Sequence record: MK773491.1 | DNA: 64,000 nt | Direction: 5' to 3' (one strand) | The notes under the pieces: model-generated | What the model was told of the DNA's origin: nothing | The model's input: only the letters and a program-made list of their open reading frames with translations | Databases searched by the model: none | Part shown: positions 1 to 64,000 of the stretch, piece by piece | How positions within the stretch are numbered: the first letter of the stretch is position 1 | Layout: every line of letters begins with the position of its first letter | Made by a program: the position numbers and the translations under genes

Positions 1-1013
1 TTCCCATTGCCCTGTACTGTATATCTTGGCGTGAATGTGAGAAGACGATCTCCACCACCTCCATCCATATAACCCGCAAAATATAGTACACCATTAGTAT
101 CAGATAGGATATTCGTCCAATACGTCTGGATGGATGTCCCAAATAGTGATAATAAATTACCCGGCTTAAATGCTAATTGTGCAGTATATAACCGAACATT
201 CGCATCTACACTAATATTACCTATCCCCCACGCACCAGCATAATTTCTTCCTGAACAATAATATTTTCCGTCCGTCCTAAAAAGCATAAAATGTGTTTGA
301 CTTATACGAAATGCATTATATTCATAATCTACCTCAGACGTAGCCTCAGAAAATAATTGTGTCCATGTAGTATATACAGTACTTTGAGATGTAGTCTGCA
401 TCTGTTGATAAGTGTTATCTCCAGTACCCCAAAATGTTCCATCCAAATCCTGATATACTCCATTAATATTCGTTATCCAACAATCCTGTACTGACGATTT
501 TAATAGTACTGGCGTGAAACTAGGAGTTTTATTAGCACTACCAAAGTAACCATAATCGTTTTTTCCATGTGCATATAATGAACCATCATTCAACAAAATA
601 TAAACTGTGTTGTAATTCATTGTTATTTTCTTAATCTTTAATATATCAAAATACGTAGAATAAAATGAAGTCTTATCAACCCATGTGGCTGTATTACTAG
701 TACCATCATATATCGTCTGACGACCTGTATAAAATAATTTATCATCATTCGATAATACAAACGTTCCATATGTACTACCCCATGCAGTCTTTACATCCCT
801 CTTAACTAAATGCATCTCACCATAGTAATTTACACCAACTGGAAAACCCAAAACATATCCATAATTCTTATCACAGGTTCCCCATAACTCTCCATTATTC
901 AAATGCATCCACATCGTCGCTGCGGTATTATCCGAATCCAAAAAGAAGTCAATCACTTTTGCGGGTGCTGCTACCTTATTCCCATACTCTAATATCCTAG
1001 TAAATGGTATCAT
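1..1013 (-). CDS. Partial (runs off left edge) beta-rich repeat protein, RCC1/beta-propeller-like; N-terminus MIPFTRILEYGNKV
   Basis: ATG at 1013-1011 preceded by GGGGATAAT. Frame translated at both ends (MIPFTRILEYG...; ...LLTFTPRYTVQGNG). Not in ORF track because there is no stop in the window. MIPFxR..YGN starts recall a paralog family of GAP32/121Q-like jumbo phages (from memory). Confidence 0.7.
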   Translation of the reverse strand, partial: MIPFTRILEYGNKVAAPAKVIDFFLDSDNTAATMWMHLNNGELWGTCDKNYGYVLGFPVGVNYYGEMHLVKRDVKTAWGSTYGTFVLSNDDKLFYTGRQTIYDGTSNTATWVDKTSFYSTYFDILKIKKITMNYNTVYILLNDGSLYAHGKNDYGYFGSANKTPSFTPVLLKSSVQDCWITNINGVYQDLDGTFWGTGDNTYQQMQTTSQSTVYTTWTQLFSEATSEVDYEYNAFRISQTHFMLFRTDGKYYCSGRNYAGAWGIGNISVDANVRLYTAQLAFKPGNLLSLFGTSIQTYWTNILSDTNGVLYFAGYMDGGGGDRLLTFTPRYTVQGNG

Positions 1014-1427
1014 ATTATCCCCCTATAATTATCATTATATCATATTTACCCATATATATACCCTTTTTAATATATTAGAAAACTCTATAGTACTACCATA
1101 TATACACCATATAAACGCATAGAAAGCCATAAGAGAAGACTTCTCCAATATTATACACAGGTGTAGCTCCTGTAGATAGCGGCTCTTAGACGCTTATCGA
1201 AAGGATTCAACACCTGTAAAAATACCCAATTGTTAATATGTACAGTACTTTTACTTTTAAAATTATTCAGGAAATAGTTACACATTGAACTATATTAGTA
1301 AGTACTAATGGAAGCTACTATTCAGTACTTACCCCCTTCCGCTATATCTTCTCTGTATAAGAAGATAGAAAAGTACTAAAAAGTACTACACACCTTTTTT
1401 ACAAAGTACCATTCAACCTTTTTCCCG

Positions 1428-1516
1428 AAAGTACTCCATCCTAAATCCCAATCCTAGAAATTTTGGAGTACCCTCCAACCTCCAGCTAAAATCTCAAAAG
1501 TACTCCATCCTAAATC
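1428..1516 (+). repeat. 20-bp direct repeat AAAGTACTCCATCCTAAATC (1428-1447, 1497-1516)
   Basis: Identical copies read directly in a non-coding region. Confidence 0.9.
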
Positions 1517-1827
1517 TGAATCAACAAAATGCTGGACAACCATTCAGTACTAAATTATAATGTTATTAGTGGGAATCTACCCTCGTATATATGATGCTGT
1601 ATATAATATCAGTACTGAACGAATTAACAGTATTAGTAGATATACCAGTACTGAAAATATTTTGAAAATAGTTGTTGACACCGTGGGGAGATTTTGACAT
1701 AATACACGGCATGGGAGATGTGGTGAGTTATCATCCTGACTTCTGTATTGTTTATGAAAATAGATTGGAACAGTACTAACACGTTTATAACAACGTAACA
1801 GTACTGATATGAAGTGAAAAGTATTAC

Positions 1828-1847
1828 CCACCAGCTTAAGCTGGTGG
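1828..1847. other. Perfect 20-bp palindrome of two back-to-back Chi sites (CCACCAGC-TTAA-GCTGGTGG)
   Basis: Exact match to enterobacterial Chi GCTGGTGG on both strands. Confidence 0.9.
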
Positions 1848-2037
1848 ATGTGGTTAGAATAATAAGAAGGGGAAATCCCCAATCATACGATGAACTATAT
1901 TCAATTCTACCAGTACTGCGAATAGTTACTCCACAAGAATGAGAAGACTGTTGTAGTACTGAACTTTTTATGACGAGAAAATTTGAATAGATTTTGGGTG
2001 TACTTATCCTGTACTCTGGACGGATTAAGGGCGTGTT

Positions 2038-2140
2038 TGATTCTCATTCGCATATAAGAATGATAAACTTTCTCAACATGAGAATGGTTCTCAGTTGCAA
2101 ATAAGAATAGTTCTCAAATGAGAATAATAATGATTATCGT
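2038..2140. promoter_or_regulatory. Array of Fur-box-like hexamer repeats
   Basis: TGATTCTCATTCGCAT, ATGAGAATGGTTCTCA, ATAAGAATAGTTCTCAAATGAGAATAATAATGATTATCG resemble GATAATGATAATCATTATC. Confidence 0.55.
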
Positions 2141-2237
2141 TTTCAGTACTAGACTAATTTTTCCATTGGCTAGCCTACCGCGACGGAATATAATATTCCG
2201 GCAGTATCACGAATCAGCTTGTTTTAAATCTGCCGTT

Positions 2238-2266
2238 ATTATCTCAATATCTGGGTAGAATGTCAA
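2238..2266 (-). promoter_or_regulatory. Leftward sigma70 promoter TTGACA-17-GATAAT with no downstream ORF
   Basis: Near-consensus hexamers, 17-bp spacer. Confidence 0.65.
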
Positions 2267-2290
2267 GCTAATATTTTAAAAAATAAATGC

Positions 2291-2490
2291 TTGACACGTT
2301 GGCAGTACTTTGCTATTATATACACATAGCAAGAACAATGCTCAAGCCCACAGGGTGCGGAGGTGTATTCGTTAAAAGCTAAATGCGAATGATTATCATT
2401 TCGCTCATATGATACATTTCCGCACCCTCTAGGGTCTCCGCTTTCTCGCGTCTATGTAGTAATTATACGGTAATGCGGTTTATGCGTCAA
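2291..2490. ncRNA. Convergent promoter pair enclosing two inverted RCCC-N-GGGTGC motifs and a central Fur-like palindrome
   Basis: + TTGACA(2291)-17-TATTAT; - TTGACG(2490)-17-TATAAT; motifs 2346-2358 and 2422-2435; AATGATTATCATT 2388-2400. Confidence 0.55.
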
Positions 2491-2640
2491 GTACTTTTTT
2501 AAAGAAAATCGAAAATAATTTAGTACTATATGTATATAAGGAAGGAAAAAGAATTTTCAAAAAGTACTTGCATTCTAATTTCACCTATTGCATAATAGCT
2601 ACATCGAAACGAGATACACAAACACATTAAGGAAAACGAT

Positions 2641-2874
2641 ATGATTCGCATTGTTCGCATTAATTACTCTACCGGTGAAGCTGATAAAGTAGCGGTTATT
2701 GTATCAGAAAAGAATGATGATCATCTACACAATACGCTGATGCGTTTTGTTAGTGCGGTTGACCGTTGGGCTAGTATTGAGTACTTAGAAACGTTTAAAG
2801 TCCCTGCCGTCCAGCTTAACGGGCATGATATTAAAGCAATTTGGAATGCTGACGAAATGATCGCGAACATGTAA
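2641..2874 (+). CDS. Hypothetical early protein
   Basis: Own promoter, AAGGA RBS. Confidence 0.85.
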   Translation: MIRIVRINYSTGEADKVAVIVSEKNDDHLHNTLMRFVSAVDRWASIEYLETFKVPAVQLNGHDIKAIWNADEMIANM

Positions 2875-2965
2875 TTATTTCAAGTACTATCAAAATTTAC
2901 TTGACTTACTTTGATAGTACTTTATAATACTTACATACAAACGAAGTACTATTAAGGAAAGCATT

Positions 2966-3097
2966 ATGATCACTATCGAGAAAATCCGTTTAGCAGTAGA
3001 AGAACTGATCGCGGCTGGCTGGATTGTCGCAGAAAGTGAAGAAGAAATTAACATTGTAGTAAATGGTATGTATTCAGTTATGACAAACGTGGAGTAA
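2966..3097 (+). CDS. Small hypothetical protein (43 aa, MITIEKIRLAVEEL)
   Basis: Promoter cassette and AAGGAA RBS; below ORF-track cutoff. Confidence 0.75.
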   Translation: MITIEKIRLAVEELIAAGWIVAESEEEINIVVNGMYSVMTNVE

Positions 3098-3179
3098 GTT
3101 AGTATTAAAAGTACTTGCATTTACTTAGCGAGTACTTTATAATACTTACATACAAACGAAACACTATTAAGGAAATATC

Positions 3180-3797
3180 ATGGAAAACATCATCGACGTT
3201 ATCAAGTCTGTTTCTTATGCTGATCTGAATGAAGAACAAAAAGAAAAAGCTATTGAGATCATGCGAGAGTTAGAAAATCAAGAAATGACTCCGTTTTGGT
3301 CTGTAGATATTACTGATCAATGGAAAGAAACTTTAGACACTGAATACGGCATTACTGATGCAGTGATTTATTGGTCTGGTTTTTGTTCACAAGGTGACGG
3401 TGCATCGATTAGTACTGAATACTATATTGATATTGAGAAGTTTTTACGTAAATGTAAAGCGTGGTCAAAATTCCGTGTACTGCACAAAATTATTGACCGT
3501 GAAGAAATTCATGCTAAGATTGAACGTAGCTCAAGCCGTTACAATCATGAAAACACTGTAAGCGGTAGCGTAGAGCTTGATTATAACATTGATTGGACGG
3601 CGAAGCAGGAAAGCGAAGCTGAACGCTTAGAAGAATTTTTGACCGAAACTATTCGCGAACTTTCTTGTAAGCTGTATAAAGAACTTGATAATGAGAATGA
3701 TTATCAAAACAGCGATGATGCTCTTTGGTCTACCATTGAAGCAAATGAATATGATTTTGCTGTAAACTCAAACGGCGACGTTTTGCGTATCGCCTAA
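3180..3797 (+). CDS. Acidic phage protein with WSGFCSQGDGAS motif
   Basis: Promoter cassette, RBS; motif recalled from phage/plasmid hypothetical proteins. Confidence 0.85.
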   Translation: MENIIDVIKSVSYADLNEEQKEKAIEIMRELENQEMTPFWSVDITDQWKETLDTEYGITDAVIYWSGFCSQGDGASISTEYYIDIEKFLRKCKAWSKFRVLHKIIDREEIHAKIERSSSRYNHENTVSGSVELDYNIDWTAKQESEAERLEEFLTETIRELSCKLYKELDNENDYQNSDDALWSTIEANEYDFAVNSNGDVLRIA

Positions 3798-3902
3798 AGT
3801 ACTGACATACTGTAAAACGCTCTATAACGCATTGTAGGGCGTTTTAAGGAATAGCAGTATCATTTATCATCTTAATTAATTAAACGGCGTAGACGGCGAT
3901 TT

Positions 3903-4073
3903 ATGAGCAAACAAGATATATTGAAAGGGGATGTTTTATACTGGTTAGATCCTGATGATGGGATCTGTTCTGGATGGGTAACAGTATTAGACGTTAATAC
4001 TACAGTACTGGTAAAAGGTGCAACGGCAGAATTTGAAGTGCTACCCGAAGAACTTTATTCGCATGAAGTTTAA
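3903..4073 (+). CDS. Small hypothetical protein (56 aa)
   Basis: MSKQDILKGDVLYWLDPDDG...; ends at the next promoter cassette. Confidence 0.7.
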   Translation: MSKQDILKGDVLYWLDPDDGICSGWVTVLDVNTTVLVKGATAEFEVLPEELYSHEV

Positions 4074-4157
4074 AAAGTACTTGCAAAGTAAATCTAAAAG
4101 CGTATAATGATTTGCATAGGGGGAAACATCTTCCCCCCACTATTAAGAGAAACGATT

Positions 4158-4598
4158 ATGACTATCTACTATCTGACTTATAAAACCGCCGACAATGTAA
4201 CTGATGCTAATGTGACCGCAAACACGGTACAGGAAGCAATGGAAGTACTGAAAGCGGAACTACCTGATATTCAGATCGTTTGTGTAGTTGATACCGAAAC
4301 GAATCTTAAAACTATTATTGACCACTATGATTATTTCCGTGGGCGTAAGTTACAGGACTGGTATCATATCGAAATAGAAACACGTGAACTACCAGAAGAA
4401 CAACAGCACTTTGAGCAGGGTACTAGCATTTGGGTTACTACCGATAAACGCATATATTTCTGTTCACGCATACACGTTAACAAGCGTGTTAAAATTGGGG
4501 CAGATTCATATAGTGGACTGTTTACAAATAGTAACCTACTAAATGACAAGTACATAAAAGTTTATGAGCGTTTTGGAACTGATATTTACGCTTCATAA
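4158..4598 (+). CDS. Hypothetical early protein
   Basis: Start moved to ATG 4158 after the leader hairpin and RBS. Confidence 0.8.
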   Translation: MTIYYLTYKTADNVTDANVTANTVQEAMEVLKAELPDIQIVCVVDTETNLKTIIDHYDYFRGRKLQDWYHIEIETRELPEEQQHFEQGTSIWVTTDKRIYFCSRIHVNKRVKIGADSYSGLFTNSNLLNDKYIKVYERFGTDIYAS

Positions 4599-4602
4599 TA
4601 TC

Positions 4603-4729
4603 ACAAAGGGGAAGCAATTGCTTCCCTGTTTATTTGTACAGTACTATAATCTATAGATACAATACCGCACCCCGTGGGCTAATGTGTTTTCATGGGTATT
4701 ATTATGCCAGTACTACAAACATTTGTCAA
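4603..4729 (-). ncRNA. Candidate ~95-nt sRNA: TTGACA-17-CATAAT promoter, GCCCACGGGGTGC motif, intrinsic terminator
   Basis: Promoter 4729-4701, motif 4667-4679, bidirectional hairpin 4607-4627; near-duplicate at 13171-13297. Confidence 0.6.
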
Positions 4730-5127
4730 TCATTATTTTCAATTAATTTAAACGCACTGTAACACTGTATAAGGCGTTTTGTTATTAAGGTAAGCAAACG
4801 TATTGAGTACTATCTAAAAGGCCGTTGTGGGCTTGCTGGTGGCGTTGTGTTGTAGTATTGAAATATAAGGAAAATATAAAAAAGGCTGTCAATGATTAAA
4901 AAAGTACTTGACGGATTGATTTAGTACTGTCATAATGTATCACATAGAGCGGCGGGATGGATAAACATTCCTAAGTAGACAGCCAGTAAGTCATACGAAA
5001 GACTGGTGCCGAACTGAAAGAAAGATTGAAAAGAGTTTTAAAAAGTACTTGACAAGCTGGTGGGAAATTGAGATAATGACCCCGTAGACAGCAAACAACC
5101 TAATTAAACTTTAAGAGGAAATATACA

Positions 5128-5715
5128 ATGACTACTACTACTGAAAATGCACGTGTTACCCTGAAATCTGCACTGGAAGCTGGCGACGTTAAAACCCTTG
5201 CTGTTATCCTTGCGAAAGTTGGTCATGATAAAGACGGCGTATCTAAATTGGGCTTGACTTTCTCACTGGCGGTTAAGGAAGCGAAGGAAGTACTTAAAGA
5301 GCAAGCCAAAGCAGCAGAAGAAGCTGCACGTCAGGCAGCAGAACGCCGCGAAGCTAAAAAGGCTGCACGTCAAGCCGAAGAAGAAAAGCGTCAGGCTGAG
5401 ATCAAGGCAGAAAAAGAAAATATGCTCAAGTTCCTCATGGATACGGTTAACGGTATGGGCTTAGACCTTGAGGCGGCAGAAGCGGCAGCAGAAGCGGCAA
5501 TTGTTAAAAAGTACGGCGATGTTAACAAAGTACCTAAGTATACTTTTAACCGTGTAGCGGTGATTGTAGACGGTAAAGAATACAACATGCCAACTTCTGG
5601 GAACATGGTAGAAGTACTTAAAAATGCACTTGAAGCAAGCGGTAAATCGCGTAAAGAGTTTATCATCGAACACGCGAAAGACAAGGCAGAAGCGGAAGCG
5701 GCATTCGCTGAATAA
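5128..5715 (+). CDS. H-NS-like protein (coiled coil plus H-NS-like C-terminal domain)
   Basis: PKYTF...G..VEVLKNALEASGKSRKEFII resembles H-NS PAKYSY...[23 protein letters not shown]; Ala/Glu/Lys helical linker. Confidence 0.5.
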   Translation: MTTTTENARVTLKSALEAGDVKTLAVILAKVGHDKDGVSKLGLTFSLAVKEAKEVLKEQAKAAEEAARQAAERREAKKAARQAEEEKRQAEIKAEKENMLKFLMDTVNGMGLDLEAAEAAAEAAIVKKYGDVNKVPKYTFNRVAVIVDGKEYNMPTSGNMVEVLKNALEASGKSRKEFIIEHAKDKAEAEAAFAE

Positions 5716-5732
5716 TAACAGTACTAAACTAT

Positions 5733-5759
5733 AGGCGGCCTAAGTGGTCGCCTTTTTTT
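5733..5759 (+). terminator. Intrinsic terminator
   Basis: AGGCGGCC-TAAGT-GGTCGCC-T7. Confidence 0.85.
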
Positions 5760-5773
5760 AATTGGGGGATTAT

Positions 5774-6034
5774 ATGGCTGTAGGATTCGCGAAAGACGGG
5801 GCAGAACAAGACGAGATTTTAGCGGTCATAAACGCCGCTGTAAGCCACGCAAGGAATCAGATAGGGGATAGTACTATTACAAGTAGAACGCACTGCCTAG
5901 ACTGTTCTAGGACTATTCCTGAGCGTAGACGGGAAGTAGTAAAGGGTGTTAAGTACTGCGTAGAGTGTCAGGCTGATCATGATAGTATATTTAAAAGAGA
6001 TCCGCGTAATTGTTGGCACAGATCTATGAGATAG
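5774..6034 (+). CDS. TraR/DksA C4-type zinc finger protein (YbiI-like)
   Basis: MAVGFAKDGAEQDEI...CLDC..IPERRR...GVKYCVECQ; GGGGGA RBS before 5774. Confidence 0.9.
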   Translation: MAVGFAKDGAEQDEILAVINAAVSHARNQIGDSTITSRTHCLDCSRTIPERRREVVKGVKYCVECQADHDSIFKRDPRNCWHRSMR

Positions 6035-6115
6035 TACTTGACATACTTTCTGATTAAAGTATAATGATTTGCATAGAGGGAAACATCTTCCTTCACTAAT
6101 TAAGGAAATAGAATC

Positions 6116-6388
6116 ATGCGTACACCAATGACCCGCGAAGAAATACACACAGTACTGACAACTAACATTCAGGACTGGAAGAAATACGCAGATATTAACG
6201 AAGCTCAAGACTTGAACAATGAGCTAGATGGTGAAGATCTGGACGTAATTTGTTCCCCTGAGTTTTATGATGATATTCATTCCGATGATGATGTTTGGAA
6301 TGTACTGGAAAAGCATTTCCTCGATACTGATTTAAGTATCTACTCGCGTGATACTTTTATTTTAATTCACAACATTTATAACAAATAA
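6116..6388 (+). CDS. Hypothetical early protein
   Basis: Promoter/hairpin cassette, RBS. Confidence 0.85.
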   Translation: MRTPMTREEIHTVLTTNIQDWKKYADINEAQDLNNELDGEDLDVICSPEFYDDIHSDDDVWNVLEKHFLDTDLSIYSRDTFILIHNIYNK

Positions 6389-6467
6389 TTGTTGACTTAC
6401 TTATATAGTACTGTATAATGGTTTGCATAGGGGGAAACATCTTCCCCCATCAATTAAGGAAAAGAAA

Positions 6468-6677
6468 ATGACTCGATACACTGTAGAAGTACGTACTACT
6501 AAAAACATTGCTACTGATGTGATTCGTTATTATAAGATGGTTTGTGGTGTTGCTCGCCGTATTAGTAAAGCGGATTATGACAAGCTGGATCGCGAAGCTG
6601 ATGGTATGGATTGTTTTTATACAGTAAACACAAAAACGCATACAAAGCAATTTAAAACATTGTCTTATTACATGTAA
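6468..6677 (+). CDS. Hypothetical early protein
   Basis: Start moved to ATG 6468 after AAGGA RBS. Confidence 0.85.
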   Translation: MTRYTVEVRTTKNIATDVIRYYKMVCGVARRISKADYDKLDREADGMDCFYTVNTKTHTKQFKTLSYYM

Positions 6678-6760
6678 AAAGTTTTACTCCAGTACTTGAC
6701 AATAGATGCGAGTACTGGCATAATAACTTTATTGAAACGAAATACTATTAAGGAAATATC

Positions 6761-7150
6761 ATGGCTAATCTCATTGTTCGATTGTATGAAGATTGTTTCT
6801 ACTTTGAGTATTGTGGGAAACCTATATCCGTTAAAGAGATGATCGCATCGGGCTATATGTTATCTAAGCATGATCACACTGGATTCATGGCTGAAATGAT
6901 TGCGGCTAGTTATAAGTTTGGTGAAGAATGGGAAGCACAATATTTTCCGGCTGTCAATGCAATGATTAAGCGGTTGGCAGAACACACTGAGTTTATGGAA
7001 TTTTGGACTGTTTTAAAAATGGTTGACGTGAATCAGAATGGGGAAACGTGTCAGCCATACGCACATTTTGACGCTGGGGAAGATATTAGCACAATTTGGA
7101 AATGGTTGGAAGATAAATTTACAACAATTAAAATTGCAGATTACTTGTAA
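6761..7150 (+). CDS. Hypothetical early protein
   Basis: Promoter, RBS. Confidence 0.85.
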   Translation: MANLIVRLYEDCFYFEYCGKPISVKEMIASGYMLSKHDHTGFMAEMIAASYKFGEEWEAQYFPAVNAMIKRLAEHTEFMEFWTVLKMVDVNQNGETCQPYAHFDAGEDISTIWKWLEDKFTTIKIADYL

Positions 7151-7234
7151 AAGTACTTGCATTACTATCTGAAAAGCGTATAATGGTTTGCATAGGGGGA
7201 AACATCTTCCCCCACTAATTAAGAGAAGAATATC

Positions 7235-7615
7235 ATGGCTAATCAAATCACTCCAGCACAGACCTTCAATAAATTCAGTACTGAAATCGTATTGAAAGAG
7301 TATGTGCCAGATTATGGTTGGACTGATGCATGTGTATGCACTGATGTAGCAGATGCAAAGCAACGCATTAAAGATTATCGTGCGGAGGGTTTACAGGTTA
7401 AAACTGCCCGTCGCCGTGTACTTAACAAAGATGCTTTCTTATGTCAAGCTCTTTTAAACTTCTGCCGTGACTACTATCGCCGTACTGGTGGATTATGGCC
7501 TAATGAGGTTGAAGTACTGAAATCTAACGGTAAAGTAAAATTTACCTTGACTTTAAAAGAAATTGAGGAAGTACTTGGTGATGATTGTTTTTTAGTAACT
7601 TCACAGCCAGCATAA
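7235..7615 (+). CDS. Hypothetical early protein
   Basis: Promoter/hairpin cassette, RBS. Confidence 0.85.
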   Translation: MANQITPAQTFNKFSTEIVLKEYVPDYGWTDACVCTDVADAKQRIKDYRAEGLQVKTARRRVLNKDAFLCQALLNFCRDYYRRTGGLWPNEVEVLKSNGKVKFTLTLKEIEEVLGDDCFLVTSQPA

Positions 7616-7684
7616 AAAAGTACTTGACACATAACGGGGATATGATACAATATCCCCATATTGAAAAGTAATGGAAGTACTGAA

Positions 7685-7876
7685 ATGAATTATCAAAAGG
7701 TTAGCAAGCGAGTAGTTGAACTCTCTAAGAAAGCACGTAAAGAGTATACCTTAGAACGTTCAATTAACAACTATCATTTAAAGCAAGGTGATAAGTTTAT
7801 TGTTATTGACGAACCTTTGGAAATCGTGTATATTGTAGTTAATGCGATGATTCGTGATAAAACGAGGATTAAGTAA
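7685..7876 (+). CDS. Hypothetical early protein
   Basis: Promoter TTGACA 7624; ATG start. Confidence 0.7.
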   Translation: MNYQKVSKRVVELSKKARKEYTLERSINNYHLKQGDKFIVIDEPLEIVYIVVNAMIRDKTRIK

Positions 7877-8131
7877 ATGCGTACATTAGACCAACTTATT
7901 GACCCTAATACGTCAGCACGTCGATCAATGGTTACTATCGGCGGTAATGGTAAACAACACTGGAGTGGTTACATTTGCTTTATTGTTGGTGGAAAAATGT
8001 ATGAGCGGGTAGTATATCACAAAGAGATTAATTATATACTATTCCGTAAAGAAGTCATAGCAGTCGATCCTACCGCCCTAAAACCGATTGCAGGGGCATG
8101 GAACAAAGAATCGCTGTACCTTACAGCTTAA
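7877..8131 (+). CDS. Hypothetical protein
   Basis: GAGGA RBS; abuts the upstream stop. Confidence 0.8.
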   Translation: MRTLDQLIDPNTSARRSMVTIGGNGKQHWSGYICFIVGGKMYERVVYHKEINYILFRKEVIAVDPTALKPIAGAWNKESLYLTA

Positions 8132-8180
8132 CCAATAAAAGGCCGCTACGTGCGGCCTATCGCGTTCTAGAGGGTATATT

Positions 8181-8363
8181 ATGAATACTGTACAAGTACT
8201 AGATGAGATTGAAAAAATTGTTGACAGTACTAACAAACGTGATATACTGTTATCAAGAAATGAGGCTAACCAGTACGAAAAGAATTGCGTACAATCGGTA
8301 AAAGGGGGCATCTTTGAATCGTTACACACAGCCATACTTCAAGGGAATCACAACTGTTCCTGA
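8181..8363 (+). CDS. Hypothetical protein
   Basis: GAGGG RBS. Confidence 0.65.
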   Translation: MNTVQVLDEIEKIVDSTNKRDILLSRNEANQYEKNCVQSVKGGIFESLHTAILQGNHNCS

Positions 8364-8567
8364 GCGTAAAAAGAAACTACGCACAGCACCGAAACGAAAG
8401 CGTAAAGTACTTAAACTTAAACCAACGTATGGTTGGGGATTGTCGTGGGATGAAATCAATCACGGCCTATCATGGAATCAATTATATGTTATTGGCTCAA
8501 GTGTTGGTCGCTTTCATTTTAGTACTATATCACGACACGAAACACGTGTAAACCCATATAAAAGTAC

Positions 8568-8752
8568 TTGACATGCATCCGGCTTAGTGAGATAATACTT
8601 ACAAGCCGGAGAAATGGCGTGACCCAGCGGGTGCGAAGAAGTAATAAGTACTTGAGAATGATAATCATTTACGATACTAGACAGATTTATGCACCCGATG
8701 GGTTAGATTGTTTTCATGTGTATATAATATCAAAGTACTATTATAGTGTCAA
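8568..8752. ncRNA. Second convergent promoter pair with inverted ACCC-N3-GGGTGC motifs and a central Fur-like box
   Basis: + TTGACA(8568)-17-GATAAT; - TTGACA(8752)-17-TATTAT; motifs 8622-8634 and 8691-8704; TGAGAATGATAATCATTT 8653-8670. Confidence 0.6.
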
Positions 8753-8844
8753 GCATTTTTATTTGATAATTATTTTAAAAAAGTCTTGCATTACTTTCTG
8801 AATAACGTATAATACTTACATCAACCACTAAGAGGAAAGAAACA

Positions 8845-9216
8845 ATGTCTATTAAGCGTATTGTATTTGGTCGCGGTGCAAGTGAAGAAGTAGTACCTGT
8901 TGAACTGATCGCGATGTTAAATGAAATGATTCGCCGTGGTGATATTAATTTTAGTCCTGATGTAATGCCTTATGCGATTTCGTATGAGGTGCGGAAAACT
9001 CCGAAGTACTGGAAGATTGACCGTGTGGAACTGGACAAAGAAACTGGTGCGATTCGCGAGTTTGGGCGTAGTTCTGTTGGTGCTGTAGACTTTGAAGGAA
9101 ACGTGTTTAAGTCTGCAAGTTATAAAGCAGTTGCAAAGGGTATCCGTGGAAACATCTTTGTTCACAATGGTTTTAGTGCAATTACTGGTGATGGATATAT
9201 TCGTTATTTAAATTAA
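8845..9216 (+). CDS. Conserved phage hypothetical protein (VFKSASYKAVAKGIRGNI)
   Basis: Promoter, GAGGA RBS. Confidence 0.85.
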   Translation: MSIKRIVFGRGASEEVVPVELIAMLNEMIRRGDINFSPDVMPYAISYEVRKTPKYWKIDRVELDKETGAIREFGRSSVGAVDFEGNVFKSASYKAVAKGIRGNIFVHNGFSAITGDGYIRYLN

Positions 9217-9304
9217 AAAGTACTTGCAAAGTAATCTGATTGGCGTATAATGTTTTACATAGAGAGGGGGAAATAGTTTCCCCTCCAAATTAAGGAAAAG
9301 TATC

Positions 9305-9541
9305 ATGGCACAGAAAATCACTCGCGAAAACGTAGAATTTTACATTGGTATCCTGAATGCTAAACTTGAACAAATGGATGCCCCGCTGCGTTACAAAATG
9401 ATCCCTGTTGCTGGTGGTTATGAGTTGCAAAAGTACAAAGGCGATATTCAGGTTGATTATTGCGTATCAGGTCAAAAACTCCGTGAAGTTTATGAGATTG
9501 TACGCTTTGCCGCCAATATGATTTCGGATAATATGAAGTAA
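9305..9541 (+). CDS. Hypothetical early protein
   Basis: Promoter/hairpin cassette, RBS. Confidence 0.85.
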   Translation: MAQKITRENVEFYIGILNAKLEQMDAPLRYKMIPVAGGYELQKYKGDIQVDYCVSGQKLREVYEIVRFAANMISDNMK

Positions 9542-9615
9542 TTATTATCAAAAGTACTTTACAAGTACAGTAGAGTACTTTATAATACTTACATCAATTA
9601 AGCAAGGGGAAACAT

Positions 9616-9789
9616 ATGATTGGTATTTTTGTTTGGGTAGCGACAATTATTATCGGTTTCATTGGTTTTATCTGGAGTCGTGATGATTTGTTTAATACAT
9701 TGATTAAATTTATACTATATGCTGTGTGGTTTTTTGGTGTTATTATTCTGTATCAACAAAATGGTTTTTCTGGTATTCCTTTGAAGTAA
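9616..9789 (+). CDS. Small two-TM membrane protein (57 aa)
   Basis: MIGIFVWVATIIIGFIGFIW...LYAVWFFGVIILY; cassette promoter, RBS. Confidence 0.8.
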   Translation: MIGIFVWVATIIIGFIGFIWSRDDLFNTLIKFILYAVWFFGVIILYQQNGFSGIPLK

Positions 9790-9868
9790 TTATTATCAAA
9801 AGTACTCTTGACAATACTTTGAGAGTACTTTATAATACTTACATCAATTAAGCAAAGAGGAAAACAAA

Positions 9869-10174
9869 ATGCAAATGTCTAACCTGTATGTAGCTCACAT
9901 CACTATGCGTCATGGCGAATATGAAACACTGGTTAAGCGATTGATTATTGCTAAGAGTTTAGCAGAGGCAGAATTATACGCCTATGAAGAAGGGATGGCA
10001 ACATTTGACGGTAGCGAATTAGAAGATAAATCCAGCTATCAAGAATCGGATCAGCCTCATACGTGGTACTTCTCAGGCGGTGATTGGTGCGTTACTCTTA
10101 ATGCTGTTACATGGATTGAGGATCGCGAAACAGCTAAAGTAATTGCTAAATCTGATTTACTGTCTTATCTGTAA
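9869..10174 (+). CDS. Hypothetical early protein
   Basis: Cassette promoter, GAGGA RBS. Confidence 0.85.
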   Translation: MQMSNLYVAHITMRHGEYETLVKRLIIAKSLAEAELYAYEEGMATFDGSELEDKSSYQESDQPHTWYFSGGDWCVTLNAVTWIEDRETAKVIAKSDLLSYL

Positions 10175-10242
10175 AAGTACTTGACAACCTTTCGGGGGGT
10201 AGGATATACTATCCCCATCAATTAAGCAAAGAGAGAAACAAA

Positions 10243-10476
10243 ATGATTAAAGAAATTACTACCGCCCCGATTGAAGTACAGAAAGCATTTGAACATGTGC
10301 GTTCTTTCTTCCCTACTGTTAATCGCGTGTTGTACGATGAAGATTGTAGCTGGACATATATGGATGCATTCGGTGCTGCTCCTTCATTTGATGGTCACGA
10401 TGTTGATCAGGCAATTTTAGAGGCTGCTGCTGATGCTCAGTATAACGTCGCCGTACCAGTAGCATATAAGGCGTAA
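10243..10476 (+). CDS. Hypothetical early protein
   Basis: Promoter, RBS. Confidence 0.85.
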   Translation: MIKEITTAPIEVQKAFEHVRSFFPTVNRVLYDEDCSWTYMDAFGAAPSFDGHDVDQAILEAAADAQYNVAVPVAYKA

Positions 10477-10553
10477 TTATTATCAAAAGTACTTTACAAA
10501 TACAGTAGAGTACTTTATAATACTTACATCAATTAAGCAAAGAGAGAAACAAA

Positions 10554-10964
10554 ATGTTTAAAATTACTAGCGTAGAAAAAAGCGGCGATTCCATGATTGT
10601 AAGTGCTTTCTGGAATGATGCTTGTAAAGTATCTATTAGCTTTAATCAAATGGGCGTAGTACAATCCTGTACTTTCGCAGAGGATACCAAAGAGCGAGCA
10701 CAATTAGAAGATCATGCACGTGCGGTAATTAAATTCAATATTCCTATTGAAATGGAACCGCATATCATCTATACTGATGATCAGGTCGAGCAAATGAAAC
10801 GTTGGTATGAATCTTTGATTAAAGCGGAAAAGACCATTGCCGAAATGGATCAATGCATCGTTGAAGCCGATTGGTTATCTGATATGTTCGGGCAAACATC
10901 TGGTAGCATTATTGATGCCCTGTTTAATGTTCGTTCGGCGTTAGATCCACGCATCAATCAATAA
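10554..10964 (+). CDS. Hypothetical early protein
   Basis: Cassette promoter, RBS. Confidence 0.85.
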   Translation: MFKITSVEKSGDSMIVSAFWNDACKVSISFNQMGVVQSCTFAEDTKERAQLEDHARAVIKFNIPIEMEPHIIYTDDQVEQMKRWYESLIKAEKTIAEMDQCIVEADWLSDMFGQTSGSIIDALFNVRSALDPRINQ

Positions 10965-10967
10965 AGA

Positions 10968-11070
10968 AAAAAGGGGTTGACTTCGGTCGCCCCTTTTGTT
11001 ATTATATAGTCATTGGCAGATAAGCTACTAACCCATAGGGTGCGATAGTCTGTCTGTAGTATTTTAGTAC
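10968..11070 (+). ncRNA. Terminator/promoter fusion followed by TAACCCATAGGGTGC motif, no ORF
   Basis: TTGACT 10977 inside a UUCG hairpin, TATTAT 11000, motif 11029-11043. Confidence 0.5.
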
Positions 11071-11140
11071 TTAAAAAAGTACTTGCTTTTGTGTGCTGGT
11101 GGTGTATAATACTTGTATTGAAACAAACGAGGGTCAAACA

Positions 11141-11308
11141 ATGGAAAAAGAATTCGATTCTAGTGATTATGAATGTGCTCTTGATTATGCTTTCCATATT
11201 GAGCAAACGCAGCAGCGAACCGAAACAGAAGCTATTATGTTAGCGGCAAAGTACTATAATATTAATTGGCAATCATTGCAACGTTATGCGGATTCATTTA
11301 ATATCTAA
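11141..11308 (+). CDS. Small hypothetical protein
   Basis: Start moved to ATG 11141 after GAGGG. Confidence 0.8.
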   Translation: MEKEFDSSDYECALDYAFHIEQTQQRTETEAIMLAAKYYNINWQSLQRYADSFNI

Positions 11309-11373
11309 AAAGTACTTGCATTACTTTCTGATTAACGTATAATGTACTTATTGAAACAAACGAGGGTAGAGAG

Positions 11374-11625
11374 ATGGAAGATTTCAAAATTGTAAAACAA
11401 TTCTCATTGGCACAAAAAGATAATCAGTACTTTTGTACTATTTCACGTCGAGAAACACCGGAAACCGAAACTGGGTTAACATGGGAAGTTCTGACGCAGA
11501 CTAACACTGAAAAGCCAGTACTTGAAACTTTCGAACGTTATTCTATCGCAGAAATGGCTTTTAAAAACTATGTTATTACTTCATTGAATACTGATCATTT
11601 TTATCAGTACTCAGCAGAAAAGTAG
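11374..11625 (+). CDS. Hypothetical early protein
   Basis: Promoter, RBS. Confidence 0.85.
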   Translation: MEDFKIVKQFSLAQKDNQYFCTISRRETPETETGLTWEVLTQTNTEKPVLETFERYSIAEMAFKNYVITSLNTDHFYQYSAEK

Positions 11626-11702
11626 TTGACTTACTTTCTAATTAACGTATAATGGTTTGCATAGGGGGAAACAACTTCCCCCACTAATTAAGGAAATGAA
11701 TT

Positions 11703-12167
11703 ATGAATAGCATCCAGTTCGTAGAAGCCATTGAAAAAGAATTCCTGTCAGTATTCCCTAACGGTTTCTTTATTGCCCGACCTTTACCGTTAGGTGGTGA
11801 TGTAGGGATCACTATGGGACTGACTCGCGAACAGGCCGATTGCCCTCATAATATCCGTGATAATGATCGTATGCGTATGACCTTCGCGATCCACGGTATG
11901 AAGTTTGGTGATAGTGAAGATTATAACGATAAGTTAATCATGGAACCGTACTATTCAGCGATTAGCACGATTCCACGCAAGCCATATTACGCTATGGGAC
12001 ACGATAAGATAAAGACACGTAAAACCACTAACACGCCTGAAAAATTGCTGGTAACGCTTTCTAAGTACATTAAAACGGCAGGACAGCAAGTAAAAGAGCT
12101 AGCAGAAGTAAGCGAGATTTATCAGCAGGAACAGATTAAACCTCAGTACTTAGAAATTAACGTGTAA
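11703..12167 (+). CDS. Hypothetical early protein
   Basis: Hairpin cassette, RBS. Confidence 0.85.
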   Translation: MNSIQFVEAIEKEFLSVFPNGFFIARPLPLGGDVGITMGLTREQADCPHNIRDNDRMRMTFAIHGMKFGDSEDYNDKLIMEPYYSAISTIPRKPYYAMGHDKIKTRKTTNTPEKLLVTLSKYIKTAGQQVKELAEVSEIYQQEQIKPQYLEINV

Positions 12168-12244
12168 TTATTATCAAAAGTACTTTACAAGTATAGTAGA
12201 GTACTTTATAATACTTACATCAATTAAGAAAAGAGGATTACAAA

Positions 12245-12469
12245 ATGGCGGCTAAAACTTTTGAACAGTTAAAATGGGTTGCTGGTCAAATCACTGATGA
12301 TCTGATGTATTCCCGAATGAATGAAGCAGTACTGAAAACTGTTTTCAATCGCCGTACTAAATCTACTGAAATGGCTACCCTATGCGGCCTTGTATGTGCT
12401 AGTGCTATGGAGCGTAAAATTAATACAGAAGTAATTGAGCGTTATTTACGCAACGTACATACTGAGTAA
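12245..12469 (+). CDS. Hypothetical early protein
   Basis: Cassette promoter, GAGGA RBS. Confidence 0.85.
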   Translation: MAAKTFEQLKWVAGQITDDLMYSRMNEAVLKTVFNRRTKSTEMATLCGLVCASAMERKINTEVIERYLRNVHTE

Positions 12470-12546
12470 TTATTATCAAAAGTACTTGCAAATCGAATGC
12501 GAGTACTTTATAATACTTACATCAATTAAGCAACGGGGTTTATATC

Positions 12547-12777
12547 ATGGATAATCGTGAAATCATCGCTCAAGTACTGACACGTATTTTAATGTCAACT
12601 CGACTTTCTCAGGTACGCAACATTACAGCAGCACATGAAAATACATGGCGTGAAGCCTTAAATGGTAGCAATGCAAGCCAGCTAGCGGCTGATGATAAGC
12701 TGAAAGAAGTTATCAAGTCTGCTATGGCGGAACTGAATGATGATGCTGTAGAATATGTTTTAAATTCTTTCAAATAG
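12547..12777 (+). CDS. Hypothetical early protein
   Basis: Cassette promoter, RBS. Confidence 0.85.
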   Translation: MDNREIIAQVLTRILMSTRLSQVRNITAAHENTWREALNGSNASQLAADDKLKEVIKSAMAELNDDAVEYVLNSFK

Positions 12778-12858
12778 TACTTGCATTACTTATCCAGTAC
12801 TGTATAATGGTTTGCATAGGGGGAAACAACTTCCCCCACTAATTAAGGAAATGAAAAA

Positions 12859-13167
12859 ATGATTGCTAACGTTCAAGCCAACTTTGAAAACCAATTCATC
12901 AATGAAATGTTGCGACTTGATGATGGGGTCGCCCGTATTAACTACGGTTTTAACTCCGGTGGTTATGAAAGTAACGTGTACTTTTATACTGCTGATGGTG
13001 GTACACTGGCAATCGATACGGTCATTGTCGAAATACAAAAAGTAAACTTCAATGATGAAAATGATCCGCAGTGGTATATCATCGGCTATGACGTGAACTA
13101 TGAAGATCAAGATCTTTATGACTCACATACCGGACAGCAAATCATTCCCGCTTATGGGGATGAATAA
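12859..13167 (+). CDS. Acidic hypothetical protein
   Basis: Hairpin cassette, RBS. Confidence 0.85.
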   Translation: MIANVQANFENQFINEMLRLDDGVARINYGFNSGGYESNVYFYTADGGTLAIDTVIVEIQKVNFNDENDPQWYIIGYDVNYEDQDLYDSHTGQQIIPAYGDE

Positions 13168-13170
13168 TAA

Positions 13171-13297
13171 CACAAAGGGGAGCTAACACTCCCCTGTTTA
13201 TTTGTACAGTACTAAAACATATAGATACAATTCCGCACCCTGTGGGTTAGCTTGTTTTCATGACAATAATTATACTAAAAAGCTGGTGGTGTGTCAA
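13171..13297 (-). ncRNA. Candidate ~95-nt sRNA, paralog of the 4603-4729 unit
   Basis: TTGACA(13297)-17-TATAAT(13274); TAACCCACAGGGTGCGG; terminator hairpin near 13175-13195. Confidence 0.6.
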
Positions 13298-13383
13298 GCA
13301 TTTATTTTATAAAAAAAAGTACTTGCATTCTTTCAGTACTGTAGTATAATACTTGTATTGAAACGAGATAAGGGAAACACAAA

Positions 13384-13923
13384 ATGATTACACAAATCTA
13401 TCACGGCAGCACCCGTTTTGATACTGCTGGTGGATATAAAGGCGGCAAACCTAACAGCTTTCAACATGGCGTAGGTCTGTATTGTACTAATGCTTACTTA
13501 TGGGCTGAAAAGTACGGTCGAAGTGTTTACGTGTTAGATGTTGAACTAAAACCAGAACATCACGCCGACAATGTAGAAATTACAATTGAAAACTTGCAAT
13601 ATTGGGTTAACTGCTATTGCTCGCAGAAAGTAGCAAAGATCTTTAAAAAGGAATTTAGCCAACGCGAGACTATGACCGCACATCGCTTTGAATTATGGCT
13701 GTACTGGAATGTAAGACGCTTTAAGCCTATAGCAGTACAATTAGCCGCTTTCTTTACTGCTCAAGGCGTAACGCATAATAGCGAGGTTGGTAATTATGGC
13801 GGTAAACTCATTCGTATATATGACTTTGATATTATCAAAGGTTATACAAAGGATAAAGAAGTACTACAGAAGTTAAACTACAATAATACGGAATTACCGG
13901 ATTATCTAAAAGAAAAAGTTTGA
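13384..13923 (+). CDS. Putative ADP-ribosyltransferase-fold protein
   Basis: N-terminal IYHGST and G-x-G-L-Y-C-T motifs typical of H-Y-type ART folds. Confidence 0.5.
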   Translation: MITQIYHGSTRFDTAGGYKGGKPNSFQHGVGLYCTNAYLWAEKYGRSVYVLDVELKPEHHADNVEITIENLQYWVNCYCSQKVAKIFKKEFSQRETMTAHRFELWLYWNVRRFKPIAVQLAAFFTAQGVTHNSEVGNYGGKLIRIYDFDIIKGYTKDKEVLQKLNYNNTELPDYLKEKV

Positions 13924-13980
13924 CAGTACTAAGGGAGTGTTATATAATACTCCCATGTTAAGCAAACGAGGAATTACAAA

Positions 13981-14205
13981 ATGTCTTTATATTCACTGGA
14001 AGTTGAACATCACAACTTTAGTACTAAAATGATTGTAAGTACTGACGCAAAAGAGAGAGAAGATCAGTACAATGAAGTTATGACATGGGCTAAAGGTTTC
14101 TATCCTGCTGGTACTCTTTTAAAGGCTAAGTGGGTATCACATGAAACTAAACTCGATTTTCATTCTGCAATTGCTGGTGGATATGAGGGGATTAAACTGT
14201 TATGA
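13981..14205 (+). CDS. Hypothetical early protein
   Basis: Promoter, GAGGA RBS. Confidence 0.8.
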   Translation: MSLYSLEVEHHNFSTKMIVSTDAKEREDQYNEVMTWAKGFYPAGTLLKAKWVSHETKLDFHSAIAGGYEGIKLL

Positions 14206-14351
14206 AAAAAGAATACATCATCCGAGTACAAATGAAAGGCGGTGCACAACGTACTTTTCGTGAATGGGGTTGGTCTGCTGGTATGGCCTTTGAACAGCTT
14301 AAAAAAGATAATCCCGATGTGCAATACAAAATAGAATCAAAAGAGGCGTAA
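14202..14351 (+). CDS. Small hypothetical protein (49 aa)
   Basis: ATGA coupling; stop is the TAA of the next cassette. Confidence 0.75.
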   Translation: MKKEYIIRVQMKGGAQRTFREWGWSAGMAFEQLKKDNPDVQYKIESKEA

Positions 14352-14428
14352 TTATTATCAAAAGTACTTTACAAGTATAGTAGAGTACTTTATAATACTT
14401 ACATCAATTAAGCAAAGAGAGAAACATC

Positions 14429-14665
14429 ATGAAACGTAAACTTACTATTTCCTACGAATGGTCTAAGACTGATGGTAGCGACGTAGAAGCACATCATGTG
14501 CCTTACTTAGAAGAATCAGCCTTTGAACGTATTCGCGAAATGATTGGTGATGGTTATGTAAAAGGCCAACTATCCGATAACCTTCACACACAGGAAGATC
14601 CAGACGACCACGAAGGAACTGATTATCATGGCTGGTGGACGTTAATAACTGAAGGTGAAGATTAA
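14429..14665 (+). CDS. Acidic hypothetical protein
   Basis: Cassette promoter, RBS. Confidence 0.85.
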   Translation: MKRKLTISYEWSKTDGSDVEAHHVPYLEESAFERIREMIGDGYVKGQLSDNLHTQEDPDDHEGTDYHGWWTLITEGED

Positions 14666-14744
14666 TTATTATCAAAAGTACTCTTGACAATACAAAGAGA
14701 GTACTTTATAATACTTACATCAACTAAGCAAAGAGGATAGGAAA

Positions 14745-14882
14745 ATGAAAGAATCTCAATACGAAGCAGTACTGGCACAGACTGGTGAAGATCTGACTAC
14801 TGAGCAGTACGCTAAAATTGAAGAGATGCTTTTAGCTGGTAAATCTGTTAAAGACACTGTGAAAGCAGTTCGTAAGATGTAA
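14745..14882 (+). CDS. Small hypothetical protein (45 aa)
   Basis: Cassette promoter, GAGGATAGGA RBS. Confidence 0.8.
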   Translation: MKESQYEAVLAQTGEDLTTEQYAKIEEMLLAGKSVKDTVKAVRKM

Positions 14883-14956
14883 AATAATTAGTCAGTACTC
14901 TTGACACTATCATAGAGTACTGCTATAATTACTTTACTTAATCAGGAGAACATACT

Positions 14957-15274
14957 ATGGCTTTACATTCAGCAATGCGAAAAACTGTTAACATCTATGC
15001 AGATAAAAACATTATGGATTGTACTCTTGGGCATACTGATAATCAATATGCAATTATGGTAAAAAACCCGTTCACTGGTGAAGATTGCATTTACAGTGGA
15101 CAGTACTTAGAAAGTAATTTATTACCTGCCACAAAACGCAGTGAAATGAAAGGGTATATTACCCGGCACAGAGCAGAACGTGACATTGCAACAATCTTTT
15201 TACCCGGTCAAAATGCTCGTGTGGTAACGATGGAAGAAGCAGAGATTTTTCTTGGCAGCCGCTTTAAAGTGTAG
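14957..15274 (+). CDS. Hypothetical early protein
   Basis: Promoter, AGGAG RBS. Confidence 0.85.
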   Translation: MALHSAMRKTVNIYADKNIMDCTLGHTDNQYAIMVKNPFTGEDCIYSGQYLESNLLPATKRSEMKGYITRHRAERDIATIFLPGQNARVVTMEEAEIFLGSRFKV

Positions 15275-15485
15275 TATAATACTTTTATCAAATCAAGTGG
15301 AGTACTAAAAAGATGATTACACCTATTGCACCAATCTACAAAACAGTGTATAATACTTATAGTACTCCAAGGCAACAACAGATTATAGAGGAACTGAAAG
15401 AACAGAAAAAAGAAGTAAAAAGTACTGGTAACCGAATCGATATTAAAGTATAATACTTACATCAACCACAAAGAGGAATACAAAA

Positions 15486-15824
15486 ATGGCTATTACTTCT
15501 ATCTTCTGCAACACCCGAAACGAAGCACGTCAGGCTAAAATCGATTTCAACGGTAAAATTGTTGACAATGGTTCTGATGCACCCAAGGGACAGCGTTGGG
15601 AAGTACAATACGAAGTAGCCCCCGTATCTGATGCCATCGCGGAACTTGCAGCAATCATGCAAGCGGAAGTACAAGACATGGCACTAGAAGAAGTGTCACC
15701 ACGTGAGATTATGGGTCTTCCACGTCCTGTAAGCAAGCATAAAAAAACCCGTGCTGTGATCATGAAAGATCGCAAAGGTAATCCAGTTACTGTACAGGTT
15801 CGCCGTCGCCGCATTACTGCCTAA
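15486..15824 (+). CDS. Hypothetical protein with Arg-rich C-terminus
   Basis: GAGGA RBS; downstream GCAA hairpin. Confidence 0.85.
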   Translation: MAITSIFCNTRNEARQAKIDFNGKIVDNGSDAPKGQRWEVQYEVAPVSDAIAELAAIMQAEVQDMALEEVSPREIMGLPRPVSKHKKTRAVIMKDRKGNPVTVQVRRRRITA

Positions 15825-15864
15825 CCGAAAGGGGGAGCAATCCCCCAAACTTTTAAGAGGATTT

Positions 15865-16116
15865 ATGAAGAAGCAAGTACAATTAATTAATGGTAATTTC
15901 ATGCGATTGCATTATAAACCACAAAAGAAAATCATTGAGAAAGCTACAAAGGTAGCAAATGATTTTGTTAGTGGGACAGTTCGCCCTCGTAAACTATCTA
16001 ACGGATTGTTTCAAGTACTGGATATTAGCAGAACAGAACGTATCGTAATTGATAAGGAAAAGCAAATACATTTAATGAGTCACGAAAAGTACAATGATTT
16101 TGTGAATCAGCGTTGA
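15865..16116 (+). CDS. RelE/ParE-like small protein (C-terminal LMSHEKYN)
   Basis: RPRKL...L.I...RI...LMSHEKYN pattern recalled from phage ParE-like toxin family. Confidence 0.45.
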   Translation: MKKQVQLINGNFMRLHYKPQKKIIEKATKVANDFVSGTVRPRKLSNGLFQVLDISRTERIVIDKEKQIHLMSHEKYNDFVNQR

Positions 16117-16170
16117 CAGACTACCACCAACATAGTATAATACTTTCATCAACTAAACGAGGGTTCTAAA

Positions 16171-16560
16171 ATGAAAAAGATTGTTTCTGCTATCGCCATC
16201 GCTGTTATGTTTTCTTCAACTCCAGTTATGGCATACACTGTTAATCTGAATGAATTGACAGATTGGGGAAACCAAATGCGTGATCGCTTTGCAGTACCAG
16301 ACCATATCCAGCAGCAGCAAAAACAAGGTAGTGAAATGTTATGCCGTGGGGTAATGACCAACGAGCAAACCGGACAACAATTCCGCGAACAATTCCGTAC
16401 TAGTGGTGAACGTTCGGTATCGGGTAATGATATCATCTATCATGATGAAGATGAAACCGGAAGTACTACCTTGCAAATTAATGCAAAAACTGGTAAAGGC
16501 TTTATTACGATGATGGACACTGAAAAAGTTATCGTAACTGGTAATGTAGTTTGCAAATAA
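16171..16560 (+). CDS. Exported protein with signal peptide
   Basis: MKKIVSAIAIAVMFSSTPVMA; two Cys. Confidence 0.8.
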   Translation: MKKIVSAIAIAVMFSSTPVMAYTVNLNELTDWGNQMRDRFAVPDHIQQQQKQGSEMLCRGVMTNEQTGQQFREQFRTSGERSVSGNDIIYHDEDETGSTTLQINAKTGKGFITMMDTEKVIVTGNVVCK

Positions 16561-16569
16561 AGTACTAAA

Positions 16570-16660
16570 AAAGGGGTTGACTTCGGTTGGCCCTTTTGCT
16601 ATTATATATCCCATAGAAACAAGCTAACCCACAGGGTGCATAAATATATCTATAATTTAC
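16570..16660 (+). promoter_or_regulatory. Terminator/promoter fusion plus TAACCCACAGGGTGC motif in a leader
   Basis: TTGACT 16577, TATTAT 16600, motif 16625-16639. Confidence 0.6.
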
Positions 16661-16676
16661 CGAAAGGAGAGACATT

Positions 16677-17210
16677 ATGCCCGGACATTTCCGTTCTAAA
16701 TCAGGTGCTATTATCGCTGGTCACAGTGACAAGTGGAGTGATGAAAACCGTAGACGTAACAGTTTCAACGCTGGACAGGGTTCACGTGGTTCTCGTAACC
16801 AAGGCACTGGAGCAGCAGGACAAGCACAAACTAAAACAGATACCATTGTAGATACTTCTCGGATGAAACCAGAAGAAAAACTAAAGTACTTCCAATCTTT
16901 GGGATTACTTGGTCATCAAGAGAAAGGTTCTAAAGAGCCACCAAAAGCAGCACCACAAAAACCAATGCCTACTGATAGTAAATCACTTATTAGTACTTTA
17001 CAAGATCAATGGAAAGATGCATTTAAAGGCGATGTACGCCATTCTAAGCGACTTATTGCAGAACTTAAGGACGTTGCCCCAGCTAAGATCAAAAAAGCTC
17101 TACAGGCTGCTTACAGGGCCACACAAGAGGTTACCGCACGTGAAGCCGACCCCCTAGCAATAGTTGAATATATCAGTGATGCTATTGTTCCATTTACATA
17201 TGAAGATTAA
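16677..17210 (+). CDS. Basic protein with disordered N-terminus
   Basis: AGGAGA RBS; G/R/S/Q-rich N-terminal half. Confidence 0.8.
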   Translation: MPGHFRSKSGAIIAGHSDKWSDENRRRNSFNAGQGSRGSRNQGTGAAGQAQTKTDTIVDTSRMKPEEKLKYFQSLGLLGHQEKGSKEPPKAAPQKPMPTDSKSLISTLQDQWKDAFKGDVRHSKRLIAELKDVAPAKIKKALQAAYRATQEVTAREADPLAIVEYISDAIVPFTYED

Positions 17211-17276
17211 AATAAAAGGTTGACATGAGTCAGCCTTTTTTGCTATCATAGAACTACACAAATAGGAGATAGTAAC

Positions 17277-17540
17277 ATGAAATACTTACTAATCATCGCC
17301 ACATTATTCAGTACTCAAGCAATGGCAACAGATATGGTTTGTAGTGCTGATGGTTTCCAAACTGTATTCAAGGTAGATGGCAACACGCTTATTGACACCA
17401 ACGAACACGTAGTAGCTGAAGAAATCAGTACTGGTAAGTTTATGGCACAAGATCAGTTCGGTGAAGTAGTTTATACTATTCACGGAAATAAGATTGTAAT
17501 GCAATTCAGTGGTGTTATCAAAGAGTACAATTGCAAATGA
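17277..17540 (+). CDS. Exported protein with signal peptide
   Basis: MKYLLIIATLFSTQAMA; Cys near each terminus of the mature chain. Confidence 0.8.
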   Translation: MKYLLIIATLFSTQAMATDMVCSADGFQTVFKVDGNTLIDTNEHVVAEEISTGKFMAQDQFGEVVYTIHGNKIVMQFSGVIKEYNCK

Positions 17541-17731
17541 TTGTACAAGTAACACTAAAAGGATTGAAGCCCGGAGAAGATGACTACGAAACACATGTAG
17601 CCACTATTTCCGGGTTGACAATGGATGAAATTGATGGTAATATACTGTCATACATCTACGAATGGCGTAATGCAAACGGGTATTACAAAATGAAATATAT
17701 TCATAAAGAGGTAATCTCATGCGATAACTAA
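17537..17731 (+). CDS. Hypothetical protein
   Basis: ATGA overlap. Confidence 0.7.
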   Translation: MIVQVTLKGLKPGEDDYETHVATISGLTMDEIDGNILSYIYEWRNANGYYKMKYIHKEVISCDN

Positions 17732-17747
17732 CACAGGAGATTACACA

Positions 17748-17963
17748 ATGCCAACTCATTCACTAGTACTTAATGGGATTCGATTCAAAATGACTGAGGG
17801 TGCATTGCAAAGTACTAACACGCAATTAGTACTTGATAAACTCACAAAAGAACAATGTGATGGTATCCTTCGCGAAGCAAATCGCATTAAGTCAACTGTA
17901 TCAAATCACCCGGTTAAGCGTCAATTACTTCAGGGGATCATTATGGGATGTTTGCGTAAATGA
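17748..17963 (+). CDS. Hypothetical protein
   Basis: AGGAG RBS. Confidence 0.8.
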   Translation: MPTHSLVLNGIRFKMTEGALQSTNTQLVLDKLTKEQCDGILREANRIKSTVSNHPVKRQLLQGIIMGCLRK

Positions 17964-18112
17964 TTTATCAACAAATTATTGCAGTACTGAAAACACTTGA
18001 CTACGGAAATGCAATCCGTTATGCTAGTGCTAACGCCTTTGAACTCGCTCAAATGTATGAGCAAGGTAGTACCATTGATGAGCTGGTGGAGGTTTGTCTC
18101 AGTCATAAATAA
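17960..18112 (+). CDS. Small hypothetical protein (50 aa, MIYQQIIAVLKTLDY)
   Basis: ATGA coupling; fills the gap. Confidence 0.7.
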   Translation: MIYQQIIAVLKTLDYGNAIRYASANAFELAQMYEQGSTIDELVEVCLSHK

Positions 18113-18138
18113 TCTTGTAATTATTACAGGAGATCATT

Positions 18139-18411
18139 ATGACAGACTTAAACGCAATCAAGCAATGGAGTACTATCCCATTAAAAGAACTACCGCAACT
18201 ACTAAAGCAACAAGGTTTTCAATTTGTGCCACGTTTTAGTACTGAAGATCATCGCATCTTCGTATCCCAAGATGGACAATATTTGATTAATATTATCCGT
18301 AATACTGGAAAAGTATACAGTACTAAAAATCAGAAATCACCTTTGCATATTTTTGGTATTCGTAATGGTGAGATTCCAAAAGGTGCAGATAAAGCATTCA
18401 GAACTGAATAA
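18139..18411 (+). CDS. Hypothetical protein
   Basis: AGGAG RBS. Confidence 0.8.
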   Translation: MTDLNAIKQWSTIPLKELPQLLKQQGFQFVPRFSTEDHRIFVSQDGQYLINIIRNTGKVYSTKNQKSPLHIFGIRNGEIPKGADKAFRTE

Positions 18412-18479
18412 TAAAAAAGGGTTGACTTAGGTCGGCCCTTTTTGTTATTATATACTTATTGAAGCGAAGGAGATAGAAC

Positions 18480-19070
18480 ATGTACGTCACTAAAGCAGCA
18501 AAGAAACACTTAAAAGAACTTGACAAGTTACCAACTAATAAACAAATGTTAAAGTACTGTCGAGAAAATTTAACACGTTTGGGTAAGGGTTCAAGTCGTG
18601 AAGTTTTTGCATTATCTGATACATTAGTAATCAAGATCGCTTTAGGTGGTGTAGGTGTAAAACAGAATGAAAATGAGATTCGTATCTGGAATCTAGTTAG
18701 TTATTCATTTACTGGATTTAAGAGATCATTCGCTAAAGTACTGGTAAATTTATGCCACTGGAAAGACTTCTATATCGTCATGGAGCGTTTAAATACACAA
18801 ACTGTATCTCGGTCAATCTTTAATACAAGTACCGTTAGAGCGTGGCGTATGAATCGCAACGCAATGCATCCAATTGCTAAACGTATATTCAAAGATGTAC
18901 AAGCCACTGATGATAATGCTTATACTAATAACATAGCAGATATAACTCCACGAAATATGGGAACATCAAAAACAGGCGTTGTCAAGATGTTGGATTATGG
19001 TTTTAGTACTCCTATATGGAATGGACTTGCTAATGGTACATTAAAGAATAGAGAATTACTTATAAAATAG
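18480..19070 (+). CDS. Protein kinase-fold enzyme (Ser/Thr kinase-like)
   Basis: LGKGSSREVF Gly loop, VIKIA Lys, NENE, IVMERL hinge, DITPRN catalytic loop, LDYG (DFG-like). Confidence 0.8.
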   Translation: MYVTKAAKKHLKELDKLPTNKQMLKYCRENLTRLGKGSSREVFALSDTLVIKIALGGVGVKQNENEIRIWNLVSYSFTGFKRSFAKVLVNLCHWKDFYIVMERLNTQTVSRSIFNTSTVRAWRMNRNAMHPIAKRIFKDVQATDDNAYTNNIADITPRNMGTSKTGVVKMLDYGFSTPIWNGLANGTLKNRELLIK

Positions 19071-19132
19071 TTCTTGACTCCGTTACGCTGGTGGGATATA
19101 CTTATCCCATCAACAACAGAGAGGAATATAAA

Positions 19133-19378
19133 ATGTTTAAAGTACGTAAATGGTCTGACTCTAACGCCCGCCCTTATGATGTTGTTTATGTGGATGATAT
19201 TCGAAACAATATCCACTATCAACCCGGAGTGGAGTTTAGTACTATTGAAGGTGCTTATCATCATAAAGAAGTACTAATCAAAAGCACTGATGAAGATAGT
19301 ATAGAATTTATCCGTAAACATTGGCCCACTGATGGTGCTGCTGATGAGGATAATTCAGAAGAACCAAAAAAAGATTAA
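19133..19378 (+). CDS. Hypothetical early protein
   Basis: Start moved to ATG 19133 after GAGGA. Confidence 0.8.
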   Translation: MFKVRKWSDSNARPYDVVYVDDIRNNIHYQPGVEFSTIEGAYHHKEVLIKSTDEDSIEFIRKHWPTDGAADEDNSEEPKKD

Positions 19379-19384
19379 TATAAA

Positions 19385-19485
19385 GAGGTTGACTTCGGTC
19401 AGCCTTTTTTGTATTATATACACCAAGAAAACAGCTAACCCACAGGGTGCATAAATCCGTCTTTCAAATGTATATTTTTTCATCG
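19385..19485 (+). ncRNA. Terminator/promoter fusion plus TAACCCACAGGGTGC motif, no ORF
   Basis: TTGACT 19389, TATTAT 19412, motif 19436-19450. Confidence 0.5.
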
Positions 19486-19610
19486 AAGTACTAAAACGAA
19501 TACGAAACAAATAAATTTCAAAAAGTACTTGACCACTATTACAGATTGTCGTATAATGTTTTACATCGAGAGGGGAAATGGTTCTACTCTCTAACTTAAG
19601 GAATTAAATC

Positions 19611-20132
19611 ATGATTACTACTCCAGTACGCGATATGTTTAACGTTAACCCACACACTGGTATTGCTTATGGATACATCAACGCGAACAACGTAAACAGT
19701 GAAGTACTGAATGAAATTTTCTGCAATGGCATTGATGTAGCTCGACTTGAAGCAGATATTGACTTCGCCAAACGTTATGATTTCGTAGTACCTGATCAAA
19801 AGGAATCAGAAGATTATACTGCTTATCTTGAGCGTGTACAATCCGATATGCTTGACTTCCTTAACAATCTGGGCGATGATGTGATGGAAAAAGTGGAAGC
19901 ACATGATCGCGAATATGAAGAGTTTACAGGTCATGTACATGCCGCCACTGTAGATAAGACTACAGTACTTTATAACACTGATAACAATACTATCTGTGTT
20001 ATGGATGGCATCAATGTTGGTTTCTTCTATGCTTGCTCTCCATGCTGCCCGAATGCTGGTGATCTTGATAGTGCTGGTGGAAGTGTAGAAACTTACGATG
20101 TACCTGCAAGCTGGCGTGAACTGGATTACTAA
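19611..20132 (+). CDS. Conserved phage protein (NPHTGIAYGYI; CSPCCPNAGDLD)
   Basis: Hairpin cassette, RBS. Confidence 0.85.
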   Translation: MITTPVRDMFNVNPHTGIAYGYINANNVNSEVLNEIFCNGIDVARLEADIDFAKRYDFVVPDQKESEDYTAYLERVQSDMLDFLNNLGDDVMEKVEAHDREYEEFTGHVHAATVDKTTVLYNTDNNTICVMDGINVGFFYACSPCCPNAGDLDSAGGSVETYDVPASWRELDY

Positions 20133-20191
20133 TTGACAACAACAAAGGGATAGCATACACTATCCCTAACTTAAGAAAAGAGGAAATCAAA

Positions 20192-20371
20192 ATGGTTCAC
20201 GTTGATCTTGAAGTACTGAAAAAAGTATGGTACGACATTGGCTATAAAAATATTAGCTGGACGGATAACCAGTACATCGAGCTTAAGGCACTGGATAACT
20301 GGCAGCGTAATGAAGTACTGAAAGCACACAAAAAAGGTGTAGATGATCGCTTTAACTTTCCTGTACTTTAA
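20192..20371 (+). CDS. Small hypothetical protein (59 aa)
   Basis: Promoter, GAGGA RBS. Confidence 0.8.
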   Translation: MVHVDLEVLKKVWYDIGYKNISWTDNQYIELKALDNWQRNEVLKAHKKGVDDRFNFPVL

Positions 20372-20463
20372 TAGAAAAAAGTACTTGCATAGTATTCTGA
20401 TTACTGTATAATGTTTTTCATAGAGAGGGGAATGGTTCTTCTCTCTAAATTAAGGAAAACATT

Positions 20464-20646
20464 ATGACTAACAAATATCGTACTCAGTTCTTCATGGTTG
20501 ATGGTGCTCGATTAACTGCTGCTGACGTACACGAGTACTACGGAGTGAGCATTGATGATCTTCTGGTGATGCATGAAGATGAAACACAATTCTTCCATGC
20601 TCATGGGTACGAGGTTAAAGTAACACGCTGCCCAGCATACAATTAA
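20464..20646 (+). CDS. Small hypothetical protein
   Basis: Hairpin cassette, RBS. Confidence 0.8.
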   Translation: MTNKYRTQFFMVDGARLTAADVHEYYGVSIDDLLVMHEDETQFFHAHGYEVKVTRCPAYN

Positions 20647-20691
20647 TCATTTGGGGAGAGAGGTAATACTCTCCCATATTAAGGAACGTCC

Positions 20692-20958
20692 ATGAAACTG
20701 ATTAACACACTAACGCGATTGTTTGGCACTGATAATGTTGACGATTGGAACGATGTTAACGATGAAGATAATGTGATTGATTACATCGTTATCTACCACA
20801 ACAATGATGGTGATAATGAGTGTGAGCCTGATTACTTCCTACGCCACTACGACAACGGATCATACCAGCTTAATGATCTCAGTGGCAACGTAATTCACAC
20901 TGGTAATGATCTGGCAGTACTAAAGAAAGTACTAAAGAATTTACCAAAAAGTAATTGA
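20692..20958 (+). CDS. Acidic hypothetical protein
   Basis: AAGGA RBS. Confidence 0.8.
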   Translation: MKLINTLTRLFGTDNVDDWNDVNDEDNVIDYIVIYHNNDGDNECEPDYFLRHYDNGSYQLNDLSGNVIHTGNDLAVLKKVLKNLPKSN

Positions 20959-21050
20959 CTATAATCTGCTGGTGGAGTATTATATATCCATTGGCAGATA
21001 AGCCACTAACCCACGGGGTGCATAGATCCATCTATTGGATTTAAGTACTA
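20955..21050 (+). ncRNA. Promoter (Chi in spacer) plus TAACCCACGGGGTGC motif, no ORF
   Basis: TTGACT 20955, TATTAT 20978, motif 21007-21021; leader nearly identical to 11010-11043. Confidence 0.5.
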
Positions 21051-21165
21051 AAACCTTTTAAAAAAAGAATAAAGAAAGTACTTGCATTACTATCTCAGTA
21101 CTGTATAATGTTTTACATCGAGAGGGGGAAATGGTTCTCCCTCCTAATCCAAAAGGATACGCACT

Positions 21166-21567
21166 ATGTTCACATTAAACCATTTCTCCGATGTTGTTGC
21201 TGTTGCTAAAACCTTCGGCGTTGATGCACTTCGATACGCGATGGATAACAGCACCGTATCCGTTGGTGCATGTCACACTATCCGTGACTGCATGAAGTGG
21301 GCTGCTAACAAAGTTGTTAGTATTGATAACTTCAACGATGGTAACAATGAGTATAGCATTGATGCTGTATTCTCTACCGAGAACGTAGCTGGTCTGTACA
21401 TCACTGGCCTCGATGATATTCGTATCTCTCGTACTGGTTTCGGTTCCTTCTACGGCGATGCACGTGAAGCAATGGAGAAGGGTATTATCAATGCCGAGCA
21501 GTTAGGCAAAGTACTAAAAGAGATTGCATTACGCAATGAAGCAGCTAAAGCCTTTGGTTTGCTGTAA
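21166..21567 (+). CDS. Hypothetical early protein
   Basis: Hairpin cassette, RBS. Confidence 0.85.
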   Translation: MFTLNHFSDVVAVAKTFGVDALRYAMDNSTVSVGACHTIRDCMKWAANKVVSIDNFNDGNNEYSIDAVFSTENVAGLYITGLDDIRISRTGFGSFYGDAREAMEKGIINAEQLGKVLKEIALRNEAAKAFGLL

Positions 21568-21585
21568 TACATAACACACTATACA

Positions 21586-21614
21586 AGGCCACTGGTTAAC
21601 GCTGGTGGCCTTTT
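21586..21614 (+). terminator. Intrinsic terminator whose 3' arm contains a Chi site (21601-21608)
   Basis: AAGGCCACTGG-TTAACG-CTGGTGGCC-TTTT. Confidence 0.75.
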
Positions 21615-21631
21615 ACTATGGAGGTAATATC

Positions 21632-21838
21632 ATGACAACATATAGGGTAGAGGGTTGCTTAGGCGTGACTATAGGCAGCGTGAGCACCATAGATGATGCA
21701 ACGGCTTTAGTACTAAAGCAAATACCTATCAGTGCTAAGACTACAGCACAGTTAGCGGGTAAGCTATCCCGTAAGGCAGTAGGTGGGAAGGTATACGTAG
21801 ACTATGGCGGTACTGGCTGTACTGTATTTGTGGAATAA
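21632..21838 (+). CDS. Hypothetical protein with atypical G-rich codon use
   Basis: GGAGGT RBS before ATG 21632. Confidence 0.7.
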   Translation: MTTYRVEGCLGVTIGSVSTIDDATALVLKQIPISAKTTAQLAGKLSRKAVGGKVYVDYGGTGCTVFVE

Positions 21839-22068
21839 GGAATTTTTACCTAAGTCAGATTTTATCTAACTCATTTTTAAAATAAGTCAAGAAAAAAATG
21901 AGTAAGGTATTGGTTGACTTTTCTATAAAAAATATTGATTGGACTATGAAAAATTTTTACCTTAGTGAAGGCCAGTCATGCCTTAGCCACCCGTAAAACT
22001 GATATGTGTATTTGACATATCGGTTTTTTTCTGCTATACTGTTTTTTATTAATTGTATTGGGGGAAGC

Positions 22069-22554
22069 ATGTCTTTATCTAAAGATATTGAATTCGCGTA
22101 TCAGGTTCTGCGTATTCGTAATGAAATGATTAGCGATGAAATCTGCAATAAACTTCCGGTGGGATGGACGTTCGGGGCAAACTTTCAAATTAAATCTTAT
22201 TTCTATAGATTTAAAAATTATCGTGGTCATAGACTTTTCGGGGATGTTAATTCTCTTCATTATAACATTGATTCACAAACTTCTTTCATAAGCAATATGT
22301 CATTTTTGTATATAGCCGATAGCAATGTTGTTTCGTTTGCATATAAAGAGAAAGATATTCCCATCGTGGAATTTACTGAAGAATTATACTTTCAATATAG
22401 TTTGTTGTACTCAGATAAAGAACTTCGCTGGTTAGTTGTTGCAAGCATACTTTATAATAATCCAATTAAAAATTGTAAGCGTTTTAAGATTCGTTTAGAT
22501 TATATTCAAATATTAACAAAACTTTTGAGGTATTCAGACTATGGCATCATATGA
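22069..22554 (+). CDS. FQ-motif paralog (ELYFQYSLLY)
   Basis: Start moved to ATG 22069 after GGGGGAAG; motif in C-terminal third. Confidence 0.85.
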   Translation: MSLSKDIEFAYQVLRIRNEMISDEICNKLPVGWTFGANFQIKSYFYRFKNYRGHRLFGDVNSLHYNIDSQTSFISNMSFLYIADSNVVSFAYKEKDIPIVEFTEELYFQYSLLYSDKELRWLVVASILYNNPIKNCKRFKIRLDYIQILTKLLRYSDYGII

Positions 22555-23104
22555 TGATGATTTACAATATGCAAAAGATATACTTCGCATTCGTCAAGCA
22601 CTTTATGACGGGACTCTTGTTTCTGGGGAATCATCAATTATTACTTCTTCCCAAACGGTGACGATGCACGATATAACTTACGAAATAGATACAATAACTC
22701 AACAAAAACTCGCGAACCATAATGGATTTAACTATTATATTCATCTTGCGAAACATAAAGAGGATCGTCATCGCCATGTTTTTGGACACATTCGCGAAGA
22801 AACAACAGATGCCGCAAGCGTTCTTACTTCTAAGTTTATACGGTTGATTACTTCTAAACCACAGATGTTACTAGGTGATGTAATGAGTGCGTTGCTTGGA
22901 AAAGGTGTAGAGATGGACTTATCCGAAGATTACACGGAAGAAAGACACTTTCAAGACAGCTTGTTGTACTCAATCGAACAAGTTAAAGGTATCGTGGTTG
23001 CTCATTACTTATACAAACACCCACTACCAGAATACAATTGCTTTAAGATTTTCTTCCATCATATTCCAACTATCTTGAAGATACTTGACGAAAAGGAAAA
23101 ATAA
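22541..23104 (+). CDS. FQ-motif paralog (ERHFQDSLLY)
   Basis: Coupled ORF, motif. Confidence 0.85.
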   Translation: MASYDDDLQYAKDILRIRQALYDGTLVSGESSIITSSQTVTMHDITYEIDTITQQKLANHNGFNYYIHLAKHKEDRHRHVFGHIREETTDAASVLTSKFIRLITSKPQMLLGDVMSALLGKGVEMDLSEDYTEERHFQDSLLYSIEQVKGIVVAHYLYKHPLPEYNCFKIFFHHIPTILKILDEKEK

Positions 23105-23107
23105 TAA

Positions 23108-23641
23108 ATGAACGATTTCAAAAAACTTGCACATGATATTGTTGAAACTGTGTTGTACTTACGTGAATGTCACAAAAATCGCGTTGTTAATTTTGTGACT
23201 ATTGATTCCATGTGTTATCTCATTGAGCGGCAGATATCACCACATAGGCGTGGGATGGTATTTGCAGCAGATGATGGCATGGAAATCTATTTCGACTTCG
23301 AGCCAGCAGGTGAGATTGATTTACCATCTAAACCATATGAAGAACAACATTCAAGTAGATTCTTTACTGAACATGGGTTCCTATATTATCACCCATCATT
23401 ACCGTACTTTAATGCAGTTCCTTCACTAGAAGATGAAACTAAAAATTTAGTTGTTCCGTTGCCTTCACGGTTACTAAACGAAGATGAAATTTTTCAATAT
23501 ATGACAATACTCTCCCCAGATGAAATCTTTGCATTACAATTAACTAACTATATGAAACACATTACCGCACCAGCAGTTGGGATTACATTTAGAAACCTAA
23601 ATGAGAGTCGTAGAATGATGAACTTTAAAAAGGTATTATAA
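23108..23641 (+). CDS. FQ-motif paralog (DEIFQYMTIL)
   Basis: Coupled ORF, motif. Confidence 0.85.
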   Translation: MNDFKKLAHDIVETVLYLRECHKNRVVNFVTIDSMCYLIERQISPHRRGMVFAADDGMEIYFDFEPAGEIDLPSKPYEEQHSSRFFTEHGFLYYHPSLPYFNAVPSLEDETKNLVVPLPSRLLNEDEIFQYMTILSPDEIFALQLTNYMKHITAPAVGITFRNLNESRRMMNFKKVL

Positions 23642-24238
23642 ATGTTTGATATGAAAAATGAAACTAATATGGTTGAAGGATGTAAACAGATTGAACACAT
23701 CTTGAAATTCATGTTGACTTTCGATAATGCTGTATATAATCTAGAATTTATCGGTACTGAGGGTTCTGGTATGAAATATAAAATCAATGATGACTTTATT
23801 ATTTGGAATAGCTTAAATGAAGTTAACATACTCTATAATGATAATAAAGATGATACATATGGTGGTGGATTATGCTACAGTATTCGTTCATTTAAGAAAG
23901 ATGATATCACAGCAATGCGTTCTTTTTACAATGACGATTATTATGTAGAATTCATATACTTCAATTCGGAATATAACGGAGAAATAGAAATTCAAATTGA
24001 AGGTAAGGATGAAATCGTGTTTTCATACCCAGAATACGATTTAGAAACTGATGACGGAGCATTCCAATACTCCTGTTTGTACTCTAATGATATAGTGAAC
24101 ATCCAAACTATCAATCAATATTTCTATAAACGTAAAGCGAAACCTTTTAGTGTTTGGCTCTCATTACCTATCACTAAACTATATAGGATACTAGATGAAC
24201 AATTTAACATTTCCAGAGAAGATAGTACTATTAATTGA
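23642..24238 (+). CDS. FQ-motif paralog (DGAFQYSCLY)
   Basis: Coupled ORF, motif. Confidence 0.85.
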   Translation: MFDMKNETNMVEGCKQIEHILKFMLTFDNAVYNLEFIGTEGSGMKYKINDDFIIWNSLNEVNILYNDNKDDTYGGGLCYSIRSFKKDDITAMRSFYNDDYYVEFIYFNSEYNGEIEIQIEGKDEIVFSYPEYDLETDDGAFQYSCLYSNDIVNIQTINQYFYKRKAKPFSVWLSLPITKLYRILDEQFNISREDSTIN

Positions 24239-24716
24239 GTACTTCTACAATGATCCAGAAAAATTAGCTCATTCTCTAGGGACTAAAGTATATTCACACT
24301 TAAATCAAGATCAAGATTCAGCATATGACCAGACTGAAAGGGAATTCTATGAGATATGCCAAAACGGTACTTACCTTCTTATAGCTGGAGAGTATAATAA
24401 CGCATGGGTTAATGAAAGATACATTGATGATGGTAACTACCCATGTGATTTAGTATTCTATGCACCAAACCCAGATAATGGTACTAGTAACATTCTATAT
24501 ATGACAAATCATAAATTGGGTCTTGTCCAAGAAGAGTTCGGTACTAAAAACATGGATATCTATACTGAAGAGAAGTTATTTCAGTACAGTACAATATACC
24601 CAGAGTTCGTTACAGAATCATTGGAATGGTGGAAGGTATTTGTAAAATCTAAAATACCCTTCAGGATAAATTTAACGTTACTAGACATAGATAAATCCCT
24701 AGAGGTGTACTTATGA
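24195..24716 (+). CDS. FQ-motif paralog (EKLFQYSTIY)
   Basis: Coupled ORF, motif. Confidence 0.85.
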   Translation: MNNLTFPEKIVLLIEYFYNDPEKLAHSLGTKVYSHLNQDQDSAYDQTEREFYEICQNGTYLLIAGEYNNAWVNERYIDDGNYPCDLVFYAPNPDNGTSNILYMTNHKLGLVQEEFGTKNMDIYTEEKLFQYSTIYPEFVTESLEWWKVFVKSKIPFRINLTLLDIDKSLEVYL

Positions 24717-25252
24717 CGTATACTTACGAATATACAATGAACTATACTGAATCTTTATTTGAATTAGCTGAGTACTTAATGATGCTATCTAAAAGATCAG
24801 GAATGATTAGTTTATCACAAGTGAGAAGAAAATCTACGACAGTGTTGCATATAGAAAGAAATGTATTTGATTATGGTGATATTGAGACACGCTTTTGGTA
24901 TCATGGTCAAGAGATACTAAATGATTTTACAATGGCTAAGTCTAATGAAAATTCTTTTACTGTATATTACTCACAAAATAACGTTTCGTATTGTAGTACA
25001 TTAGTGGATGATACAATGGAATTCAGTGATGCTAACACAGTACAAGATACTCGTATCAATATTCTCAGTACTGGAGAACTAACAGAAGAAATGTATGAAC
25101 AATTACAATTTATTCATAAACCAGAACTTGTTCATTCATTATTTGTGATATCTAAGATGCATAATGATTGTAAGATGCTTGCATACTCACAAAATGAAGA
25201 GAGTGGTTCTCCTTCTGAGATATTAGAAGCACTAAGGAAGATATATGATTAA
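24713..25252 (+). CDS. Divergent FQ-family paralog (EEMYEQLQFIH)
   Basis: Same size and motif position; degenerate motif. Confidence 0.75.
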   Translation: MTYTYEYTMNYTESLFELAEYLMMLSKRSGMISLSQVRRKSTTVLHIERNVFDYGDIETRFWYHGQEILNDFTMAKSNENSFTVYYSQNNVSYCSTLVDDTMEFSDANTVQDTRINILSTGELTEEMYEQLQFIHKPELVHSLFVISKMHNDCKMLAYSQNEESGSPSEILEALRKIYD

Positions 25253-25748
25253 AGAGAATGAGTTTGAAGAAGCGTATTCAGTACTGTTATCTATCTTTGA
25301 GATTACTGATAGAGTGCAGAAATGTAGATACAGACATAAGATGCCTAGATGTTTTGCATTTGAGAGTGCATGGAGTTTATTATATGTTACTTCTGGCAAT
25401 GAAGAAAATAGAGTGAAGTTGCGTTCTTTGACTAACAAGTATTCATTTATTATGTATGAAGGACACCGCAAAGCAAATGTCTCTTTGAAATTCTGTTATG
25501 ACAATGGAAATAGTATTCGTATTGGTCATGAGTACTTTGAGCTATCAGACTTCACAGAGGAAGCAATATTTCAGTACAGTACAATGTGGGATGCTGAAAT
25601 GATAACCGATTTGTACTTTTACTTATTTTTGAAGTCAAAGGGTTTAAAGCAGAATTTTAGTTTAAGAGAGGGTGCATACAGTCTTTCAGGATTAAAAGAA
25701 ATATTAGAACATATTCAAGAGTGCGAGGCTCATATAATTTATGATTGA
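25245..25748 (+). CDS. FQ-motif paralog (EAIFQYSTMW)
   Basis: Coupled ORF, motif. Confidence 0.85.
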   Translation: MIKENEFEEAYSVLLSIFEITDRVQKCRYRHKMPRCFAFESAWSLLYVTSGNEENRVKLRSLTNKYSFIMYEGHRKANVSLKFCYDNGNSIRIGHEYFELSDFTEEAIFQYSTMWDAEMITDLYFYLFLKSKGLKQNFSLREGAYSLSGLKEILEHIQECEAHIIYD

Positions 25749-26265
25749 AGAAAAACATTACGAATACGCAAGGTCATTGATTTGGATAGAGAAACTATTT
25801 CAAGAGTTACAAATGAAGATGCCCGGTAAATTCTTGAAGTACTCACCTTTGATGTTCTCATTAGAACTCGATAAGACGGATTGTATATGGTATAACGATA
25901 CCCCTGTTATCGATTTTAAGGTTGCTTGGGGAGAAGATTCTTTTAATACAAATTATTTGTGGGCCGCTGAGAACGACAGTCGCGAGCGTAGTATAATTAT
26001 TATTGCACCGAATACAAAGGTATACATGGCGAATGTCGATAGAAATACAAATGGCACGGAGTACATTTTAGATTTCGATGATAGTGAATCCTTTGTATTT
26101 CAGATGCAGTTAGTACAGAAAAGTATGTGGGATGAATTTTGTATATTATACGCATTGCATGAATTAGGATTTAGTCGTCCTGCATTTATACACGTTTGGA
26201 GTCAGCAAGTATTAGATATCATCATTAACAAAATGGAGGATATTATTAGATATGACGTTATCTGA
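25741..26265 (+). CDS. FQ-motif paralog (SFVFQMQLVQ)
   Basis: Coupled ORF, motif. Confidence 0.8.
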   Translation: MIEEKHYEYARSLIWIEKLFQELQMKMPGKFLKYSPLMFSLELDKTDCIWYNDTPVIDFKVAWGEDSFNTNYLWAAENDSRERSIIIIAPNTKVYMANVDRNTNGTEYILDFDDSESFVFQMQLVQKSMWDEFCILYALHELGFSRPAFIHVWSQQVLDIIINKMEDIIRYDVI

Positions 26266-26812
26266 ACAATACGACAATCGTAGGGTATATGATTATTGTA
26301 CTATGATGATGGAAATAATTTCGAATCTTATTACGTGCTCATTGATGGATACCGAAAAAATGAGGTTCACCCGTTACCCATCAGGTCGAGTATATTACAA
26401 GAATAAAATACGGAACGCAGAAAACAAGTTATTCAATTTTGGTACAGTTCTAGAAGGTTCGTATCCAGAATATAGAAGTCAAGTTTCGATGAGTAAAGAC
26501 CCGGATAATCATTATTTTAAAATAGAATATTTTGATAATAATGTAACGACCTTACCAGTACAAGTAGAGGTGGACGGAATATATCAAGATATACAAATGT
26601 ACACACCAGAAGAATTAGTTAATGATGCTTATATGTTTCAGCAGTCATTAGTGCTTGACGAACCGATGCTGTTTGGGTTATTATGTTTATCAATTTTGCG
26701 GTTCATTGGTGTACGTAATATGCACATTATATGTGAATTTACAGTACAAGATATGACCGCAGTATATGAGGATTATTTAAATGCCAAACGAAAGTGTGTT
26801 AACATACAATGA
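26252..26812 (+). CDS. FQ-motif paralog (AYMFQQSLVL)
   Basis: Coupled ORF, motif. Confidence 0.85.
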   Translation: MTLSEQYDNRRVYDYCTMMMEIISNLITCSLMDTEKMRFTRYPSGRVYYKNKIRNAENKLFNFGTVLEGSYPEYRSQVSMSKDPDNHYFKIEYFDNNVTTLPVQVEVDGIYQDIQMYTPEELVNDAYMFQQSLVLDEPMLFGLLCLSILRFIGVRNMHIICEFTVQDMTAVYEDYLNAKRKCVNIQ

Positions 26813-27398
26813 GATACAAGAGTGTGCTGATTACATTGAAGAATCTTTGGGATTAATCAAAGACACCCATAATAAGATATTAGAAAGAAGTACAGAACCT
26901 ATGGTATTACGAGTACCAGCATGGGATTTTGACAGTGAAGCCATTTTGAGTTTCAATTATGATACGATTGATAGTTGGCAAGGGGAGTATGGTAGATTTC
27001 ACATTTCATTAGAGCAATTACAAAAAACTATTATTAGATTTAAATGGGATTTTAAACCTTTCCATACACATAATGTAGTAATAGTAACAAAGGATAATTT
27101 GAATACAAATATGTCTCTTAATACAATGCATAAAGATATCACATTCAAGCGTTGGCTTGGTGGTGATGTTTTTTGTACATATGAAATGCTTGATATAACG
27201 AAAGAAGAGACGGAAGGATTTTTATTCCAAGAGAGTTTAGTACAAGAACCTATTATCATCAATACATTAATGTTCATGTACGAGTGGCACAGGCGTAAGG
27301 GTATTAATATGCAATTACGTTTCAGTACAGATCCGTTGAAGGAATGTAAGGGTATATTAAACATTGTTAAATTAGCGAGAGAGATGCATGGATATTAG
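26781..27398 (+). CDS. FQ-motif paralog (GFLFQESLVQ)
   Basis: Coupled ORF, motif. Confidence 0.85.
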   Translation: MPNESVLTYNEIQECADYIEESLGLIKDTHNKILERSTEPMVLRVPAWDFDSEAILSFNYDTIDSWQGEYGRFHISLEQLQKTIIRFKWDFKPFHTHNVVIVTKDNLNTNMSLNTMHKDITFKRWLGGDVFCTYEMLDITKEETEGFLFQESLVQEPIIINTLMFMYEWHRRKGINMQLRFSTDPLKECKGILNIVKLAREMHGY

Positions 27399-28050
27399 TA
27401 CATTACATCGTTTAATACAGGCATACAAAGCATTGCCTAATATGGATAAAGTAAATGTGGGTAATTTCATTAATGAGGGTGTACCGTATGGTATTCGCAT
27501 CATTAAGCGTAGATTCAATTCCGAGTACAGTCAGGAGTTAGAATTTGGTGCAATACAGATTGAGATGCCATCATTGAGTGGTAAATTGTATGTACCTATT
27601 ATGGATTTCAGGGTAAATCATCCGAGTAAATTCAAGAGTGTATCTCCTATATTGAACATTGACCCGCATTGGATTGGTATACAGTTCAGTCAGGAGTGCA
27701 TAGAAGAGTTTGCTGATAATGTAATAGTGCTTGCTAACACGAGGTTCGAGGGTAAGTCGATTACATTTGAGTTGAGTGGTACAGAAGAAGAGTGTTTTGA
27801 TACGTTAGAAAGTTCATTGTTCCAGCACAATGTATCCTGTCCAGAGAATGAGGTATTAGATTCCGATATTGTATTGAGTCGTTTTAATTTAGGCAATCAG
27901 TACATTAAAAGTACATTAGGATTTGAGGGTGAATGTGTTAATAGTTTAGAGATAATGACGCCAACCTTGACAGTACGAAGAGGATATGATATGATTTTGC
28001 CTTACGATGAAATTGCAGAAGTCTTAGAGAATTTTGTGTCACAAAATTGA
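27388..28050 (+). CDS. FQ-motif paralog (SSLFQHNVSC)
   Basis: Coupled ORF, motif. Confidence 0.8.
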   Translation: MDISTLHRLIQAYKALPNMDKVNVGNFINEGVPYGIRIIKRRFNSEYSQELEFGAIQIEMPSLSGKLYVPIMDFRVNHPSKFKSVSPILNIDPHWIGIQFSQECIEEFADNVIVLANTRFEGKSITFELSGTEEECFDTLESSLFQHNVSCPENEVLDSDIVLSRFNLGNQYIKSTLGFEGECVNSLEIMTPTLTVRRGYDMILPYDEIAEVLENFVSQN

Positions 28051-28201
28051 GGTTTTGGAAATAATAAATAAATGTTTTACATCGGGGAATAGGCGTCCCG
28101 GTATGCTAAAAAAATTTTCGCTTCACAAAGTGAAAAATAAAGTATAAAATAAGGTATAAACGGGGGCCACCGGGCGACGGTGTGTATAGATTGATTTTAT
28201 A

Positions 28202-28774
28202 TTGGAGTTTATTTTGACATTCAAAGATAGATTTAAAGATTTTTCCAGATTAGAACTTATTGAGTACTGCAAAAAGATTCTTGGTCTATCTAAGTTTCTT
28301 CAAGATAACTACACTGAATGTGTAGAGTACTTCGATATTGATACTAATAATGGAGATCATGTTCGTATTCGAGATGTATATCATGGTGATGTATGGTTTT
28401 CCTTCTATTCTGATTATAGATATCGTTTAGTACAAAACACGTTAGTACAGATGCAATTGACTGCTAATATTTCATCATCTTCAGTACTCTATGATAGATC
28501 AGAAGCATATCCTAGCGGGAAGACTGGTTTTGAGTTTTCACGCATTATGAATATAACAATACCTTGTTGGTCACATATTTGTACTGAAGAATTATTCTTT
28601 CAAGAATCACTATTATTAGATACGTATACATTTAATATTAATTTCGTGTACTCATTCTTAAAAGAATATGGAAATGGGGCATTTACTATTGAGTTGGATG
28701 AAGTTGAAGAGAAGCATGATATTTTAATGCAGCACAACAAATATAAGGATTTCTATGAATCTATCAGACTATAG
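28202..28774 (+). CDS. FQ-motif paralog (ELFFQESLLL); start uncertain
   Basis: Motif; TTG start in the track. Confidence 0.8.
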   Translation: MEFILTFKDRFKDFSRLELIEYCKKILGLSKFLQDNYTECVEYFDIDTNNGDHVRIRDVYHGDVWFSFYSDYRYRLVQNTLVQMQLTANISSSSVLYDRSEAYPSGKTGFEFSRIMNITIPCWSHICTEELFFQESLLLDTYTFNINFVYSFLKEYGNGAFTIELDEVEEKHDILMQHNKYKDFYESIRL

Positions 28775-29363
28775 ATATGAAGACTGGATGAACATTAAGG
28801 CAGTGGCTTTAGTACTAAGAGACATTTCGGATCACTATGCCTATTCAGTCACAGGTTCAATTGATAAAGTACTATACGATAATGGTCACTTTAAGATTTC
28901 ACTGTACACCAGTAGTATTGTTATTCAGAAAAATGTTGAGGATGTATTAAGAGAAAGATCATTTATCCTAGGTGTTAATACTGAAGAAGGTGATGACAAA
29001 CGTCCGTACAGTGCACGCTTACACAAAGAATCAGATAGATTTACTGTTCGCAATTCGGACAGTAATAGTATTTTGTACGTTGATAATAATAACTGGTGGT
29101 TCCGTGATGTTCGCGGTGATGAAGTGTATCTTGATGTACTTGAAAGTACTGATAAAGAATCTTTAGAGCTTGAAGTATTTCAGAAGAGTTTAATATATAC
29201 TGAACCCGAAATGAATGCTATGATCATGAACTATCTATTACGTAACACACTAATAAGTAATGAAAGTAGTAAAATATACCTAGGCTATACTAATACATTG
29301 CATCATATTTTAGATGCATATCAGTACTTAGAGGATATCCAAAAAAAATGTTTGAAAGATTAG
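28755..29363 (+). CDS. FQ-motif paralog (LEVFQKSLIY)
   Basis: Coupled ORF, motif. Confidence 0.85.
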   Translation: MNLSDYRYEDWMNIKAVALVLRDISDHYAYSVTGSIDKVLYDNGHFKISLYTSSIVIQKNVEDVLRERSFILGVNTEEGDDKRPYSARLHKESDRFTVRNSDSNSILYVDNNNWWFRDVRGDEVYLDVLESTDKESLELEVFQKSLIYTEPEMNAMIMNYLLRNTLISNESSKIYLGYTNTLHHILDAYQYLEDIQKKCLKD

Positions 29364-29887
29364 AGTACATTAAAAAGTTGATAGATATGATGATTTACAT
29401 TCATAGTAATCACATACATCTTACCAGACCATTATCTAAAAATGTTAGCATATCATCGAAGCTATATGATAATGCACTTGCGACAACAATTATTGATAAA
29501 TTAGATCAGTGGTTTGTTATGGCCTGTCATGATTATGTTGGACAGCCTATAACAGAAAATACGATATTCTACTGTGATAATAGTTTTGGTAGTGGACACG
29601 TTCAGTGCACTATGCATTCATCATATATAGCAGATCAACGAGGTATTGCACACACAGAAAGTGAGATTACATTACCAGTACTTGATTTTCTTGAAGAATC
29701 ATCATTATTTCAGTACAGTACAATGTACAATGATTATCATCTATTCTTTATGTGGGTTGAATGTGCATATCATGATGTACTTCCTAAGAACTTTTATATG
29801 TCATTGAACGCCACAAAGTTGCTTGGTATGAGTGTAGAGTACTTGAAGGAATCGGTAAACATCATTGAACAAGAGTTGAATTATTGA
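29348..29887 (+). CDS. FQ-motif paralog (SSLFQYSTMY)
   Basis: Coupled ORF, motif. Confidence 0.85.
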   Translation: MFERLEYIKKLIDMMIYIHSNHIHLTRPLSKNVSISSKLYDNALATTIIDKLDQWFVMACHDYVGQPITENTIFYCDNSFGSGHVQCTMHSSYIADQRGIAHTESEITLPVLDFLEESSLFQYSTMYNDYHLFFMWVECAYHDVLPKNFYMSLNATKLLGMSVEYLKESVNIIEQELNY

Positions 29888-29943
29888 TTGACAAGGGCGG
29901 TGTATAATGTTACACTGCCCTTTCTTGTTATTAGGAGGGTTCT

Positions 29944-30498
29944 ATGGACAACCGAGTTTTTAATGAAATGAAGCGTTTCGCGGTGATGATTGATAATGAG
30001 TGGGATGAATTACAGTTCAGGAAAGAGACAGTCATAGATATTGGTAATGATTATGTTCTGACGAAGTGTGTTCATTCTGATGTGGAAAAGATTATACTTC
30101 AAAAGAAACGTCCGTACACTGTTATTAATTTAAATGTTATAACATTTTGTCGTGCACCGATGTTTTTACCTAAAGAGCCGAACAGGTTAGATCGTGGTGA
30201 GTTTATATCACTTACAAGTGATTCACCAATATGTGAAATGTTTTTATCGGACTCGGTAAGTATTCCATACGACAGAACATGTTCCGTAGATGAGCGTAAA
30301 ATGTCGGTGGACTTAACAGTTGATGATGATATGATGCGTCAATTCATGCATGTGGTCATTGACTATCAGGAACATAATTTCAAGAATCTCACGCACTGCG
30401 TTTATGAATTTGATTATTCAGTTGACTTTGCATCAGGTTGCGTGTATGATATTATTACATCCAGACCATTATTCAGAAAATATGGAGTACTGAAATGA
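29944..30498 (+). CDS. Hypothetical protein within the FQ array (no clear motif)
   Basis: Own promoter, AGGAGG RBS. Confidence 0.8.
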   Translation: MDNRVFNEMKRFAVMIDNEWDELQFRKETVIDIGNDYVLTKCVHSDVEKIILQKKRPYTVINLNVITFCRAPMFLPKEPNRLDRGEFISLTSDSPICEMFLSDSVSIPYDRTCSVDERKMSVDLTVDDDMMRQFMHVVIDYQEHNFKNLTHCVYEFDYSVDFASGCVYDIITSRPLFRKYGVLK

Positions 30499-31142
30499 AT
30501 CACAACACACTTTTCAAACACTATCGTATTCTCAAGCACTTAGTAGAATGTAGTAAAAAACTAGATCAATCTGCTGGTAATCCTGAAATCAAATTCAAGA
30601 TGATGTGGGAACTAGGTGAATTTGATGAAAAGGTTATTCGGTTACATTACGCTAAAGATAATGCATCAATCCAAATGTCAATAATCGATCCGATTAAGCA
30701 TGATATAAAAAGAATTGTTAAAATTCGCATGGCCCACAACAACCATTACTATGATAAGAAGAATTATCTTTCGTACAATGGTAATGGTTTTACAATTAAC
30801 GGTTCGGACAAAATTCGTTATACTGAATTGAATGCACATGAACACATTTTACTTGATCCCCTACCACTAGAGACTGCTGGTTCATTAGTACTTCGCGATT
30901 CGTTAGAAGAGATTGATTTCCAGTACAACACACTATACAACTTCACTGGTAATGCATTTCAGATGTACTGTATCTTTAGTATGTTGTTCCATATTGATAA
31001 TATTACGAAACCTTTTTACATGAATTCTGGAGAAGAAGCATTGATGAATGTAGAATTATCAATGAATATTCCAGAAAATATTATTGATGACCTTGCAGTA
31101 CGTGTTGAAGAATTCCATAAGAAACTACATGAGGATTTGTAA
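30495..31142 (+). CDS. FQ-motif paralog (EIDFQYNTLY)
   Basis: Coupled ORF, motif. Confidence 0.85.
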   Translation: MNHNTLFKHYRILKHLVECSKKLDQSAGNPEIKFKMMWELGEFDEKVIRLHYAKDNASIQMSIIDPIKHDIKRIVKIRMAHNNHYYDKKNYLSYNGNGFTINGSDKIRYTELNAHEHILLDPLPLETAGSLVLRDSLEEIDFQYNTLYNFTGNAFQMYCIFSMLFHIDNITKPFYMNSGEEALMNVELSMNIPENIIDDLAVRVEEFHKKLHEDL

Positions 31143-31648
31143 TGAATAAGCACTTGCACGTAATCAAAGAATTAGAAAAGATAATGGATGCATGTCATTT
31201 TGAATCCAAAACCTTCAATAAGAGGTATCCTTCTGATTTTTGTATTACAGTTGATTGCAGAGAAGAATACCCACGTGCAAGTATTTTTACTATGCCTAAT
31301 ATAGAAACAATCTATTACATTAGTAAAGTACCTACTAAGAATAGTCTTTGCTATTGTCATCCCAAAAAAGCATCGTGTTTATCTTTAAACAGTGTTGATG
31401 TATTACAAATCGGCAGTGATACTGTTATCGATTTGGAGCCTATCAATTTACTTGAAGATAATTCAGATAAGCTATTCCAGATGAGTACTTTATTCCCTAA
31501 CTTCATAGTTGAGTCATGGGCGGTTATTTCTCATTTACGTTTCGGTGATTCAGACATTGAAGGTTTAGTCATTAGTGATATTAGTGATGAACATTATAAT
31601 AATGTACTAGAACTTCTAGAACAAGCAAAAGGTGATATACATGAGTGA
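31142..31648 (+). CDS. FQ-motif paralog (DKLFQMSTLF)
   Basis: Coupled ORF, motif. Confidence 0.85.
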   Translation: MNKHLHVIKELEKIMDACHFESKTFNKRYPSDFCITVDCREEYPRASIFTMPNIETIYYISKVPTKNSLCYCHPKKASCLSLNSVDVLQIGSDTVIDLEPINLLEDNSDKLFQMSTLFPNFIVESWAVISHLRFGDSDIEGLVISDISDEHYNNVLELLEQAKGDIHE

Positions 31649-32177
31649 AATCAATCCAGTATTTGAATTGGTTTGTAAAATTAAAACAATTCGCGATTAT
31701 CAACGTTGTGCTACACATTATAAGTACTTTCCAAAATTTGAAAAAGGTGACTTTGCAATTCATGCATTTGAACTTGATGCTCTTGAGATAAAACAGATAA
31801 GTACTAACTTCCCAATCATGTGCATAAATGATATCAATACGGTACTTGAATACGAAAACAACCATCGTGATCAAAATAATGAAGACAGATATACTTTCTT
31901 TTGGCGGCGGTCAAGTGGGGATGATATCGAAAGGGCTGATACTTCTAAATTTTCATTACCTTTGTTTGATGGTACTAACTATGACGAAGTAGAATTCAAT
32001 GCTGATATGCTTGTAGTTAATTCATTACCTGTAGTACTTTGCACTCTATTAAAAGAGTACAGTAAAGAAACTAATACCATATATTTGGGTCGTTTTACAT
32101 ATGATGATGTACATACAATTAATAATCTATTAGATGAGGCAATAGAATGGATCAACAAAAGTACACAAGCATCTTAA
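31641..32177 (+). CDS. Divergent FQ-family paralog (DEVEFNADMLV)
   Basis: Coupled ORF, degenerate motif. Confidence 0.75.
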   Translation: MSEINPVFELVCKIKTIRDYQRCATHYKYFPKFEKGDFAIHAFELDALEIKQISTNFPIMCINDINTVLEYENNHRDQNNEDRYTFFWRRSSGDDIERADTSKFSLPLFDGTNYDEVEFNADMLVVNSLPVVLCTLLKEYSKETNTIYLGRFTYDDVHTINNLLDEAIEWINKSTQAS

Positions 32178-32740
32178 TGGCGTTATTACATTTATTGAAG
32201 AAACATGATGAAATGAATACTTATTTCGATTCTGAAATTTCTTTTATGCACAATTCAGAATGTATTACTGTGCAATTAAATTGTGATGAATATGCTACTG
32301 CTATGTCAGTTAAATTCGATTCGAAAAATCTCATACGAATTCGTCTTGTTAATTGGTGCAGATTACATAATAGTACTGAATCAGAGGCATTGGATGATTT
32401 TAGTAATATCAATATGTCTTCTAGAGAATCAAGCGATTCCAGTTCGTTAAATTGCATTACACTCAATCCAGAAAAGATTAAGTTGTATATTCAAGGTTTC
32501 AAGAACCATTTAGTAGATTATAATAATATAGAGAGTGAACATTTCCAGATTAGTACAATAGAAGATATTCCAGATTTGGAACAATATCAGTACATGAGAA
32601 AAATGTATGATTTTTATAGTTCTTTATTGCCACAATTTGTTGGTTTGAATATTCAGTACATTAAAGATGAAAAATATAATAATTGTGATTTTATAGATTT
32701 CATCACTAAGAAAATTTGGGGGTTGATTGCATTATCATGA
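32147..32740 (+). CDS. FQ-motif paralog (SEHFQISTIE)
   Basis: Coupled ORF, motif. Confidence 0.85.
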   Translation: MDQQKYTSILMALLHLLKKHDEMNTYFDSEISFMHNSECITVQLNCDEYATAMSVKFDSKNLIRIRLVNWCRLHNSTESEALDDFSNINMSSRESSDSSSLNCITLNPEKIKLYIQGFKNHLVDYNNIESEHFQISTIEDIPDLEQYQYMRKMYDFYSSLLPQFVGLNIQYIKDEKYNNCDFIDFITKKIWGLIALS

Positions 32741-33381
32741 AAACGATTTACGAAAAGGCAGAGAAGTTTTGTGGATATCTTAAAGATATTGTGTACATGA
32801 TGCGTTTCTATCAGGATCATTATGTTAGATTGAATAATTATAAAAATACATATAACAATACAATGATTCTAAGAAATGCAAATGAAAAAATGCGGTCGTA
32901 TTATTTTAACTTCATGCATGAAGAATTTGGTATCATGAATGCAATCACGACAAATGATATGTACGATAGACTTATCACGATAACCAACTCTAAAAGTCAT
33001 ATAGATAATAACATTAAAGGTGATAGACCGAAATATAATTTTGTTATGTACTACTATGATAAGGTTGAGGATGACATGTGGCCTTTATTTGACATGTTGA
33101 CTAACGGTATTGAATCTGATACAATCAAAGAAACTGAATTTCAAGCCCTGATGTTACATAATGAAGATACTTTACAAAAATACTATATTGCTATTATCAT
33201 GATGGAGACATTAGGTTTATTCAGTGATCTTGATATGCCAGTACCAATATTGGCATTGGGTAGTACTGATATACTGCGGTTCATCCCTGCAAGAAAAGCA
33301 ATGATTGATATGATGACAAAGAAGGTTGGAGATGATTGGAAAACAAAACTTGAAAAGCGTTATGGACATGTTATTAAATGA
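32716..33381 (+). CDS. FQ-motif paralog (ETEFQALMLH); start may be a downstream ATG
   Basis: Coupled ORF, motif. Confidence 0.8.
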   Translation: MGVDCIIMKTIYEKAEKFCGYLKDIVYMMRFYQDHYVRLNNYKNTYNNTMILRNANEKMRSYYFNFMHEEFGIMNAITTNDMYDRLITITNSKSHIDNNIKGDRPKYNFVMYYYDKVEDDMWPLFDMLTNGIESDTIKETEFQALMLHNEDTLQKYYIAIIMMETLGLFSDLDMPVPILALGSTDILRFIPARKAMIDMMTKKVGDDWKTKLEKRYGHVIK

Positions 33382-33919
33382 TGAAGTTTACTTTTCATTA
33401 TTCAATCTAATTGAGCGTTACAGGAACTTTCAAAGTACTTGTACACATGATTTGTTACGTAATATGTCCGAGAGACTTGAAAATATTACAGCAGATTATT
33501 GGAAAGAATATTTTGGTATTTCATTCAGAAGTCATGCACATAGTTCGATGGATAATATACTTACACTAAGTGAGTATGTTTCTACACATACCACAAATTT
33601 CATTTCAGTAAATGGTCTTGTTGTTCATGGAAATATTATTGGTACAGAAATTTGTCCTTTAAAGGATACCAATCTTGATGAAATAGAATATGACTTCTAT
33701 TTTTATTTGAATAACTGTAGTCTTTCTGGTAATGATGATGCTGAACTATTCCAACAAAGTACACTGTATAATGTTTACAGCCCTTCGGAACTTCAGGAAA
33801 TGGTTATTCGTTTAACCAATCTACCACTTCATCAAAATGAACGATTGACACTGGAACCCAAAGTGTGTTATCATCAGTGCTATAAATTTTTTGACGAATT
33901 ACTACGGGGATATTCATGA
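33362..33919 (+). CDS. FQ-motif paralog (AELFQQSTLY)
   Basis: Coupled ORF, motif; start moved. Confidence 0.8.
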   Translation: MDMLLNDEVYFSLFNLIERYRNFQSTCTHDLLRNMSERLENITADYWKEYFGISFRSHAHSSMDNILTLSEYVSTHTTNFISVNGLVVHGNIIGTEICPLKDTNLDEIEYDFYFYLNNCSLSGNDDAELFQQSTLYNVYSPSELQEMVIRLTNLPLHQNERLTLEPKVCYHQCYKFFDELLRGYS

Positions 33920-34320
33920 TTCTATATCATGCTAGTACTGTTAAAATTGATAAATTCTATGTTCCATATGGTGGTCTACATGTGGGAGGTATCCATAGTG
34001 CTCTTGAGGCTGCTTTACGCAAGGTTCGTCAATATGATGGCCCCGATGTATTGGATATATATTTACATCGTGTAGAGGTCAATACAGGACGTTCTATGCT
34101 ATATGAAGACATGGGTGATGATCATGGTTGGAGGGCTGCAATCATTTGCAACAGAGACAACTATGATAGTATTGAGTACAAGAACAAATTCGAACCTGAT
34201 GTAGTCAATTCTTTTGTACTATGGCAGCCTGAGCGTGTAAAAATACTTTCAGTTGACGTAATGAGTCAAGATGAAGCAGAGGATATTGTAAATGAGTTTT
34301 ATGAAACGTACAATTTTTAA
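33916..34320 (+). CDS. Putative ADP-ribosyltransferase-fold protein inserted in the FQ array
   Basis: MILYHAST...F...GGLHVG motif; lacks FQ motif. Confidence 0.45.
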   Translation: MILYHASTVKIDKFYVPYGGLHVGGIHSALEAALRKVRQYDGPDVLDIYLHRVEVNTGRSMLYEDMGDDHGWRAAIICNRDNYDSIEYKNKFEPDVVNSFVLWQPERVKILSVDVMSQDEAEDIVNEFYETYNF

Positions 34321-34924
34321 GGATGATGCCGATAGAGATATCTATCTATATCATCTTATGCTAGATTTAGGTGAACGCTTTTCCGACGTTTTTTATCATG
34401 AATTTAAGCACACTATGGAACTATCTGATGGAAAAATTGCAACTTTCAGTACTAGTACATATTCAATGTGTTTAGAAGTTGATACGGGAAAATATAATGA
34501 ACAGGGTGAACGTGAAGTATTTGAACTATGTGAAATAGGCACAGAACACTCAATGTACATTATGAATTTCAGAACTTACAGGGCATGGGGTCGTAACTTC
34601 ATTGAGAATGATTCAAGAGGAAGAGAATATACATTCTTTGATAGTGATGGATTAATGGATGATGATGAATTAGATATGAAGTTCTACGATGGAAAGATTG
34701 GTATGCAAGAAGATGAGTACTTTCAGATTTCTTTAATTCGTCCAGATGTAGTTTTGAAATATGAAGATTTAGAACGTTATATGGAAGCATTAACTTGCAA
34801 ATCAGAAAAATTGAAGAACCTTTGTTTTTATTATCGTCATGATGCTCCAATTTCAGTGCAGGATTATCATTACTTATATGATGAAGTACTAAGATATATT
34901 GAGGAATTTGTACCATGTCAGTAG
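34292..34924 (+). CDS. FQ-motif paralog (DEYFQISLIR)
   Basis: Coupled ORF, motif. Confidence 0.85.
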   Translation: MSFMKRTIFKDDADRDIYLYHLMLDLGERFSDVFYHEFKHTMELSDGKIATFSTSTYSMCLEVDTGKYNEQGEREVFELCEIGTEHSMYIMNFRTYRAWGRNFIENDSRGREYTFFDSDGLMDDDELDMKFYDGKIGMQEDEYFQISLIRPDVVLKYEDLERYMEALTCKSEKLKNLCFYYRHDAPISVQDYHYLYDEVLRYIEEFVPCQ

Positions 34925-35496
34925 AAAAAGATATTGAGTACTTCAAGGTGGTGCAGGATATTGCGATTAAACTATTAGACTATCAAATTAGTCGTGGTAT
35001 CCATTTTAGTAGTGAATTTAAATTTGATTCACATTCGTATTTAAAGTTGACTAGTTCAGAAAAAATGATTTCATTACGGTGGAGTTATCAAAATGATGTA
35101 GAACAAATATTTAACCTTTCAAGGGTAAATGAAGGTTTGAGTCTATACACTCCACACTCATGGAATGTGAATTATATCAATGAAGATTACAAAAATCGTT
35201 TTAGTTTTGTTAATACACAAGATGATACAAATACAGAATTAGTAGAAGCTGAAGAGTACATTGACAGTTTTTTCACTAATGGTTTGTGTTCTGAAGATGA
35301 CCATTTTCAGTTATCTTTACTGCACCCGGAGTTACCAGAGTATTCCGATATTCAAAAAGCATACGATGAAGTACTAATGGTGGATTGTCCAGAATTAAAA
35401 GGTTATATGCTTTTTGTTGGAATGGGATTAAATATGAGGACTGTTCGTAAGATTCGTAGGATGATTATTCATAGATACAGTCTATATAATGATTGA
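34915..35496 (+). CDS. FQ-motif paralog (DDHFQLSLLH)
   Basis: Coupled ORF, motif. Confidence 0.85.
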   Translation: MSVEKDIEYFKVVQDIAIKLLDYQISRGIHFSSEFKFDSHSYLKLTSSEKMISLRWSYQNDVEQIFNLSRVNEGLSLYTPHSWNVNYINEDYKNRFSFVNTQDDTNTELVEAEEYIDSFFTNGLCSEDDHFQLSLLHPELPEYSDIQKAYDEVLMVDCPELKGYMLFVGMGLNMRTVRKIRRMIIHRYSLYND

Positions 35497-35513
35497 AAAG
35501 TAAGTGAGGATAT

Positions 35514-35978
35514 ATGAGTGTAATTTCAGTACTTGAGAATATTGACACTATCAATTATATTATTCAACATTGCGTACAATTAAGTACTGGTAAAGAGCTA
35601 GTTCCACGTAATTCATTTGTTCAGGGTGAAGGTTATGCAATGGATGTTCGGTCAGCGGGTACACGTAGTCATTTGAATTTGCACGTAAGAACTGATTATC
35701 TTCAAGATTTATGTCGTATCATGTTGACACCCAAGAAAATGGTTGTAAGATACAGTGCAGCATTTATGTTTGTTTACAATCCAAAGACTGCGTTGTTCAC
35801 GACGAATTTATTTGATGAGCCATTTACACTCAATGACTTAGAGGCAGTATTCTTTACACAAAATTGTGTTCAGGGATGGGGCTTGCAAGTTGAATTCGAT
35901 TATGATACAATGGTTAAAACATTAACAATGTGTAGAGGAATTTACGATGCTTTTCTTGAAGATGCTAAAAAACCATAG
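35514..35978 (+). CDS. Divergent FQ-family paralog (EAVFFTQNCVQ)
   Basis: GAGGA RBS, degenerate motif. Confidence 0.75.
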   Translation: MSVISVLENIDTINYIIQHCVQLSTGKELVPRNSFVQGEGYAMDVRSAGTRSHLNLHVRTDYLQDLCRIMLTPKKMVVRYSAAFMFVYNPKTALFTTNLFDEPFTLNDLEAVFFTQNCVQGWGLQVEFDYDTMVKTLTMCRGIYDAFLEDAKKP

Positions 35979-36390
35979 TTGTGTTACGACTGAAGATGAT
36001 CTTATTCATACCCTGTTATTACACCGTGATTTGATGTTCAAAGAAGGTACTACTAATATTGGTGGTATTCCTTTTTATCACTTCCAAAATGACAGTGGTG
36101 CGGCTGAATTCAGTTATGGTACTCATTCATTAACTATTGAAAAAAATAGGTCTATGGGTGATTGTGATTTAATTATCACAATAAATCCTGATAAGCGTAA
36201 TTGCTTTCAATTTTTCATCCGTTCACATGATGATTCTGTACATATTCCAGATAAAAGTATGACATATCATAGTATACCGTTAAATGCATTTAATGAGTTT
36301 GATTTCTTCCAGTACACCCTATTGAACTTATCTCATACTTGCAGTGATGATAATCTAATTAACTTAGTAAACTTACTAAAGGAGTTTTAA
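35947..36390 (+). CDS. FQ-motif paralog (FDFFQYTLLN)
   Basis: Coupled ORF, motif. Confidence 0.8.
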   Translation: MLFLKMLKNHSCVTTEDDLIHTLLLHRDLMFKEGTTNIGGIPFYHFQNDSGAAEFSYGTHSLTIEKNRSMGDCDLIITINPDKRNCFQFFIRSHDDSVHIPDKSMTYHSIPLNAFNEFDFFQYTLLNLSHTCSDDNLINLVNLLKEF

Positions 36391-36876
36391 ATGTCAGAAC
36401 TAAATGTAGTTTTTCAAAAACTAACTGACTATTTTTCTAATAAAGATTACACTTCAAATGGTGTAATGCGTAGTGCTGACATTTTCACAGTATCTTCGAA
36501 ATATAAAACTGTAACATTCGGTCTTAATACACTACGTTTTGTATTTGGTGATGATGAAAAGAATGCAACAATTTCAATCAATCCACTACAAGTTGAAATT
36601 GGTTCGTATGTTCGTGACGTTGAGTTAGTACTACAAGTACTTTCATCTGGTTTTACTAGTAAGTACAATCGTCTCCATGTAGATGGTGGTGAGCTATTTC
36701 AGTTCAGTACTGTACATGATTTTGACTTTGGAATCCTCTCTGAATTGATGACTAAATACTTAGAGCTTCTAAAGGTATTGAAAGACTCACCACGTTCAAT
36801 TGCAAAAGATAATATTGACCAAGCAATTGAAAACGTCACGAAAGCGGTTGAGGCTTATCGCCTAGAAGGAAAATAA
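36391..36876 (+). CDS. FQ-motif paralog (GELFQFSTVH)
   Basis: AGGAG RBS, motif. Confidence 0.85.
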   Translation: MSELNVVFQKLTDYFSNKDYTSNGVMRSADIFTVSSKYKTVTFGLNTLRFVFGDDEKNATISINPLQVEIGSYVRDVELVLQVLSSGFTSKYNRLHVDGGELFQFSTVHDFDFGILSELMTKYLELLKVLKDSPRSIAKDNIDQAIENVTKAVEAYRLEGK

Positions 36877-36922
36877 GATAGAGTACAAGGATTGTACTAG
36901 AAATAGGTTCAAGGAGTGAACT

Positions 36923-37396
36923 ATGATCGAATTAAAAGAGAGTGGCCCCGTACAAGATATAATCACTCACGATGCCTTTAAAATACATGATTTAATGTTT
37001 AACTTTCATGATGTGATTCAATGTTTATTTTTGTGCAGTAAGTCAATGTATGATTGCTTCCACTCGGATAAATGTAATATTTTTATTGTTACGGTGAGTA
37101 CTAAAGATTCTTGGGTAATGGGTATGCCTATGTATACTAATCAGGATTTTAATGAACGTGTGTGCCGTAATACAGATGAAGAAACCGCACAAAGTAATGT
37201 ACAAAATCGTCGTAATACATACTTGACAAAAGATGACGATAAGTATATGCTATTCCTCACAAAAGGGTTTATTCTCGATAATTTTATTGTGAAGGATAGT
37301 TACCACGACTTTAAGGTATCAGAAGACAAACCGCATGTAATGATCTATGCTTCCGATATAGAGAGTCTATCAGTAAAAAATCCTGATTTGGAGTAA
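36923..37396 (+). CDS. Hypothetical protein
   Basis: AGGAG RBS. Confidence 0.8.
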   Translation: MIELKESGPVQDIITHDAFKIHDLMFNFHDVIQCLFLCSKSMYDCFHSDKCNIFIVTVSTKDSWVMGMPMYTNQDFNERVCRNTDEETAQSNVQNRRNTYLTKDDDKYMLFLTKGFILDNFIVKDSYHDFKVSEDKPHVMIYASDIESLSVKNPDLE

Positions 37397-37398
37397 TT

Positions 37399-37551
37399 AT
37401 GGCAAAGAAAAGTAAATCCGTTGTTGTCAACAATCCAGTTGCTAAACACATGGAGACCTTCAACAAACCTAAAACTTTTGTTGATCAGAAAAAAGAAACC
37501 AAGAATGGTAAAATTAAACATAAAGGACGTGGCTGGGACACGTCCTTTTAA
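37399..37551 (+). CDS. Small Lys-rich protein (50 aa, NNPVAKHMETFNKPKTFVDQKKE..KIKHKG)
   Basis: GGAG RBS; below track cutoff; terminator hairpin inside the 3' end. Confidence 0.8.
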   Translation: MAKKSKSVVVNNPVAKHMETFNKPKTFVDQKKETKNGKIKHKGRGWDTSF

Positions 37552-37566
37552 CATTTGTGGGGTACT

Positions 37567-38280
37567 ATGAATAACATTTTCGACTACAAGACTTACACAG
37601 TACAAGAGTACAATGACATGCTATCTGAACTTTATCATGGTAAACGTGATACTGTTCCTTTTAATTGTGAAATTAAAGAGATTACCCGTAAACCGGGAGT
37701 AGTACTAGTAATCTTGTCAGATAATTCGTGGTTATCACTTGGTTCATCAGGATGGACTGCTAAAACTTATGATCCAGATATTCAAGATGTAATTTATGAA
37801 AATCAGTTCTACAGCAAAGATAGAACTAGTGAAAGTATTGGTTTGAAACATGTATCATATGTACATCGTCCCGCTAAAGGTATTACCTACAAGACGTATC
37901 ACATGCGTGGCGTAGAGATTTCTCGCCATGATAATGATCGCGTGTATGTAGGTCAACATCGGTACTATGCGTACCGTTTTAACAAATACAAAAAATATTC
38001 AGAACATCATCTAACTACTCATGAAGGATTGACTTTATATGAGAAAGTGAATAACAATGGGAGAGTACTACAAACGTCTATTCGGGTTGTGGGTAACAAC
38101 AAGACTACGTATTCCATGCATATTAAATGTATTTCTAAAAAAGAAATTGAAATAAGTATGCACCGGAACTTTGAACGTGAGCAGCGTCTGCACAGATTTA
38201 AGTATCGTGATGCTAGTATTGATTTTGTTTATAATAAGTATGTTACATTTGATTTTGATATGTTAGCGAATCCAGAATAA
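37567..38280 (+). CDS. Hypothetical protein, possibly truncated by an in-frame TAA (frame continues to 38442)
   Basis: 53 further sense codons after the stop. Confidence 0.75.
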   Translation: MNNIFDYKTYTVQEYNDMLSELYHGKRDTVPFNCEIKEITRKPGVVLVILSDNSWLSLGSSGWTAKTYDPDIQDVIYENQFYSKDRTSESIGLKHVSYVHRPAKGITYKTYHMRGVEISRHDNDRVYVGQHRYYAYRFNKYKKYSEHHLTTHEGLTLYEKVNNNGRVLQTSIRVVGNNKTTYSMHIKCISKKEIEISMHRNFEREQRLHRFKYRDASIDFVYNKYVTFDFDMLANPE

Positions 38281-38410
38281 TATGAAGTATTTGATGGAGT
38301 TCGTACTTTCTTCAAAAGTAATATCTTATGTACCTATAATAGACTAAAGGATGATGGAAAGAATGTAACACTATTCAGCAAATTCGTTAAGGCGATTGAG
38401 GTAATGGAAG

Positions 38411-38737
38411 ATGATCAATCTCAAATTCAAAAACGGCCCTAAAATCCCCAACTTGGGGAGACGCATGAAACCAAAAAATGCAGAAATTATTATACACCCT
38501 GACGGTACTGAATTGTACTTACTCAATACACCGACTGAAAAAAGTGCGATTGATACTTTAATCATTTCATCTAGGTTCAATAAGAGTAAGGCAGATGTAC
38601 CGTACTTAACTTATCTTTATTCGGAACACATATTAGACTTCGATGATCCATGTGAAAAGACATTCTTTATGCTAATGGATGACTTTAATAACTGGTGGAA
38701 ACACATTGAAGAAAAACTTGGGACAGATGACAACTAA
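38411..38737 (+). CDS. Hypothetical protein (EKTFFMLM, possible degenerate FQ-family member)
   Basis: GAGG RBS. Confidence 0.75.
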   Translation: MINLKFKNGPKIPNLGRRMKPKNAEIIIHPDGTELYLLNTPTEKSAIDTLIISSRFNKSKADVPYLTYLYSEHILDFDDPCEKTFFMLMDDFNNWWKHIEEKLGTDDN

Positions 38738-38782
38738 TGTGATATAATAAATCATCATAAAATTTCGTAAGGAGACGACATT

Positions 38783-39166
38783 ATGAAGACTAATCATTCA
38801 GAAAACTTAAAGACAATTGGTGGTGTAGTTCTAATTAACCATGAAGGTAGTGAAAAACTATGTTGTCTTGAAGATATGCAGCACACCAAATTCTTTACCA
38901 TTGGTCAACTATTCAATGCGATTCGTGTTTATCACGGAAAAGACGTATCTGATTATGGTGACTTGTGGCCTTCCTACCGCAATCGCAAAACGGGAGAAGT
39001 TTCTAGCGATTGGGAAACTCTAAAAGCGGTATTAGAAAATTGCGAATCAGATTACGACTTCATGGTTGAAGCGTGTGCTCAACTAAATGAAGAAGTTCCT
39101 GAAGTACTAGAACGCAAGACAGTACTAGAAAGACTAGAACTCTTCCGTAATGGTCAACTAAACTAA
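38783..39166 (+). CDS. Hypothetical protein
   Basis: AGGAG RBS. Confidence 0.85.
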   Translation: MKTNHSENLKTIGGVVLINHEGSEKLCCLEDMQHTKFFTIGQLFNAIRVYHGKDVSDYGDLWPSYRNRKTGEVSSDWETLKAVLENCESDYDFMVEACAQLNEEVPEVLERKTVLERLELFRNGQLN

Positions 39167-39201
39167 TACACAATAACATGTAACATAAAGGGAATTATAA
39201 A

Positions 39202-39504
39202 ATGGAAAACGGAATTAAATTTGATATGTTTGCAAGCCTAGAAGAACGAGACTTCAACGCAATTGAAAATGAAGAAGTCGAAGTAGTTAGTGTTACTGCT
39301 AAATCTGATACCAAGAAAAAGTACAGTACCGTTACTTCTAGAACTAAAGAAGAATACGAAACTTTCATTGAAAGTATTCACTACGAAACACTAACTCATC
39401 CAACTACTGGTGAGGAATATCAGGTTAAAGTTACAGTACTAAAACCTGAAGTAAACCCATTAGAAAATATGCGTCCAGTGTTTGCGTACTCAACTAATCA
39501 CTAA
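39202..39504 (+). CDS. Hypothetical protein
   Basis: RBS, downstream terminator. Confidence 0.85.
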   Translation: MENGIKFDMFASLEERDFNAIENEEVEVVSVTAKSDTKKKYSTVTSRTKEEYETFIESIHYETLTHPTTGEEYQVKVTVLKPEVNPLENMRPVFAYSTNH

Positions 39505-39548
39505 TACAAAGGCAGGGGTTAATTCCCCTGCTCTTTTTTTGGAGAACT

Positions 39549-40310
39549 ATGCTAAGTATTAAAGAAATATGTGAATACCAAGAAAGAAGATTCTTGGAAA
39601 TACATGCAATAGCTGAAAAAATTCATCCAAAACTTCTCCGTAGGATCAACGTACTTGATTTATTCAATCCAGAATTTGATGCTAGTACATATAATGCTAA
39701 ATTCAAAGAATGCATTGAACCCCTCATTATTGAATACAAATCTAAAGTCAAGGATATGTTTTCCTCGCACACAAGAGACTTTCTTGAAGGTTGGATGCTT
39801 ATACATCCTGATAATCATATCGGTACGGATTTGAGTACTGGTCTTCATATAACACAAGTTCCACAGTTCCCTTTTGATGATTGTGATATAATGTATGATT
39901 TAGAAATCGAACCTTATATTATTACAATAGAAGAAAAGTTGAACGAATATAATATAAAACCTTTTTGGGAAATGGAATATAACACAGTATACGAAGGTCA
40001 CCGGGCGTGGATGTCTCGTTCTAATAACGCTGAAGACTATATTAGAAAGAATCGTAATATGTTCAATGGTGTCAAGAATACATATGATCAACTAATTGAA
40101 ATTGCCAATGATATCAATGCATTACCTAGTGTTAACCTACCACCAGTATCAAGAGAAATTTCAAACATGGTACATGATAGTCAATTGAAAAATATTGTCA
40201 AACATCATAAAGTACTAAATCAATTCTTTGATAAGTTTGGACAAGATGCGGTGGGTGAATATTATACTTCCAAAGATTCTAAAGGTAATATAAAATTCAA
40301 TAAGATATAG
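39549..40310 (+). CDS. Hypothetical protein
   Basis: GGAG RBS, 253 aa. Confidence 0.85.
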   Translation: MLSIKEICEYQERRFLEIHAIAEKIHPKLLRRINVLDLFNPEFDASTYNAKFKECIEPLIIEYKSKVKDMFSSHTRDFLEGWMLIHPDNHIGTDLSTGLHITQVPQFPFDDCDIMYDLEIEPYIITIEEKLNEYNIKPFWEMEYNTVYEGHRAWMSRSNNAEDYIRKNRNMFNGVKNTYDQLIEIANDINALPSVNLPPVSREISNMVHDSQLKNIVKHHKVLNQFFDKFGQDAVGEYYTSKDSKGNIKFNKI

Positions 40311-40317
40311 GAGTGTT

Positions 40318-41181
40318 ATGAAACTACAACTAATATATGATTTCTATGACCGGGATGATGGTGAGGATGTATGTTGTGATGGTGAATATTATGGATATGC
40401 AACAGATGTTCACACAAATTCGAAACTTCCTCATGAGAACAAAACGTTTAATGAAGAAGTTCATAGAAAAATGAGCAAGTACTTTAAACATTCTGCTAGG
40501 ACTGATAATAGGACTTTGGTGGAAATCCCAGATGATATAATGTTCCAGTTCATGATAGATGGGGTATATGATTATGATTATATTGCATATAACATGATTG
40601 ACGGTCGTATTTGTATCTCCAATACCAAACAAGGTGCATGTCGTTATGGTAATGATGAATACGGATATGGTTGTTCAAATAATGCAGATGGGGATGAAGA
40701 AAAATTCTTTAAATTCAATCTTGATAATTCATCTAAGTTGGACAAAGAACGTGATAGTAGAAATAGCTATATGATTGTTCCAGATGGGGAGCACTATAAG
40801 AATATTCATGAAGTACTAATGCCTTACATTGTGTATCGTTTTGTTCAACATTTCAAAATGGGCGTTGATTGTATTTCACAGACTCAAGTTCTTAATAGTG
40901 TACGAAGTGAATACGAATATGAAACTGAAGAAATTTGTTATGAAGTTCATAGCAATGGTGAATACATATTCTCAGGTAGTCAATTGTTTGATGATGACGA
41001 GACAAACTGCCGTAGGACTTGGGATATGCGTTCGGACACATTCGTATTGTGTTTACAATTCTGGGTTGAGGATCATCCAATCTTTTTAGCAGCAAAGGAC
41101 TTTATTTCGGATAGAGACGTAGAAATTTATAAATTATTTTATAATAAAATTATGTCGAAAATAACTGAGACAAAGTGCTGA
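40318..41181 (+). CDS. Acidic hypothetical protein
   Basis: AGGAG RBS, 287 aa. Confidence 0.85.
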   Translation: MKLQLIYDFYDRDDGEDVCCDGEYYGYATDVHTNSKLPHENKTFNEEVHRKMSKYFKHSARTDNRTLVEIPDDIMFQFMIDGVYDYDYIAYNMIDGRICISNTKQGACRYGNDEYGYGCSNNADGDEEKFFKFNLDNSSKLDKERDSRNSYMIVPDGEHYKNIHEVLMPYIVYRFVQHFKMGVDCISQTQVLNSVRSEYEYETEEICYEVHSNGEYIFSGSQLFDDDETNCRRTWDMRSDTFVLCLQFWVEDHPIFLAAKDFISDRDVEIYKLFYNKIMSKITETKC

Positions 41182-41197
41182 AAATGTGATATAATAT

Positions 41198-41230
41198 AAG
41201 GGTAAAGGCGTGTGTCCTTTACCCTTTTTC
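41198..41230 (+). terminator. Intrinsic terminator
   Basis: AAGGGTAAAGG-CGTGTGT-CCTTTACCCTT-TTTC. Confidence 0.8.
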
Positions 41231-41234
41231 AATT

Positions 41235-41710
41235 CTGAATGACCCGAAAGGGATTAAGAAAAGCCTGATTCACTCGAAAATGTAGAGGACAGATGAGTAG
41301 TTCATTCAGTACGATAGCAGATGAGACCCGTTAGGAGATGGCATAGTTAGTACCACCCACGGCAATGCGGCTATTAAAACCAAGACAGTACTACATAAGC
41401 TCTTGGCGTGTACACGGCACGATAGACATATAGGATTCGCACCTACCAAATGTATAAGGGAATTACCTTATTTTGGGGCGATGTTTTAGGGTATACCCTT
41501 ATTGCGTCCAAAATTTGAGTAATAAGTACAGTAACAGTTCATGTTGTTATTGTATTAAGCGTACTAAGACTACGACCGTTGCATAGAACCGCGATAGGGA
41601 GAAACAGGGCAACCCGCTTCCGCTCAACTATATGAAATTCGTGACATGAAAGGATGATGACTACCAGCGTCAAATATATTTTTTTCTCCCTCCCCTGTGG
41701 GGGGATGAAA
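41235..41710 (+). ncRNA. Candidate large structured ncRNA (~470 nt); strand inferred
   Basis: No ORF of 60 aa or more, higher GC, many nested helices with GAAA/GCAA loops. Confidence 0.55.
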
Positions 41711-41755
41711 GTGAATCAAACAAACCTCGTCAATAATTAAAGTACAATACTAAAT

Positions 41756-41836
41756 GAGTAAGAATATTCAAGAACGAACGCTAGTGAGTAATTGAATATT
41801 CTTACTCTGAATCATTGAACGTTAGTGAAATGATTC
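41756..41836. repeat. Twin perfect hairpins (16-bp and 8-bp stems) with shared loop GAACGYTAGTGA
   Basis: 41756-41807 and 41809-41836. Confidence 0.85.
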
Positions 41837-41869
41837 GTTGTTTAGTGAATAGAAAAAGAGAAAAACAGA

Positions 41870-42400
41870 ATGAATGAAGTGACATATAAACAGAAAGATG
41901 GTACATTGATCAAAAATTCAAATGAATTACCGCAGTACTTTACTGGATATAAAATCTCAAAAGACTATAATAAACTTAGTTCAATTACTGAATTTGATAA
42001 AGGAACTGAGATTGGTAGAATCAGTTTCAGACCAACACAACAGCCTGTCATTTTTTCTGTGAAATATGGAGGTTATAGTGAAGAACGCTATAACAATGGA
42101 AATGTAAATTCTGTATATTATACTGATCATAACGCAAGAATTTATGGTGAGTACAGGAAATATACAATTAACGGTGAACTAAAAACTGTCAAGTACTTCA
42201 GTGATAGTTCTGATGTAACAGAAGATATTAAATCTTTTATTGGTTTTACTGGTGATAATGATTCATTTAAAACATACAAATTCGCAGAAGATGAGGTTTT
42301 TAACTTGTACATGATGTACGGTAGTAAATTTAAATTTCACGATGAATACAGAATCGATAGTTCAAAATTTGATGATATCATGAGATTCTGTTTAAAATAG
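41870..42400 (+). CDS. Hypothetical protein with a MORN-like segment and degenerate FQ-like motif (DEVFNLYM)
   Basis: YGEYRKYTINGELKTVKYF resembles MORN-variant repeats. Confidence 0.75.
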   Translation: MNEVTYKQKDGTLIKNSNELPQYFTGYKISKDYNKLSSITEFDKGTEIGRISFRPTQQPVIFSVKYGGYSEERYNNGNVNSVYYTDHNARIYGEYRKYTINGELKTVKYFSDSSDVTEDIKSFIGFTGDNDSFKTYKFAEDEVFNLYMMYGSKFKFHDEYRIDSSKFDDIMRFCLK

Positions 42401-42407
42401 GATTTAT

Positions 42408-42938
42408 ATGAGTAGCAAAGGAAATGCTAAGAAGAGAGATATGGGAGTACATTACTCATCCAAATCTCAAACATGGAACACACCTAGGGACTTTTTCAAG
42501 CCTCTAAATGATATCTGGAAGTTCACACTAGATGTTGCTTGTTTACCAGATAGTGCTTTATGTTCTAAGTACTTCACTCCTGAAGATAATAGTCTTATAC
42601 AAGATTGGGGTACTGAAATATGCTGGTTAAACCCACCATATAATGATTTAAAAACGTGGCTCGCTAAAGCGGTTGATGCCTATAATAAGGGAGCCACGGT
42701 AGTAATTTTAGTACCGTCAAGAACAGATACTATTGCTTTTCAGTCTTACGCAGCTAAAGATTGTTCGTGTATATGTTTTATAAAAGGTAGATTGAAGTTC
42801 TTTGACCCCAACAAGAATGAAAACGAAAAACAAGATCCAGCCCCTTTCCCTTCCTGTCTTATCGTACTTGACGATAATTTAACAGATGAAAAGATTCAAC
42901 ATTTAAAAACTTTAGGATTGGTAATGAAGAATGTCTAA
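42408..42938 (+). CDS. Phage DNA N6-adenine methyltransferase
   Basis: WNTPRDFF, FTLDVAC, CWLNPPY catalytic motif, LVPSRTD. Confidence 0.9.
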   Translation: MSSKGNAKKRDMGVHYSSKSQTWNTPRDFFKPLNDIWKFTLDVACLPDSALCSKYFTPEDNSLIQDWGTEICWLNPPYNDLKTWLAKAVDAYNKGATVVILVPSRTDTIAFQSYAAKDCSCICFIKGRLKFFDPNKNENEKQDPAPFPSCLIVLDDNLTDEKIQHLKTLGLVMKNV

Positions 42939-43467
42939 AACATGTGTTTTTATATATGGTAGAATGAATCCAGTACATCTAGGTCATGGTAAAGTATTCC
43001 ATACTGCATTGGATATGAAGAATAGAAGTACTGATGTAAAATTATTTCTAAGTTCATCCTTTGATGGTATAAAGAATCCACTACCAAGAGAACTTAAGCA
43101 ATATTATATTTCTGAATTTTTCCCCGAAATTTCTGAACATATTCAGGATAGAGATATTGCAAACTTGTTCGACATAATGGAATCACTCGACGGTGAATAT
43201 GATGAGGTTATATTTGTTGGTGGTTCTGATAGGACTGCTGGGTTTCAAAAAACTCTTGACAAATATAACGGAGTGCGTTATAATTTCAACTCAATAAAGA
43301 CAGTACTTGCTGGTGAAGACAGGACTGGATGCATATACAGTAGTACATTAATGCGAAAATCTGTCTTAGAAAATGACTTCCAGACATTTAAATTATGTTT
43401 ACCGGGAGACAATGAGTACTTAAAATACGATATGTTTTGCGGCGTACAAAACTACATGAGGAAATGA
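42931..43467 (+). CDS. Cytidylyltransferase-like (HxGH) nucleotidyltransferase
   Basis: YGRMNPVHLGH, VGGSDR, SSTLMR. Confidence 0.85.
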   Translation: MSKTCVFIYGRMNPVHLGHGKVFHTALDMKNRSTDVKLFLSSSFDGIKNPLPRELKQYYISEFFPEISEHIQDRDIANLFDIMESLDGEYDEVIFVGGSDRTAGFQKTLDKYNGVRYNFNSIKTVLAGEDRTGCIYSSTLMRKSVLENDFQTFKLCLPGDNEYLKYDMFCGVQNYMRK

Positions 43468-43468
43468 T

Positions 43469-43756
43469 ATGGAATTAGAACTAAGACCAGCACCAGCATT
43501 TGCTTGGGCTGAAAATGAAAAAACTGGCTATCGTCATGTTAGTGTGATGAATGGTTCAGTGAAAATCTTTGCTTGCATTTCTAATAAAACTATGGGAAAA
43601 TGGGAATCTAAAGTTGTTCCTATGGGATATACGTACTCAAAGTTTGAAGTACAGGAATTGGCTGAATTGTTCAGTGACTTGGATGATTTAATGCAATATC
43701 TAGAACGTGATGAAGAAACAACTCACGATGATATTTTAGAATTCTTAGGTTACTAA
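43469..43756 (+). CDS. Hypothetical protein
   Basis: GAGGA RBS, coupled. Confidence 0.8.
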   Translation: MELELRPAPAFAWAENEKTGYRHVSVMNGSVKIFACISNKTMGKWESKVVPMGYTYSKFEVQELAELFSDLDDLMQYLERDEETTHDDILEFLGY

Positions 43757-43757
43757 A

Positions 43758-44000
43758 ATGATTCAAATTAACGGGATAGAACTTCCCGAACAATGTACAG
43801 TACTTGAAGGATTAACATACATTCATGTGTATTTTAAGAACCTAAGCATCAGTACTCAAAAGTTACTTGTGTCCCTTCAGGACGAAGAAGTTTCTTTTAC
43901 ATTCAGTGAAGATGACTTGATTCATGAGTATCCTTGTGCTACAATCATCTACTTAGGTAACAACACTTTATATGTATGCAGCAGTATGACTAAGGAGTAA
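43758..44000 (+). CDS. Hypothetical protein
   Basis: Coupled ORF. Confidence 0.75.
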   Translation: MIQINGIELPEQCTVLEGLTYIHVYFKNLSISTQKLLVSLQDEEVSFTFSEDDLIHEYPCATIIYLGNNTLYVCSSMTKE

Positions 44001-44002
44001 CA

Positions 44003-44617
44003 GTGTTTTCAACTAATACATTTATGCGTTATCATCGTATGGGTTTCTCACCTCGTCCTGTACGTGGTAAAGGCCCAGACCAAGATTTAGCAGTATCATA
44101 TTACTTTGATAATGTACAATATGTTTTCAATGACTACGGTGAATATGAAGAAACCGGAAATATTGAAGACATGAACATGGCAGTACTTAATCTTGAGTAC
44201 ATCATGAATAGTGATCGCCATGACAAGATTAAAAAGATTGTAGAATTCATCCAACGTCAAATGCGTGTACCTATTTGGGCTGAGGTTGCAGTTGATACCC
44301 AACTCGGTATTTCATTCGGATGTTCAGAAGGTATGATTGCACAACTCATTATGGATTTCCCAACTAAAGAGAAATTCGAAGAGTACAAAGGTAAACTTCT
44401 AGAACAACTAAAAAATCTAGGGGCTGACCTTGATAATCTACCACCAATCGAAGACGTTGAAGAATTCATTCTTATCCCTTGTGAAGATAAGTACGATGTA
44501 CTCTTTAAAGACATGAAAATTGACGGAGTTGTTGTTGAGATTATTGATGATGATGACTTGTTCATTGAAATCGATATGGATGATGACGGGGATGACGACG
44601 ACGATGAGGATGATTAA
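44003..44617 (+). CDS. Hypothetical protein with poly-Asp C-terminal tail
   Basis: AGGAG RBS, GTG start; DDDGDDDDDEDD end. Confidence 0.8.
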   Translation: MFSTNTFMRYHRMGFSPRPVRGKGPDQDLAVSYYFDNVQYVFNDYGEYEETGNIEDMNMAVLNLEYIMNSDRHDKIKKIVEFIQRQMRVPIWAEVAVDTQLGISFGCSEGMIAQLIMDFPTKEKFEEYKGKLLEQLKNLGADLDNLPPIEDVEEFILIPCEDKYDVLFKDMKIDGVVVEIIDDDDLFIEIDMDDDGDDDDDEDD

Positions 44618-45228
44618 TGCCTAAAACTGATTATAACAAACTACGTACTAAAGTACTCGGTATCATCGAAGGGTTGGCATTGTCCGACCCTAACTATAAC
44701 GATTTACGCCGCCTACTCGTGTTCTGTGAAACTATTCACCAGAACACACGTAAAGATGGTTCACGTGAGTTCAGCCACCAGCTAGAAATGATTGCATTTG
44801 CTCTCACGTATCACAACCAACTAACAAAACCACTAGACGTTTATAAAGCAATTCTAGTACACGATGTTATTGAAGACTATCCTGAGCACCGCAAGGAACT
44901 ATTGGAAAACTATCCTTCAGTACTAATGTACAGTGACCGTCTAGCTAAGTATAAAGATAACGAATGCTGTTACCGCACGTACTTCAATAATTTGAGTTCA
45001 TGTGATGTTTGTAGTATTGTCAAACTAATTGACCGTGTTCACAATCTAAGTACTGCACCGGGTGTGTTTAGTAAAGAAAAACTTCAAGAATATTGTTCAG
45101 AAACGGAAGATTATTACTTTGACATGATTCGTCTATGCAAAGAGAACTTCCCGAATCGTTCAGTATACGAGAACTTGAAATTCATTCTTACTACGCAAGT
45201 TAATACTATTCAGGCTTTGAATGTATGA
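44617..45228 (+). CDS. HD-domain hydrolase, RelA/SpoT (p)ppGpp-hydrolase type
   Basis: HQNTRKDG...SHQ, LVHDVIED, IVKLIDRVHNL. Confidence 0.8.
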   Translation: MPKTDYNKLRTKVLGIIEGLALSDPNYNDLRRLLVFCETIHQNTRKDGSREFSHQLEMIAFALTYHNQLTKPLDVYKAILVHDVIEDYPEHRKELLENYPSVLMYSDRLAKYKDNECCYRTYFNNLSSCDVCSIVKLIDRVHNLSTAPGVFSKEKLQEYCSETEDYYFDMIRLCKENFPNRSVYENLKFILTTQVNTIQALNV

Positions 45229-45431
45229 TTTTCTGGTATAAACTCGTACAGATGGTCATATTTTTTATTCTCATATTCATTGGGGCTGGACTATCGCTAG
45301 TCCCTGTGAGTACTTTATATGTTCTATTGACAATCTGCTATATTCTTGTTATAGTAGGTGCTGCATATATTTGTACTTTGATAGATGAACAAATACAGAG
45401 GATACGTGATGAACGAAAAAATAGAGACTGA
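45225..45431 (+). CDS. Two-TM membrane protein
   Basis: Two hydrophobic segments, ATGA coupling. Confidence 0.75.
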   Translation: MIFWYKLVQMVIFFILIFIGAGLSLVPVSTLYVLLTICYILVIVGAAYICTLIDEQIQRIRDERKNRD

Positions 45432-45579
45432 ACATTGTCCGTACTGTCAGGTTGAAGTCCAAATTTGGACTGAATGTAGCTACGGAGTAGGTCAAGCTGG
45501 TGGTATTGTCATTGCAAAGACGTATTGTTCTGTATGTGAAGAAAAAATACGTGAAAGAGTTATTGACAAAGATATCTAA
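45409..45579 (+). CDS. Small Zn-ribbon protein (CPYC...CSVC)
   Basis: GAGGA RBS before 45409. Confidence 0.7.
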   Translation: MNEKIETEHCPYCQVEVQIWTECSYGVGQAGGIVIAKTYCSVCEEKIRERVIDKDI

Positions 45580-45625
45580 GTCCACTATAATGTGGACTTT
45601 CTTTTTAATCAAATAAAGGTGTTCT

Positions 45626-46252
45626 ATGACGAGAGAAGAAGCAGCACTGATAAACTTTATGAATATGATCAACTCCATTGCGTTTATGGCTGAAGCATAC
45701 AAGAATGATGATGATTTGAGTTCTTTAGATTTCAAGTTGAGGCGTTACCCTCTTAATTTAATGAATACAAGTGGTGGTTATTCTTTAAAGACAACTCATT
45801 TTCTAGATGATGAAGATGATAAACCATCACACGAAAACTTCTATGTTTATAGTGATATGCCTCGCATCGGATCATACATGTATCCGAAAACAGAACATCT
45901 AGCTAGTATTAATACTTATAATATAACACTACAAAATGGTAAACCAGAAAATATCATTAGTATTGGATTTTGGGAACCTAATAATTGGATTATTCGCATA
46001 GAACATTGTAGTACTGAATTCATTATCAAAAATGAACGTGGTCAAAGTGAAATAATTGATATTACTGATGAAGCACAACTATTTCAGTACTCTCTAATGA
46101 ATCCAACCTATCCAGATTTTCTAACGAAGATTGCATATGAGGGAATTGGACTCATACTGCTTAGTGAGAAATATAATAAAATAATTATGAAAAGTTCTGG
46201 GTGTATTGTAGATTTGGGAATTAAAGATTTTACAAACGAGTTTAAGGAGTAG
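45626..46252 (+). CDS. FQ-motif paralog (AQLFQYSLMN)
   Basis: Own promoter, motif. Confidence 0.85.
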   Translation: MTREEAALINFMNMINSIAFMAEAYKNDDDLSSLDFKLRRYPLNLMNTSGGYSLKTTHFLDDEDDKPSHENFYVYSDMPRIGSYMYPKTEHLASINTYNITLQNGKPENIISIGFWEPNNWIIRIEHCSTEFIIKNERGQSEIIDITDEAQLFQYSLMNPTYPDFLTKIAYEGIGLILLSEKYNKIIMKSSGCIVDLGIKDFTNEFKE

Positions 46253-46284
46253 TAAAGCAGATTTATTCACAAGGAGTGTGAGCG

Positions 46285-47016
46285 ATGTTAGATCGAATTA
46301 AATTTGCACAAGAGTTAGCCAACGAATTGAACATGGCTAGTTTTCAATCATTAAACCCAATCATGGCAGAGTATGCAACTGCGGCAGCTTCGTCTGGGGT
46401 TCAATGTGGACAAGCTAACCTATTGGCTGATGTGTTTAGTGAAGTACAGGGTATGCAATATTCTGTTAAATCATATAAAGACAAGTTCGTTGGTATGTAT
46501 ATGAATGGGGAAGTTGAAGAAGAACGCAGATATACTGATTTTATAATTGAAAGACGTGTGTCTGGTGTATCTAATCCAAATGCTGAACCTGATCTTGTTT
46601 TACAAGAAGTACTACAAGATATTATGGAAAATGAACAGAAAAGTAAAGAGAAGTACAACGTTAGTAGTACTGAAACTGTTCTTCTAGGTTATTCGGAAGA
46701 TGAAAACTATTTTTACTTCAGATTAACAGAAGTTCCATACGTATACGATTTCCCTGCAACTGTTTGCGAGAAGACTTTTACTGAACGTAGTAAGAACTTC
46801 CACAAACACGAAGGGAACAGAAGAAGTATTGATGGGTACAATGAGGATGGTGTACAAATTTACGAATGGGTGCATCCAAACAATTCCACATATACTCGTT
46901 GCTTGAAGAAGCGTTACGATTTACAAGAAGCTGATTCATTTTACTTCAAAATAGAAAAACAAAAATATCAAAGACCCGATGATAGTACTTTACTAGGTAT
47001 GGTATCATTGATGTAA
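46285..47016 (+). CDS. Hypothetical protein
   Basis: AGGAG RBS, 243 aa. Confidence 0.85.
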   Translation: MLDRIKFAQELANELNMASFQSLNPIMAEYATAAASSGVQCGQANLLADVFSEVQGMQYSVKSYKDKFVGMYMNGEVEEERRYTDFIIERRVSGVSNPNAEPDLVLQEVLQDIMENEQKSKEKYNVSSTETVLLGYSEDENYFYFRLTEVPYVYDFPATVCEKTFTERSKNFHKHEGNRRSIDGYNEDGVQIYEWVHPNNSTYTRCLKKRYDLQEADSFYFKIEKQKYQRPDDSTLLGMVSLM

Positions 47017-47067
47017 TTATATGTACACGGTAAATGCCGTGTACTCTTTTTAATATAAGGGTATCCT

Positions 47068-47367
47068 ATGAGCTATAATATCCGAATGGTTCCTAATGAA
47101 GTATGGTTCCAAATTCAAGCAAAGTATGTAGAACATAACACAACAGTGTATAAAAAGCCTGATGGCAAACAATATACTTTACTTGACCATGTTACTGTTG
47201 GTGAAAGTACAATACAATGCACTCAAGAAACTAAGTTTTTGTATAGTGGAATGCACAAATATGAAAGTATATCTGGTGATACTGTATTTTGGATAAAGGC
47301 AACCTTAGATGATATCCATGATATTGTTGAAGAAATAGATTCTATGGGAAGTGATTGGAATAAGTGA
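47068..47367 (+). CDS. Hypothetical protein
   Basis: RBS. Confidence 0.75.
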   Translation: MSYNIRMVPNEVWFQIQAKYVEHNTTVYKKPDGKQYTLLDHVTVGESTIQCTQETKFLYSGMHKYESISGDTVFWIKATLDDIHDIVEEIDSMGSDWNK

Positions 47368-47373
47368 GTTGAT

Positions 47374-47898
47374 ATGCATTATCTTGATAACATTAGAACC
47401 TTGATTAACTTTTATAAAGTACTGAGGGGTATACAACAACATGAACCATTTAATGTAAAACATTATGGTATTGAATGGAAATGGGATGGATCGTATGAAT
47501 TAGAAATAAACAATTCAGGATTTATGTCTACAATTCATCTTCTTGAACCATATAAAAGTAGTACATCAAACACGATATCAGTACTGACTCGTCGTTTGTA
47601 TATTTGTAAGAATAGTAAAAACTTCATGACTGCTATGGGTGGTAATCCTTCAGTACCGACGCATGAACTCACTACCGAAGAAATGCATTTTCAACATAGT
47701 TTAATGTGTGAGTTGCCTGAACTGGAAGAGATTCAACAAGTTTATCAAGGTGCACTAGAATTAGTTGAGAATGGTATATTCTACCGAGGCTCGTATAATG
47801 GGAAGAAATTAAATCCAATTCCTGTTATTAAAAAGATGTTACTTGAAATTGATAATAAGAAAATTGAATCTCACTGGAGACAATATTATGAATTTTGA
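47374..47898 (+). CDS. FQ-motif paralog (EMHFQHSLMC)
   Basis: Motif. Confidence 0.85.
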   Translation: MHYLDNIRTLINFYKVLRGIQQHEPFNVKHYGIEWKWDGSYELEINNSGFMSTIHLLEPYKSSTSNTISVLTRRLYICKNSKNFMTAMGGNPSVPTHELTTEEMHFQHSLMCELPELEEIQQVYQGALELVENGIFYRGSYNGKKLNPIPVIKKMLLEIDNKKIESHWRQYYEF

Positions 47899-48472
47899 GT
47901 TATTCTTCAACGATGTGAAAGAGGCATTTGATGCATTAGATCATTACCGTAATATTGAAAAACAACTTCACCGGATGTGTATTGATGAAAATGGTATACG
48001 TCATAGTCATTCACTTGAGTACGATTGGAGTACAAAAGAACCTTATTATGAAGGTTACCAATATTCAGCATTTATTGATTCATCTGATGCAAGTATTCAA
48101 CATGTATACAACTACAGAATAAGAACAGTAAATCAAGAAAATTTACCACATTCTCAAATATATGTTAGTCCTTCAGGAAAAATCTATTCGTATAGATTTA
48201 TTCCACAGAATATGGATGACTTTATAATTCGTTTTAAAATACAAGCTGGTATACCCGCTGAAGAATATAAAATATCAGAAGTACTAAAAGAAGAAGTATA
48301 TTTTATGTTAAGTACTATAATGGATATACCAAGTATTGAAGATTTTAAAAATTTGTATATTTTTTCACAAAAAGTTCGCCCATTACTTATGCGTGATAAG
48401 ATGGTGATGGAAGGTAGTTTTCCATCAATATTCATACAAAATCATTGCAAAGCTGTCTTAGGTGGTGTATAA
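47888..48472 (+). CDS. FQ-family paralog (EEVYFMLSTIM)
   Basis: Start moved to MNFEL after GGAG; motif. Confidence 0.8.
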   Translation: MNFELFFNDVKEAFDALDHYRNIEKQLHRMCIDENGIRHSHSLEYDWSTKEPYYEGYQYSAFIDSSDASIQHVYNYRIRTVNQENLPHSQIYVSPSGKIYSYRFIPQNMDDFIIRFKIQAGIPAEEYKISEVLKEEVYFMLSTIMDIPSIEDFKNLYIFSQKVRPLLMRDKMVMEGSFPSIFIQNHCKAVLGGV

Positions 48473-49011
48473 TGACTCTTCTAGAAATTATAGAATGCAT
48501 GGAATCATTGTATATTCGTAATCAATCTGAACCAGATTATTTTGATTATGAAAATGAAAGATTCCGAGTATTCACAACGACTTATAAAGTAGGTGTATTT
48601 GATAAGAAATGTATGGATGAAATCATTACAATTTTCGATACTTGTAGATCATCCATCAAAGAATCTTTTCCTTATATGAATACTTTTGATGGATGTGCAT
48701 CTCCAAGATTTTCTATTTCATCATCATTTGAAAGCGATTCATTAGTACTTGATAGATTTGTCAAAGTACCAAACAAACACTTTTATGAAAGTGCTGGTGA
48801 TGTTACTATTTTGAAACTTAAAGAACTTAGTGATGAATATGTATTCCAATTGAGTACTATGTATAATTTGGGGGATATTGAAAACATCAAGAAACTACCT
48901 AAAATACTTCCAGTACTTGGAACATATTGTGATGTGAAGCAACGAAGATTGTTTATTATGAATCGTTACGATTTTGATAATATGCCATTTACCGAGGACA
49001 TGTTTAAATGA
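48472..49011 (+). CDS. FQ-motif paralog (EYVFQLSTMY)
   Basis: TAATG coupling; motif. Confidence 0.85.
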   Translation: MTLLEIIECMESLYIRNQSEPDYFDYENERFRVFTTTYKVGVFDKKCMDEIITIFDTCRSSIKESFPYMNTFDGCASPRFSISSSFESDSLVLDRFVKVPNKHFYESAGDVTILKLKELSDEYVFQLSTMYNLGDIENIKKLPKILPVLGTYCDVKQRRLFIMNRYDFDNMPFTEDMFK

Positions 49012-49646
49012 AAAATATACAACCTTTATTATTCTTTTTTGAATTGGTTAATCAATGGCGGTTCAGTTATGCAGTGGATGTATTCAATTTAAAGCCAACT
49101 AAAAAATACTCAAAAATGTTTGAAGAAATCTATGTTGGGCTTTCTCATCCACAAAGTCAATTTGAAATGTACTACACTAGTAAAAAGAGGACTGGTGCTA
49201 TTGGTTTGTTAGTTGAAGATAAAAGTATAGGACAACCTGTACTCTTTGGTGATCTTCAAGCATTTGGGTATAGAACGGTAATGCATCATGATTGGATGTA
49301 CTTACCAATGGGAACAAATAAAATTGTTTATGCTAATGCTGAAGATATTGAAGTAAATCCAGATATTATGGAAGATGAACATTTTCAGCTAATGATGTTA
49401 CATACATTACCTGAGTTTGAACACATTAAACCTGCAATTGAAGTACACGATTACTTGAAACCAATTGTCCAGAAGCATGATATTGGTTTTGATATTTCAT
49501 ATGAACACTTGAAAACTGATTTTAGCGGTTTTGTTCCGAGTGCTCATGCATTAGATACCATTGATTCTATATATGCAAATGCATTAGAACTATATTACGA
49601 GGCAGAAGAACATGGCAACCCATTCAGTAATTACATTGTATCATAA
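49008..49646 (+). CDS. FQ-motif paralog (DEHFQLMMLH)
   Basis: ATGA coupling; motif. Confidence 0.85.
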   Translation: MKNIQPLLFFFELVNQWRFSYAVDVFNLKPTKKYSKMFEEIYVGLSHPQSQFEMYYTSKKRTGAIGLLVEDKSIGQPVLFGDLQAFGYRTVMHHDWMYLPMGTNKIVYANAEDIEVNPDIMEDEHFQLMMLHTLPEFEHIKPAIEVHDYLKPIVQKHDIGFDISYEHLKTDFSGFVPSAHALDTIDSIYANALELYYEAEEHGNPFSNYIVS

Positions 49647-50763
49647 CTTGATGAAATTATGCGAAAAGAATGAAGCATTTTATTGGAAAGATAGTACTTC
49701 CGTCGGTGGTGGTATCTTCCGTACATTTGCATATCGTTTAGCATCGTATAGTGATTTTTTAGAACCAGACGCATTAGAGTGTCGTGGAATTATGTTTGAA
49801 GTACGTCCTGATGGTTCAATGATCCGTGTAGCATGTCGTACTCCACAGAAATTCTTCAATGCTTATGAAAACCCATTTGTGATGTTTCCTAAAGACATGT
49901 TAAGTACTGAAATCGTGCTTGCTATGGATAAGCGTGATGGTTCGATTATCAGTACTTTTCGTGACAATGATGAAGTTATCCGTACAAAGTCCCATACATC
50001 CATGCACAGCGACCATGCAATCAATTCTACGGCGTTAATTCACGCAGATGATGAATTGCATCAGGCAATTATTGAAGCTGATTCAGCGATGTACACGGTG
50101 AATTTGGAGTATACTTCCCCTGAGTTCAGGATTGTGTTACCATATCAGAAAGACGAATTGACAGTACTAAACTTACGTCATCGTCAGACTGGTGATTTAC
50201 TAGTTGGTGAAGCGTTGAAGAAACGTTTTCCAGTACTGTACAAAAAATCAGTATTTTCTATGAACGGGGATATTGACAAATCCTTCCCGATGTGTCATAC
50301 TTTAAAGGATTCGATTAATGCGGTCTATGGTATGACTGACATTGAAGGTTTTGTTGTGCAATTAAAAGATGGGACTATGTTTAAGATTAAGACTGAGTGG
50401 TATTGTGCATTGCACTTCACGAAGGATAGTATCAACGTAGATTCTCGTTTATATGAAGCAGTACTTCAAGGTGGTTCTGATGACTTAAAACAGTTGTTTG
50501 CTACTGATCAGTACTGTCTAGATAAGATTGCACGTATGGAGCAATTAGTATTTTCAACATACAATCATTTACAGACTGAGGTACAGGAGTTTGTAGATGC
50601 GAATAAACATCTTGATCGTAAAGAGTTTGCGTTAACGGTACAGAGGGATTTACCTAACGAACTCAATCGTCAGGGACTTGCTTTTTCGTTGTATAACAAA
50701 AAGGCAGTTGATTATAAAGAAGTAATGTTGAAATACATGAAGAATGTATTAGAGAACTTCTAA
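49612..50763 (+). CDS. rnlA: T4 Rnl1-type RNA ligase
   Basis: FAYRLASYSDFLEPDALECRGIMF, KFFN, KRDGS adenylation motif, IEGFV, FKIKTEWY. Confidence 0.95.
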   Translation: MATHSVITLYHNLMKLCEKNEAFYWKDSTSVGGGIFRTFAYRLASYSDFLEPDALECRGIMFEVRPDGSMIRVACRTPQKFFNAYENPFVMFPKDMLSTEIVLAMDKRDGSIISTFRDNDEVIRTKSHTSMHSDHAINSTALIHADDELHQAIIEADSAMYTVNLEYTSPEFRIVLPYQKDELTVLNLRHRQTGDLLVGEALKKRFPVLYKKSVFSMNGDIDKSFPMCHTLKDSINAVYGMTDIEGFVVQLKDGTMFKIKTEWYCALHFTKDSINVDSRLYEAVLQGGSDDLKQLFATDQYCLDKIARMEQLVFSTYNHLQTEVQEFVDANKHLDRKEFALTVQRDLPNELNRQGLAFSLYNKKAVDYKEVMLKYMKNVLENF

Positions 50764-50791
50764 TGCATAGAAGCCAAGACATGGAGAAGTT

Positions 50792-51055
50792 ATGGCTAAT
50801 ACAAAATATAAATTGAAAAAGGGAGAAACCCGTACTCCAGAAGAACATAGAAAAATACTTCAAGAGATTGACGCTTTGCAGTCCAAACGCTCCCATGCGG
50901 GGGTGAAGAAGAGTAAGAAGCGGATTGCCAATACATTTGGTATCAGTAGCACTATGTATAAGAAGGAGCACAAACCCAAGAAACCTAAGAAAGAGCGTAT
51001 CTATGATCAAAATAGATACATTCAGAATATGGGGAGAACGGATTATCGTGACTAA
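50792..51055 (+). CDS. Basic hypothetical protein
   Basis: GGAG RBS, Lys/Arg-rich. Confidence 0.75.
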   Translation: MANTKYKLKKGETRTPEEHRKILQEIDALQSKRSHAGVKKSKKRIANTFGISSTMYKKEHKPKKPKKERIYDQNRYIQNMGRTDYRD

Positions 51056-51275
51056 TCGACGCATTGATGTACTTTCTATAAAGTACTATGATGAGATTTG
51101 GTATTGCATTGAAGCGAAATCTGGTATATCATCGAGTGACATTGATGATATTTTTCAACACTGTCAGGGTATCGGCAATAAGATTTATAAAATTGACGGT
51201 AGCTTGTATTTTGATTCAGAATCGTTATTCAATATAGATTTGATGTTCAACAAATATGATTTTATTAACGCATAG
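51048..51275 (+). CDS. Hypothetical protein
   Basis: GTG start after GGAGA, overlapping the upstream stop. Confidence 0.65.
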   Translation: MTNRRIDVLSIKYYDEIWYCIEAKSGISSSDIDDIFQHCQGIGNKIYKIDGSLYFDSESLFNIDLMFNKYDFINA

Positions 51276-51284
51276 GAGAATACC

Positions 51285-51539
51285 ATGAAAGTAGAAGTTA
51301 CTCATAGCATTGTTCAGGACATGTCTGTAGTTAAATTTTTCTCACTTGGTGACTATCGTCGTTGTATATCATTTCTACAAACGTCTAAACTATCATGGAC
51401 GCCACTCAAATATAGTTCCGCAAAAGATACTGCAAGTATTCGTGTAGATGAGCATGTCTTGAACATTATTACTGATAAATTTGGAGTAAACAAAAATGCC
51501 AACACTAACATTAACGGTGGGACTTCCGGGGTGCGGTAA
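51285..51539 (+). CDS. Hypothetical protein
   Basis: AGGAG RBS. Confidence 0.75.
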   Translation: MKVEVTHSIVQDMSVVKFFSLGDYRRCISFLQTSKLSWTPLKYSSAKDTASIRVDEHVLNIITDKFGVNKNANTNINGGTSGVR

Positions 51540-52425
51540 AAGTACTTGGGCTAATGAACAAGTTCGTATTGCAAAGTCCAAAACAGTGAACGTCAACCTT
51601 GATGATGTTCGCCAAACAATGGCTGGTACACACCAAAACTACAAGTTCCGCAAAGATAACGAACAGTACGTACAATCTGTACAGTGCAGTGCAGCGGAAC
51701 ATGCAGTTCAAAACAAATGGAACGTCATCGTTTCTGATACCAACCTAAACCCAACAGTACGGGCAAAATGGAAAGCATTCGCTAAAGAACATGGCTATAC
51801 CTATAAAGAACAAAACTTCTTCACTGAATTCAAGAAGGATAAAACGTTTGAGCATGAATTCTTTGCTGTTAAGGCATTCGTAAAACAATGCAAAGAGCGT
51901 AACATCCTTCGTTCGAAAGTAGTACCAGAAGAAATTATCAATGATATGGCTATGAAGTACTTCTTTACTTTCCAAAAAGTACATAATACTCCTGAAGTAC
52001 TAGCTAGTTCAGAAGAGTATATCATCGTTGATATCGATGGAACACTTGCACACATGGGTTCTCGTAACCCTTTTGATGAGTCACGTGTAATCGAAGATGC
52101 CCCAGACCCGGAAGTAATTCTTTCTGTACTTGCAGAAGCACAATTTCTAGGTCGTAAAGTTATCATCATGAGTGGTCGTCATGAAACTTGTAAGGAAGAT
52201 ACTATCAAGTGGTTGAAGATGCATAATGTCCCATTTGATCATATTTTCATGCGGGGTGAAAACGACAACCGCAGCGACGACATTGTGAAATATGAGTTGT
52301 ATATGACTCATGTTTATGGTAAGATGAATGTAGTCAAAGTGTTCGATGACCGTTCAAAAGTTGTTGACATGTGGCGTAACCTAATCGGTCTAAAAGTCTT
52401 TGCCGTTGCTGATGGTAATTTCTAA
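51496..52425 (+). CDS. pseT: Polynucleotide 5'-kinase/3'-phosphatase
   Basis: GLPGCGKST P-loop, DIDGTLA HAD motif, SGR, FDDR. Confidence 0.95.
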   Translation: MPTLTLTVGLPGCGKSTWANEQVRIAKSKTVNVNLDDVRQTMAGTHQNYKFRKDNEQYVQSVQCSAAEHAVQNKWNVIVSDTNLNPTVRAKWKAFAKEHGYTYKEQNFFTEFKKDKTFEHEFFAVKAFVKQCKERNILRSKVVPEEIINDMAMKYFFTFQKVHNTPEVLASSEEYIIVDIDGTLAHMGSRNPFDESRVIEDAPDPEVILSVLAEAQFLGRKVIIMSGRHETCKEDTIKWLKMHNVPFDHIFMRGENDNRSDDIVKYELYMTHVYGKMNVVKVFDDRSKVVDMWRNLIGLKVFAVADGNF

Positions 52426-52429
52426 TCTT

Positions 52430-52455
52430 ATGGTAGTGTTCGCACTACCATTTTT
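52430..52455 (+). terminator. Intrinsic terminator with UUCG loop
   Basis: TGGTAGTG-TTCG-CACTACCA-TTTTT. Confidence 0.85.
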
Positions 52456-52466
52456 AAGGAGTACAT

Positions 52467-52856
52467 ATGGAATATTCATTTTTTATGGGTAGGCGTGGTG
52501 AAGAAGGTCTAGGTGAAGTAGTTAGAATGATTCGTTTCGACCAAACTATCGAAGTCTTTATGGTAGTAGTTGAAATGAATGACGATGGTACTTTCAATAC
52601 AATAGATGAACTCGGATGTGTTAAAGCAACATATCACCTAACTCGTAAAGTACATTTAGGTAATGGAATCAGTGCTGATGTATATTATTCTGAAGATACT
52701 GATATTTCATACGTAAACATTGCACAAGCTGCACCTGCCTTTAGAAAAAGAACTTCTTCCTTTATTGGTCAGCAATTTGAAAATAACTATAAAGGATATT
52801 TCTATATTGCACATGTGGGTGGTAAGAATCGTGTTGTAAAAGTACTAACAGAATAG
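52467..52856 (+). CDS. Hypothetical protein
   Basis: AGGAG RBS. Confidence 0.8.
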   Translation: MEYSFFMGRRGEEGLGEVVRMIRFDQTIEVFMVVVEMNDDGTFNTIDELGCVKATYHLTRKVHLGNGISADVYYSEDTDISYVNIAQAAPAFRKRTSSFIGQQFENNYKGYFYIAHVGGKNRVVKVLTE

Positions 52857-52864
52857 GAGTTACA

Positions 52865-53134
52865 ATGATTAGAATTTCTATTACTTGTGATCAGGTAGGT
52901 CGCGGAAAAACATTAATGTCTATGAAATTAGCCAAACTTCTGAGTGAGAATGGTTTTGATGTAACTGTACTAACTGAACCTGCAAGTGAAAGTGTGTTAA
53001 ACTATATGTTAGATTCTCCTTTTGAAAACTTCAAGAGGATTGATCGTGATGTGGTTATTCATGATACCAATGGTACAAAATATAATCCTAATCTTCATGT
53101 GGATTATCGTTTCAAAAAAAGGAAAACTGAGTGA
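52865..53134 (+). CDS. Small protein with P-loop-like GRGKT
   Basis: AGGAG RBS. Confidence 0.7.
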   Translation: MIRISITCDQVGRGKTLMSMKLAKLLSENGFDVTVLTEPASESVLNYMLDSPFENFKRIDRDVVIHDTNGTKYNPNLHVDYRFKKRKTE

Positions 53135-53334
53135 TTATATTTTTAACAATCTATCTAACTGTTGCAGTAGTAATTCTAGTATTAGGTCTTATTGCAGAAT
53201 TTTGTGTTTCTAATGATAAATTCTTCCTTCTGATTGGCGGTGTCTGTGTATTAATTGGGGCAGTACTTTGGCCTTTATTATTAATACTTCTAATATATGA
53301 TTTTATTAAACATATTTGGTGGAAATTTAGGTGA
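53131..53334 (+). CDS. Membrane protein
   Basis: Two TM segments, LWP motif. Confidence 0.75.
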   Translation: MIIFLTIYLTVAVVILVLGLIAEFCVSNDKFFLLIGGVCVLIGAVLWPLLLILLIYDFIKHIWWKFR

Positions 53335-53585
53335 GTATTATAACAATTGCAGTTGTAGTATGGCTGACTGGATTCATCGGCGGCATGGGTGTATTACTAT
53401 ACGACTATCGAGATTATGGAAGGACTGTATATTTGCCAGAGTTTCTTAAAGATACTCTATTGACATTTGTACTTTGGCCTTGTATAGTACACCATATCAT
53501 TTGGTATTCAATTCGTGGGTTTTTACGCCTGATCGGTGTTGATATAGAAAAATTAAAAAATATTAAAATAACAAAAGGAGAATGA
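53331..53585 (+). CDS. Membrane protein
   Basis: Two TM segments, LWP motif like the preceding gene. Confidence 0.75.
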   Translation: MSIITIAVVVWLTGFIGGMGVLLYDYRDYGRTVYLPEFLKDTLLTFVLWPCIVHHIIWYSIRGFLRLIGVDIEKLKNIKITKGE

Positions 53586-53586
53586 C

Positions 53587-53814
53587 ATGGGCGAGAAGTC
53601 TATTGTTGAGCAAGAAATTGAAGTACGTATCGAAGAAATCACTATCAAAATTAAAGAGCTAATGGATCTCGCTGACCGCAACAACGTTAACTTTAGCCTT
53701 GATATTGTCAATAAAGATTTCTATTGTGAAAAATACATTGAAGATGATGAATGGCTAAATGATTACCACGGCGGTAATGGTGGTGCATGGTTATCTAGTT
53801 CTGATTTCTGCTAA
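53587..53814 (+). CDS. Hypothetical protein (W.SS..C end)
   Basis: AGGAG RBS. Confidence 0.85.
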   Translation: MGEKSIVEQEIEVRIEEITIKIKELMDLADRNNVNFSLDIVNKDFYCEKYIEDDEWLNDYHGGNGGAWLSSSDFC

Positions 53815-53851
53815 TAATTATTGGGGATATTGATATCCCCATTTAAGTGAG

Positions 53852-54427
53852 GTGTATATGAATTATGAAATAATGTCGGATGAAGAATTGCAAACATCTT
53901 TAGAATCTGTGAATTTTATTGTTCAAACACAACAAGAACGTATAAAACATATCGAAAACACCTTAAAAGAACACATTAATATTTCAAATGAAATTAATGT
54001 GGAAATCGATAAGAGAAAAATTTCTAAAATTATATATGCATCACTGGAAGAACAATTTAAATTCTTCAGTACTGAAATATCATCTTATAATACAACATAT
54101 ATGTATCATAAATGTAAACAGTTCTTTAATGTAATGAAACTGGAAAAAACCGAATATAACTTCAGATGGTATGCTAGTTGTGATTACATTAAAAATAAAA
54201 GAGATGACATTAAACAATATTTGAATTATGCATTTTTAAATTGTAACCCAATTCTAGTAATGGAAAGTTTTGAAGGTTATCATATTGAAGTTGTTGGTGA
54301 CCATCGTGTGCATAAAATAATGTATTATCCTTCTAAGAATCTATATTGTGCAGAAGGTACATACTTACGTCAATACAAAACAATTGATGAATTGTTAGAT
54401 TATATGTTGGAGGACACCATATGTTAG
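53852..54427 (+). CDS. Hypothetical protein
   Basis: GAGGT RBS. Confidence 0.8.
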   Translation: MYMNYEIMSDEELQTSLESVNFIVQTQQERIKHIENTLKEHINISNEINVEIDKRKISKIIYASLEEQFKFFSTEISSYNTTYMYHKCKQFFNVMKLEKTEYNFRWYASCDYIKNKRDDIKQYLNYAFLNCNPILVMESFEGYHIEVVGDHRVHKIMYYPSKNLYCAEGTYLRQYKTIDELLDYMLEDTIC

Positions 54428-55311
54428 TTATTGGTTCACAAGCATTCAGAAAATTTAAACCTAATATTGTTCCAAAAGATTTGGATTATATGTGCACGAA
54501 TGATGAATTGGATGAACAAATTAAGTACTTTAGTACTTATAAAAATTTCGAATTGGTAACGAGAACTGAAACATACTGTCATTTAAAATTCAATAATATG
54601 AATTACGAGTTCTATATTGCCAAAGATAATAATAGTACTGAACAATTACTTCGTTATTGTAATGCTATTGGTACTGATGTTTATGCACCACTAGATGTAT
54701 TATATGCAATTAAACTATCCCATCGTTATCTACGTAATAGTCCTCATTTCATTAAGACACGAACTGATATTCGTGATATGGAGCGAATGGGTGCTAATGT
54801 TTTCGATCCAGATTTGAAACGTATTCTTGAATTACGTGAGAAAGAAACATATAATTATAGTCATCCAGTACTTGATCAACCAAAAGAAACCTTCTTTCAA
54901 GATGAAGTGGGATATATTTACGATCATGATACTATACATGAAGCCATCGCCATTATGGACAAACCAGCTTATAAGAACTATATGAAAGATGGTGCTGAAG
55001 TAATGGTAGATAAAAAGAAATTTTTTGAATGTAATGAACATATTCAACTTCTAGGTGTGTATGAAGAAACTTGTGTTCTAGCACTAGAACGTTGTTTAGT
55101 TCCATATCCAGATGTGCGTCCAAAGGATGCATTCATTACAGCCTTGATTAAGGTTTGTACTAGTATTACTAGTGGATGGTTCCGTGAATTTGCATATAAC
55201 AATTTTTATAAAGTAATTCAGATGTATCGGGAATTCGGTGAAGATGACTTTGTGCAACGTTTCAATGCAAATCAGCACATGATTAAACCATTCAAAGAGG
55301 AAGTGAAATGA
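54421..55311 (+). CDS. Conserved phage protein with pol-beta-type nucleotidyltransferase-like motif
   Basis: LVIGSQA...PKDLDY; YDHDTIHEAIA. Confidence 0.6.
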   Translation: MLVIGSQAFRKFKPNIVPKDLDYMCTNDELDEQIKYFSTYKNFELVTRTETYCHLKFNNMNYEFYIAKDNNSTEQLLRYCNAIGTDVYAPLDVLYAIKLSHRYLRNSPHFIKTRTDIRDMERMGANVFDPDLKRILELREKETYNYSHPVLDQPKETFFQDEVGYIYDHDTIHEAIAIMDKPAYKNYMKDGAEVMVDKKKFFECNEHIQLLGVYEETCVLALERCLVPYPDVRPKDAFITALIKVCTSITSGWFREFAYNNFYKVIQMYREFGEDDFVQRFNANQHMIKPFKEEVK

Positions 55312-55637
55312 GAGAAGAAAAAATCTATTATTCCGATTCTGGTGAGCAGTTCTATGATATTGACGAAGCCTGTATCAATGACCGTGTTCAGGAATTAAAA
55401 AAACAAGCTGCTGCAATTTATCAAAAACTTGAAAAGATTACGGATAATTGTCAACACAATCACATGACGATTAAATTATATTCTGATACTGGAAACTATT
55501 GCCGAAGTGATGATTCGTATTGGTACGAAGCTAAATGCCGTGCTTGTGGTAAAACATGGAACGTAGATCAAGACGAAGATAGTATAGTTAAAGAACGCCA
55601 TCGTAGTGGTGACCGCAGAGTGATTATACAAAAATGA
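55308..55637 (+). CDS. Zn-binding hypothetical protein (CQH...CRAC)
   Basis: Coupled ORF. Confidence 0.8.
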   Translation: MREEKIYYSDSGEQFYDIDEACINDRVQELKKQAAAIYQKLEKITDNCQHNHMTIKLYSDTGNYCRSDDSYWYEAKCRACGKTWNVDQDEDSIVKERHRSGDRRVIIQK

Positions 55638-56323
55638 CCGTACAGGAATATATACATATTCTTACAGACCGATATAATAGACAAACAGAAATTACAAAAA
55701 TAACTAACAAGTTATCTATTAGATTGTATCCATTATACGATGAAAAACATAGGCTGCATGGTGAGTATCTAGATTTACAGTACTCATTAGGCTCATCACA
55801 TTCTGATACATATTCTAAAAATAAAGAAGTTGAGAAAATATCAAAAGAAATTCTTGAAGAAGAAAAATCTCTTGGTATTACTGAATTGAATAAGGAATAT
55901 GACGAATTAGAAATTGAAATTGAACGTATTTGTGATAATGCAGAAGTTGAACTTACTGAATACGAGTACCATAGTAATACAATAATATGCGGTACTTCAA
56001 AACAAAATACATTCTTTTCTGAAAATGGTTTTAGATCATTTAGTGTATATGTATCACACGATACAAGAGCACAACTTTATGTATTAAAGAAATCGTTTGA
56101 TTACGAAAATGGTCATATATTTTTAGAAAATATGAGTCCTTTCTTGAAGTTTAATGCGATGATTAATGGTATTGATTGCATTGAGATTGGTTCATTTGAA
56201 AGTGAAAGTGATTATACTATAATTCATTACAATGATGTATGGGCGATAAGAATAGAATCGGATATAGTATTCGAGCATTCTGAATGTAAGGAAGTGCTTC
56301 AGTACTATAATTTTATAAGGTAA
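55634..56323 (+). CDS. Hypothetical protein
   Basis: Coupled ORF. Confidence 0.8.
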   Translation: MTVQEYIHILTDRYNRQTEITKITNKLSIRLYPLYDEKHRLHGEYLDLQYSLGSSHSDTYSKNKEVEKISKEILEEEKSLGITELNKEYDELEIEIERICDNAEVELTEYEYHSNTIICGTSKQNTFFSENGFRSFSVYVSHDTRAQLYVLKKSFDYENGHIFLENMSPFLKFNAMINGIDCIEIGSFESESDYTIIHYNDVWAIRIESDIVFEHSECKEVLQYYNFIR

Positions 56324-56326
56324 AAT

Positions 56327-57070
56327 ATGAATCATTATCAAAAAATAGTAGTACCTGATGATAAAGAATTGTTTATCGTCGGAGACTTACATGGTAATGC
56401 AGATCTTTATGACCGGACTCTTCATGAGTTCGGTATTACTGATAAGGATTATGTATTCAGTGTAGGTGATGTAATTGACCGTGGTGAACGTAGTGCACGA
56501 TTACTTTTTGAATTCCTATTCAAACCAAATCGTTATATGATTCTCGGAAATCATGAACATATGTGTATTATGGGCGAAACTCGTCGTGATTTTTATCATT
56601 GTCATATGCAAAATGGTGGAGATAAATTCCTTGACGAAGTAGGTGAAAGTGGTATACAATTCTTTAGACAGTACTTAGACCAACTTCCACTCATCATTGA
56701 AATCCACCACAGAGGTATGAAAATCGGCCTAGTACATGGTGGTGTTCCTCTACGCTATACGGATTGGAGTACGTTCGTTAATGATGTTAAGCCTATGCGT
56801 TGGGATTTAATTGAGGAAATTATTTGGGATCGTAAAGTGTTTGACCAATGCAATAACAATAAAACACCGAATGCTCCTAAAATAAATGGTATCGATTATG
56901 TCATTTCAGGACACACTGGTGTTGTTGATCCACTAATGTACGGCAACCGTATTTGGATTGATAGCCAGTTCCTAAGTGGTGATCTAACATTTACTATGTT
57001 CAGTGGTAATACCCCACGTCACTTCCGTAGGGAACATGATGAGCATAGCTTCAACCGTTTCAAGAGGTAA
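56327..57070 (+). CDS. Ser/Thr protein phosphatase (lambda/PphA-type)
   Basis: GDLHG, VGDVIDRG, LGNHE, VHGG, SGHT, IWID. Confidence 0.9.
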   Translation: MNHYQKIVVPDDKELFIVGDLHGNADLYDRTLHEFGITDKDYVFSVGDVIDRGERSARLLFEFLFKPNRYMILGNHEHMCIMGETRRDFYHCHMQNGGDKFLDEVGESGIQFFRQYLDQLPLIIEIHHRGMKIGLVHGGVPLRYTDWSTFVNDVKPMRWDLIEEIIWDRKVFDQCNNNKTPNAPKINGIDYVISGHTGVVDPLMYGNRIWIDSQFLSGDLTFTMFSGNTPRHFRREHDEHSFNRFKR

Positions 57071-57071
57071 T

Positions 57072-57527
57072 ATGAAATTATATCTACTAACTAATACATA
57101 TTGTGGTGGTCAACATGCTGGTATTCAAGGTGTTCATTCTGCAACTCGTTTACTTGGAAAGTACACGTTTGATGACCGTGATTGGAAAGATGAATCTACT
57201 GCAATCTATGATTGGTACAATAACCACGAAACTGTAGTACTATTAAATAGTGGTCGTGATCATTTTTCTATGCTAGAACTTGAAAAAGAACTAGAAGAAT
57301 TAGAACGCGAAGAAAAACCAACCTTTAAAAAACTTCCATTTGCTGTATTCCGTGAACCGGGAATGAATAATTCCATTAGTAGTATTGCTGTACTATGCAG
57401 TACTGAAATGGTTACGGATATGGGTTCGATGCGTTCGAGTCTTATGGATTCCTTAAACATGATTCATAAGTATGGGAATATTCTAGGAAATATTCTAATC
57501 GATATTACTTATATGAGAACCATGTAA
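57072..57527 (+). CDS. Peptidyl-tRNA hydrolase 2 (PTH2)-like protein
   Basis: Start moved to ATG 57072 after GAGGT; AGIQGVHS, ETVVLLN, FREPGMN..ISSIAV. Confidence 0.55.
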   Translation: MKLYLLTNTYCGGQHAGIQGVHSATRLLGKYTFDDRDWKDESTAIYDWYNNHETVVLLNSGRDHFSMLELEKELEELEREEKPTFKKLPFAVFREPGMNNSISSIAVLCSTEMVTDMGSMRSSLMDSLNMIHKYGNILGNILIDITYMRTM

Positions 57528-57760
57528 TGAAGATAATTACTGAAGTGAAAACTATATACAAATATCAGGCCGACGATGGTACAATATTTGATAATAGAAA
57601 AGACGCTGAACATCGTGACAAAGTTTTAAAAGGTCTTATCAGGTTTTGTGATAATTGTGGTGGTCTTGGTGAAATACCCGACGAAGAATTCCGTAGATAT
57701 TATAAATGTAGTTCTTGTGCAGGAAAAGGATGGCAAGAAAAAGTGGAGGTGTGGAAATGA
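57527..57760 (+). CDS. Zn-finger protein (CDNCGG..CSSCAGKG)
   Basis: DnaJ-like CxxCxGxG repeats. Confidence 0.8.
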   Translation: MKIITEVKTIYKYQADDGTIFDNRKDAEHRDKVLKGLIRFCDNCGGLGEIPDEEFRRYYKCSSCAGKGWQEKVEVWK

Positions 57761-58962
57761 GTTTACCTAAGAAGTTTTATGTAGCACGTTGCTATCGTAG
57801 CACAGAAGAAGTATTAGGCTTTATGGTTGTTGCTGATGCAGAACACACCAAAGCATTCCAAAAGAAAAAAGAAACTGCCGACCGCTGGGCTAGAGGAAGT
57901 GGTATTGACCCATTTTATGTTGAGAATACCCCACAAACGGGTTTCCAAATGGTTACCAATGTATCACGTTATAGTACTTCAAATGTTGTTTGGCGTGTTC
58001 GTCACCCTGAAGGTTTTGAGTTTGAAATCACTTCAGATAACTTCATGGATCTAATTGAGACCAGTACTATTATCGAAGGTGTAATTCAAGAAGAATTATT
58101 CTTCACTGAAAATCGTAAACTCGTAAGTGAGAAAACCAAACTCTTTGCTGATATGATTAAGAAGGAAGAGAAGAAAGAACAGCAAGCACAATTGCTTTCT
58201 GATTTCAAAGAAGGTGATCTATTCCAATTCGATGACGATAATTATCGTAATACTTTCTCAGATACATACCAGTACTGTGGAAAATATCACGTGCTTGTTA
58301 TGAACAAAAACAAACCACTATGTATTCCTGATAAATCTTCTAAGAAAGAAGTAGTTCTTAATACTAAAACTGGTAAGTACTACATCCGTACTAAAATTGC
58401 TTCTCAAGCAATCAGAAAGGTTGGTCATCAAGCTATTGACCGTGAATCTGTGGTAGAAGCACTAAACACTACATTACGTGATCCATTTAAAAGTTACAAA
58501 AGTGGTGGTTGGGATGTAATGGATGATCATTATAAACTTGTGGTGGCTGGCAATGAGAAACCATTCAAACTAGCAGATTGCACGGTCGAATATACTGATA
58601 TTGATCCTAAAACAATCCGTACATACATCGACCAGTATTTTGCATACTTTGAACATAATGGTAAAATTATGCGTGTACTTGGTGCATGTAGTAATTATAC
58701 TGGTTATTATTCTACAAGGAATAAAAATCTTCAAGAAAGTTGGTCAGCAGCAGATGAAATGTTCTCATATAATGCAGAACTATTAGAAAATGGTCAGTTG
58801 CATATGCCAGAAGTTGATCTAACTACTCACCAAGGATTTAGTGGCTACCGTAGTGAATCACCATTTTATGGTTTCAGCAATTATGGTACACGTGAACATA
58901 ATTTGTGCTTCACACGGATTCCAGAAACAATCAAGTTCGGAACAGTAAAAATCGGGAAGTAA
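57757..58962 (+). CDS. Conserved phage hypothetical protein (VWRVRHPEGFEFEIT)
   Basis: Start moved to ATG 57757 after GGAGGT. Confidence 0.85.
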   Translation: MSLPKKFYVARCYRSTEEVLGFMVVADAEHTKAFQKKKETADRWARGSGIDPFYVENTPQTGFQMVTNVSRYSTSNVVWRVRHPEGFEFEITSDNFMDLIETSTIIEGVIQEELFFTENRKLVSEKTKLFADMIKKEEKKEQQAQLLSDFKEGDLFQFDDDNYRNTFSDTYQYCGKYHVLVMNKNKPLCIPDKSSKKEVVLNTKTGKYYIRTKIASQAIRKVGHQAIDRESVVEALNTTLRDPFKSYKSGGWDVMDDHYKLVVAGNEKPFKLADCTVEYTDIDPKTIRTYIDQYFAYFEHNGKIMRVLGACSNYTGYYSTRNKNLQESWSAADEMFSYNAELLENGQLHMPEVDLTTHQGFSGYRSESPFYGFSNYGTREHNLCFTRIPETIKFGTVKIGK

Positions 58963-58990
58963 TACTTCCCTTTTACATCATGGAGGATGT

Positions 58991-60421
58991 ATGTCAATTC
59001 TATCAATTCTAAATGAAATTAAAGACAATTCTAGTACACTAGCCAAGAAAGCTATTCTAGAAAGTCATAAAAATAATGAAGTACTTAAACAAGTACTTAA
59101 ACTAACTCTAGATCCAAGTATTGTTAGTGGTTATAAGAAACTTCCTTCTGCAATTGAAAATGAAGAGAAGTATGACCTCCAGACTGCCCTTGATAAGTTA
59201 GATGCAATCTATACTCGTCTTTATACTGGTCATGCTGGTCGTGATTATATTGCTAATATTCTTGGTTCTGTATCAGAAGAAGACGCTGATGTAATTTGTC
59301 GAGTACTAACAAAAGACTTGGCATGTGGTATTCAAGAAAAGAATGTCAATGATGTATTTGGTAAAGGCTTTATCAAAGACGAACCATATATGCGTTGTTC
59401 ACTAATTGATACTAAAACTGCTGCTAACATTGAATTTGATACATACGGCTATGCGGTATCAGAAGTTAAAATGGATGGACAGTACTTAAACCATACTGTT
59501 ATTAATGGTGCACTAACCTGTACTTCTCGTAATGGTAAAGTATATGACTTCCTAGGTAGTCGTGATGAACTAATGGCTAAACTCGCTTCTCGAATTCAAG
59601 AACGTGATCCACGTTTTGCTAGTGGTGTAGTATTCAATGGTGAATGTCTCGTTATGGATGAATTTGGTCAAATTCTACCACGTGAAACGGGCAATGGCAT
59701 CGTTCAGAAAGCAGGTAAGGGGTCTATGACCGTTGCGGAATCCATGCGTGTGGTGTTCGTTCTATGGGACGTATTGCCCTTTGATGCATTCCGTGAAGGT
59801 ATCTGGGATGTTAAGCGTGGTGAACGCCGTACTATCCTAGAAGAAGCAATCTGCTTTGTTGATTCTGAATTCATCCGTATGGTTGAGTACGAAAAAGTAC
59901 TAAACATTGAGGAAGCATTTGAATACAACAAATATCTAATGGATCGTGGTGAAGAAGGTTCTGTACTAAAATGTGAAGGTGGGATTTGGAAATCTCATAC
60001 TTCTCCTAAACAACTTAAAATGAAACTAAAAATGCAAATTGATTTGCGGGTTGTTGGTTTCTTGCCCGGTGAAGGTAAACGTAAAGGTGTTCTAGGTTCG
60101 TTAGTACTTGAATCTGAAGATGGAATTTTGACTACAAACTGCGGTACAGGTATCAAAGAGAAAGATGCTGAATGGACATTCAAAAGCATTTGGGAAAAGC
60201 AGGATGAGTTACTAGGTAAAGTTGTTACTGTTGAATGTAATGATTTAACTCAAGATAAGAAAACTCTAATACCTAAAGTATTTCTACCTGTATTTGTGGA
60301 ATTCCGTTTTGATAAAGATACATGTGATACACACGAACGTATTCTAGAAATCCGCGAATCAGCAGTGGAAGTGTTTACCCGTTCGATTACAGAAGCACTA
60401 AAGAAAGGTAAAAAGAAATAA
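58991..60421 (+). CDS. ATP-dependent DNA ligase
   Basis: EVKMDGQY, FNGECL, FVLWDV, EEGSVLK, MKLK; T4 gp30-like N-terminus. Confidence 0.95.
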   Translation: MSILSILNEIKDNSSTLAKKAILESHKNNEVLKQVLKLTLDPSIVSGYKKLPSAIENEEKYDLQTALDKLDAIYTRLYTGHAGRDYIANILGSVSEEDADVICRVLTKDLACGIQEKNVNDVFGKGFIKDEPYMRCSLIDTKTAANIEFDTYGYAVSEVKMDGQYLNHTVINGALTCTSRNGKVYDFLGSRDELMAKLASRIQERDPRFASGVVFNGECLVMDEFGQILPRETGNGIVQKAGKGSMTVAESMRVVFVLWDVLPFDAFREGIWDVKRGERRTILEEAICFVDSEFIRMVEYEKVLNIEEAFEYNKYLMDRGEEGSVLKCEGGIWKSHTSPKQLKMKLKMQIDLRVVGFLPGEGKRKGVLGSLVLESEDGILTTNCGTGIKEKDAEWTFKSIWEKQDELLGKVVTVECNDLTQDKKTLIPKVFLPVFVEFRFDKDTCDTHERILEIRESAVEVFTRSITEALKKGKKK

Positions 60422-60846
60422 TGTCGAATTCATTCATGATATATATAATTCCAGAACATATTAGATTGGATGGTAAAACTGGAAATCTAGCGATTATTTC
60501 TACGCCATCAACAGATGTTGACAAATATGGTGTACCAATCATTTCCGGCTATACACGTTTATTGTACTTATCTGAAGCTGTTTATGAATATAACATTGAT
60601 ACAGATTCATATTTTGTATTAAAAAATAGAATGGGAAATGTTAATTCAGAAATGTATTGTTCATTTCGTGATTTAGTTGATAGTACTGAATTATTATTCA
60701 TGAATGAAAGCATTGGTACTGAACCTTTATCTAATTTTGTTGTTAATGTCAGAACACCGACGATTGCTAAAAATTACAAATGTACAAAAATAAATGTTGA
60801 CAAAATGACTCATCCTGAGATATACTTGTCAGCATTGATTGGATAG
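60421..60846 (+). CDS. Hypothetical protein
   Basis: TAATG coupling. Confidence 0.75.
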   Translation: MSNSFMIYIIPEHIRLDGKTGNLAIISTPSTDVDKYGVPIISGYTRLLYLSEAVYEYNIDTDSYFVLKNRMGNVNSEMYCSFRDLVDSTELLFMNESIGTEPLSNFVVNVRTPTIAKNYKCTKINVDKMTHPEIYLSALIG

Positions 60847-60855
60847 GAGATAGTC

Positions 60856-61647
60856 ATGAAATTTGTAGTCTTTTCAGATATACATGGTGGAAGTAATTAT
60901 CTTCACGATGATGATTATACTGATACCGTACTAATAATTGCTGGGGACTACGATGAGACTAAGCGTAGTCGTTACCGTGAAGGAATTGAACAGCATTGTA
61001 AACAATTCAAGAAAGTAATACTAGTCCCCGGTAATCATGAGTACTATGGTTCAAATATACATAAAACACATAAAGTACTACAAGAGATGGATGATGAAAT
61101 ATCTAATTTTATCTTTCTCCAGAATAATTATGTATGGATTGACGATGTACTAATTATTGGTAGTACTTTGTGGACAGACTTTGACAGGGGTAATCCTCTA
61201 GTGAAGTTTGATGCCAAAATGAAGATGAATGATTATAAACACATTCGTCACGGGCCAGAAAGTGAACCTTGGCGTAAGAAACTCACGGTTGAAGACGTTG
61301 AGTTCATGCACCACGTTTCTAAAAAATATATAAAAGAAACGGTTGACATGGAACGAAATTTGGTTCATAATGATTTCAAGATTGTGGTGGTAACACATCA
61401 CGCCCCAAGTTATCAAAGTGTGTCTCCAAGATATAACAATGATTCATTGAATGGTTGTTACTGTTCAGATATGGATCAATACATTGAAGAACTCCAAGCT
61501 GACGTGTGGATTCATGGACACGTGCACAGCAATTTTGATTATCAAATTGGTAAAACCCGTATCATTTGCAATCCAAAAGGATATGAATCTTTTTCTGGAG
61601 CAAATGAAAACTTTGATTACAGTCCTAAATTTATTTTTGAAGTATAA
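60856..61647 (+). CDS. Calcineurin-like metallophosphoesterase
   Basis: SDIHG, AGD, PGNHEYY, THHAP, HGHVH. Confidence 0.9.
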   Translation: MKFVVFSDIHGGSNYLHDDDYTDTVLIIAGDYDETKRSRYREGIEQHCKQFKKVILVPGNHEYYGSNIHKTHKVLQEMDDEISNFIFLQNNYVWIDDVLIIGSTLWTDFDRGNPLVKFDAKMKMNDYKHIRHGPESEPWRKKLTVEDVEFMHHVSKKYIKETVDMERNLVHNDFKIVVVTHHAPSYQSVSPRYNNDSLNGCYCSDMDQYIEELQADVWIHGHVHSNFDYQIGKTRIICNPKGYESFSGANENFDYSPKFIFEV

Positions 61648-61662
61648 AAGAGGAATGAGAAT

Positions 61663-62340
61663 ATGAATAACAACATTATTGCAGCACCTTCCAACCTATC
61701 TGTTCCAATGGTAATTGAGCGTAGTAATGGTACAGAACGTGCTTATGATCTAGGTTCTCGTCTACTCCAAGACCGTGTTATCATGCTAGACGCTGGGTTT
61801 GATGACAGCATGGCACATATTGTAAAACAGTCCCTACTATGGCTAGAATCCCAAAGTAATGATCCTATCACACTTTATATCACCTCACCCGGTGGTTCAG
61901 TACACGCAGGTCTAGGGATTGCTGATATTGTATCTTGTATGCGTACTCCAATTCGTACAGTAGTTCTAGGTATGGCTGCTTCTATGGGTTGCTACATGCA
62001 AAGTACTATGGGTACTCCCGGAATGCGTCTAGCTGGTAAACGTGCTCAAATTATGGCACACCAAGTATCATCTGGTACACAAGGTACACTAGCTGACCAG
62101 AAAATCTCACTAGCACACAGCGAACTACTAGATGAAATGCTAGCACGTGAAATCGCAGAAGCTGTAGGGGTATCCTATGAACAGTACAAACTAGATACTG
62201 CTCGTGATATGTGGATGACTGCTGAACAAGCACTAAACTATGGTGAGAAGGGTTTCATTGATGGTATTATCATCGGTGATAAGAACGAAGATGGTAAACT
62301 ACTTGTTAAACGCCGTGGCGGTGTTGAGGAATGGGTATAA
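61663..62340 (+). CDS. clpP: ATP-dependent Clp protease proteolytic subunit
   Basis: SRLLQDRVIML, YITSPGGSV, GMAASMG (Ser), MAHQ (His), RDMWM (Asp). Confidence 0.95.
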   Translation: MNNNIIAAPSNLSVPMVIERSNGTERAYDLGSRLLQDRVIMLDAGFDDSMAHIVKQSLLWLESQSNDPITLYITSPGGSVHAGLGIADIVSCMRTPIRTVVLGMAASMGCYMQSTMGTPGMRLAGKRAQIMAHQVSSGTQGTLADQKISLAHSELLDEMLAREIAEAVGVSYEQYKLDTARDMWMTAEQALNYGEKGFIDGIIIGDKNEDGKLLVKRRGGVEEWV

Positions 62341-62633
62341 TGGACAAACTACTAGTGCGGGGCGTAAATGCCCCACAAGATGCAGAAGTTGTCAGTACTG
62401 AAGAGTTTATTACTCTAGCATTTGATCAAATTTCTGCAATTAGCTTGGATCTATCTTTTAGTAAAGAAAGCGGTGAAGTACTAGAAGGTATGAGTGATAT
62501 GCTTGAACTAATGAAAGCAATTCTTATCGCTAAGAACATCAATCCTATCAATTTATTTGTTACAGCAGAAAAACTACGTTCTGAAGAAGGAACTTTTTCA
62601 GACAAGAAAGCAGTACAACAGGAGCAAGAGTAA
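62340..62633 (+). CDS. Hypothetical protein
   Basis: TAATG coupling to clpP. Confidence 0.8.
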   Translation: MDKLLVRGVNAPQDAEVVSTEEFITLAFDQISAISLDLSFSKESGEVLEGMSDMLELMKAILIAKNINPINLFVTAEKLRSEEGTFSDKKAVQQEQE

Positions 62634-63076
62634 TGAGTACTAATCAGCAATACAAAGAAGGTTATCAATATTTCAAAGAAAACGGTGCAATGGATCTAGA
62701 TCTACTAAAACAACGTAGTCCTCTATTCCGTAGTGGTTACCGTAGTGCACAAGAAGAAGCTGCTAAGAAAAACAATGGCACCTTCCCAACTACGCTATAT
62801 GATATTCCTCGTCGTCCAGAAAACTTTGTTCCTACTTGGAATGATATTCTAGCAGCAACTCGTCGTCCACGTATGCGTAAGCTACACGCAGATCATATGA
62901 TTCCTCTACTAAATCTACTCATTCGTGAAGTAGAAAAGAATTGTGCTGACGTTACTCGCTATTCTGATGTACTTAAAAAAGTTGACACAGCTTTCGATAT
63001 CATGCTACAATATGGCTATGATGAAGGCATTCTAGACGAACGTGACCTAAAGCAATACGATTACGTTCCTAAGTAA
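62633..63076 (+). CDS. Hypothetical protein
   Basis: TAATG coupling; downstream terminator. Confidence 0.8.
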   Translation: MSTNQQYKEGYQYFKENGAMDLDLLKQRSPLFRSGYRSAQEEAAKKNNGTFPTTLYDIPRRPENFVPTWNDILAATRRPRMRKLHADHMIPLLNLLIREVEKNCADVTRYSDVLKKVDTAFDIMLQYGYDEGILDERDLKQYDYVPK

Positions 63077-63120
63077 ACACAAAAGGCCGCTTCATGCGGC
63101 CTATATTGTTCGAGGTGAAT

Positions 63121-63642
63121 ATGAAACTTAAAGTCTTTACAATGGAAGAAACTAAACAATTAATTGATGACCTGAATAAGTACTGGAAACTTTGTGCTGA
63201 AGTTACTAGTATTGCAAGGTTCCGTATTACTGAGGGTTTTGAATCTCATGTTCGTGATTACAAATGGGATTGGCGTTCGCCATTCACTCGCCGTGTTAAG
63301 TCTGTTGAAGATATGACTTATAAGATTTGTGGTGGACAGTTTCGTAGTACGTATTATGAATTCATGGAAAGTAAGGGATTTTCCGAATACCTTTCTTGCT
63401 GGTTTGGTGATTCAGATCCAAAATATTATTTTGTCCAAAAGCCATACAATGATATTGTAGAGGCTGCGGCACGTATTGGTTATTGGAAACAAGAACATAT
63501 TGCAACATTCCACGAATTACTAGAATTGTATGCTGAACATCCTCTAGTGCCGGAAGATAAAGATATTGAAATTATCAAGACTGTTCGTTCCCGTCTTGAA
63601 ATTCTTGAACACATGATGGAAGAATATAATAATGCAATATAA
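63121..63642 (+). CDS. Hypothetical protein
   Basis: Start moved to ATG 63121 after GAGGTG. Confidence 0.8.
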   Translation: MKLKVFTMEETKQLIDDLNKYWKLCAEVTSIARFRITEGFESHVRDYKWDWRSPFTRRVKSVEDMTYKICGGQFRSTYYEFMESKGFSEYLSCWFGDSDPKYYFVQKPYNDIVEAAARIGYWKQEHIATFHELLELYAEHPLVPEDKDIEIIKTVRSRLEILEHMMEEYNNAI

Positions 63643-64000
63643 TTTAACAGAAGAACAAAGTACTAAATTCTATGAAGAATTGGTAGATGCAATCGAAACA
63701 ATCGATACTCTAAATGAACTTGCTATTGATACATTCAATAATTGGCATATTCAATACTTGGCTAATCACAAAAGTATTTTTGGATTTAAACCTTATAGTA
63801 TTGAAAAGTTCGGTAAGAAGATTACAATCGGTAAGGGTATTGAAATTGGTCAAAATCAAAAAAGACGTGTAATCTATAATGCTGATGGTTGGGGTGCTAA
63901 TCTCCGTACTACAAAGATTGCCAAACTAACCGGACGTTCATTCTTGGATGTATTGGGTGAAGTCAATCTAGTAAGTGCTGCATGTACATCATTTGTTTAT
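63632..64000 (+). CDS. Partial hypothetical protein (runs off right edge)
   Basis: MQYNLTEEQSTKFYEEL..., open to the window end. Confidence 0.7.
   Translation, partial: MQYNLTEEQSTKFYEELVDAIETIDTLNELAIDTFNNWHIQYLANHKSIFGFKPYSIEKFGKKITIGKGIEIGQNQKRRVIYNADGWGANLRTTKIAKLTGRSFLDVLGEVNLVSAACTSFVY

Follow-up and report, generated by a model that had tools for sequence, protein, structure and literature searches.

Head-on promoter units in the terminal repeat of a Rak2-like phage

The 64,000-nucleotide stretch of record MK773491.1 that was analysed in this study (the window) comes from the Rak2-like jumbo phage 7t3 of Salmonella. It contains a direct terminal repeat (DTR) that was placed by homology and that holds all parts listed below. 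In fENko-Kae01, the repeat was defined by PhageTerm at 1-19736, with its position 1 corresponding to window position 1345 and its position 18800 to 21047, at an identity of 99.5-99.9%. The majority of proteins encoded in the terminal repeat belong to no recognisable family. Two units, each composed of a pair of facing promoters with a palindrome in between, are organized as follows:

1345-21983: DTR, about 20.6 kb
2291-2319 (+): unit 1 rightward sigma70 promoter, TTGACA-17-TATTAT, extended TG
2325-2378 (+): unit 1 rightward leader, hairpin 1 AGCA/TGCT, hairpin 2 GCCC-ACA-GGGT (CM R1 46.7 bits, nhmmer E 1.9e-10)
2384-2402: unit 1 central Fur-like palindrome, core AATGATTATCATT at 2388-2400, 14/19 consensus positions
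2402-2454 (-): unit 1 leftward leader, hairpin 1 CGC/GCG, hairpin 2 ACCC-TAGA-GGGT (CM R1 22.8 bits)
2462-2490 (-): unit 1 leftward sigma70 promoter, TTGACG-17-TATAAT
8568-8596 (+): unit 2 rightward sigma70 promoter, TTGACA-17-GATAAT
8602-8654 (+): unit 2 rightward leader, hairpin 1 GCCG/TGGC, hairpin 2 ACCC-AGC-GGGT (CM R1 47.8 bits)
8654-8672: unit 2 central Fur-like box GAGAATGATAATCATTTAC, 16/19 consensus positions
8671-8718 (-): unit 2 leftward leader, short form without hairpin 1, hairpin 2 ACCC-ATC-GGGT (CM R1 31.8 bits)
8724-8752 (-): unit 2 leftward sigma70 promoter, TTGACA-17-TATTAT

A first-pass annotation had described face-to-face sigma70 promoters with RCCC..GGGTGC motifs in both stretches and central palindromes at 2388-2400 and 8653-8670 (TGAGAATGATAATCATTT), all of which was borne out with exact coordinates, each promoter matching 11 of 12 consensus positions. 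The motif following each of the four promoters has the form RCCC-N3-4-GGGTGC. In unit 1, it reads GCCCACAGGGTGC at 2346-2358 (+) and ACCCTAGAGGGTGC on the opposite strand, with its GGGTGC part at 2427-2422 (-), and in unit 2 ACCCAGCGGGTGC at 8622-8634 (+) and ACCCATCGGGTGC, with the GGGTGC part at 8696-8691 (-). Altogether GGGTGC is found 20 times in the window, compared to 7.7 expected occurrences. No open reading frame lies behind the leftward promoters. The intervening sequences had been described as otherwise different, yet the reverse complement of unit 2 shares 69% identity with unit 1, whereas shuffled sequences reach at most 56%. Each unit constitutes a long imperfect inverted repeat whose read-through RNA is predicted to fold with -31 to -48 kcal/mol (z-score -4.5 to -5.2), placing the box at the tip of the fold.

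A structured leader RNA defines a family of ten cassettes

The conserved motif is part of a structured 5' leader RNA of about 50 nt, which consists of a hairpin 1 with purine-rich loop, a hairpin 2 of the form RCCC-N3-4-GGGU, the dinucleotide GC and a pyrimidine-rich stretch that offers an alternative pairing partner for GGGUG. In hairpin 1, changes on both sides are found in 4/4 pairs and 95.5% of cells are paired. Its covariation score of 0.461 exceeds the value of 0.145 in shuffles, is reached by none of 500 of them and drops to at most 0.053 if the partner is slid. Both hairpins were independently predicted by RNAalifold. As outer pair of hairpin 2, 33 copies have A-U and 24 have G.U, an exchange that keeps the pairing on the transcribed strand only. 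In a comparison with Rfam, no family matched the leader.

In searches with nhmmer and CM, we have identified 10 copies of the promoter-motif module in the window instead of the four initially counted, all located within 2325-21041 and thus inside the DTR. The other 43 kb contain no copy. The supposed twice-repeated unit is therefore a head-on pair of cassettes from a ten-member family that is restricted to the long terminal repeat of the phage. Since the cassette promoter is near-consensus for the host sigma70, it would be an early promoter. The copies outside the units are:

4609-4729 (-): stand-alone cassette, promoter 4729-4701, leader 4695-4647, intrinsic terminator 4626-4609
11011-11063 (+): leader after a composite stem-loop/promoter (10977-11005)
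13176-13297 (-): stand-alone cassette, promoter 13297-13269 (12/12), leader 13262-13215, two-way terminator 13195-13176
16612-16659 (+): leader after composite terminator/promoter 16570-16605
19424-19470 (+): leader after composite terminator/promoter 19382-19417, with a second promoter (19529-19557) downstream
20989-21041 (+): last leader, about 0.9 kb from the right DTR edge

The predicted RNA of the cassette at 4609-4729 comprises about 100 nt without open reading frame and folds with a z-score of -3.8. Only the copy at 16612-16659 (1/10) leads directly into a ribosome-binding site and ATG.

Fur-like boxes are enriched at the left end of the repeat

We have analysed the palindromes by comparison with the 19-bp Fur box consensus of Enterobacterales, GATAATGATAATCATTATC (PMC4506495). 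Their proposed resemblance to Fur boxes is supported by a match of 14-16/19 positions, in the range of the site that the fur promoter of E. coli itself contains (16/19, 3 mismatches by the same measure), and by a strong enrichment. With up to 3 mismatches, 5 sites compared to 0.05 expected, or 4 compared to 0.13, are found in the window and 5 sites in phage Muenster compared to 0.03 expected, making such matches about 30-150 times commoner than in shuffles, and AATGATWATCATT with up to one mismatch is found at 4 sites in the window compared to 0.68 expected. In both phages, all of the 19-mer sites are located within the leftmost 9 kb of the repeat. They are not confined to the two palindromes of the initial description, as further boxes are found at 2120-2144 and 3687-3705:

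2039-2145: Fur-like hexamer boxes forming an array on the left side of unit 1 and downstream of the leftward promoter 2266-2238; two sites (2120-2138 and 2126-2144) have up to 3 mismatches
3687-3705: best consensus match of the window, GATAATGAGAATGATTATC, 17/19, within the open reading frame 3180-3797

The phage boxes retain the positions that define a Fur box, TGA...TCA within AATGAnAATCATT, whereas their outer positions deviate systematically from the consensus (GAGAAT or GCGAAT, and ...CATTTAC). In the arrays, six-base repeats overlap in the manner typical of Fur sites. Boxes recurrently follow promoters without open reading frame behind them at about +50 to +190, and the centre of the unit boxes is located at about +56 to +68 from both predicted transcription starts. 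In a promoter scan, a weak promoter-like site (2372-2399) was found to overlap with the box of unit 1. A tblastn search of Rak2-like phages has revealed no Fur homologue. We consider binding of host Fur to the boxes as plausible and slightly favour it.

Head-on pairs are general, boxes are confined to certain genera

All Rak2-like phages examined contain 10-12 cassettes, including 2-3 head-on pairs near the left end, and in each case the distance of the units to the physical left end is about 1 kb. A complete 347.5-kb RaK2-like genome has all of its 12 cassettes in a single 19-kb stretch. The pairs occupy matching positions in 7t3, Muenster/OU509535, BF, vB_Ec-M-J and CBB, whose terminal repeats were scanned, and in Hallingskeid. 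The region 2418-2469, which includes part of the unit 1 leftward leader, is 94-96% identical in otherwise distant 121Q-like coliphages. The spacer of the pairs is quantised to 45, 56, 63 or 67 nt. Spacers of 56, 63 and 67 nt contain a box and are found in phages of Salmonella, Klebsiella, Erwinia, Serratia and Yersinia, whereas a spacer of 45 nt without box is found in both units of E. coli phage vB_Ec-M-J, in all three of Pectobacterium phage CBB and in the second units of Serratia BF and Yersinia Yen9-04. The head-on pairs are conserved in all relatives examined, the box only in part of them, being absent in the E. coli and Pectobacterium phages.

The core AATGAnAATCATT corresponds to the bases that are added to the 45-nt spacer and it is invariant in all 56- and 63-nt units, whereas the flanks differ. 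The core of unit 1 is unchanged in the 63-nt units of BF, Yen9-04, Hallingskeid, L024, L025 and L028, the 19-mer of unit 2 is identical in the 56-nt units of Hallingskeid, OU509535 and L029 and found with one swap in Muenster, in which the box of the 67-nt unit is a related variant. Conservation of the central palindromes had been set as a test beforehand, and we find the core kept across four or five phage genera while flanks diverge. In 7t3, L024, L025 and L028, additional Fur-like arrays are located at 100-300 bp distance from the 63-nt unit, and an array of about five boxes is located at 781-905 in Muenster. Since head-on pairs lack the box in some genera, it is an add-on rather than the core of the device, and since the hosts of box-less phages have the same Fur, it is not needed for the basic device.

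A possible Fur-controlled operator between converging promoters

As best explanation, we tentatively propose a Fur-controlled operator between head-on leader cassettes. From the layout, we infer transcription from the unit promoters, Fur binding, a roadblock and an effect on infection. The 11-22 bp between the facing cassettes would form a Fur-type operator in 7t3-like, Klebsiella, Erwinia, Serratia and Yersinia phages, which, like the related arrays further left, would be occupied by iron-loaded host Fur. Fur on the box would separate the two converging polymerases, so that each promoter would give only a short leader RNA. Upon iron starvation, with Fur off the DNA, the polymerases would enter each other's leaders, leading either to collision or to RNAs of about 120-130 nt with full complementarity, which might fold or pair into long duplexes. 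As the layout recurs in related phages, iron sensing may be part of the first minutes of infection. The proposal of the first-pass annotation, an iron-responsive Fur roadblock or a Fur decoy, is partly supported by the match, the enrichment and the core conservation of the palindromes. Several features argue against a Fur roadblock. Classical Fur operators overlap with the -35 or -10 hexamers, whereas the box lies far downstream of both starts, a lone repressor is usually a leaky roadblock to polymerases from very strong promoters, and head-on pairs without box exist in vB_Ec-M-J, CBB and the second units of BF and Yen9-04.

The deviation of the outer positions could also reflect a different protein of related specificity. 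The palindrome might thus serve as operator for an early DNA-binding protein that the phage encodes and that lacks homology to Fur, which would confer temporal control by shutting off or insulating the earliest promoters instead of a link to iron. This fairly unlikely alternative would account for a distribution of the box by genus irrespective of host Fur, as expected for gain or loss linked to a phage gene, and it is compatible with most terminal-repeat proteins having no recognisable family, although no candidate was identified, no Fur-family gene was detected by tblastn, and the exact TGA...TCA core and the overlapping six-base repeats are those of Fur sites. Host Fur would be the ligand also if the boxes acted as a sponge with their placement between promoters being secondary, thereby derepressing the iron-uptake regulon of the host and supplying the phage with iron for its iron-dependent DNA synthesis. 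Each terminal repeat has at least 7-9 boxes and each genome two such repeats, many genomes replicate, and a cell contains only a few thousand copies of Fur. With, in addition, dense arrays outside the units (2039-2145 and Muenster 781-905) and one box inside an open reading frame (3687-3705), titration is conceivable, but the exact central placement in 56-, 63- and 67-nt units and the location downstream of promoters without open reading frame suggest a role tied to transcription, and box-less relatives infect hosts of similar iron needs, which makes a sponge unlikely.

The box could, alternatively, act as nucleic acid, either as RNA hairpin tip providing an RNase III substrate or termination structure, or as DNA cruciform with a role in replication or in processing the ends of the terminal repeat. 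To this possibility, suggested by the long imperfect inverted repeats with read-through z-scores near -5 and the constant distance to the left end, we give little weight, since the same box occurs in arrays that are located at no hairpin tip and are frequently non-palindromic, its sequence is conserved beyond mere symmetry, and 45-nt units form a long hairpin without it. It is improbable that the AT-rich palindrome offers -10-like hexamers in both directions (GATAAT or TATCAT on the non-template strand) for sigma70 pausing or as polymerase trap without repressor. GATAAT is contained in the Fur consensus and the weak promoter-like site at 2372-2399 overlaps the box, but the conserved stretch of 13-19 bp far exceeds a hexamer and sigma-dependent promoter-proximal pauses are usually closer to the start than the +50 to +75 observed for the box. 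Most improbable appears a functionless layout, with the pairs being leftovers of inversions or deletions of recombination modules akin to the gene-shuffling promoter-early stem-loops (PeSLs) of T4-type phages (Arbiol et al., 2010, PMC2839356; Comeau et al., 2014, PMC4122927). Composite stem-loop/promoter cassettes of this kind are present with and without leader, but 2-3 pairs at matching positions, quantised spacers and the 94-96% identity of part of the unit 1 leftward leader in distant coliphages argue against it.

Comparison with known systems

With PeSLs, the 7t3 cassettes share a repeated organization of about 100 bp, an early sigma70 promoter close to the consensus, upstream sequence rich in AT, a stem-loop terminator able to overlap the -35 element (16570-16605, 18414-18451 and 19382-19417) and clustering among small orphan genes. 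In contrast, ten 7t3 cassettes add a transcribed leader of about 50 nt with covarying hairpins, which is not described for PeSLs in either study (PMC2839356, PMC4122927), they are restricted to the terminal repeat, several oppose genes or each other, and the four unit promoters lack a stem-loop over the -35 element.

The leaders resemble lambda nut (boxA and boxB) and HK022 put, which are promoter-proximal leader RNAs acting on RNA polymerase, in placing one or two small hairpins directly after early promoters, and the purine-rich loop of hairpin 1 (GAGAAA, GCGAAA) resembles boxB loops. Unlike nut and put, they contain no boxA-like conserved element, their stems comprise just 3-5 bp, and one of ten runs directly into a gene, whereas two meet a terminator at once, opposite to gene direction.

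The putative boxes resemble Fur operators by matching 14-17/19 positions and by their core and arrays, but differ by residing in a lytic phage, downstream of starts and not over -35 or -10 elements. In the literature searched, we found no report linking Fur boxes to lytic or jumbo phages. In coliphage 186 (pR/pL) and Enterococcus plasmid pCF10 (prgQ/prgX), face-to-face promoters form switches whose outcome is determined by polymerase collision and antisense pairing. As in these systems, promoters converging at about 60-220 bp would produce overlapping complementary transcripts with a repressor site in the overlap. There, each promoter drives genes and strengths are unequal, whereas both promoters are near-consensus in 7t3 and the leftward ones have no open reading frame, and in some Rak2-like genera the head-on pair occurs without any operator.

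Rak2-like phages are not known to inject their DNA in two steps. In phage T5, the left terminal repeat contains an untranslated region with an injection stop signal (Davison, bioRxiv 10.1101/866236). Both phages have a long terminal repeat with the earliest genes and an untranslated stretch that is rich in repeats, some of them inverted, and in palindromes. Boxes for a host DNA-binding protein, putative ones in 7t3, are arranged there in an ordered array. The boxes of T5 are DnaA boxes, for which a role in the injection stop is only proposed, whereas those of 7t3 are Fur-like and tied to converging promoters.

Results

Both units reside in the terminal repeat

The window matches positions of about 62001-126000 in the record of Salmonella phage 7t3 (MK773491) with 100% identity. 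7t3 is a Rak2-like jumbo phage, whose nearest relatives are SE_PL, Munch, PHA46 and the Klebsiella phage fENko-Kae01. In the latter, the direct terminal repeat (DTR) was defined by PhageTerm and encompasses 19,736 bp. Since position 1 of fENko-Kae01 aligns to 1345 and its position 18800 to 21047 of the window, we assign the DTR of 7t3, which is collapsed and located mid-sequence in the record, to 1345-21983. Indels between both phages inside the repeat shift the alignment offset from 1345 to 2247. Units 1 (2291-2490) and 2 (8568-8752), each composed of two head-on σ70 promoters, two leaders and a central Fur-like box, are both contained in the DTR, unit 1 at about 1.0 kb and unit 2 at about 7.2 kb from the left edge.

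The two pairs of face-to-face promoters with their motifs, as described in the first-pass annotation, were confirmed. All four promoters score 11/12 against the σ70 consensus. Each is followed by an RCCC-N3-4-GGGTGC motif about 30 nt downstream, and the central sequences quoted for both stretches agree with the window letter for letter. The description as a twice-repeated unit holds for the head-on arrangement, but the module of promoter and motif occurs ten times in the window. The claim that the architecture and not the sequence is conserved has to be corrected: when aligned to the reverse complement of unit 2, unit 1 shows 69% identity, compared to at most 56% in shuffles, and the units are thus inverted paralogues. 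The predicted starts of each facing pair are about 120-130 bp apart with no terminator in between. The leftward promoter of unit 1 reads into non-coding DNA and that of unit 2 antisense into the ORF 8314-8571; alternative gene sets behind the two promoters of each unit were not found when checking the ORFs of the leftward promoters.

Promoters of the units and additional near-consensus promoters in 1345-2640
2291-2319, plus strand, unit 1, 11/12, facing
2490-2462, minus strand, unit 1, 11/12, facing
8568-8596, plus strand, unit 2, 11/12, facing
8752-8724, minus strand, unit 2, 11/12, facing
1533-1561, plus strand, additional promoter
1675-1703, plus strand, additional promoter
2266-2238, minus strand, additional promoter

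Near-consensus promoters (at least 11/12) with an AT-rich upstream part are found at 15 sites in 1300-9300 and at 12 more in 10900-22100. In some cases they are merged with a terminator, where the loop or an arm of a G+C-rich stem-loop includes the -35 element (TTGACT), and the T-run extends into the -10 element.

Composite terminator/promoters
16570-16605, before a rightward single leader
19382-19417, before a rightward single leader
10977-11005, before a rightward single leader
18414-18451, no leader, leading directly to a ribosome-binding site

The leftmost part of the repeat, about 1.3 kb (1345-2640), contains no credible gene. Munch annotates none there, and the tiny ORFs of the 7t3 annotation appear to be spurious. 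Instead, this stretch harbors an array of Fur-like boxes, unit 1 and many copies of the palindrome AGTACT. The genes around the cassettes of promoter and leader are small ORFs of no recognisable family, and a Pfam search with ten terminal-repeat proteins identified nothing beyond a DksA/TraR zinc finger and three uncharacterised families. The zinc-finger protein, of the C4 type and encoded at 5774-6034 on the plus strand (PF01258, E 3e-8), probably modulates the RNA polymerase of the host early in infection.

AGTACT is found 254 times in the window, compared to about 21 copies expected from base composition, and is densest in 1-22000. No other hexamer is as frequent, either within the terminal repeat (6.5 per kb) or in the rest of the window (2.7 per kb), and a complete RaK2-like genome contains 945 copies. 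The palindrome is located just 5' of many -35 boxes, just ahead of many -10 boxes, about 15-25 nt past most leaders and beside the Fur-like box in units with a 56-nt spacer. It may serve as a binding site or belong to a phage-specific promoter.

The leaders constitute a family of structured RNAs

The same ten leaders were identified in the window by each of three methods, based on a regular expression, on a profile (nhmmer) and on a covariance model.

Leaders in the window
2325, plus strand
2402, minus strand
4647, minus strand
8602, plus strand
8671, minus strand
11011, plus strand
13215, minus strand
16612, plus strand
19424, plus strand
20989, plus strand

Beyond the DTR, the remaining 42 kb of the window contain no leader. 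A similar distribution is found in relatives, with copies at 29-18785 in the Klebsiella phage Muenster (DTR 1-20030, none up to 45 kb), at 1111-20099 in the coliphage vB_Ec-M-J (DTR 1-21525), 12 copies in the Pectobacterium phage CBB (DTR 1-22456) and 12 copies in a complete 347.5-kb RaK2-like genome, all in 30.3-48.9 kb. In the Rak2-like jumbo phages examined, which cover several genera, the family resides behind near-consensus promoters.

An alignment obtained with MAFFT only (A1) was dropped as it mis-registers hairpin 1, which necessitated the use of a covariance model. In the resulting alignment of 61 leaders from nine sources, which is fitted to that model, all four pairs of hairpin 1 show changes on both sides, with 95.5% of positions being paired and more than 25 different complementary stems. 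Its covariation score of 0.461 compares to 0.145 in shuffles (reached in 0 of 500) and to at most 0.053 if the partner is slid. In hairpin 2, the CCC/GGG pairing is invariant and the outer pair is A-U in 33 and G.U in 24 copies, an exchange that retains pairing on the transcribed strand only. Both hairpins are independently recovered by RNAalifold. The module is thus an RNA. Its stems are 3-5 bp long and the only conserved linear elements in the 61 leaders are CUAA, GC and a YRYCY stretch. A third helix between GGGUG and the downstream YRYCY is 95.8% paired but, since its changes are one-sided, it is considered a possibility. Five of the ten copies in 7t3 are short forms lacking hairpin 1.

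The leaders continue into varied contexts. One of ten leads directly into a gene (16612), a second promoter follows behind three others, four form the head-on units and two, both of them minus-strand copies, end immediately in a two-way terminator, with predicted free RNAs of about 100 nt (from 4729-4609 and 13297-13176). For that reason, we regard the leader as a module in its own right and not as ordinary 5' untranslated region. Rfam 15 returned no matches in the 64 kb at gathering score and none overlapping a leader at E values up to 5 over 1300-21500, and neither tRNA nor tmRNA was found. Moreover, the papers on CBB and fENko-Kae01 do not describe the cassette, and a resemblance to CRISPR repeats of enterobacterial type I-E/I-F is not known. 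The family is absent from Rfam and from the literature searched and, with 10-12 copies per terminal repeat, amounts to 20-24 copies per genome. It is probably one of the most abundant early transcripts.

Two other interpretations of the leader were rejected. A coding mini-ORF is at odds with ATGs that are present in some copies only and, as judged by eye, not conserved, and the reading of hairpin 2 as DnaA box (TAACCCACA equals TTATCCACA at 7/9) conflicts with a freely varying loop (ACA, ATA, ACC, TATA, TAGA).

Individual leaders are far better conserved than the surrounding genes. The segment 2418-2469 is 94-96% identical in 121Q-like coliphages and 2324-2368 is 100% identical inside wastewater contigs of other phages, which continue into a different promoter context. 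Such conservation points to strong selection or to exchange between cassettes. A search for transcript data yielded no RNA-seq of infected cells. The region is carried only by DNA runs and by contigs from wastewater metagenomes or metatranscriptomes, and the four inspected runs report on presence only. In Muenster, a leader-like CCCACTGGGTGC at 18-29 on the minus strand of 1-60 points outward from the PhageTerm-predicted terminal repeat, which begins at 1. The same outward copy is found at 30288 in the Rak2-like sequence OU509535, while none was seen at 1345 of the window. Another type of conserved leader, in which a complementary CTCCCTC stretch comes after TACATCGAGAGGGG..., is located behind the gene-proximal promoters (4 copies compared to 0.19 expected).

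Copies of the second leader type
9256-9269
19562-19575
20417-20430
21114-21127

The spacing of head-on pairs is quantised

Two or three head-on pairs each were found in scans of the terminal repeats of 7t3, Muenster/OU509535, the Serratia phage BF, vB_Ec-M-J and CBB, and in the phage Hallingskeid. The first pair is located within about 1.3 kb of the physical left end in records starting there and about 1 kb from the inferred end in 7t3. The distance between GGGTGC and GCACCC of opposing leaders adopts one of four values.

Spacer classes of head-on pairs (L024, L025, L028 and L029 are further Rak2-like sequences; Yen9-04 is a Yersinia phage)
45 nt, no central box: vB_Ec-M-J both units; CBB all three; BF unit 2; Yen9-04 unit 2
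56 nt, GAGAATGATAATCATTTAC or one-swap variant: 7t3 unit 2; Muenster unit 1; OU509535; Hallingskeid unit 2; L024; L029
63 nt, GCGAATGA(G/T)(A/T)ATCATT: 7t3 unit 1; BF; Yen9-04; Hallingskeid unit 1; L024; L025; L028
67 nt, related Fur-like box: Muenster unit 2

The additional 11-22 bp of the longer spacers correspond to the Fur-like box. Among the 56- and 63-nt units, which cover several genera, the core of this box (AATGAnAATCATT) does not vary while the flanks diverge, and the 67-nt unit carries a related variant; the central palindromes, whose loss in relatives the first-pass annotation would have counted against its proposal, are thus retained. The head-on arrangement exists without a box in two genera, and the comparison of sequences suggests that the pairs are ancestral and the box is an insert.

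Fur-like boxes cluster at the left end of the repeat

The motif AATGATWATCATT with up to one mismatch occurs at four sites in the window, compared to 0.68 expected. Allowing for up to three mismatches, the 19-mer Fur consensus gave 5 matches in the window in one count (0.05 expected) and 4 sites in a second (0.13 expected), compared to 5 sites in Muenster (0.03 expected) and none in BF or vB_Ec-M-J. All of these sites are found within 9 kb of the left edge of the DTR. Assessed in the same way, the E. coli fur promoter contains a site of 16/19 (three mismatches), which places the phage boxes in the range of proven sites.

Fur-like boxes and arrays
8654-8672, 16/19 match to the 19-bp consensus
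2384-2402, 14/19
2120-2144, 16/19
3687-3705, 17/19, highest score in the window, inside ORF 3180-3797 and not intergenic; no counterpart seen in Muenster
2039-2145, dense array left of unit 1
Muenster 781-905, dense array left of unit 1, about five overlapping boxes

L024, L025 and L028 contain similar arrays at a distance of 250-300 bp to their 63-nt unit. Relative to both predicted starts of a unit, the box is centered at about +56 to +68, and an overlap with -35/-10 elements, as in classical Fur repression, was not seen for the unit boxes. Muenster and 7t3 contain further boxes downstream of leftward promoters with no gene behind, at roughly +50 to +190. The boxes deviate systematically from the Fur consensus at outer positions. 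No Fur homologue was detected in Rak2-like phages by tblastn with E. coli Fur, and any binder of the Fur family would thus be that of the host. An origin as captured host promoter fragments was discarded, as BLAST searches of 5,426 E. coli genomes gave no match, although short queries make this a weak test. On balance, we lean slightly towards a binding of host Fur to these boxes.

Discussion

The iron switch proposed in the first-pass annotation is partly supported: it gains from the likeness of the boxes to Fur sites, their enrichment and the conservation of their core, and it loses from the fact that the box is dispensable in some relatives. As the boxes are repeatedly located downstream of strong promoters without ORF, they point to an action on elongating polymerase and not on initiation. 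Our preferred interpretation, although tentative, is that Fur would act in dependence on iron as a roadblock or insulator, which separates two short early RNAs. Without a block, the transcript of a unit would run on into the complement of the opposite leader, and the read-through RNA would either form a long hairpin or pair with the opposite transcript. The predicted folds of such RNAs have energies of -31 to -48 kcal/mol with a z-score of about -5. This interpretation is weakened by the absence of the box in relatives whose hosts share the Fur, by a position unlike that of a classical Fur operator and by the outer positions of the box. Moreover, a single repressor does not, in general, fully block strong promoters.

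The departures from the consensus would also fit a site of a phage-encoded binder, which we view as unlikely, and the arrays next to unit 1 a sponge that titrates Fur, to which we assign a still lower probability. The box might also act purely as nucleic acid at the tip of a hairpin or cruciform, a proposal to which we give little credence. A σ70 pause element appears improbable, and head-on pairs as functionless leftovers of recombination highly so.

Taken as a whole, the view that host Fur acts in cis on the first-entering DNA of a lytic jumbo phage, be it as RNA switch or as Fur sponge, and that the leader represents a new class of abundant early RNA is doubtful. In one version, Fur between head-on promoters together with the end arrays would set the balance of short free RNAs and self-annihilating duplexes; in another, the repeats would soak up Fur and thereby open the iron-uptake regulon of the host. 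Independent of Fur, the leader with its 10-12 copies could serve, for example, as decoy for a host RNA-binding factor. If host Fur binds, a strictly lytic phage would read or manipulate the iron status of its host at the start of infection, which would be relevant for phage therapy at iron-poor infection sites, where the Fur of Salmonella and Klebsiella is off DNA.

The literature searched neither ties Fur boxes to lytic or jumbo phages nor describes the leader, but several features have counterparts in known systems. PeSL cassettes of T4-type phages combine a stem-loop with a promoter, and recombination between them can reshuffle the genes they flank or give rise to mini-circles (PMC2839356, PMC4122927). 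7t3 resembles them in its many near-consensus early promoters with AT-rich upstream parts among small orphan genes and in stem-loops at the promoters in 16570-16597, 19382-19409 and 18414-18443, whereas the four promoters of units 1 and 2 lack such stem-loop and the cassette adds a covarying leader RNA that is restricted to the DTR. Compared to Fur operators, the boxes are alike in sequence but differ in their unusual position and the setting in a lytic phage. The face-to-face layout is similar to phage 186 and to prgQ/prgX of the plasmid pCF10. In switches of the 186 pR/pL and pCF10 type, the two promoters drive alternative sets of genes, whereas the leftward promoters of 7t3 have no genes behind. 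As in lambda nut and HK022 put sites, the leaders form promoter-proximal hairpins, here with support from covariation. Nut contains a conserved linear element of the boxA type and put two long stem-loops of about 65-70 nt, neither of which is present in the leaders. Finally, the untranslated long-terminal-repeat region of T5 harbors inverted repeats and an array of DnaA boxes in its injection-stop region (bioRxiv 10.1101/866236), and 1345-2640 of 7t3 is equally an untranslated terminal-repeat stretch with inverted repeats, where the boxes of the array are Fur-like instead. The combination found in 7t3 is thus a variation on known kinds, joined by an RNA family that neither Rfam nor the literature searched describes.

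What the first reader, a model, noticed from the sequence alone, without database searches (positions are those of the whole stretch)
22069..49646. About 30 hyper-diverged paralogs sharing only an acidic-x-FQ-x-S/T motif, in tandem arrays
Seen: about 25 genes at 22069-36876 (interrupted only by 29944 and an ART-like gene) and 5 more at 45626-49646. All are about 145-220 aa and nearly all overlap stop/start. Each carries (E/D)(E/D)xxFQx(S/T/M)(L/T)h roughly 25-75 aa from the C-terminus (FQYSLLY, FQDSLLY, FQYSTIY, FQESLVQ, FQMSTLF, FQISTIE, FQLSLLH, FQHSLMC and others), often after an N-terminal helix such as DIEFAYQVLRI / DLQYAKDILRI / DIEYFKVVQDI. The rest is not alignable by eye. The family takes up about 18 kb of this window. 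Inference: a variable N-terminal binding domain fused to a conserved docking helix. This could be a diversified effector or anti-defence repertoire that plugs into one common hub, by analogy with poxvirus ANK/PRANC adaptor families (the phage ClpP at 61663 is one candidate hub), or the motif could be a virion-packaging/ejection tag.
Basis: partly seen in the sequence, partly recalled or inferred. Interest (0 to 1): 0.86.

Follow-up and report, generated by a model that had tools for sequence, protein, structure and literature searches.

The report
Early tandem gene family in jumbo phage
A Salmonella jumbo phage carries about 26 very diverged copies of one small protein in two tandem operons just inside its terminal repeat; the family is real, found only in this phage group, absent from virions, and of unknown function, most plausibly an early host-interaction repertoire.

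Summary
The window is Salmonella phage 7t3 (a Rak2-like jumbo phage). FQx[S/T] occurs in 21 of 48 genes at 22069-49646, against 1.9 expected from shuffles, and in none of 80 other ORFs. Profile searches give 24 firm and 2 probable members with no decoy, not about 30. Eight genes inside the arrays are not members. The members share more than the motif: there are conserved columns along the whole length and the same predicted order of helices and strands. Orthologues show purifying selection (pooled dN/dS about 0.16). The family exists only in Rak2-like jumbo phages, with 4-6 copies in CBB, at least 22 in RaK2, 30-33 in EJP2 and 39 in phAPEC6. The array always starts just after the left terminal repeat. 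Near-consensus sigma-70 promoters head both arrays. Two virion proteome tables and the CBB annotation lack the family, except for one member, so the packaging-tag idea is contradicted. There is no Pfam, PDB or NCBIfam relative and no solved-fold match. My best reading is an early, cytoplasmic multigene family of diversified host-interaction proteins. The FQ segment is probably a core element of one fold, not a separate docking helix. The Clp-hub idea is untested. A 121Q array of more than 30 similar genes was noted in one sentence in 2017.

The parts
21995..22040 (+). Hairpin plus T-run (21995-22027) overlapping a sigma-70-type promoter (TTGACA-17-TATACT with TG, 22012-22040). It lies 29 nt before the first member and about 12-57 nt after the position matching the end of the fENko-Kae01 terminal repeat (about 21983).
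   Evidence: repeat boundary
22069..24716 (+). Family members 1-5: 22069-22554, 22541-23104, 23108-23641, 23642-24238, 24195-24716
   Evidence: profile E <= 1e-4 with no decoy; leave-one-out E 3e-10 to 0.04; motif in register
24713..25252 (+). Unassigned gene inside array 1 (179 aa, no FQ motif); possibly a degenerate member
   Evidence: hmmsearch E 0.07; hhalign E 0.019 against best decoy 0.072
25245..27398 (+). Family members 6-9: 25245-25748, 25741-26265 (FQ then Q at the S/T position), 26252-26812, 26781-27398
27388..28050 (+). Unassigned gene (220 aa, no motif). Its 3' end holds a sigma-70-like site at 27967-27995.
28214..29887 (+). Family members 10-12: 28214-28774, 28755-29363, 29348-29887
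29888..29922 (+). Intergenic terminator-like hairpin (12 pairs, 29893-29922) overlapping a promoter-like site (29888-29916)
29944..30498 (+). Unassigned gene (184 aa); no similarity to the family and no Pfam or PHROG match
30495..31648 (+). Family members 13-14: 30495-31142 (FQ then N at the S/T position; joined only in the last search round) and 31142-31648
31641..32177 (+). Unassigned gene (178 aa)
   Evidence: hmmsearch E 0.16; hhalign E 0.25
32147..33919 (+). Family members 15-17: 32147-32740, 32737-33381 (FQ then L at the S/T position), 33332-33919
33916..34320 (+). Non-family gene (134 aa; phrog_11632), 53% identical to its EJP2 counterpart
34292..35496 (+). Family members 18-19: 34292-34924 and 34915-35496
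   Evidence: BLAST cluster with 47374; hhalign E 3e-4 for 34292
35514..35978 (+). Non-family gene (154 aa; phrog_15293), 39% identical to its EJP2 counterpart
35947..36876 (+). 35947-36390, a probable member (FQYT only 27 aa from the C-terminus), and 36391-36876, a firm member. The orthologue of 36391-36876 is the only member seen in the fENko-Kae01 particle fraction.
   Evidence: proteomics
45563..45591 (+). Perfect 12/12 sigma-70-type promoter, 35 nt before the first gene of array 2
45626..46252 (+). Family member, first gene of array 2
46285..47367 (+). Two non-family genes: 46285-47016 (243 aa; 59-76% identical in the Rak2-like phages outside the 7t3 group, present in all 71 matching records) and 47068-47367
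47374..49646 (+). Family members: 47374-47898, 47888-48472 (FM in place of FQ), 48472-49011, 49008-49646. They end at the start of the RNA ligase 1 gene (49612-50763).

Best explanation
The genes form one lineage-specific multigene family of small (about 150-215 aa), soluble, mostly acidic alpha/beta proteins of Rak2-like jumbo phages.

Shown:
- They are homologous.
- Each has been kept as a 1:1 orthologue under purifying selection.
- They sit in two tightly packed + strand operons that begin right after the left direct terminal repeat.
- They are not virion components.

Inferred (about 0.75): the host sigma-70 RNA polymerase transcribes them early, from near-consensus promoters at 22012-22040 and 45563-45591, and translation of neighbouring genes is coupled through overlapping stops and starts.

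Inferred (about 0.45): each paralogue uses one common scaffold to bind a different host or defence target. The scaffold would be an N-terminal amphipathic helix, a variable beta-rich middle, a short helix carrying E-E-x-x-F-Q-x-S, a turn, then helix, strand and helix. This would be a phage counterpart of the terminal multigene families of large eukaryotic DNA viruses.

On this reading the FQ segment is mainly a core or hinge element of the fold. Any common binding site would be made by the few conserved polar residues: the Asp at column 84, the acidic residues at 101 and 104, Gln 109 and Ser 111 (numbering of the 22069 protein).
For: Homology:
- Iterative profile search within the window collected 20 members and no decoy. 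A wider profile gave 24 members at E <= 1e-4; the first decoy scored E 0.58.
- Leave-one-out E-values ranged from 3e-10 to 0.06.
- The window-only profile independently found 24 ORFs at E < 1e-3 in the same two arrays of EJP2. The wider profile found 39 in phAPEC6, 22 in RaK2 and 4-6 in CBB.

Shared architecture:
- Model of 22069: pTM 0.68. The order is helix 3-20, six strands, helix 104-111 (the motif, pLDDT about 90), helix 116-129, a strand, helix 143-157.
- The 47374 model has the same order of elements.
- BFVD fold hits are only proteins of RaK2, SP27, 121Q and GAP32.
- Conserved columns lie along the whole length.

Functional genes: pooled dN/dS is 0.16 at dS 0.46 against a metagenomic relative with identical gene order and gene lengths; neighbouring genes give 0.11.

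Fast long-term divergence: positional orthologues in EJP2 are 26-37% identical or undetectable, while interspersed non-family genes are 39-69% identical.

Early and cytoplasmic:
- An 11/12 and a 12/12 sigma-70 promoter stand directly before the two arrays.
- 25 such sites fill the adjoining terminal-repeat region.
- The array starts 86 bp after the repeat in fENko-Kae01 and 64 bp after it in CBB.
- The family is absent from the phAPEC6 virion proteome, and only 1 of about 26 orthologues is in the fENko-Kae01 particle fraction.
- Members have negative GRAVY, median pI 5.0 and median net charge -9.5.
Against: - There is no direct expression or interaction data for any member.
- The overall count of promoter-like sites in 20.5-38.5 kb is not above shuffles (97 against 98.6). 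Only the placement of the best sites is suggestive.
- dN/dS shows ordinary purifying selection, with no gene-wide signal of an arms race.
- Both structural models are of modest or poor confidence: pLDDT 68 and 64, and pTM 0.30 for the second. The tools return no coordinates, so whether the F, Q and S residues are buried could not be measured.
- An invariant Phe (100%) and Gln (96%), with three conserved acidic positions, in an otherwise hypervariable family is more than a fold usually needs. This leaves room for a shared ligand, partner or catalytic site.
Confidence: 0.5

Rival explanations
1. Adaptor repertoire on one hub. The conserved FQ-centred site docks every paralogue onto one common machine, for example the phage ClpP at 61663-62340 with its Clp ATPase, or a host complex. 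The variable part recruits different targets.
For: F is invariant (100%) and Q nearly so (96%), with conserved acidic residues at columns 84, 101 and 104, while everything else varies. A true ClpP is encoded 12 kb downstream (PF00574, E 1.3e-42). A ClpA-like ATPase exists in fENko-Kae01.
Against: The motif lies inside the most confidently modelled, helix-packed part of a single domain, not in a flexible tail. Ser and Gln are replaced by Met or Leu in several members, and Ser in all CBB members that carry FQ. ClpP and the family co-occur in every Rak2-like phage checked, so co-occurrence carries no signal. There is no similarity to known adaptor families.
Confidence: 0.15
2. Enzyme family. The conserved Asp, Asp/Glu, Glu, Gln and Ser form one catalytic or metal-binding site, and the paralogues apply the same chemistry to different substrates.
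For: Five conserved polar columns stand in an otherwise free-running sequence. The fold is a compact alpha/beta unit.
Against: There is no match to any enzyme family in Pfam, NCBIfam or PDB sequences, and no solved-fold match. Members that have Met or Leu in place of Gln or Ser are still under purifying selection. No His, Lys, Arg or Cys column is conserved.
Confidence: 0.1
3. Virion-packaged proteins ejected with the DNA, with the motif serving as a packaging or processing tag.
For: There is a precedent in phages for polymorphic internal proteins that share only a short targeting signal (from general knowledge of the T4 internal proteins). One member, the orthologue of 36391-36876, was detected in the fENko-Kae01 >300 kDa fraction with 12 spectra.
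Against: None of gp377c-gp460c is among the 62 virion proteins of purified phAPEC6, although 39 members lie there. 25 of about 26 orthologues are absent from the fENko-Kae01 table, which does contain many non-structural proteins. No CBB member is annotated as structural. The motif is internal and C-proximal, not an N-terminal leader.
Confidence: 0.03
4. Neutral by-product of tandem duplication that merely fills a larger capsid (the genome-expansion idea of Hua et al. 2017), with no distinct role for each copy.
For: Copy number varies from 4-6 to 39 between genera. Recent duplicates up to 58% identical exist in phAPEC6. The paper reads the 121Q array this way.
Against: Every 7t3 copy has a 1:1 orthologue of the same length, with dN/dS 0.02-0.48, in relatives at dS up to 0.8. 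There are no stops or frameshifts. Paralogues are too old to be found by BLAST, yet they have been retained.
Confidence: 0.07

Closest known systems
[quoted passage not shown] 2017, mBio, PMC5646251)
   Same: Very probably the same family. phAPEC6, stated to be the same species as 121Q, has 39 members in the syntenic place. The genes are tandem, on one strand, and in a Rak2-like phage.
   Different: The paper gives one sentence, with no motif, boundaries, distribution or function. The 7t3 copies are not 'very similar': only 4 of 24 have a BLAST-detectable paralogue.
Terminal multigene families of large eukaryotic DNA viruses (asfarvirus MGFs, poxvirus Bcl-2-like and ANK/PRANC families)
   Same: Many diverged paralogues lie in tandem next to the terminal repeats, copy number differs between lineages, and they are non-structural. 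This is an analogy from general knowledge.
   Different: There is no sequence or domain relation: no ankyrin, PRANC or Bcl-2-like hits. The host is a bacterium, and no function has been shown.
T4-type internal proteins with a shared capsid-targeting leader
   Same: Polymorphic phage proteins that share a short conserved segment.
   Different: In T4 the leader is N-terminal and the proteins are in the virion. Here the motif is internal and the proteins are absent from virion proteomes.
Lineage-specific expansion of about 35 zinc-ribbon genes in Bacillus phage G (Iyer et al. 2021, PMC7824862)
   Same: A paralogue expansion of comparable size in a jumbo phage.
   Different: It is an unrelated domain. 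No Cys or His columns are conserved here.
PHROG families phrog_12674 and phrog_9317
   Same: These are the only library families that link more than one member (4 and 3 of 48 genes scanned).
   Different: PHROGs spreads the matches from these 48 genes over 31 families, nearly all matched by a single gene and of unknown function. No library treats the set as one family.

Membership tests
Jumbo-phage tandem paralogue array (as noted for 121Q) | Many homologous genes, head to tail on one strand | tested here: met
   24-26 members in two + strand arrays; 22 of 26 junctions overlap or abut
Jumbo-phage tandem paralogue array (as noted for 121Q) | Same family present at the syntenic place in 121Q-type phages | tested here: met
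   39 ORFs at E < 1e-3 in phAPEC6 gp377c-gp460c and 30-33 in EJP2, both upstream of RNA ligase 1
Poxvirus-type ANK/PRANC adaptors | N-terminal ankyrin repeats and a C-terminal F-box-like PRANC domain | tested here: not met
   No Ank or PRANC match in Pfam scans of all 48 genes, or of 54 family sequences at E up to 10
Poxvirus-type ANK/PRANC adaptors | Binding of all members to one common hub | not testable with these tools
   No interaction data are available, and no complex prediction tool was on hand
Virion-packaged internal proteins with a targeting tag | Presence in purified virions | tested here: not met
   Absent from the phAPEC6 virion table; 1 of about 26 detected in the fENko-Kae01 particle fraction
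Virion-packaged internal proteins with a targeting tag | Short N-terminal leader removed by the prohead protease | tested here: not met
   The conserved segment lies 45-87 residues from the C-terminus in the 24 firm members (27 in the probable member 35947). Processing itself could not be tested.
ADP-ribosyltransferase (the 'ART-like gene' in the finding) | Match to an ART-clan family or its catalytic motif pattern | tested here: not met
   No ART family at E <= 0.01 in 48 genes. The only trace is a 14-residue DUF3990 hit at E 0.095 in 33916-34320.
Known anti-phage defence proteins (PADLOC) or NCBIfam families | Profile match | tested here: not met
   The significant matches are the Dam methylase and the cytidylyltransferase of the region. 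A few further single-gene hits at E 0.001-0.01 are too weak to count. No family member gives a credible match.
Any solved fold | Foldseek or sequence-profile match to the PDB | tested here: not met
   Best Foldseek E 2.9, TM 0.18; best profile E 3.9. Caveat: model pLDDT is 68.
ClpP (candidate hub gene at 61663-62340) | CLP_protease domain | tested here: met
   PF00574, E 1.3e-42. This says nothing about any link to the family.

The most novel reading that the evidence does not exclude
The FQ-centred site, with its conserved acidic residues, is a common docking surface. Through it, 6 to 40 paralogous early proteins per phage would plug different host or defence proteins into a single machine, such as the phage-encoded Clp protease or a host complex. 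That would be a bacteriophage adaptor repertoire built on a fold with no solved relative.
Probability: 0.12. Interest if true: 0.85.

Novelty: new member of a known kind. Interest (0 to 1): 0.55.

Why it matters
Rak2-like jumbo phages (71 records in the phage collection) devote about 4-5% of their genome to this one family, yet it has no name, no Pfam entry, no solved or recognisable fold and no assigned function. PHROGs splits it into many single-gene families. Recognising it as one family turns some 25-40 'hypothetical proteins' per genome into a single defined question. It also provides a profile for annotation. Finally, it points to the first genes after the terminal repeat as a conserved early module whose copy number differs between genera infecting different hosts. 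If the paralogues prove to be counter-defence or host-takeover factors, this would be among the largest such repertoires known in a phage.

Tried and rejected
1. BLAST all-against-all links only 6 genes in two triplets. This is why the family looks like a bare motif; profiles were needed.

2. A second AlphaFold model (47374, 54-row alignment) was poor (pTM 0.30). Its BFVD search gave nothing usable.

3. A profile search of PDB sequences gave nothing. Pfam at E up to 10 over 54 sequences gave 19 different single hits and no recurrent family.

The word-indexed protein search returned only 7 and 10 hits, all on contigs typical of about 350-kb phages or short fragments.

5. Single-sequence hhalign could not settle 24713, 27388, 29944, 31641 or 35514.

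6. The extra EJP2 array at 39-43 kb gave only Prob 19% against the family.

7. A DNA-level element was rejected, because synonymous codons vary at the invariant residues.

8. A pseudogene graveyard was rejected by dN/dS.

9. A DNA-mimic reading: members are acidic (median pI 5.0), but not significantly more so than other phage proteins (median 5.6, p = 0.05), so it was not pursued.

10. Slip, declared as required. Both readings fit poorly: the residue after the Gln is variable and often bulky, and the segment is modelled as folded, not as a free peptide.

Full report
**Source and setting.** The window is 100% identical to Salmonella phage 7t3 (MK773491; window position = record position - 62000). 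It is about 99% identical to phages SE_PL, PHA46, Munch and Klebsiella phage fENko-Kae01, which are jumbo myoviruses of about 350 kb in the Rak2-like group. Every gene at 22069-49646 is annotated 'hypothetical protein', except a Dam methylase and a cytidylyltransferase (mislabelled in the 7t3 record). The RNA ligase 1 gene follows, starting at 49612.

**Check of the observation.**
- FQx[ST] occurs in 21 of the 48 genes of the region. In 2000 shuffles the mean was 1.87, sd 1.36 and maximum 7. It occurs in none of the 52 other + strand ORFs or 28 - strand ORFs.
- With the preceding acidic residue the count is 22 against 0.69 expected.
- The motif lies 45-74 residues from the C-terminus in 19 of the 21 genes.
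- 22 of 26 junctions in the first array overlap or abut.
- Codons at the invariant residues vary synonymously, so selection acts on the protein.

**Is it a family or only a motif?**
- BLAST links just six genes.
- An iterative profile search inside the window grew from 3 to 20 genes without picking up any of 80 control ORFs. Leave-one-out E-values run from 3e-10 to 0.06.
- I then added relatives from EJP2 and from a scan of 1.84 billion representative proteins, which found only 45 clusters at E <= 0.001. With that profile, 24 window genes reach E <= 1e-4. The first decoy or shuffled sequence appears at E 0.58.
- 34292 is added by BLAST and by hhalign (E 3e-4). 35947 is added as probable.
- 24713, 27388, 29944 and 31641 stay unassigned.
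- 33916, 35514 and 46285 are different genes that are well conserved between genera (39-69% identity to EJP2). 47068 is also not a member, though it has no clear EJP2 counterpart. 36923, just past the array, is likewise conserved (59%).
- The family therefore has about 26 members and covers about 13.5-14.6 kb.
- Conservation is not confined to the motif. In 81 non-redundant sequences, numbered on the 22069 protein: F108 is 100%, Q109 96%, S111 78%, E104 80% (90% acidic), position 101 83% acidic, D84 77%, an aromatic at 139 98%, and L128 69%. Hydrophobic positions recur along the N-terminal helix.

**Structure.**
- AlphaFold2 on 22069, using the 20 paralogues as its alignment, gave pLDDT 68 and pTM 0.68. 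The order of elements is helix 3-20, a low-confidence six-stranded part, helix 104-111 (the motif, block pLDDT about 90), helix 116-129, a strand, and helix 143-157.
- A model of 47374 was poor (pTM 0.30) but showed the same order of elements, with the motif again inside a helix.
- Foldseek found no solved structure (best E 2.9).
- In BFVD the matches below E of about 0.1 are uncharacterised proteins. The named ones come from RaK2, SP27 and 121Q, with GAP32 further down the list.
- Pfam, NCBIfam, PADLOC and PDB sequence searches gave nothing for the family.
- PHROGs spreads the 48 genes of the region over 31 families, nearly all matched by a single gene.
- The T/S/D-E-E start of the motif fits an ordinary helix N-cap with acidic first-turn residues. 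The D/S/T after the L-h-Y fits the N-cap of the next helix. This is an inference from general helix-capping rules.

**Distribution and evolution.**
- The window-derived profile finds the same two arrays in Asteriusvirus EJP2. One runs from 9.4 to 31 kb. The other, at 43.9-47.7 kb, ends at the RNA ligase gene. Together they hold 30-33 members.
- phAPEC6 has 39 members, including short forms of about 105-125 aa. RaK2 has at least 22, and CBB only 4-6 (CBB_53-58).
- In fENko-Kae01 the first member starts 86 bp after the 19,736-bp direct terminal repeat. In CBB it starts 64 bp after the 22,456-bp repeat.
- Metagenomic relatives (L006-L008) have exactly the same gene order and lengths. Per-gene dN/dS in the family is 0.02-0.48. 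The pooled value is 0.16 at dS 0.46, against 0.11 for neighbouring genes.
- Within orthologue pairs the middle part differs at 12.8% of positions, the motif segment at 6.3%, the N-terminal helix at 10.0% and the C-terminal part at 9.7%.
- Over the longer distance to EJP2, positional orthologues of members are 26-37% identical or undetectable, while interspersed non-family genes keep 39-69%.
- Only 4 of 24 members in 7t3 have a BLAST-detectable paralogue, against 21 of 39 in phAPEC6, where identity reaches 58%.
- So the duplications in the 7t3 lineage are old. The copies are each maintained, they evolve fast without losing constraint, and copy number has changed between genera.

**Expression and location.**
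- An 11/12 sigma-70-type promoter with an extended -10 stands 29 nt before the first gene. It overlaps a terminator-like hairpin at the repeat boundary.
- A 12/12 promoter stands 35 nt before the second array.
- A strong hairpin plus promoter separates 29887 from 29944.
- The adjoining terminal-repeat region holds 25 such sites in intergenic gaps.
- The total count of weaker promoter-like sites in the array is not above chance.
- The 62-protein virion proteome of purified phAPEC6 contains no product of gp377c-gp460c.
- The fENko-Kae01 particle-fraction table lists only CDS_077, the orthologue of 36391-36876, among about 26 orthologues.
- Members have negative GRAVY, median pI 5.0 and median charge -9.5.

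**Interpretation.**
- Best supported: an early, cytoplasmic multigene family on one scaffold, most plausibly a repertoire of host-interaction or counter-defence proteins with one target per paralogue.
- The hub-adaptor version cannot be excluded, because the invariant Phe-Gln and the conserved acidic positions exceed what a fold usually needs.
- Against the hub version, the motif is modelled inside the packed core, and Ser or Gln are replaced by Met or Leu in some members and in CBB.
- The packaging-tag reading is contradicted by the proteomes.
- A catalytic reading has no support from any library.

**Prior knowledge.**
- Hua et al. [quoted passage not shown]
- The RaK2 and CBB genome papers mention BLAST-level paralogues in general terms.
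- The 2021 comparative survey of jumbo phages and the 2026 review do not describe this family.
- I found no paper that defines the family, its motif or its position next to the repeat.

Noticed in passing
window 15865-16116 (+): An 83-aa gene in the terminal-repeat early region matches the ParE-like toxin domain (PF24732, E 1.4e-12). It is 100% conserved in a metagenomic relative. No partner gene was examined.
   Followed up: partly
window about 1500-19600 (+): 25 sigma-70-type sites with at least 11 of 12 matches. All lie outside the ORFs of 80 aa or more, and many sit within about 60 nt of the next such ORF. This stretch corresponds to the 19.7-kb direct terminal repeat of fENko-Kae01 (window about 2248-21983).
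   Followed up: partly
window 46285-47016 (+): A 243-aa gene of unknown function inside array 2 is found in all 71 Rak2-like jumbo phage records and is 59-76% identical outside the 7t3 group. It is far better conserved than the family around it and makes a useful synteny anchor.
   Followed up: partly
L004 8125-11635 (EJP2 record 39124-42634): A further tandem set of six genes of about 175-190 aa without the FQ motif, absent from the 7t3 window. hhalign against the family gives only Prob 19%, E 1.2e-3, over 20 columns at the motif region. A relation is possible but unresolved.
   Followed up: partly
L005 (phAPEC6 record about 299200-309200), L003 16811-18253 (EJP2), L009 (RaK2 record about 257800-263800): Short forms of the family (about 105-140 aa) keep the motif and the C-terminal part but lack much of the N-terminal or middle region. 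None is present in the 7t3 window.
   Followed up: no
window 37399-37551 and 36923-37396 (+): A 50-aa gene matches DUF7230 (E 1.1e-18). The 157-aa gene before it is 59% identical to its EJP2 counterpart. Its orthologue (CDS_078) has 2 spectra in the fENko-Kae01 table.
   Followed up: no
window 22000-50000 against 1-22000: G+C is lower in the arrays (0.31-0.34) than in most of the terminal-repeat region (about 0.35-0.41), and GC skew stays positive throughout the + strand coding region.
   Followed up: no
7t3 record annotation at window 42931-43467: The gene annotated 'ribonucleotide reductase A' in MK773491 matches cytidylyltransferase families instead (phrog_3041, TIGR00125). It is annotated as a nucleotidyl- or cytidylyltransferase in fENko-Kae01, EJP2, RaK2 and CBB, so the 7t3 label is probably a mis-annotation.
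   Followed up: partly

Follow-up and report, generated by a model that had tools for sequence, protein, structure and literature searches.

The window analysed here, a stretch of 64,000 nucleotides from sequence record MK773491.1, belongs to the Salmonella jumbo phage 7t3/Munch, a 121Q/GAP32/CBB-like phage with a genome of ~350 kb, and one of its intergenic intervals raises the question of what, if not a protein, is encoded there. An earlier note, made from the letters alone, had placed at 41235-41710 a highly structured RNA, either of the GOLLD/ROOL type or novel, pointing to the lack of open reading frames (ORFs), a raised GC content and a set of nested helices. The gap is real: 41182-41869 (688 nt) holds no ORF of ≥50 aa on either strand, is flanked by complete ORFs at 40318-41181 and 41870-42400, and ranks third by length among the ORF-free gaps of the window, the two longer ones (1-1576, in part an edge artefact, and 1883-2640) both lying inside its first 2.7 kb. 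GC is likewise raised, reaching 0.419 over 41230-41745 where the window as a whole has 0.353 and the flanking genes 0.29-0.34, and every string listed in the note is found where it had been placed. The proposed extent does contain the element, whose core of ~500 nt spans 41230-41735, but it is too narrow, the conserved unit running from a promoter at 41166 to ~41840.

The folding energy of the window copy alone is within chance (z of -1.45 on the + strand and -1.10 on the - strand). Single-sequence folding was therefore left out as evidence, and the support for an RNA is comparative, resting on covariation across 54 homologues.

A dispersed family in jumbo phages and bacterial islands

The 7t3 genome carries five paralogous copies of the element, at 31, 103, 163, 244 and 326 kb, 500-650 nt long and all on the + strand; the copy in the window, with the gene at 41870 downstream, is referred to as copy A, and another 7t3 paralogue as copy B. 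Related jumbo phages, together with small integrative islands in Enterobacterales chromosomes, yielded about 100 distinct copies. The set analysed in detail consists of 54 unique copies from IMG/VR plus 7t3 (median identity 63%), and a further 45 distinct full-length copies were found among 55 matches in metagenomes and bacterial genomes. Ten IMG/VR pattern matches in high-GC DNA were discarded as chance, and a search of plasmids for the element gave no match. Each jumbo-phage genome has 4-5 dispersed paralogues, which share a common core and differ in their peripheral hairpins, and each bacterial island has one copy.

In 12 full-length genomes or contigs the phage copies are co-oriented and spaced 55-86 kb apart, with many gaps near 80 kb; in 7t3, a minimum gap between copies like the one observed has a probability of 0.003. 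The copies are syntenic and ancient across related phages rather than polymorphic insertions, and because the related genomes are syntenic, the conserved spacing represents one ancestral arrangement and not 12 independent tests. GC and AT skew showed no feature at the five 7t3 copies, and the genes downstream of the element vary between paralogues.

In the islands, the element lies between an integrase gene and a CI-like repressor gene, on which it converges, and the islands that bear it also encode nSTAND3, AbiGi and DUF4238 genes. No protein is common to the islands and the 7t3 genome, a conserved 286-aa island protein has no Pfam family and gave no lead in a protein-atlas search, and the island stretches read contain no recognisable replication gene. 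By distance clustering, the island copies lie at a distance of 0.25 from one jumbo-phage paralogue, as compared with 0.5-0.6 between the 7t3 paralogues; judged from these sequence distances, the exchange between islands and a jumbo-phage paralogue appears to have been horizontal and comparatively recent. The multiplicity of the element, its pseudoknots and its presence in bacterial islands all lay beyond the view of the earlier note.

Covariation reveals a pseudoknotted fold

The alignment of 54 sequences was treated as a 5' half and a 3' half, for which 80 base pairs are proposed in total. These are 96.5-97% paired, as against 78-80% in shuffled controls and 30-47% when the partners are slid (5' half, 34 pairs: 96.5%, 77.9% and 30-44%; 3' half, 46 pairs: 97.1%, 79.8% and 40-47%). 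Double-compensatory cells number 711 where ~190 are expected (304 vs 83 in the 5' half and 407 vs 107 in the 3' half), and the slid controls are lower by 4-7-fold. Changes on both sides occur in 54 of the 80 pairs; the observed covariation score was reached in none of 500 shuffles, and for the 3' half the observed value was likewise reached by 0/500 on each measure. The earlier note would have been refuted by homologues without compensatory changes, and such changes are abundant. Cells with G.U outnumber those with A.C by 261:29, a ratio that fixes the RNA on the + strand. The fold is independently backed by mutual-information analysis and RNAalifold, and comprises ~15 helices with highly conserved junction nucleotides and at least four covariation-supported pseudoknots (Table 1). 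A fifth, PK-c, in which the P6 loop (41393-41396) may pair with 41451-41454, is tentative: it has a mutual-information signal and remains unconfirmed in the MAFFT alignment, where these columns are poorly aligned.

Table 1. Parts of the element in the window copy, with their comparative support
Feature	Position	Strand	Description and support
Promoter	41166-41195	+	-35-like TGAGACA (41166-41172), 17-nt spacer, extended -10 TGTGATATAAT (41185-41195); consensus scan
Terminator-like hairpin and U-run	41198-41226	+	Between -10 box and RNA body
PK-a, 5' leader strand UGAAUGA	41236-41242	+	Pairs with P3 loop 41302-41308; mutual-information pairs 41238:41306 and 41239:41305; longest Watson-Crick run per sequence 6.3 vs 4.3 in shuffled loops; at least 8 distinct compensatory versions
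P1, hairpin CCC-GAAA-GGG	41243-41252	+	Sequence and length vary between copies
P2, hairpin of 3+2+3 bp	41265-41292	+	Conserved loop GAAAAUGUA; 7/8 pairs changed on both sides
P3, stem 3' of invariant GAUGAG	41297-41312	+	Loop 41300-41309 forms PK-a; 100% paired (UA 27, AU 15, CG 10)
P5	41314-41318 with 41370-41374	+	Region 41314-41374; encloses J-ARAWGARA, P4, P4 extension and CAAUGCG; 94-100% paired over P5, P4 and P4 extension; double changes
P4	41328-41330 with 41360-41362	+	Extension 41334-41358, with double changes
PK-b	41365-41367 (AUG) with 41427-41429 (CAU)	+	Region 41365-41429; within conserved GAUAGACAUAU; 100% paired; G-C to A-U in 10 sequences
P6	41380-41385 with 41401-41406	+	Region 41380-41417; covariation
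Extra hairpin	41408-41417	+	Copy-specific
P7, hairpin UAGG/CCUA	41431-41445	+	97% paired
UAAGGGAR, then variable P8 domain	41455-41522	+	UAAGGGAR conserved; P8 closed by 41463-41465 with 41520-41522
P9, long hairpin	41527-41554	+	Loop 41538-41543 forms PK-d; double changes in 9/10 pairs
P10, hairpin	41560-41574	+	Loop CUAAGAC; covariation (3' half)
PK-e	41578-41582 (GUUGC) with 41609-41613 (GCAAC)	+	Region 41578-41613; GCAAC in P12 loop; 100% paired; C-G to U-A in 22 sequences
Three-way junction P11/P12/P13	41590-41643	+	All 100% paired; many double changes
P11	41590-41594 with 41639-41643	+	
P12	41597-41601 with 41617-41621	+	Conserved 15-nt loop AAACAGRRCAACCCG
P13	41624-41626 with 41633-41635	+	
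PK-d, 3' strand CAUGAA	41645-41650	+	Pairs with P9 loop 41538-41543; 99.6% paired; double changes in 6/6 pairs
P14, small hairpin UGAC...GUCA	41658-41672	+	Loop CUAYCA; register varies between copies; weakly supported (90% paired, no double changes)
3' module	41676-41735	+	U/pyrimidine run, P15, GGAUGAAA..., conserved ACAAACCUCGUCAA
P15	41692-41695 (CCCC) with 41700-41703 (GGGG)	+	99% paired; U.G replaces C-G
Contact of P12 loop with 3' module	41690-41691 with G41607 and R41608	+	2 bp; pyrimidines 5' of P15; 96% paired (AU 27, GC 18)
Downstream conserved hairpins	41756-41840	+	Inverted repeat 41756-41807 and hairpin ~41810-41837 (mutual-information pairs 41813:41823 and 41815:41821); 5' of the next gene's ribosome-binding site

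Most of the helices that the earlier note had picked out by eye reappear in the conserved fold. CCC-GAAA-GGG, CCAAGA/TCTTGG, TAGG/CCTA and TACAGTAACAG/TGTTATTGTA correspond to P1, P6, P7 and P9, respectively, TTTTGG/CCAAAA falls inside the variable P8 domain, and TGAATGA/TCATTCA is conserved as a pseudoknot that joins the 5' leader to the P3 loop. Three other pairings did not survive comparison. ATAAGG/CCTTAT is peculiar to the window copy; GGG-CAA-CCC forms no hairpin, its GCAAC pairing instead with GUUGC of PK-e; and the long-range helix AGGGAGAAA/TTTCTCCCT is not conserved (22-87% paired per position, without compensatory support), its GGGAG pairing locally with CUUCC in P12. A candidate closing helix, GAUGAG/CUCGUC, was also rejected for want of compensatory support. 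The strings of the 3' module, in which an invariant GGGGGG adjoins a pyrimidine/U tract, occur in the 7t3 genome at the five copies only. Whether the downstream hairpins belong to the same RNA is not settled.

A non-coding element without a match among known RNA classes

Each of the six frames of all five 7t3 copies contains 7-25 stops of all three types, and indels between copies are not multiples of three. A protein gene, whether in the standard or an altered code, is therefore rejected. The 3' module also has a small ORF led by AUG, which was discounted because its frame is not conserved between copies.

Rfam 15 gave no match anywhere in the window at gathering thresholds, only chance-level matches over 41100-41900 at E up to 10, and none over the element at 14 other loci at E up to 1. 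The families without a match include GOLLD, ROOL, OLE, HEARO, raiA, RNase P, tmRNA, 6S and the group I and II introns, so that the Rfam comparison that the earlier note had proposed as a check returned no family, and ARAGORN found no tRNA or tmRNA gene in the window, in agreement with the note. Compensatory changes that keep helices across homologues are what a structured ncRNA is expected to display, and the element displays them. Given these abundant changes, the lack of an Rfam match and the absence of tRNA and tmRNA, it is the second branch of the earlier proposal, a novel large phage RNA, that is supported, and not the GOLLD/ROOL one. The element is a real and apparently undescribed class of large ncRNA, with its function unknown and its transcription inferred.

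Promoter, terminators and evidence for transcription

A promoter motif, TGRRACR-N14-15-TGnTATAAT, is conserved before the element and present in 100 of 111 family copies (scored as TGnTA(T/C)A(A/C)T, with the upstream consensus TG(A/G)(A/G)AC(A/G)). It matches the '-35 TGAAACG + classic -10' class of promoters, which has been reported in phages CBB and GAP32 upstream of DNA-synthesis genes (PMC5259590). The hairpin that follows the -10 box in copy A is an annotated terminator in phage Munch and is also found in the positional orthologues of this copy; some copies have an internal hairpin and U-run ahead of the 3' module. The presence of these hairpins leaves the ends of the transcript uncertain. 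Copy A has no canonical terminator between the element and the next gene. Copy B lies between two minus-strand genes and has its own promoter and a bidirectional terminator, an arrangement that marks it as a gene in its own right rather than a leader.

For 7t3, direct evidence of a transcript is lacking: the element is present only in runs of wastewater 'RNA-Seq' metagenomes, in which DNA is probably included and the matches are to diverged relatives. A 503-nt wastewater contig nearly coincides with the element (41264-41748), at a low depth that is the same as that of the flank contigs. The island version is represented by 36-40% of its sampled words in two transcriptomic metatranscriptome runs and by ~48% in several metagenomic RNA-Seq runs. 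Transcription is thus inferred, from the conserved promoter, the terminator of copy B, the strand asymmetry of G.U cells and the metatranscriptome contigs.

Comparison with other large phage RNAs

ROOL and GOLLD are RNA cages that have been the subject of cryo-EM work. The element resembles them in being several hundred nt long, ORF-free, intricately structured and conserved, borne by phages or prophages and of unknown function, but has no match to their Rfam models. ROOL and GOLLD come for the most part from Firmicutes, rumen and lake sequences; they are usually single-copy and often neighbour tRNA genes (Harris and Breaker 2018 via PMC7567579); the element, by contrast, occurs as dispersed paralogues in Enterobacterales jumbo phages and not beside tRNAs. 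The Pseudomonas jumbo phage PA5oct, a distant relative of 7t3 within the same broad jumbo-phage group, has four ORF-free + strand lncRNAs of 236-619 nt, defined by RNA-seq and of unknown function, two of which each account for 1-5% of phage reads (PMC7318152). No structure has been described for them, unlike for the element, and the two compared with its family (ncRNA001 and ncRNA002 only; nhmmer, filters off) showed no similarity. Vibrio phage ICP1 makes an abundant ncRNA of ~800 nt, and the PLE satellites make the IIR transcript (PMC7567579). This, too, is a case in which a lytic phage and its interacting integrative satellites both have transcriptomes dominated by large non-coding transcripts, but the ICP1 and PLE RNAs are mutually unrelated and apparently unrelated to the element, whereas a single element family is common to phage and island.

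Models for the function of the element

We consider that the gap is a self-contained gene for an uncatalogued family of large, folded ncRNA that most likely acts in trans, and would put the probability of this reading at about 0.6. Host RNA polymerase would start at the phage-class promoter (TGRRACR, a spacer of 14-17 nt and an extended -10) and read rightward, and the transcript would fold into a compact body of ~15 helices, locked by pseudoknots between the leader and the P3 loop, AUG and CAU, the P9 loop and the strand 3' of P11, and GUUGC and the P12 loop, with the contact of the P12 loop with the 3' module as a further tie. Such an RNA most likely works in trans, as the scaffold of a ribonucleoprotein or as a ribozyme-like molecule, and may be made in high dose at about the time when DNA-synthesis genes are expressed. 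It appears to have moved between jumbo phages and small islands without an accompanying protein gene, and from this we infer that it probably partners with something supplied by the host or by the opposing element, or with the RNA itself. The family still lacks a known partner, activity or phenotype, and a purely trans-acting RNA leaves the regular ~80 kb spacing and the shared orientation unexplained.

That spacing is what the replication-origin model would account for. The five elements would here be origins at which the folded, promoter-driven transcript forms a persistent RNA-DNA hybrid near the G-run/U-run 3' module and primes the leading strand, and the islands would bear the element in order to be replicated by a helper jumbo phage. 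Apart from the co-orientation and the low probability of the minimum gap in 7t3, the promoter class of DNA-synthesis genes, the invariant G-run beside the pyrimidine/U tract and the lack of a recognisable replication gene in the island stretches read are all in its favour. Precedents for a non-coding transcript of several hundred nt with a dedicated promoter are ColE1 RNA II, which depends on correct folding and makes use of a G-rich segment, and the T4 origins of the oriF and oriG type, several of which occur per genome and which use middle promoters. These primer RNAs are not conserved pseudoknotted folds, though, and no known primer RNA is so rich in conserved tertiary structure; for the element there is no demonstrated hybrid, RNase H site or DNA-unwinding element, GC skew is featureless at the copies, the spacing goes back to one ancestral arrangement, and an even spread could have other causes in a trans-acting RNA gene. 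We thus regard origins as unlikely, if worth keeping in mind. A role of the RNA as weapon or decoy in conflicts between jumbo phages and defence islands is doubtful; the island copy would titrate or mimic a phage factor, or the phage copies would neutralise a defence of the island or the host. RNA-based immunity is exemplified by the P4 CI RNA, and the position of the island element between integrase and repressor alongside nSTAND3, AbiGi and DUF4238, its apparently recent exchange with a jumbo-phage paralogue and its travelling without a protein partner would fit; but this evidence is only contextual, islands of any kind commonly carry defence genes, and the five ancient syntenic paralogues in every phage of the clade point to a core role in the phage more than to accessory counter-defence. 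Like ROOL and GOLLD, the element belongs to this size class, is associated with phages, has an ornate conserved fold and lacks a known function; these traits, together with several paralogues that combine a common core with different peripheral hairpins, would also suit an RNA-only multimer, with the paralogues as homo- or hetero-oligomers. In the absence of homology to either cage, with no conserved palindromic loop of the type that mediates such assemblies seen (by eye only), and with most conserved loops already taken by intramolecular pseudoknots, we consider such an assembly distinctly improbable.

A cis-acting 5' leader (riboswitch or attenuator) controlling the gene at 41870 might be suggested by the missing terminator of copy A and by the internal hairpin and U-run of some copies, which could attenuate. 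It is, however, very hard to reconcile with copy B and the island copies, which have no co-directional downstream gene, copy B ending at its own terminator and the island element converging on the repressor gene; moreover, downstream genes differ among paralogues and the terminator-like insert is missing from many copies. Readings as a degenerate intron, another selfish mobile element or a recoded protein gene can effectively be excluded. The element is multi-copy, and its pseudoknotted, catalytic-RNA-like architecture of a few hundred nt recalls the group I introns that occur in T4-like phages, while a suppressor-type tRNA annotated in the 7t3 record might hint at recoding. But no gene is interrupted: copy A follows a terminator between two intact ORFs, copy B lies between opposite-strand genes, and neither splice-site context nor a homing endonuclease is present. 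There is no group I or II match at E up to 10, as the earlier note's finding of no intron hallmarks had implied, and the order of helices and pseudoknots derived from covariation is unlike the P3-P9 arrangement of group I introns, in which a P3-P7 core holds the guanosine site; the synteny and age of the copies speak against mobile insertions, and the stops of every type in each frame and the frame-breaking indels against recoding. Finally, it is conceivable, though we hold it to be improbable, that the new class of large pseudoknotted RNA, a ribozyme-like or ribonucleoprotein core, also acts in cis at each copy, whether as an origin that works through an R-loop, as a site that organises the chromosome or in some other way; this would be why jumbo phages retain five co-oriented copies at even spacing, and islands would have captured the RNA to exploit or block those phages.

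Significance

Large and highly structured RNAs of bacteria and phages are rare, and each known class, such as RNase P, the group I and II introns, OLE, GOLLD and ROOL, has revealed new RNA biology. The present family combines strong covariation support and an unusually knotted architecture with a tractable setting, namely cultivable phages of Salmonella, E. coli, Erwinia, Serratia, Yersinia and Cronobacter. Among known large ncRNAs, both the regularly spaced set of 4-5 ancient paralogues per genome and the occurrence in lytic jumbo phages as well as in small defence-carrying integrative islands are unprecedented, and the family offers a concrete molecule with which to ask what role large ncRNAs play in giant phages. 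The finding also corrects annotation, as spurious small ORFs have been placed over the element in several GenBank records.

The element in phage genomes

The interval 41182-41869 (688 nt) is free of ORFs, counted here as those of at least 50 amino acids. It had been described in the earlier note as the longest such gap of the gene-dense part; over the whole window it ranks third, exceeded by 1883-2640 and by 1-1576, the latter being in part an edge effect. The strings named in that note are all present, and the higher GC is borne out (0.42 in the element against 0.35 in the window and 0.29-0.34 in the adjacent genes). The folding energy of the lone sequence is ordinary (z = -1.45 for the plus strand and -1.10 for the minus strand), and the case therefore depends on comparison of homologs. 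Two other ORF-free stretches, 1883-2640 (758 nt) and 4599-5127 (529 nt), are unrelated to the element and have no Rfam match.

Region 41150-41870 is 100% identical among the Salmonella phages 7t3, SE_PL, Munch and PHA46 and 99.7% identical in Klebsiella phage fENko-Kae01, all of which are jumbo myoviruses of ~350 kb in the 121Q/PBECO4/GAP32/CBB group. The window corresponds to 62001-126000 of the 7t3 genome (MK773491.1). A terminator is the sole annotation of this gap in the Munch record, and the 7t3 record places three small minus-strand 'hypothetical proteins' across the element. Such minus-strand calls are almost certainly spurious; similar small ORFs are called over the element copies in the records of other phages.

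Using blastn, the region could be matched in 62 records of phages of Escherichia, Salmonella, Erwinia, Yersinia, Xanthomonas, Serratia, Cronobacter, Pectobacterium and Klebsiella, at 3-5 places per genome and with 68-78% identity over the core. The 7t3 genome has five copies (A-E), all on the plus strand, at 30.7, 103.2 (copy A, in the window), 162.8, 243.7 and 325.5 kb, which have long conserved blocks in common and intervening hairpins that vary in sequence and length. IMG/VR was pattern-scanned twice and then searched with nhmmer, which gave 54 unique copies of nearly full length (pairwise identity 63% at the median), every one on a contig of ~350 kb or a piece of one; ten further pattern matches, located in unrelated high-GC DNA, were rejected as chance.

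Across 12 full-length genomes or contigs, the copies within each genome lie on one strand and are mostly separated by 55-86 kb, many by 79-86 kb; gaps of ~142 kb probably hide a copy missed by the patterns. For 7t3, a minimum gap of at least 53.9 kb among five random points on a circle has P = 0.003. The genomes are syntenic, and the spacing is thus one preserved ancestral arrangement rather than many independent tests. Copy positions are conserved across genera (7t3 and 11 other jumbo contigs). In 7t3, three of the copies (B, C and E) group together, apart from their positional orthologs in Yersinia, Serratia and Pectobacterium phages, which suggests gene conversion (concerted evolution) among paralogs.

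A covarying fold on the plus strand

The fold was derived by three routes, viz., RNAalifold on the first alignment, weighted mutual information with average-product correction, and inspection of alignments of the 5' half (A1) and the 3' half (A2) of the element, and all three agree on a single architecture (helices P1-P15 and pseudoknots PK-a to PK-e in the table below, PK-c being tentative). Over 34 pairs in A1 and 46 pairs (with those of pseudoknots) in A2, 96.5% and 97.1% of cells are paired, as against 77.9% and 79.8% with shuffled partners (0 of 500 shuffles reach the observed value in either alignment) and 30-44% and 40-47% with partners slid by 1-3 columns. The homologs are rich in changes on both sides of a pair (304 cells observed against 83 expected in A1, 407 against 107 in A2), which supports the structured RNA first inferred from the sequence alone. 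Covariation scores are 0.483 and 0.511, compared with 0.149 and 0.214 for shuffled and at most 0.073 and 0.112 for slid partners. Six of the helices proposed earlier are real, whereas GGG-CAA-CCC, AGGGAGAAA/TTTCTCCCT and ATAAGG/CCTTAT are not conserved.

When PK-a was tested sequence by sequence, the longest complementary run averaged 6.3 nt against 4.3 nt in shuffled loops, with runs of at least 7 nt in 48 of 93 copies as compared to 1.8% of shuffles, and at least 8 distinct compensatory versions were seen. Invariant junction nucleotides include GAUGAG, ACCCG, CGGCAAU, AUAAA, GAUAGA, UAAGGGAG, GACCGU, ACCCGC, CGUCA and GGGGGGA. By eye only, a peripheral module ..GAUCCGUCY..AAUUUG, often with UACAAUAUA, is found in P8 of some copies and as a P13 insert in others, and looks like a tertiary-contact module placeable at alternative sites.

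Features of copy A and its surroundings (window coordinates)
Feature	Position	Strand	Remarks
5' flanking ORF	40318-41181	+	
Promoter	TGAGACA 41166-72; TGTGATATAAT 41185-95	+	
Hairpin with U-run	41198-41226		strong, terminator-like; between -10 box and RNA body; copy A lineage only
P1	41243-52		
P2	41265-92		conserved loop GAAAAUGUA
P3	41297-312		
P5	41314-18 with 41370-74		encloses P4 and P4 extension
P6	41380-85 with 41401-06		
P7	41431-45		
P8 domain	41463-522		variable
P9	41527-54		
P10	41560-74		
P11	41590-94 with 41639-43		three-way junction
P12	41597-601 with 41617-21		three-way junction
P13			three-way junction
P14	41658-72		weak
P15	41692-703		
PK-a	leader 41236-42 with P3 loop 41302-08		compensatory support
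PK-b	41365-67 with 41427-29		compensatory support
PK-c	P6 loop with 41451-54		tentative
PK-d	P9 loop 41538-43 with 41645-50		6/6 pairs covary; 99.6% of cells paired
PK-e	GUUGC 41578-82 with GCAAC 41609-13		compensatory support
Two-pair contact	P12 loop with pyrimidines directly 5' of P15		compensatory support; 96% paired
7t3_0243	41306-41449	-	GenBank record of 7t3
7t3_0244	41539-41673	-	GenBank record of 7t3
7t3_0245	41802-41906	-	GenBank record of 7t3
3' flanking ORF	41870-42400	+	

The proposed pairs contain 261 G.U cells against 29 A.C cells, and the folded strand is therefore the plus strand. A coding gene is excluded by indels that are not multiples of three and by stops in all frames. 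The six frames of every copy each contain 7-25 stops, with all three codons represented, which also rules out a gene in an altered code, and recoding by a suppressor-type tRNA would not rescue an ORF. The 7t3 record does list a 'tRNA-TERM' of the suppressor type at 338202-338283, one of roughly a dozen tRNAs of the phage. Within the 3' module (41676-41735), a small ORF beginning with AUG was discarded, as its frame differs between copies.

Copies in bacterial islands

A scan of bacterial assemblies and metagenomes with one stricter pattern identified 83 metagenome loci and eight full-length bacterial copies (298-329 bits), in Serratia fonticola (complete chromosome), Serratia sp., Silvania, Enterobacter chinensis, Buttiauxella, two Enterobacteriaceae assemblies and a small 'Clostridium' MAG contig. 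The bacterial copies are situated near one border of small integrated islands, usually in the order chromosomal gene, tyrosine integrase or large serine recombinase, RNA (same direction), divergent CI-like repressor, Cro-like gene and a conserved protein of 286 aa that belongs to no Pfam family. One island of ~12 kb carries defense-type genes (nSTAND3, AbiGi and DUF4238), and the element-bearing islands may be satellites or defense islands linked to jumbo phages. The element is rare in E. coli (2 of 5426 genomes), where it is unannotated in an island adjoining ffs, and no plasmid was found to carry it.

Island proteins have nothing in common with those of 7t3 except that a single DUF4326 protein is matched, weakly and in part. 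The island RNAs are at a distance of only 0.25 from one paralog of a soil jumbo-phage contig (7t3 paralogs differ among themselves by 0.5-0.6). Thus, the RNA gene moved alone between phages and islands.

Promoter, terminators and expression

The motif TGnTA(T/C)A(A/C)T is present in 100 of 111 copies, within a promoter consensus of TG(A/G)(A/G)AC(A/G), 14-15 nt and then TGTGGTATAAT. The published CBB/GAP32 promoter class, mostly upstream of DNA-synthesis genes, combines a -35 TGAAACG with a classic -10 (PMC5259590), and from this consensus we infer that the putative element promoter belongs to the same class. Copy B, flanked by minus-strand genes for endonuclease VII and a baseplate hub subunit, has its own promoter, a bidirectional terminator ~680 nt downstream and, internally at ~450 nt, a hairpin plus a U7 run, and is therefore a free-standing gene. 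The hairpin preceding the RNA body of copy A may, speculatively, stop read-through from the upstream gene and pass transcripts begun inside its 5' arm.

The 3' module (P15, GGAUGAAA..., ACAAAYCUCGUCA), which the P12-loop contact links to the core, is found in the 7t3 genome at the five copies only. Its final bases (GUAUAAAG, AAUAAAU) are similar to ATAAATA, the late-promoter motif of the jumbo-phage clade (PMC5259590), and conserved hairpins extend to ~41840. Direct expression data are lacking. Of the words sampled from the island version, 36-40% are present in two transcriptomic metatranscriptome runs (bioreactor and mouse gut) and ~48% in several sludge metagenomic RNA-Seq runs; wastewater libraries matched diverged relatives only, and may be DNA. 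These word matches are only suggestive of transcription.

Possible roles and relation to known RNAs

We consider it most likely that the element specifies a trans-acting folded RNA, which would serve either as the scaffold of a ribonucleoprotein or in the manner of a ribozyme and would be supplied at high dose from five genes. This is favored because the architecture is of ribozyme grade with conserved junctions, the promoter is dedicated, copy B stands alone, and the gene has been transferred without a protein partner; transcription has not been shown directly. The main rival is a role in cis, with the copies as R-loop or primer origins, as suggested by the regular spacing and common orientation, the class of promoter, the module with its G-run and U-run, and the occurrence in islands without obvious replication genes; GC skew is uninformative. 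A cis-regulatory leader is disfavored by the contexts of copy B and of the islands, and an intron or mobile element is excluded. Involvement in phage-island conflict, or an RNA-only multimer, remains open.

ROOL and GOLLD RNAs resemble the element in size class and phage association, but have no homology to it and differ in copy number and host range. Our literature search found no account of this RNA family, and we rate the element as a new RNA class, albeit one of unknown function. Among its nearest analogs are the ncRNAs that are abundant in ICP1 and in the PLE satellites of that phage (PMC7567579) and four RNA-seq-defined lncRNAs from jumbo phage PA5oct (PMC7318152), a distant relative. 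Two of the latter, 8263-8498 and 21951-22401, each make up 1-5% of phage reads (PMC7318152); these two, the only ones of the four tested, have no detectable homology to the element. Large ncRNAs may nonetheless be general in this broad group of jumbo phages.
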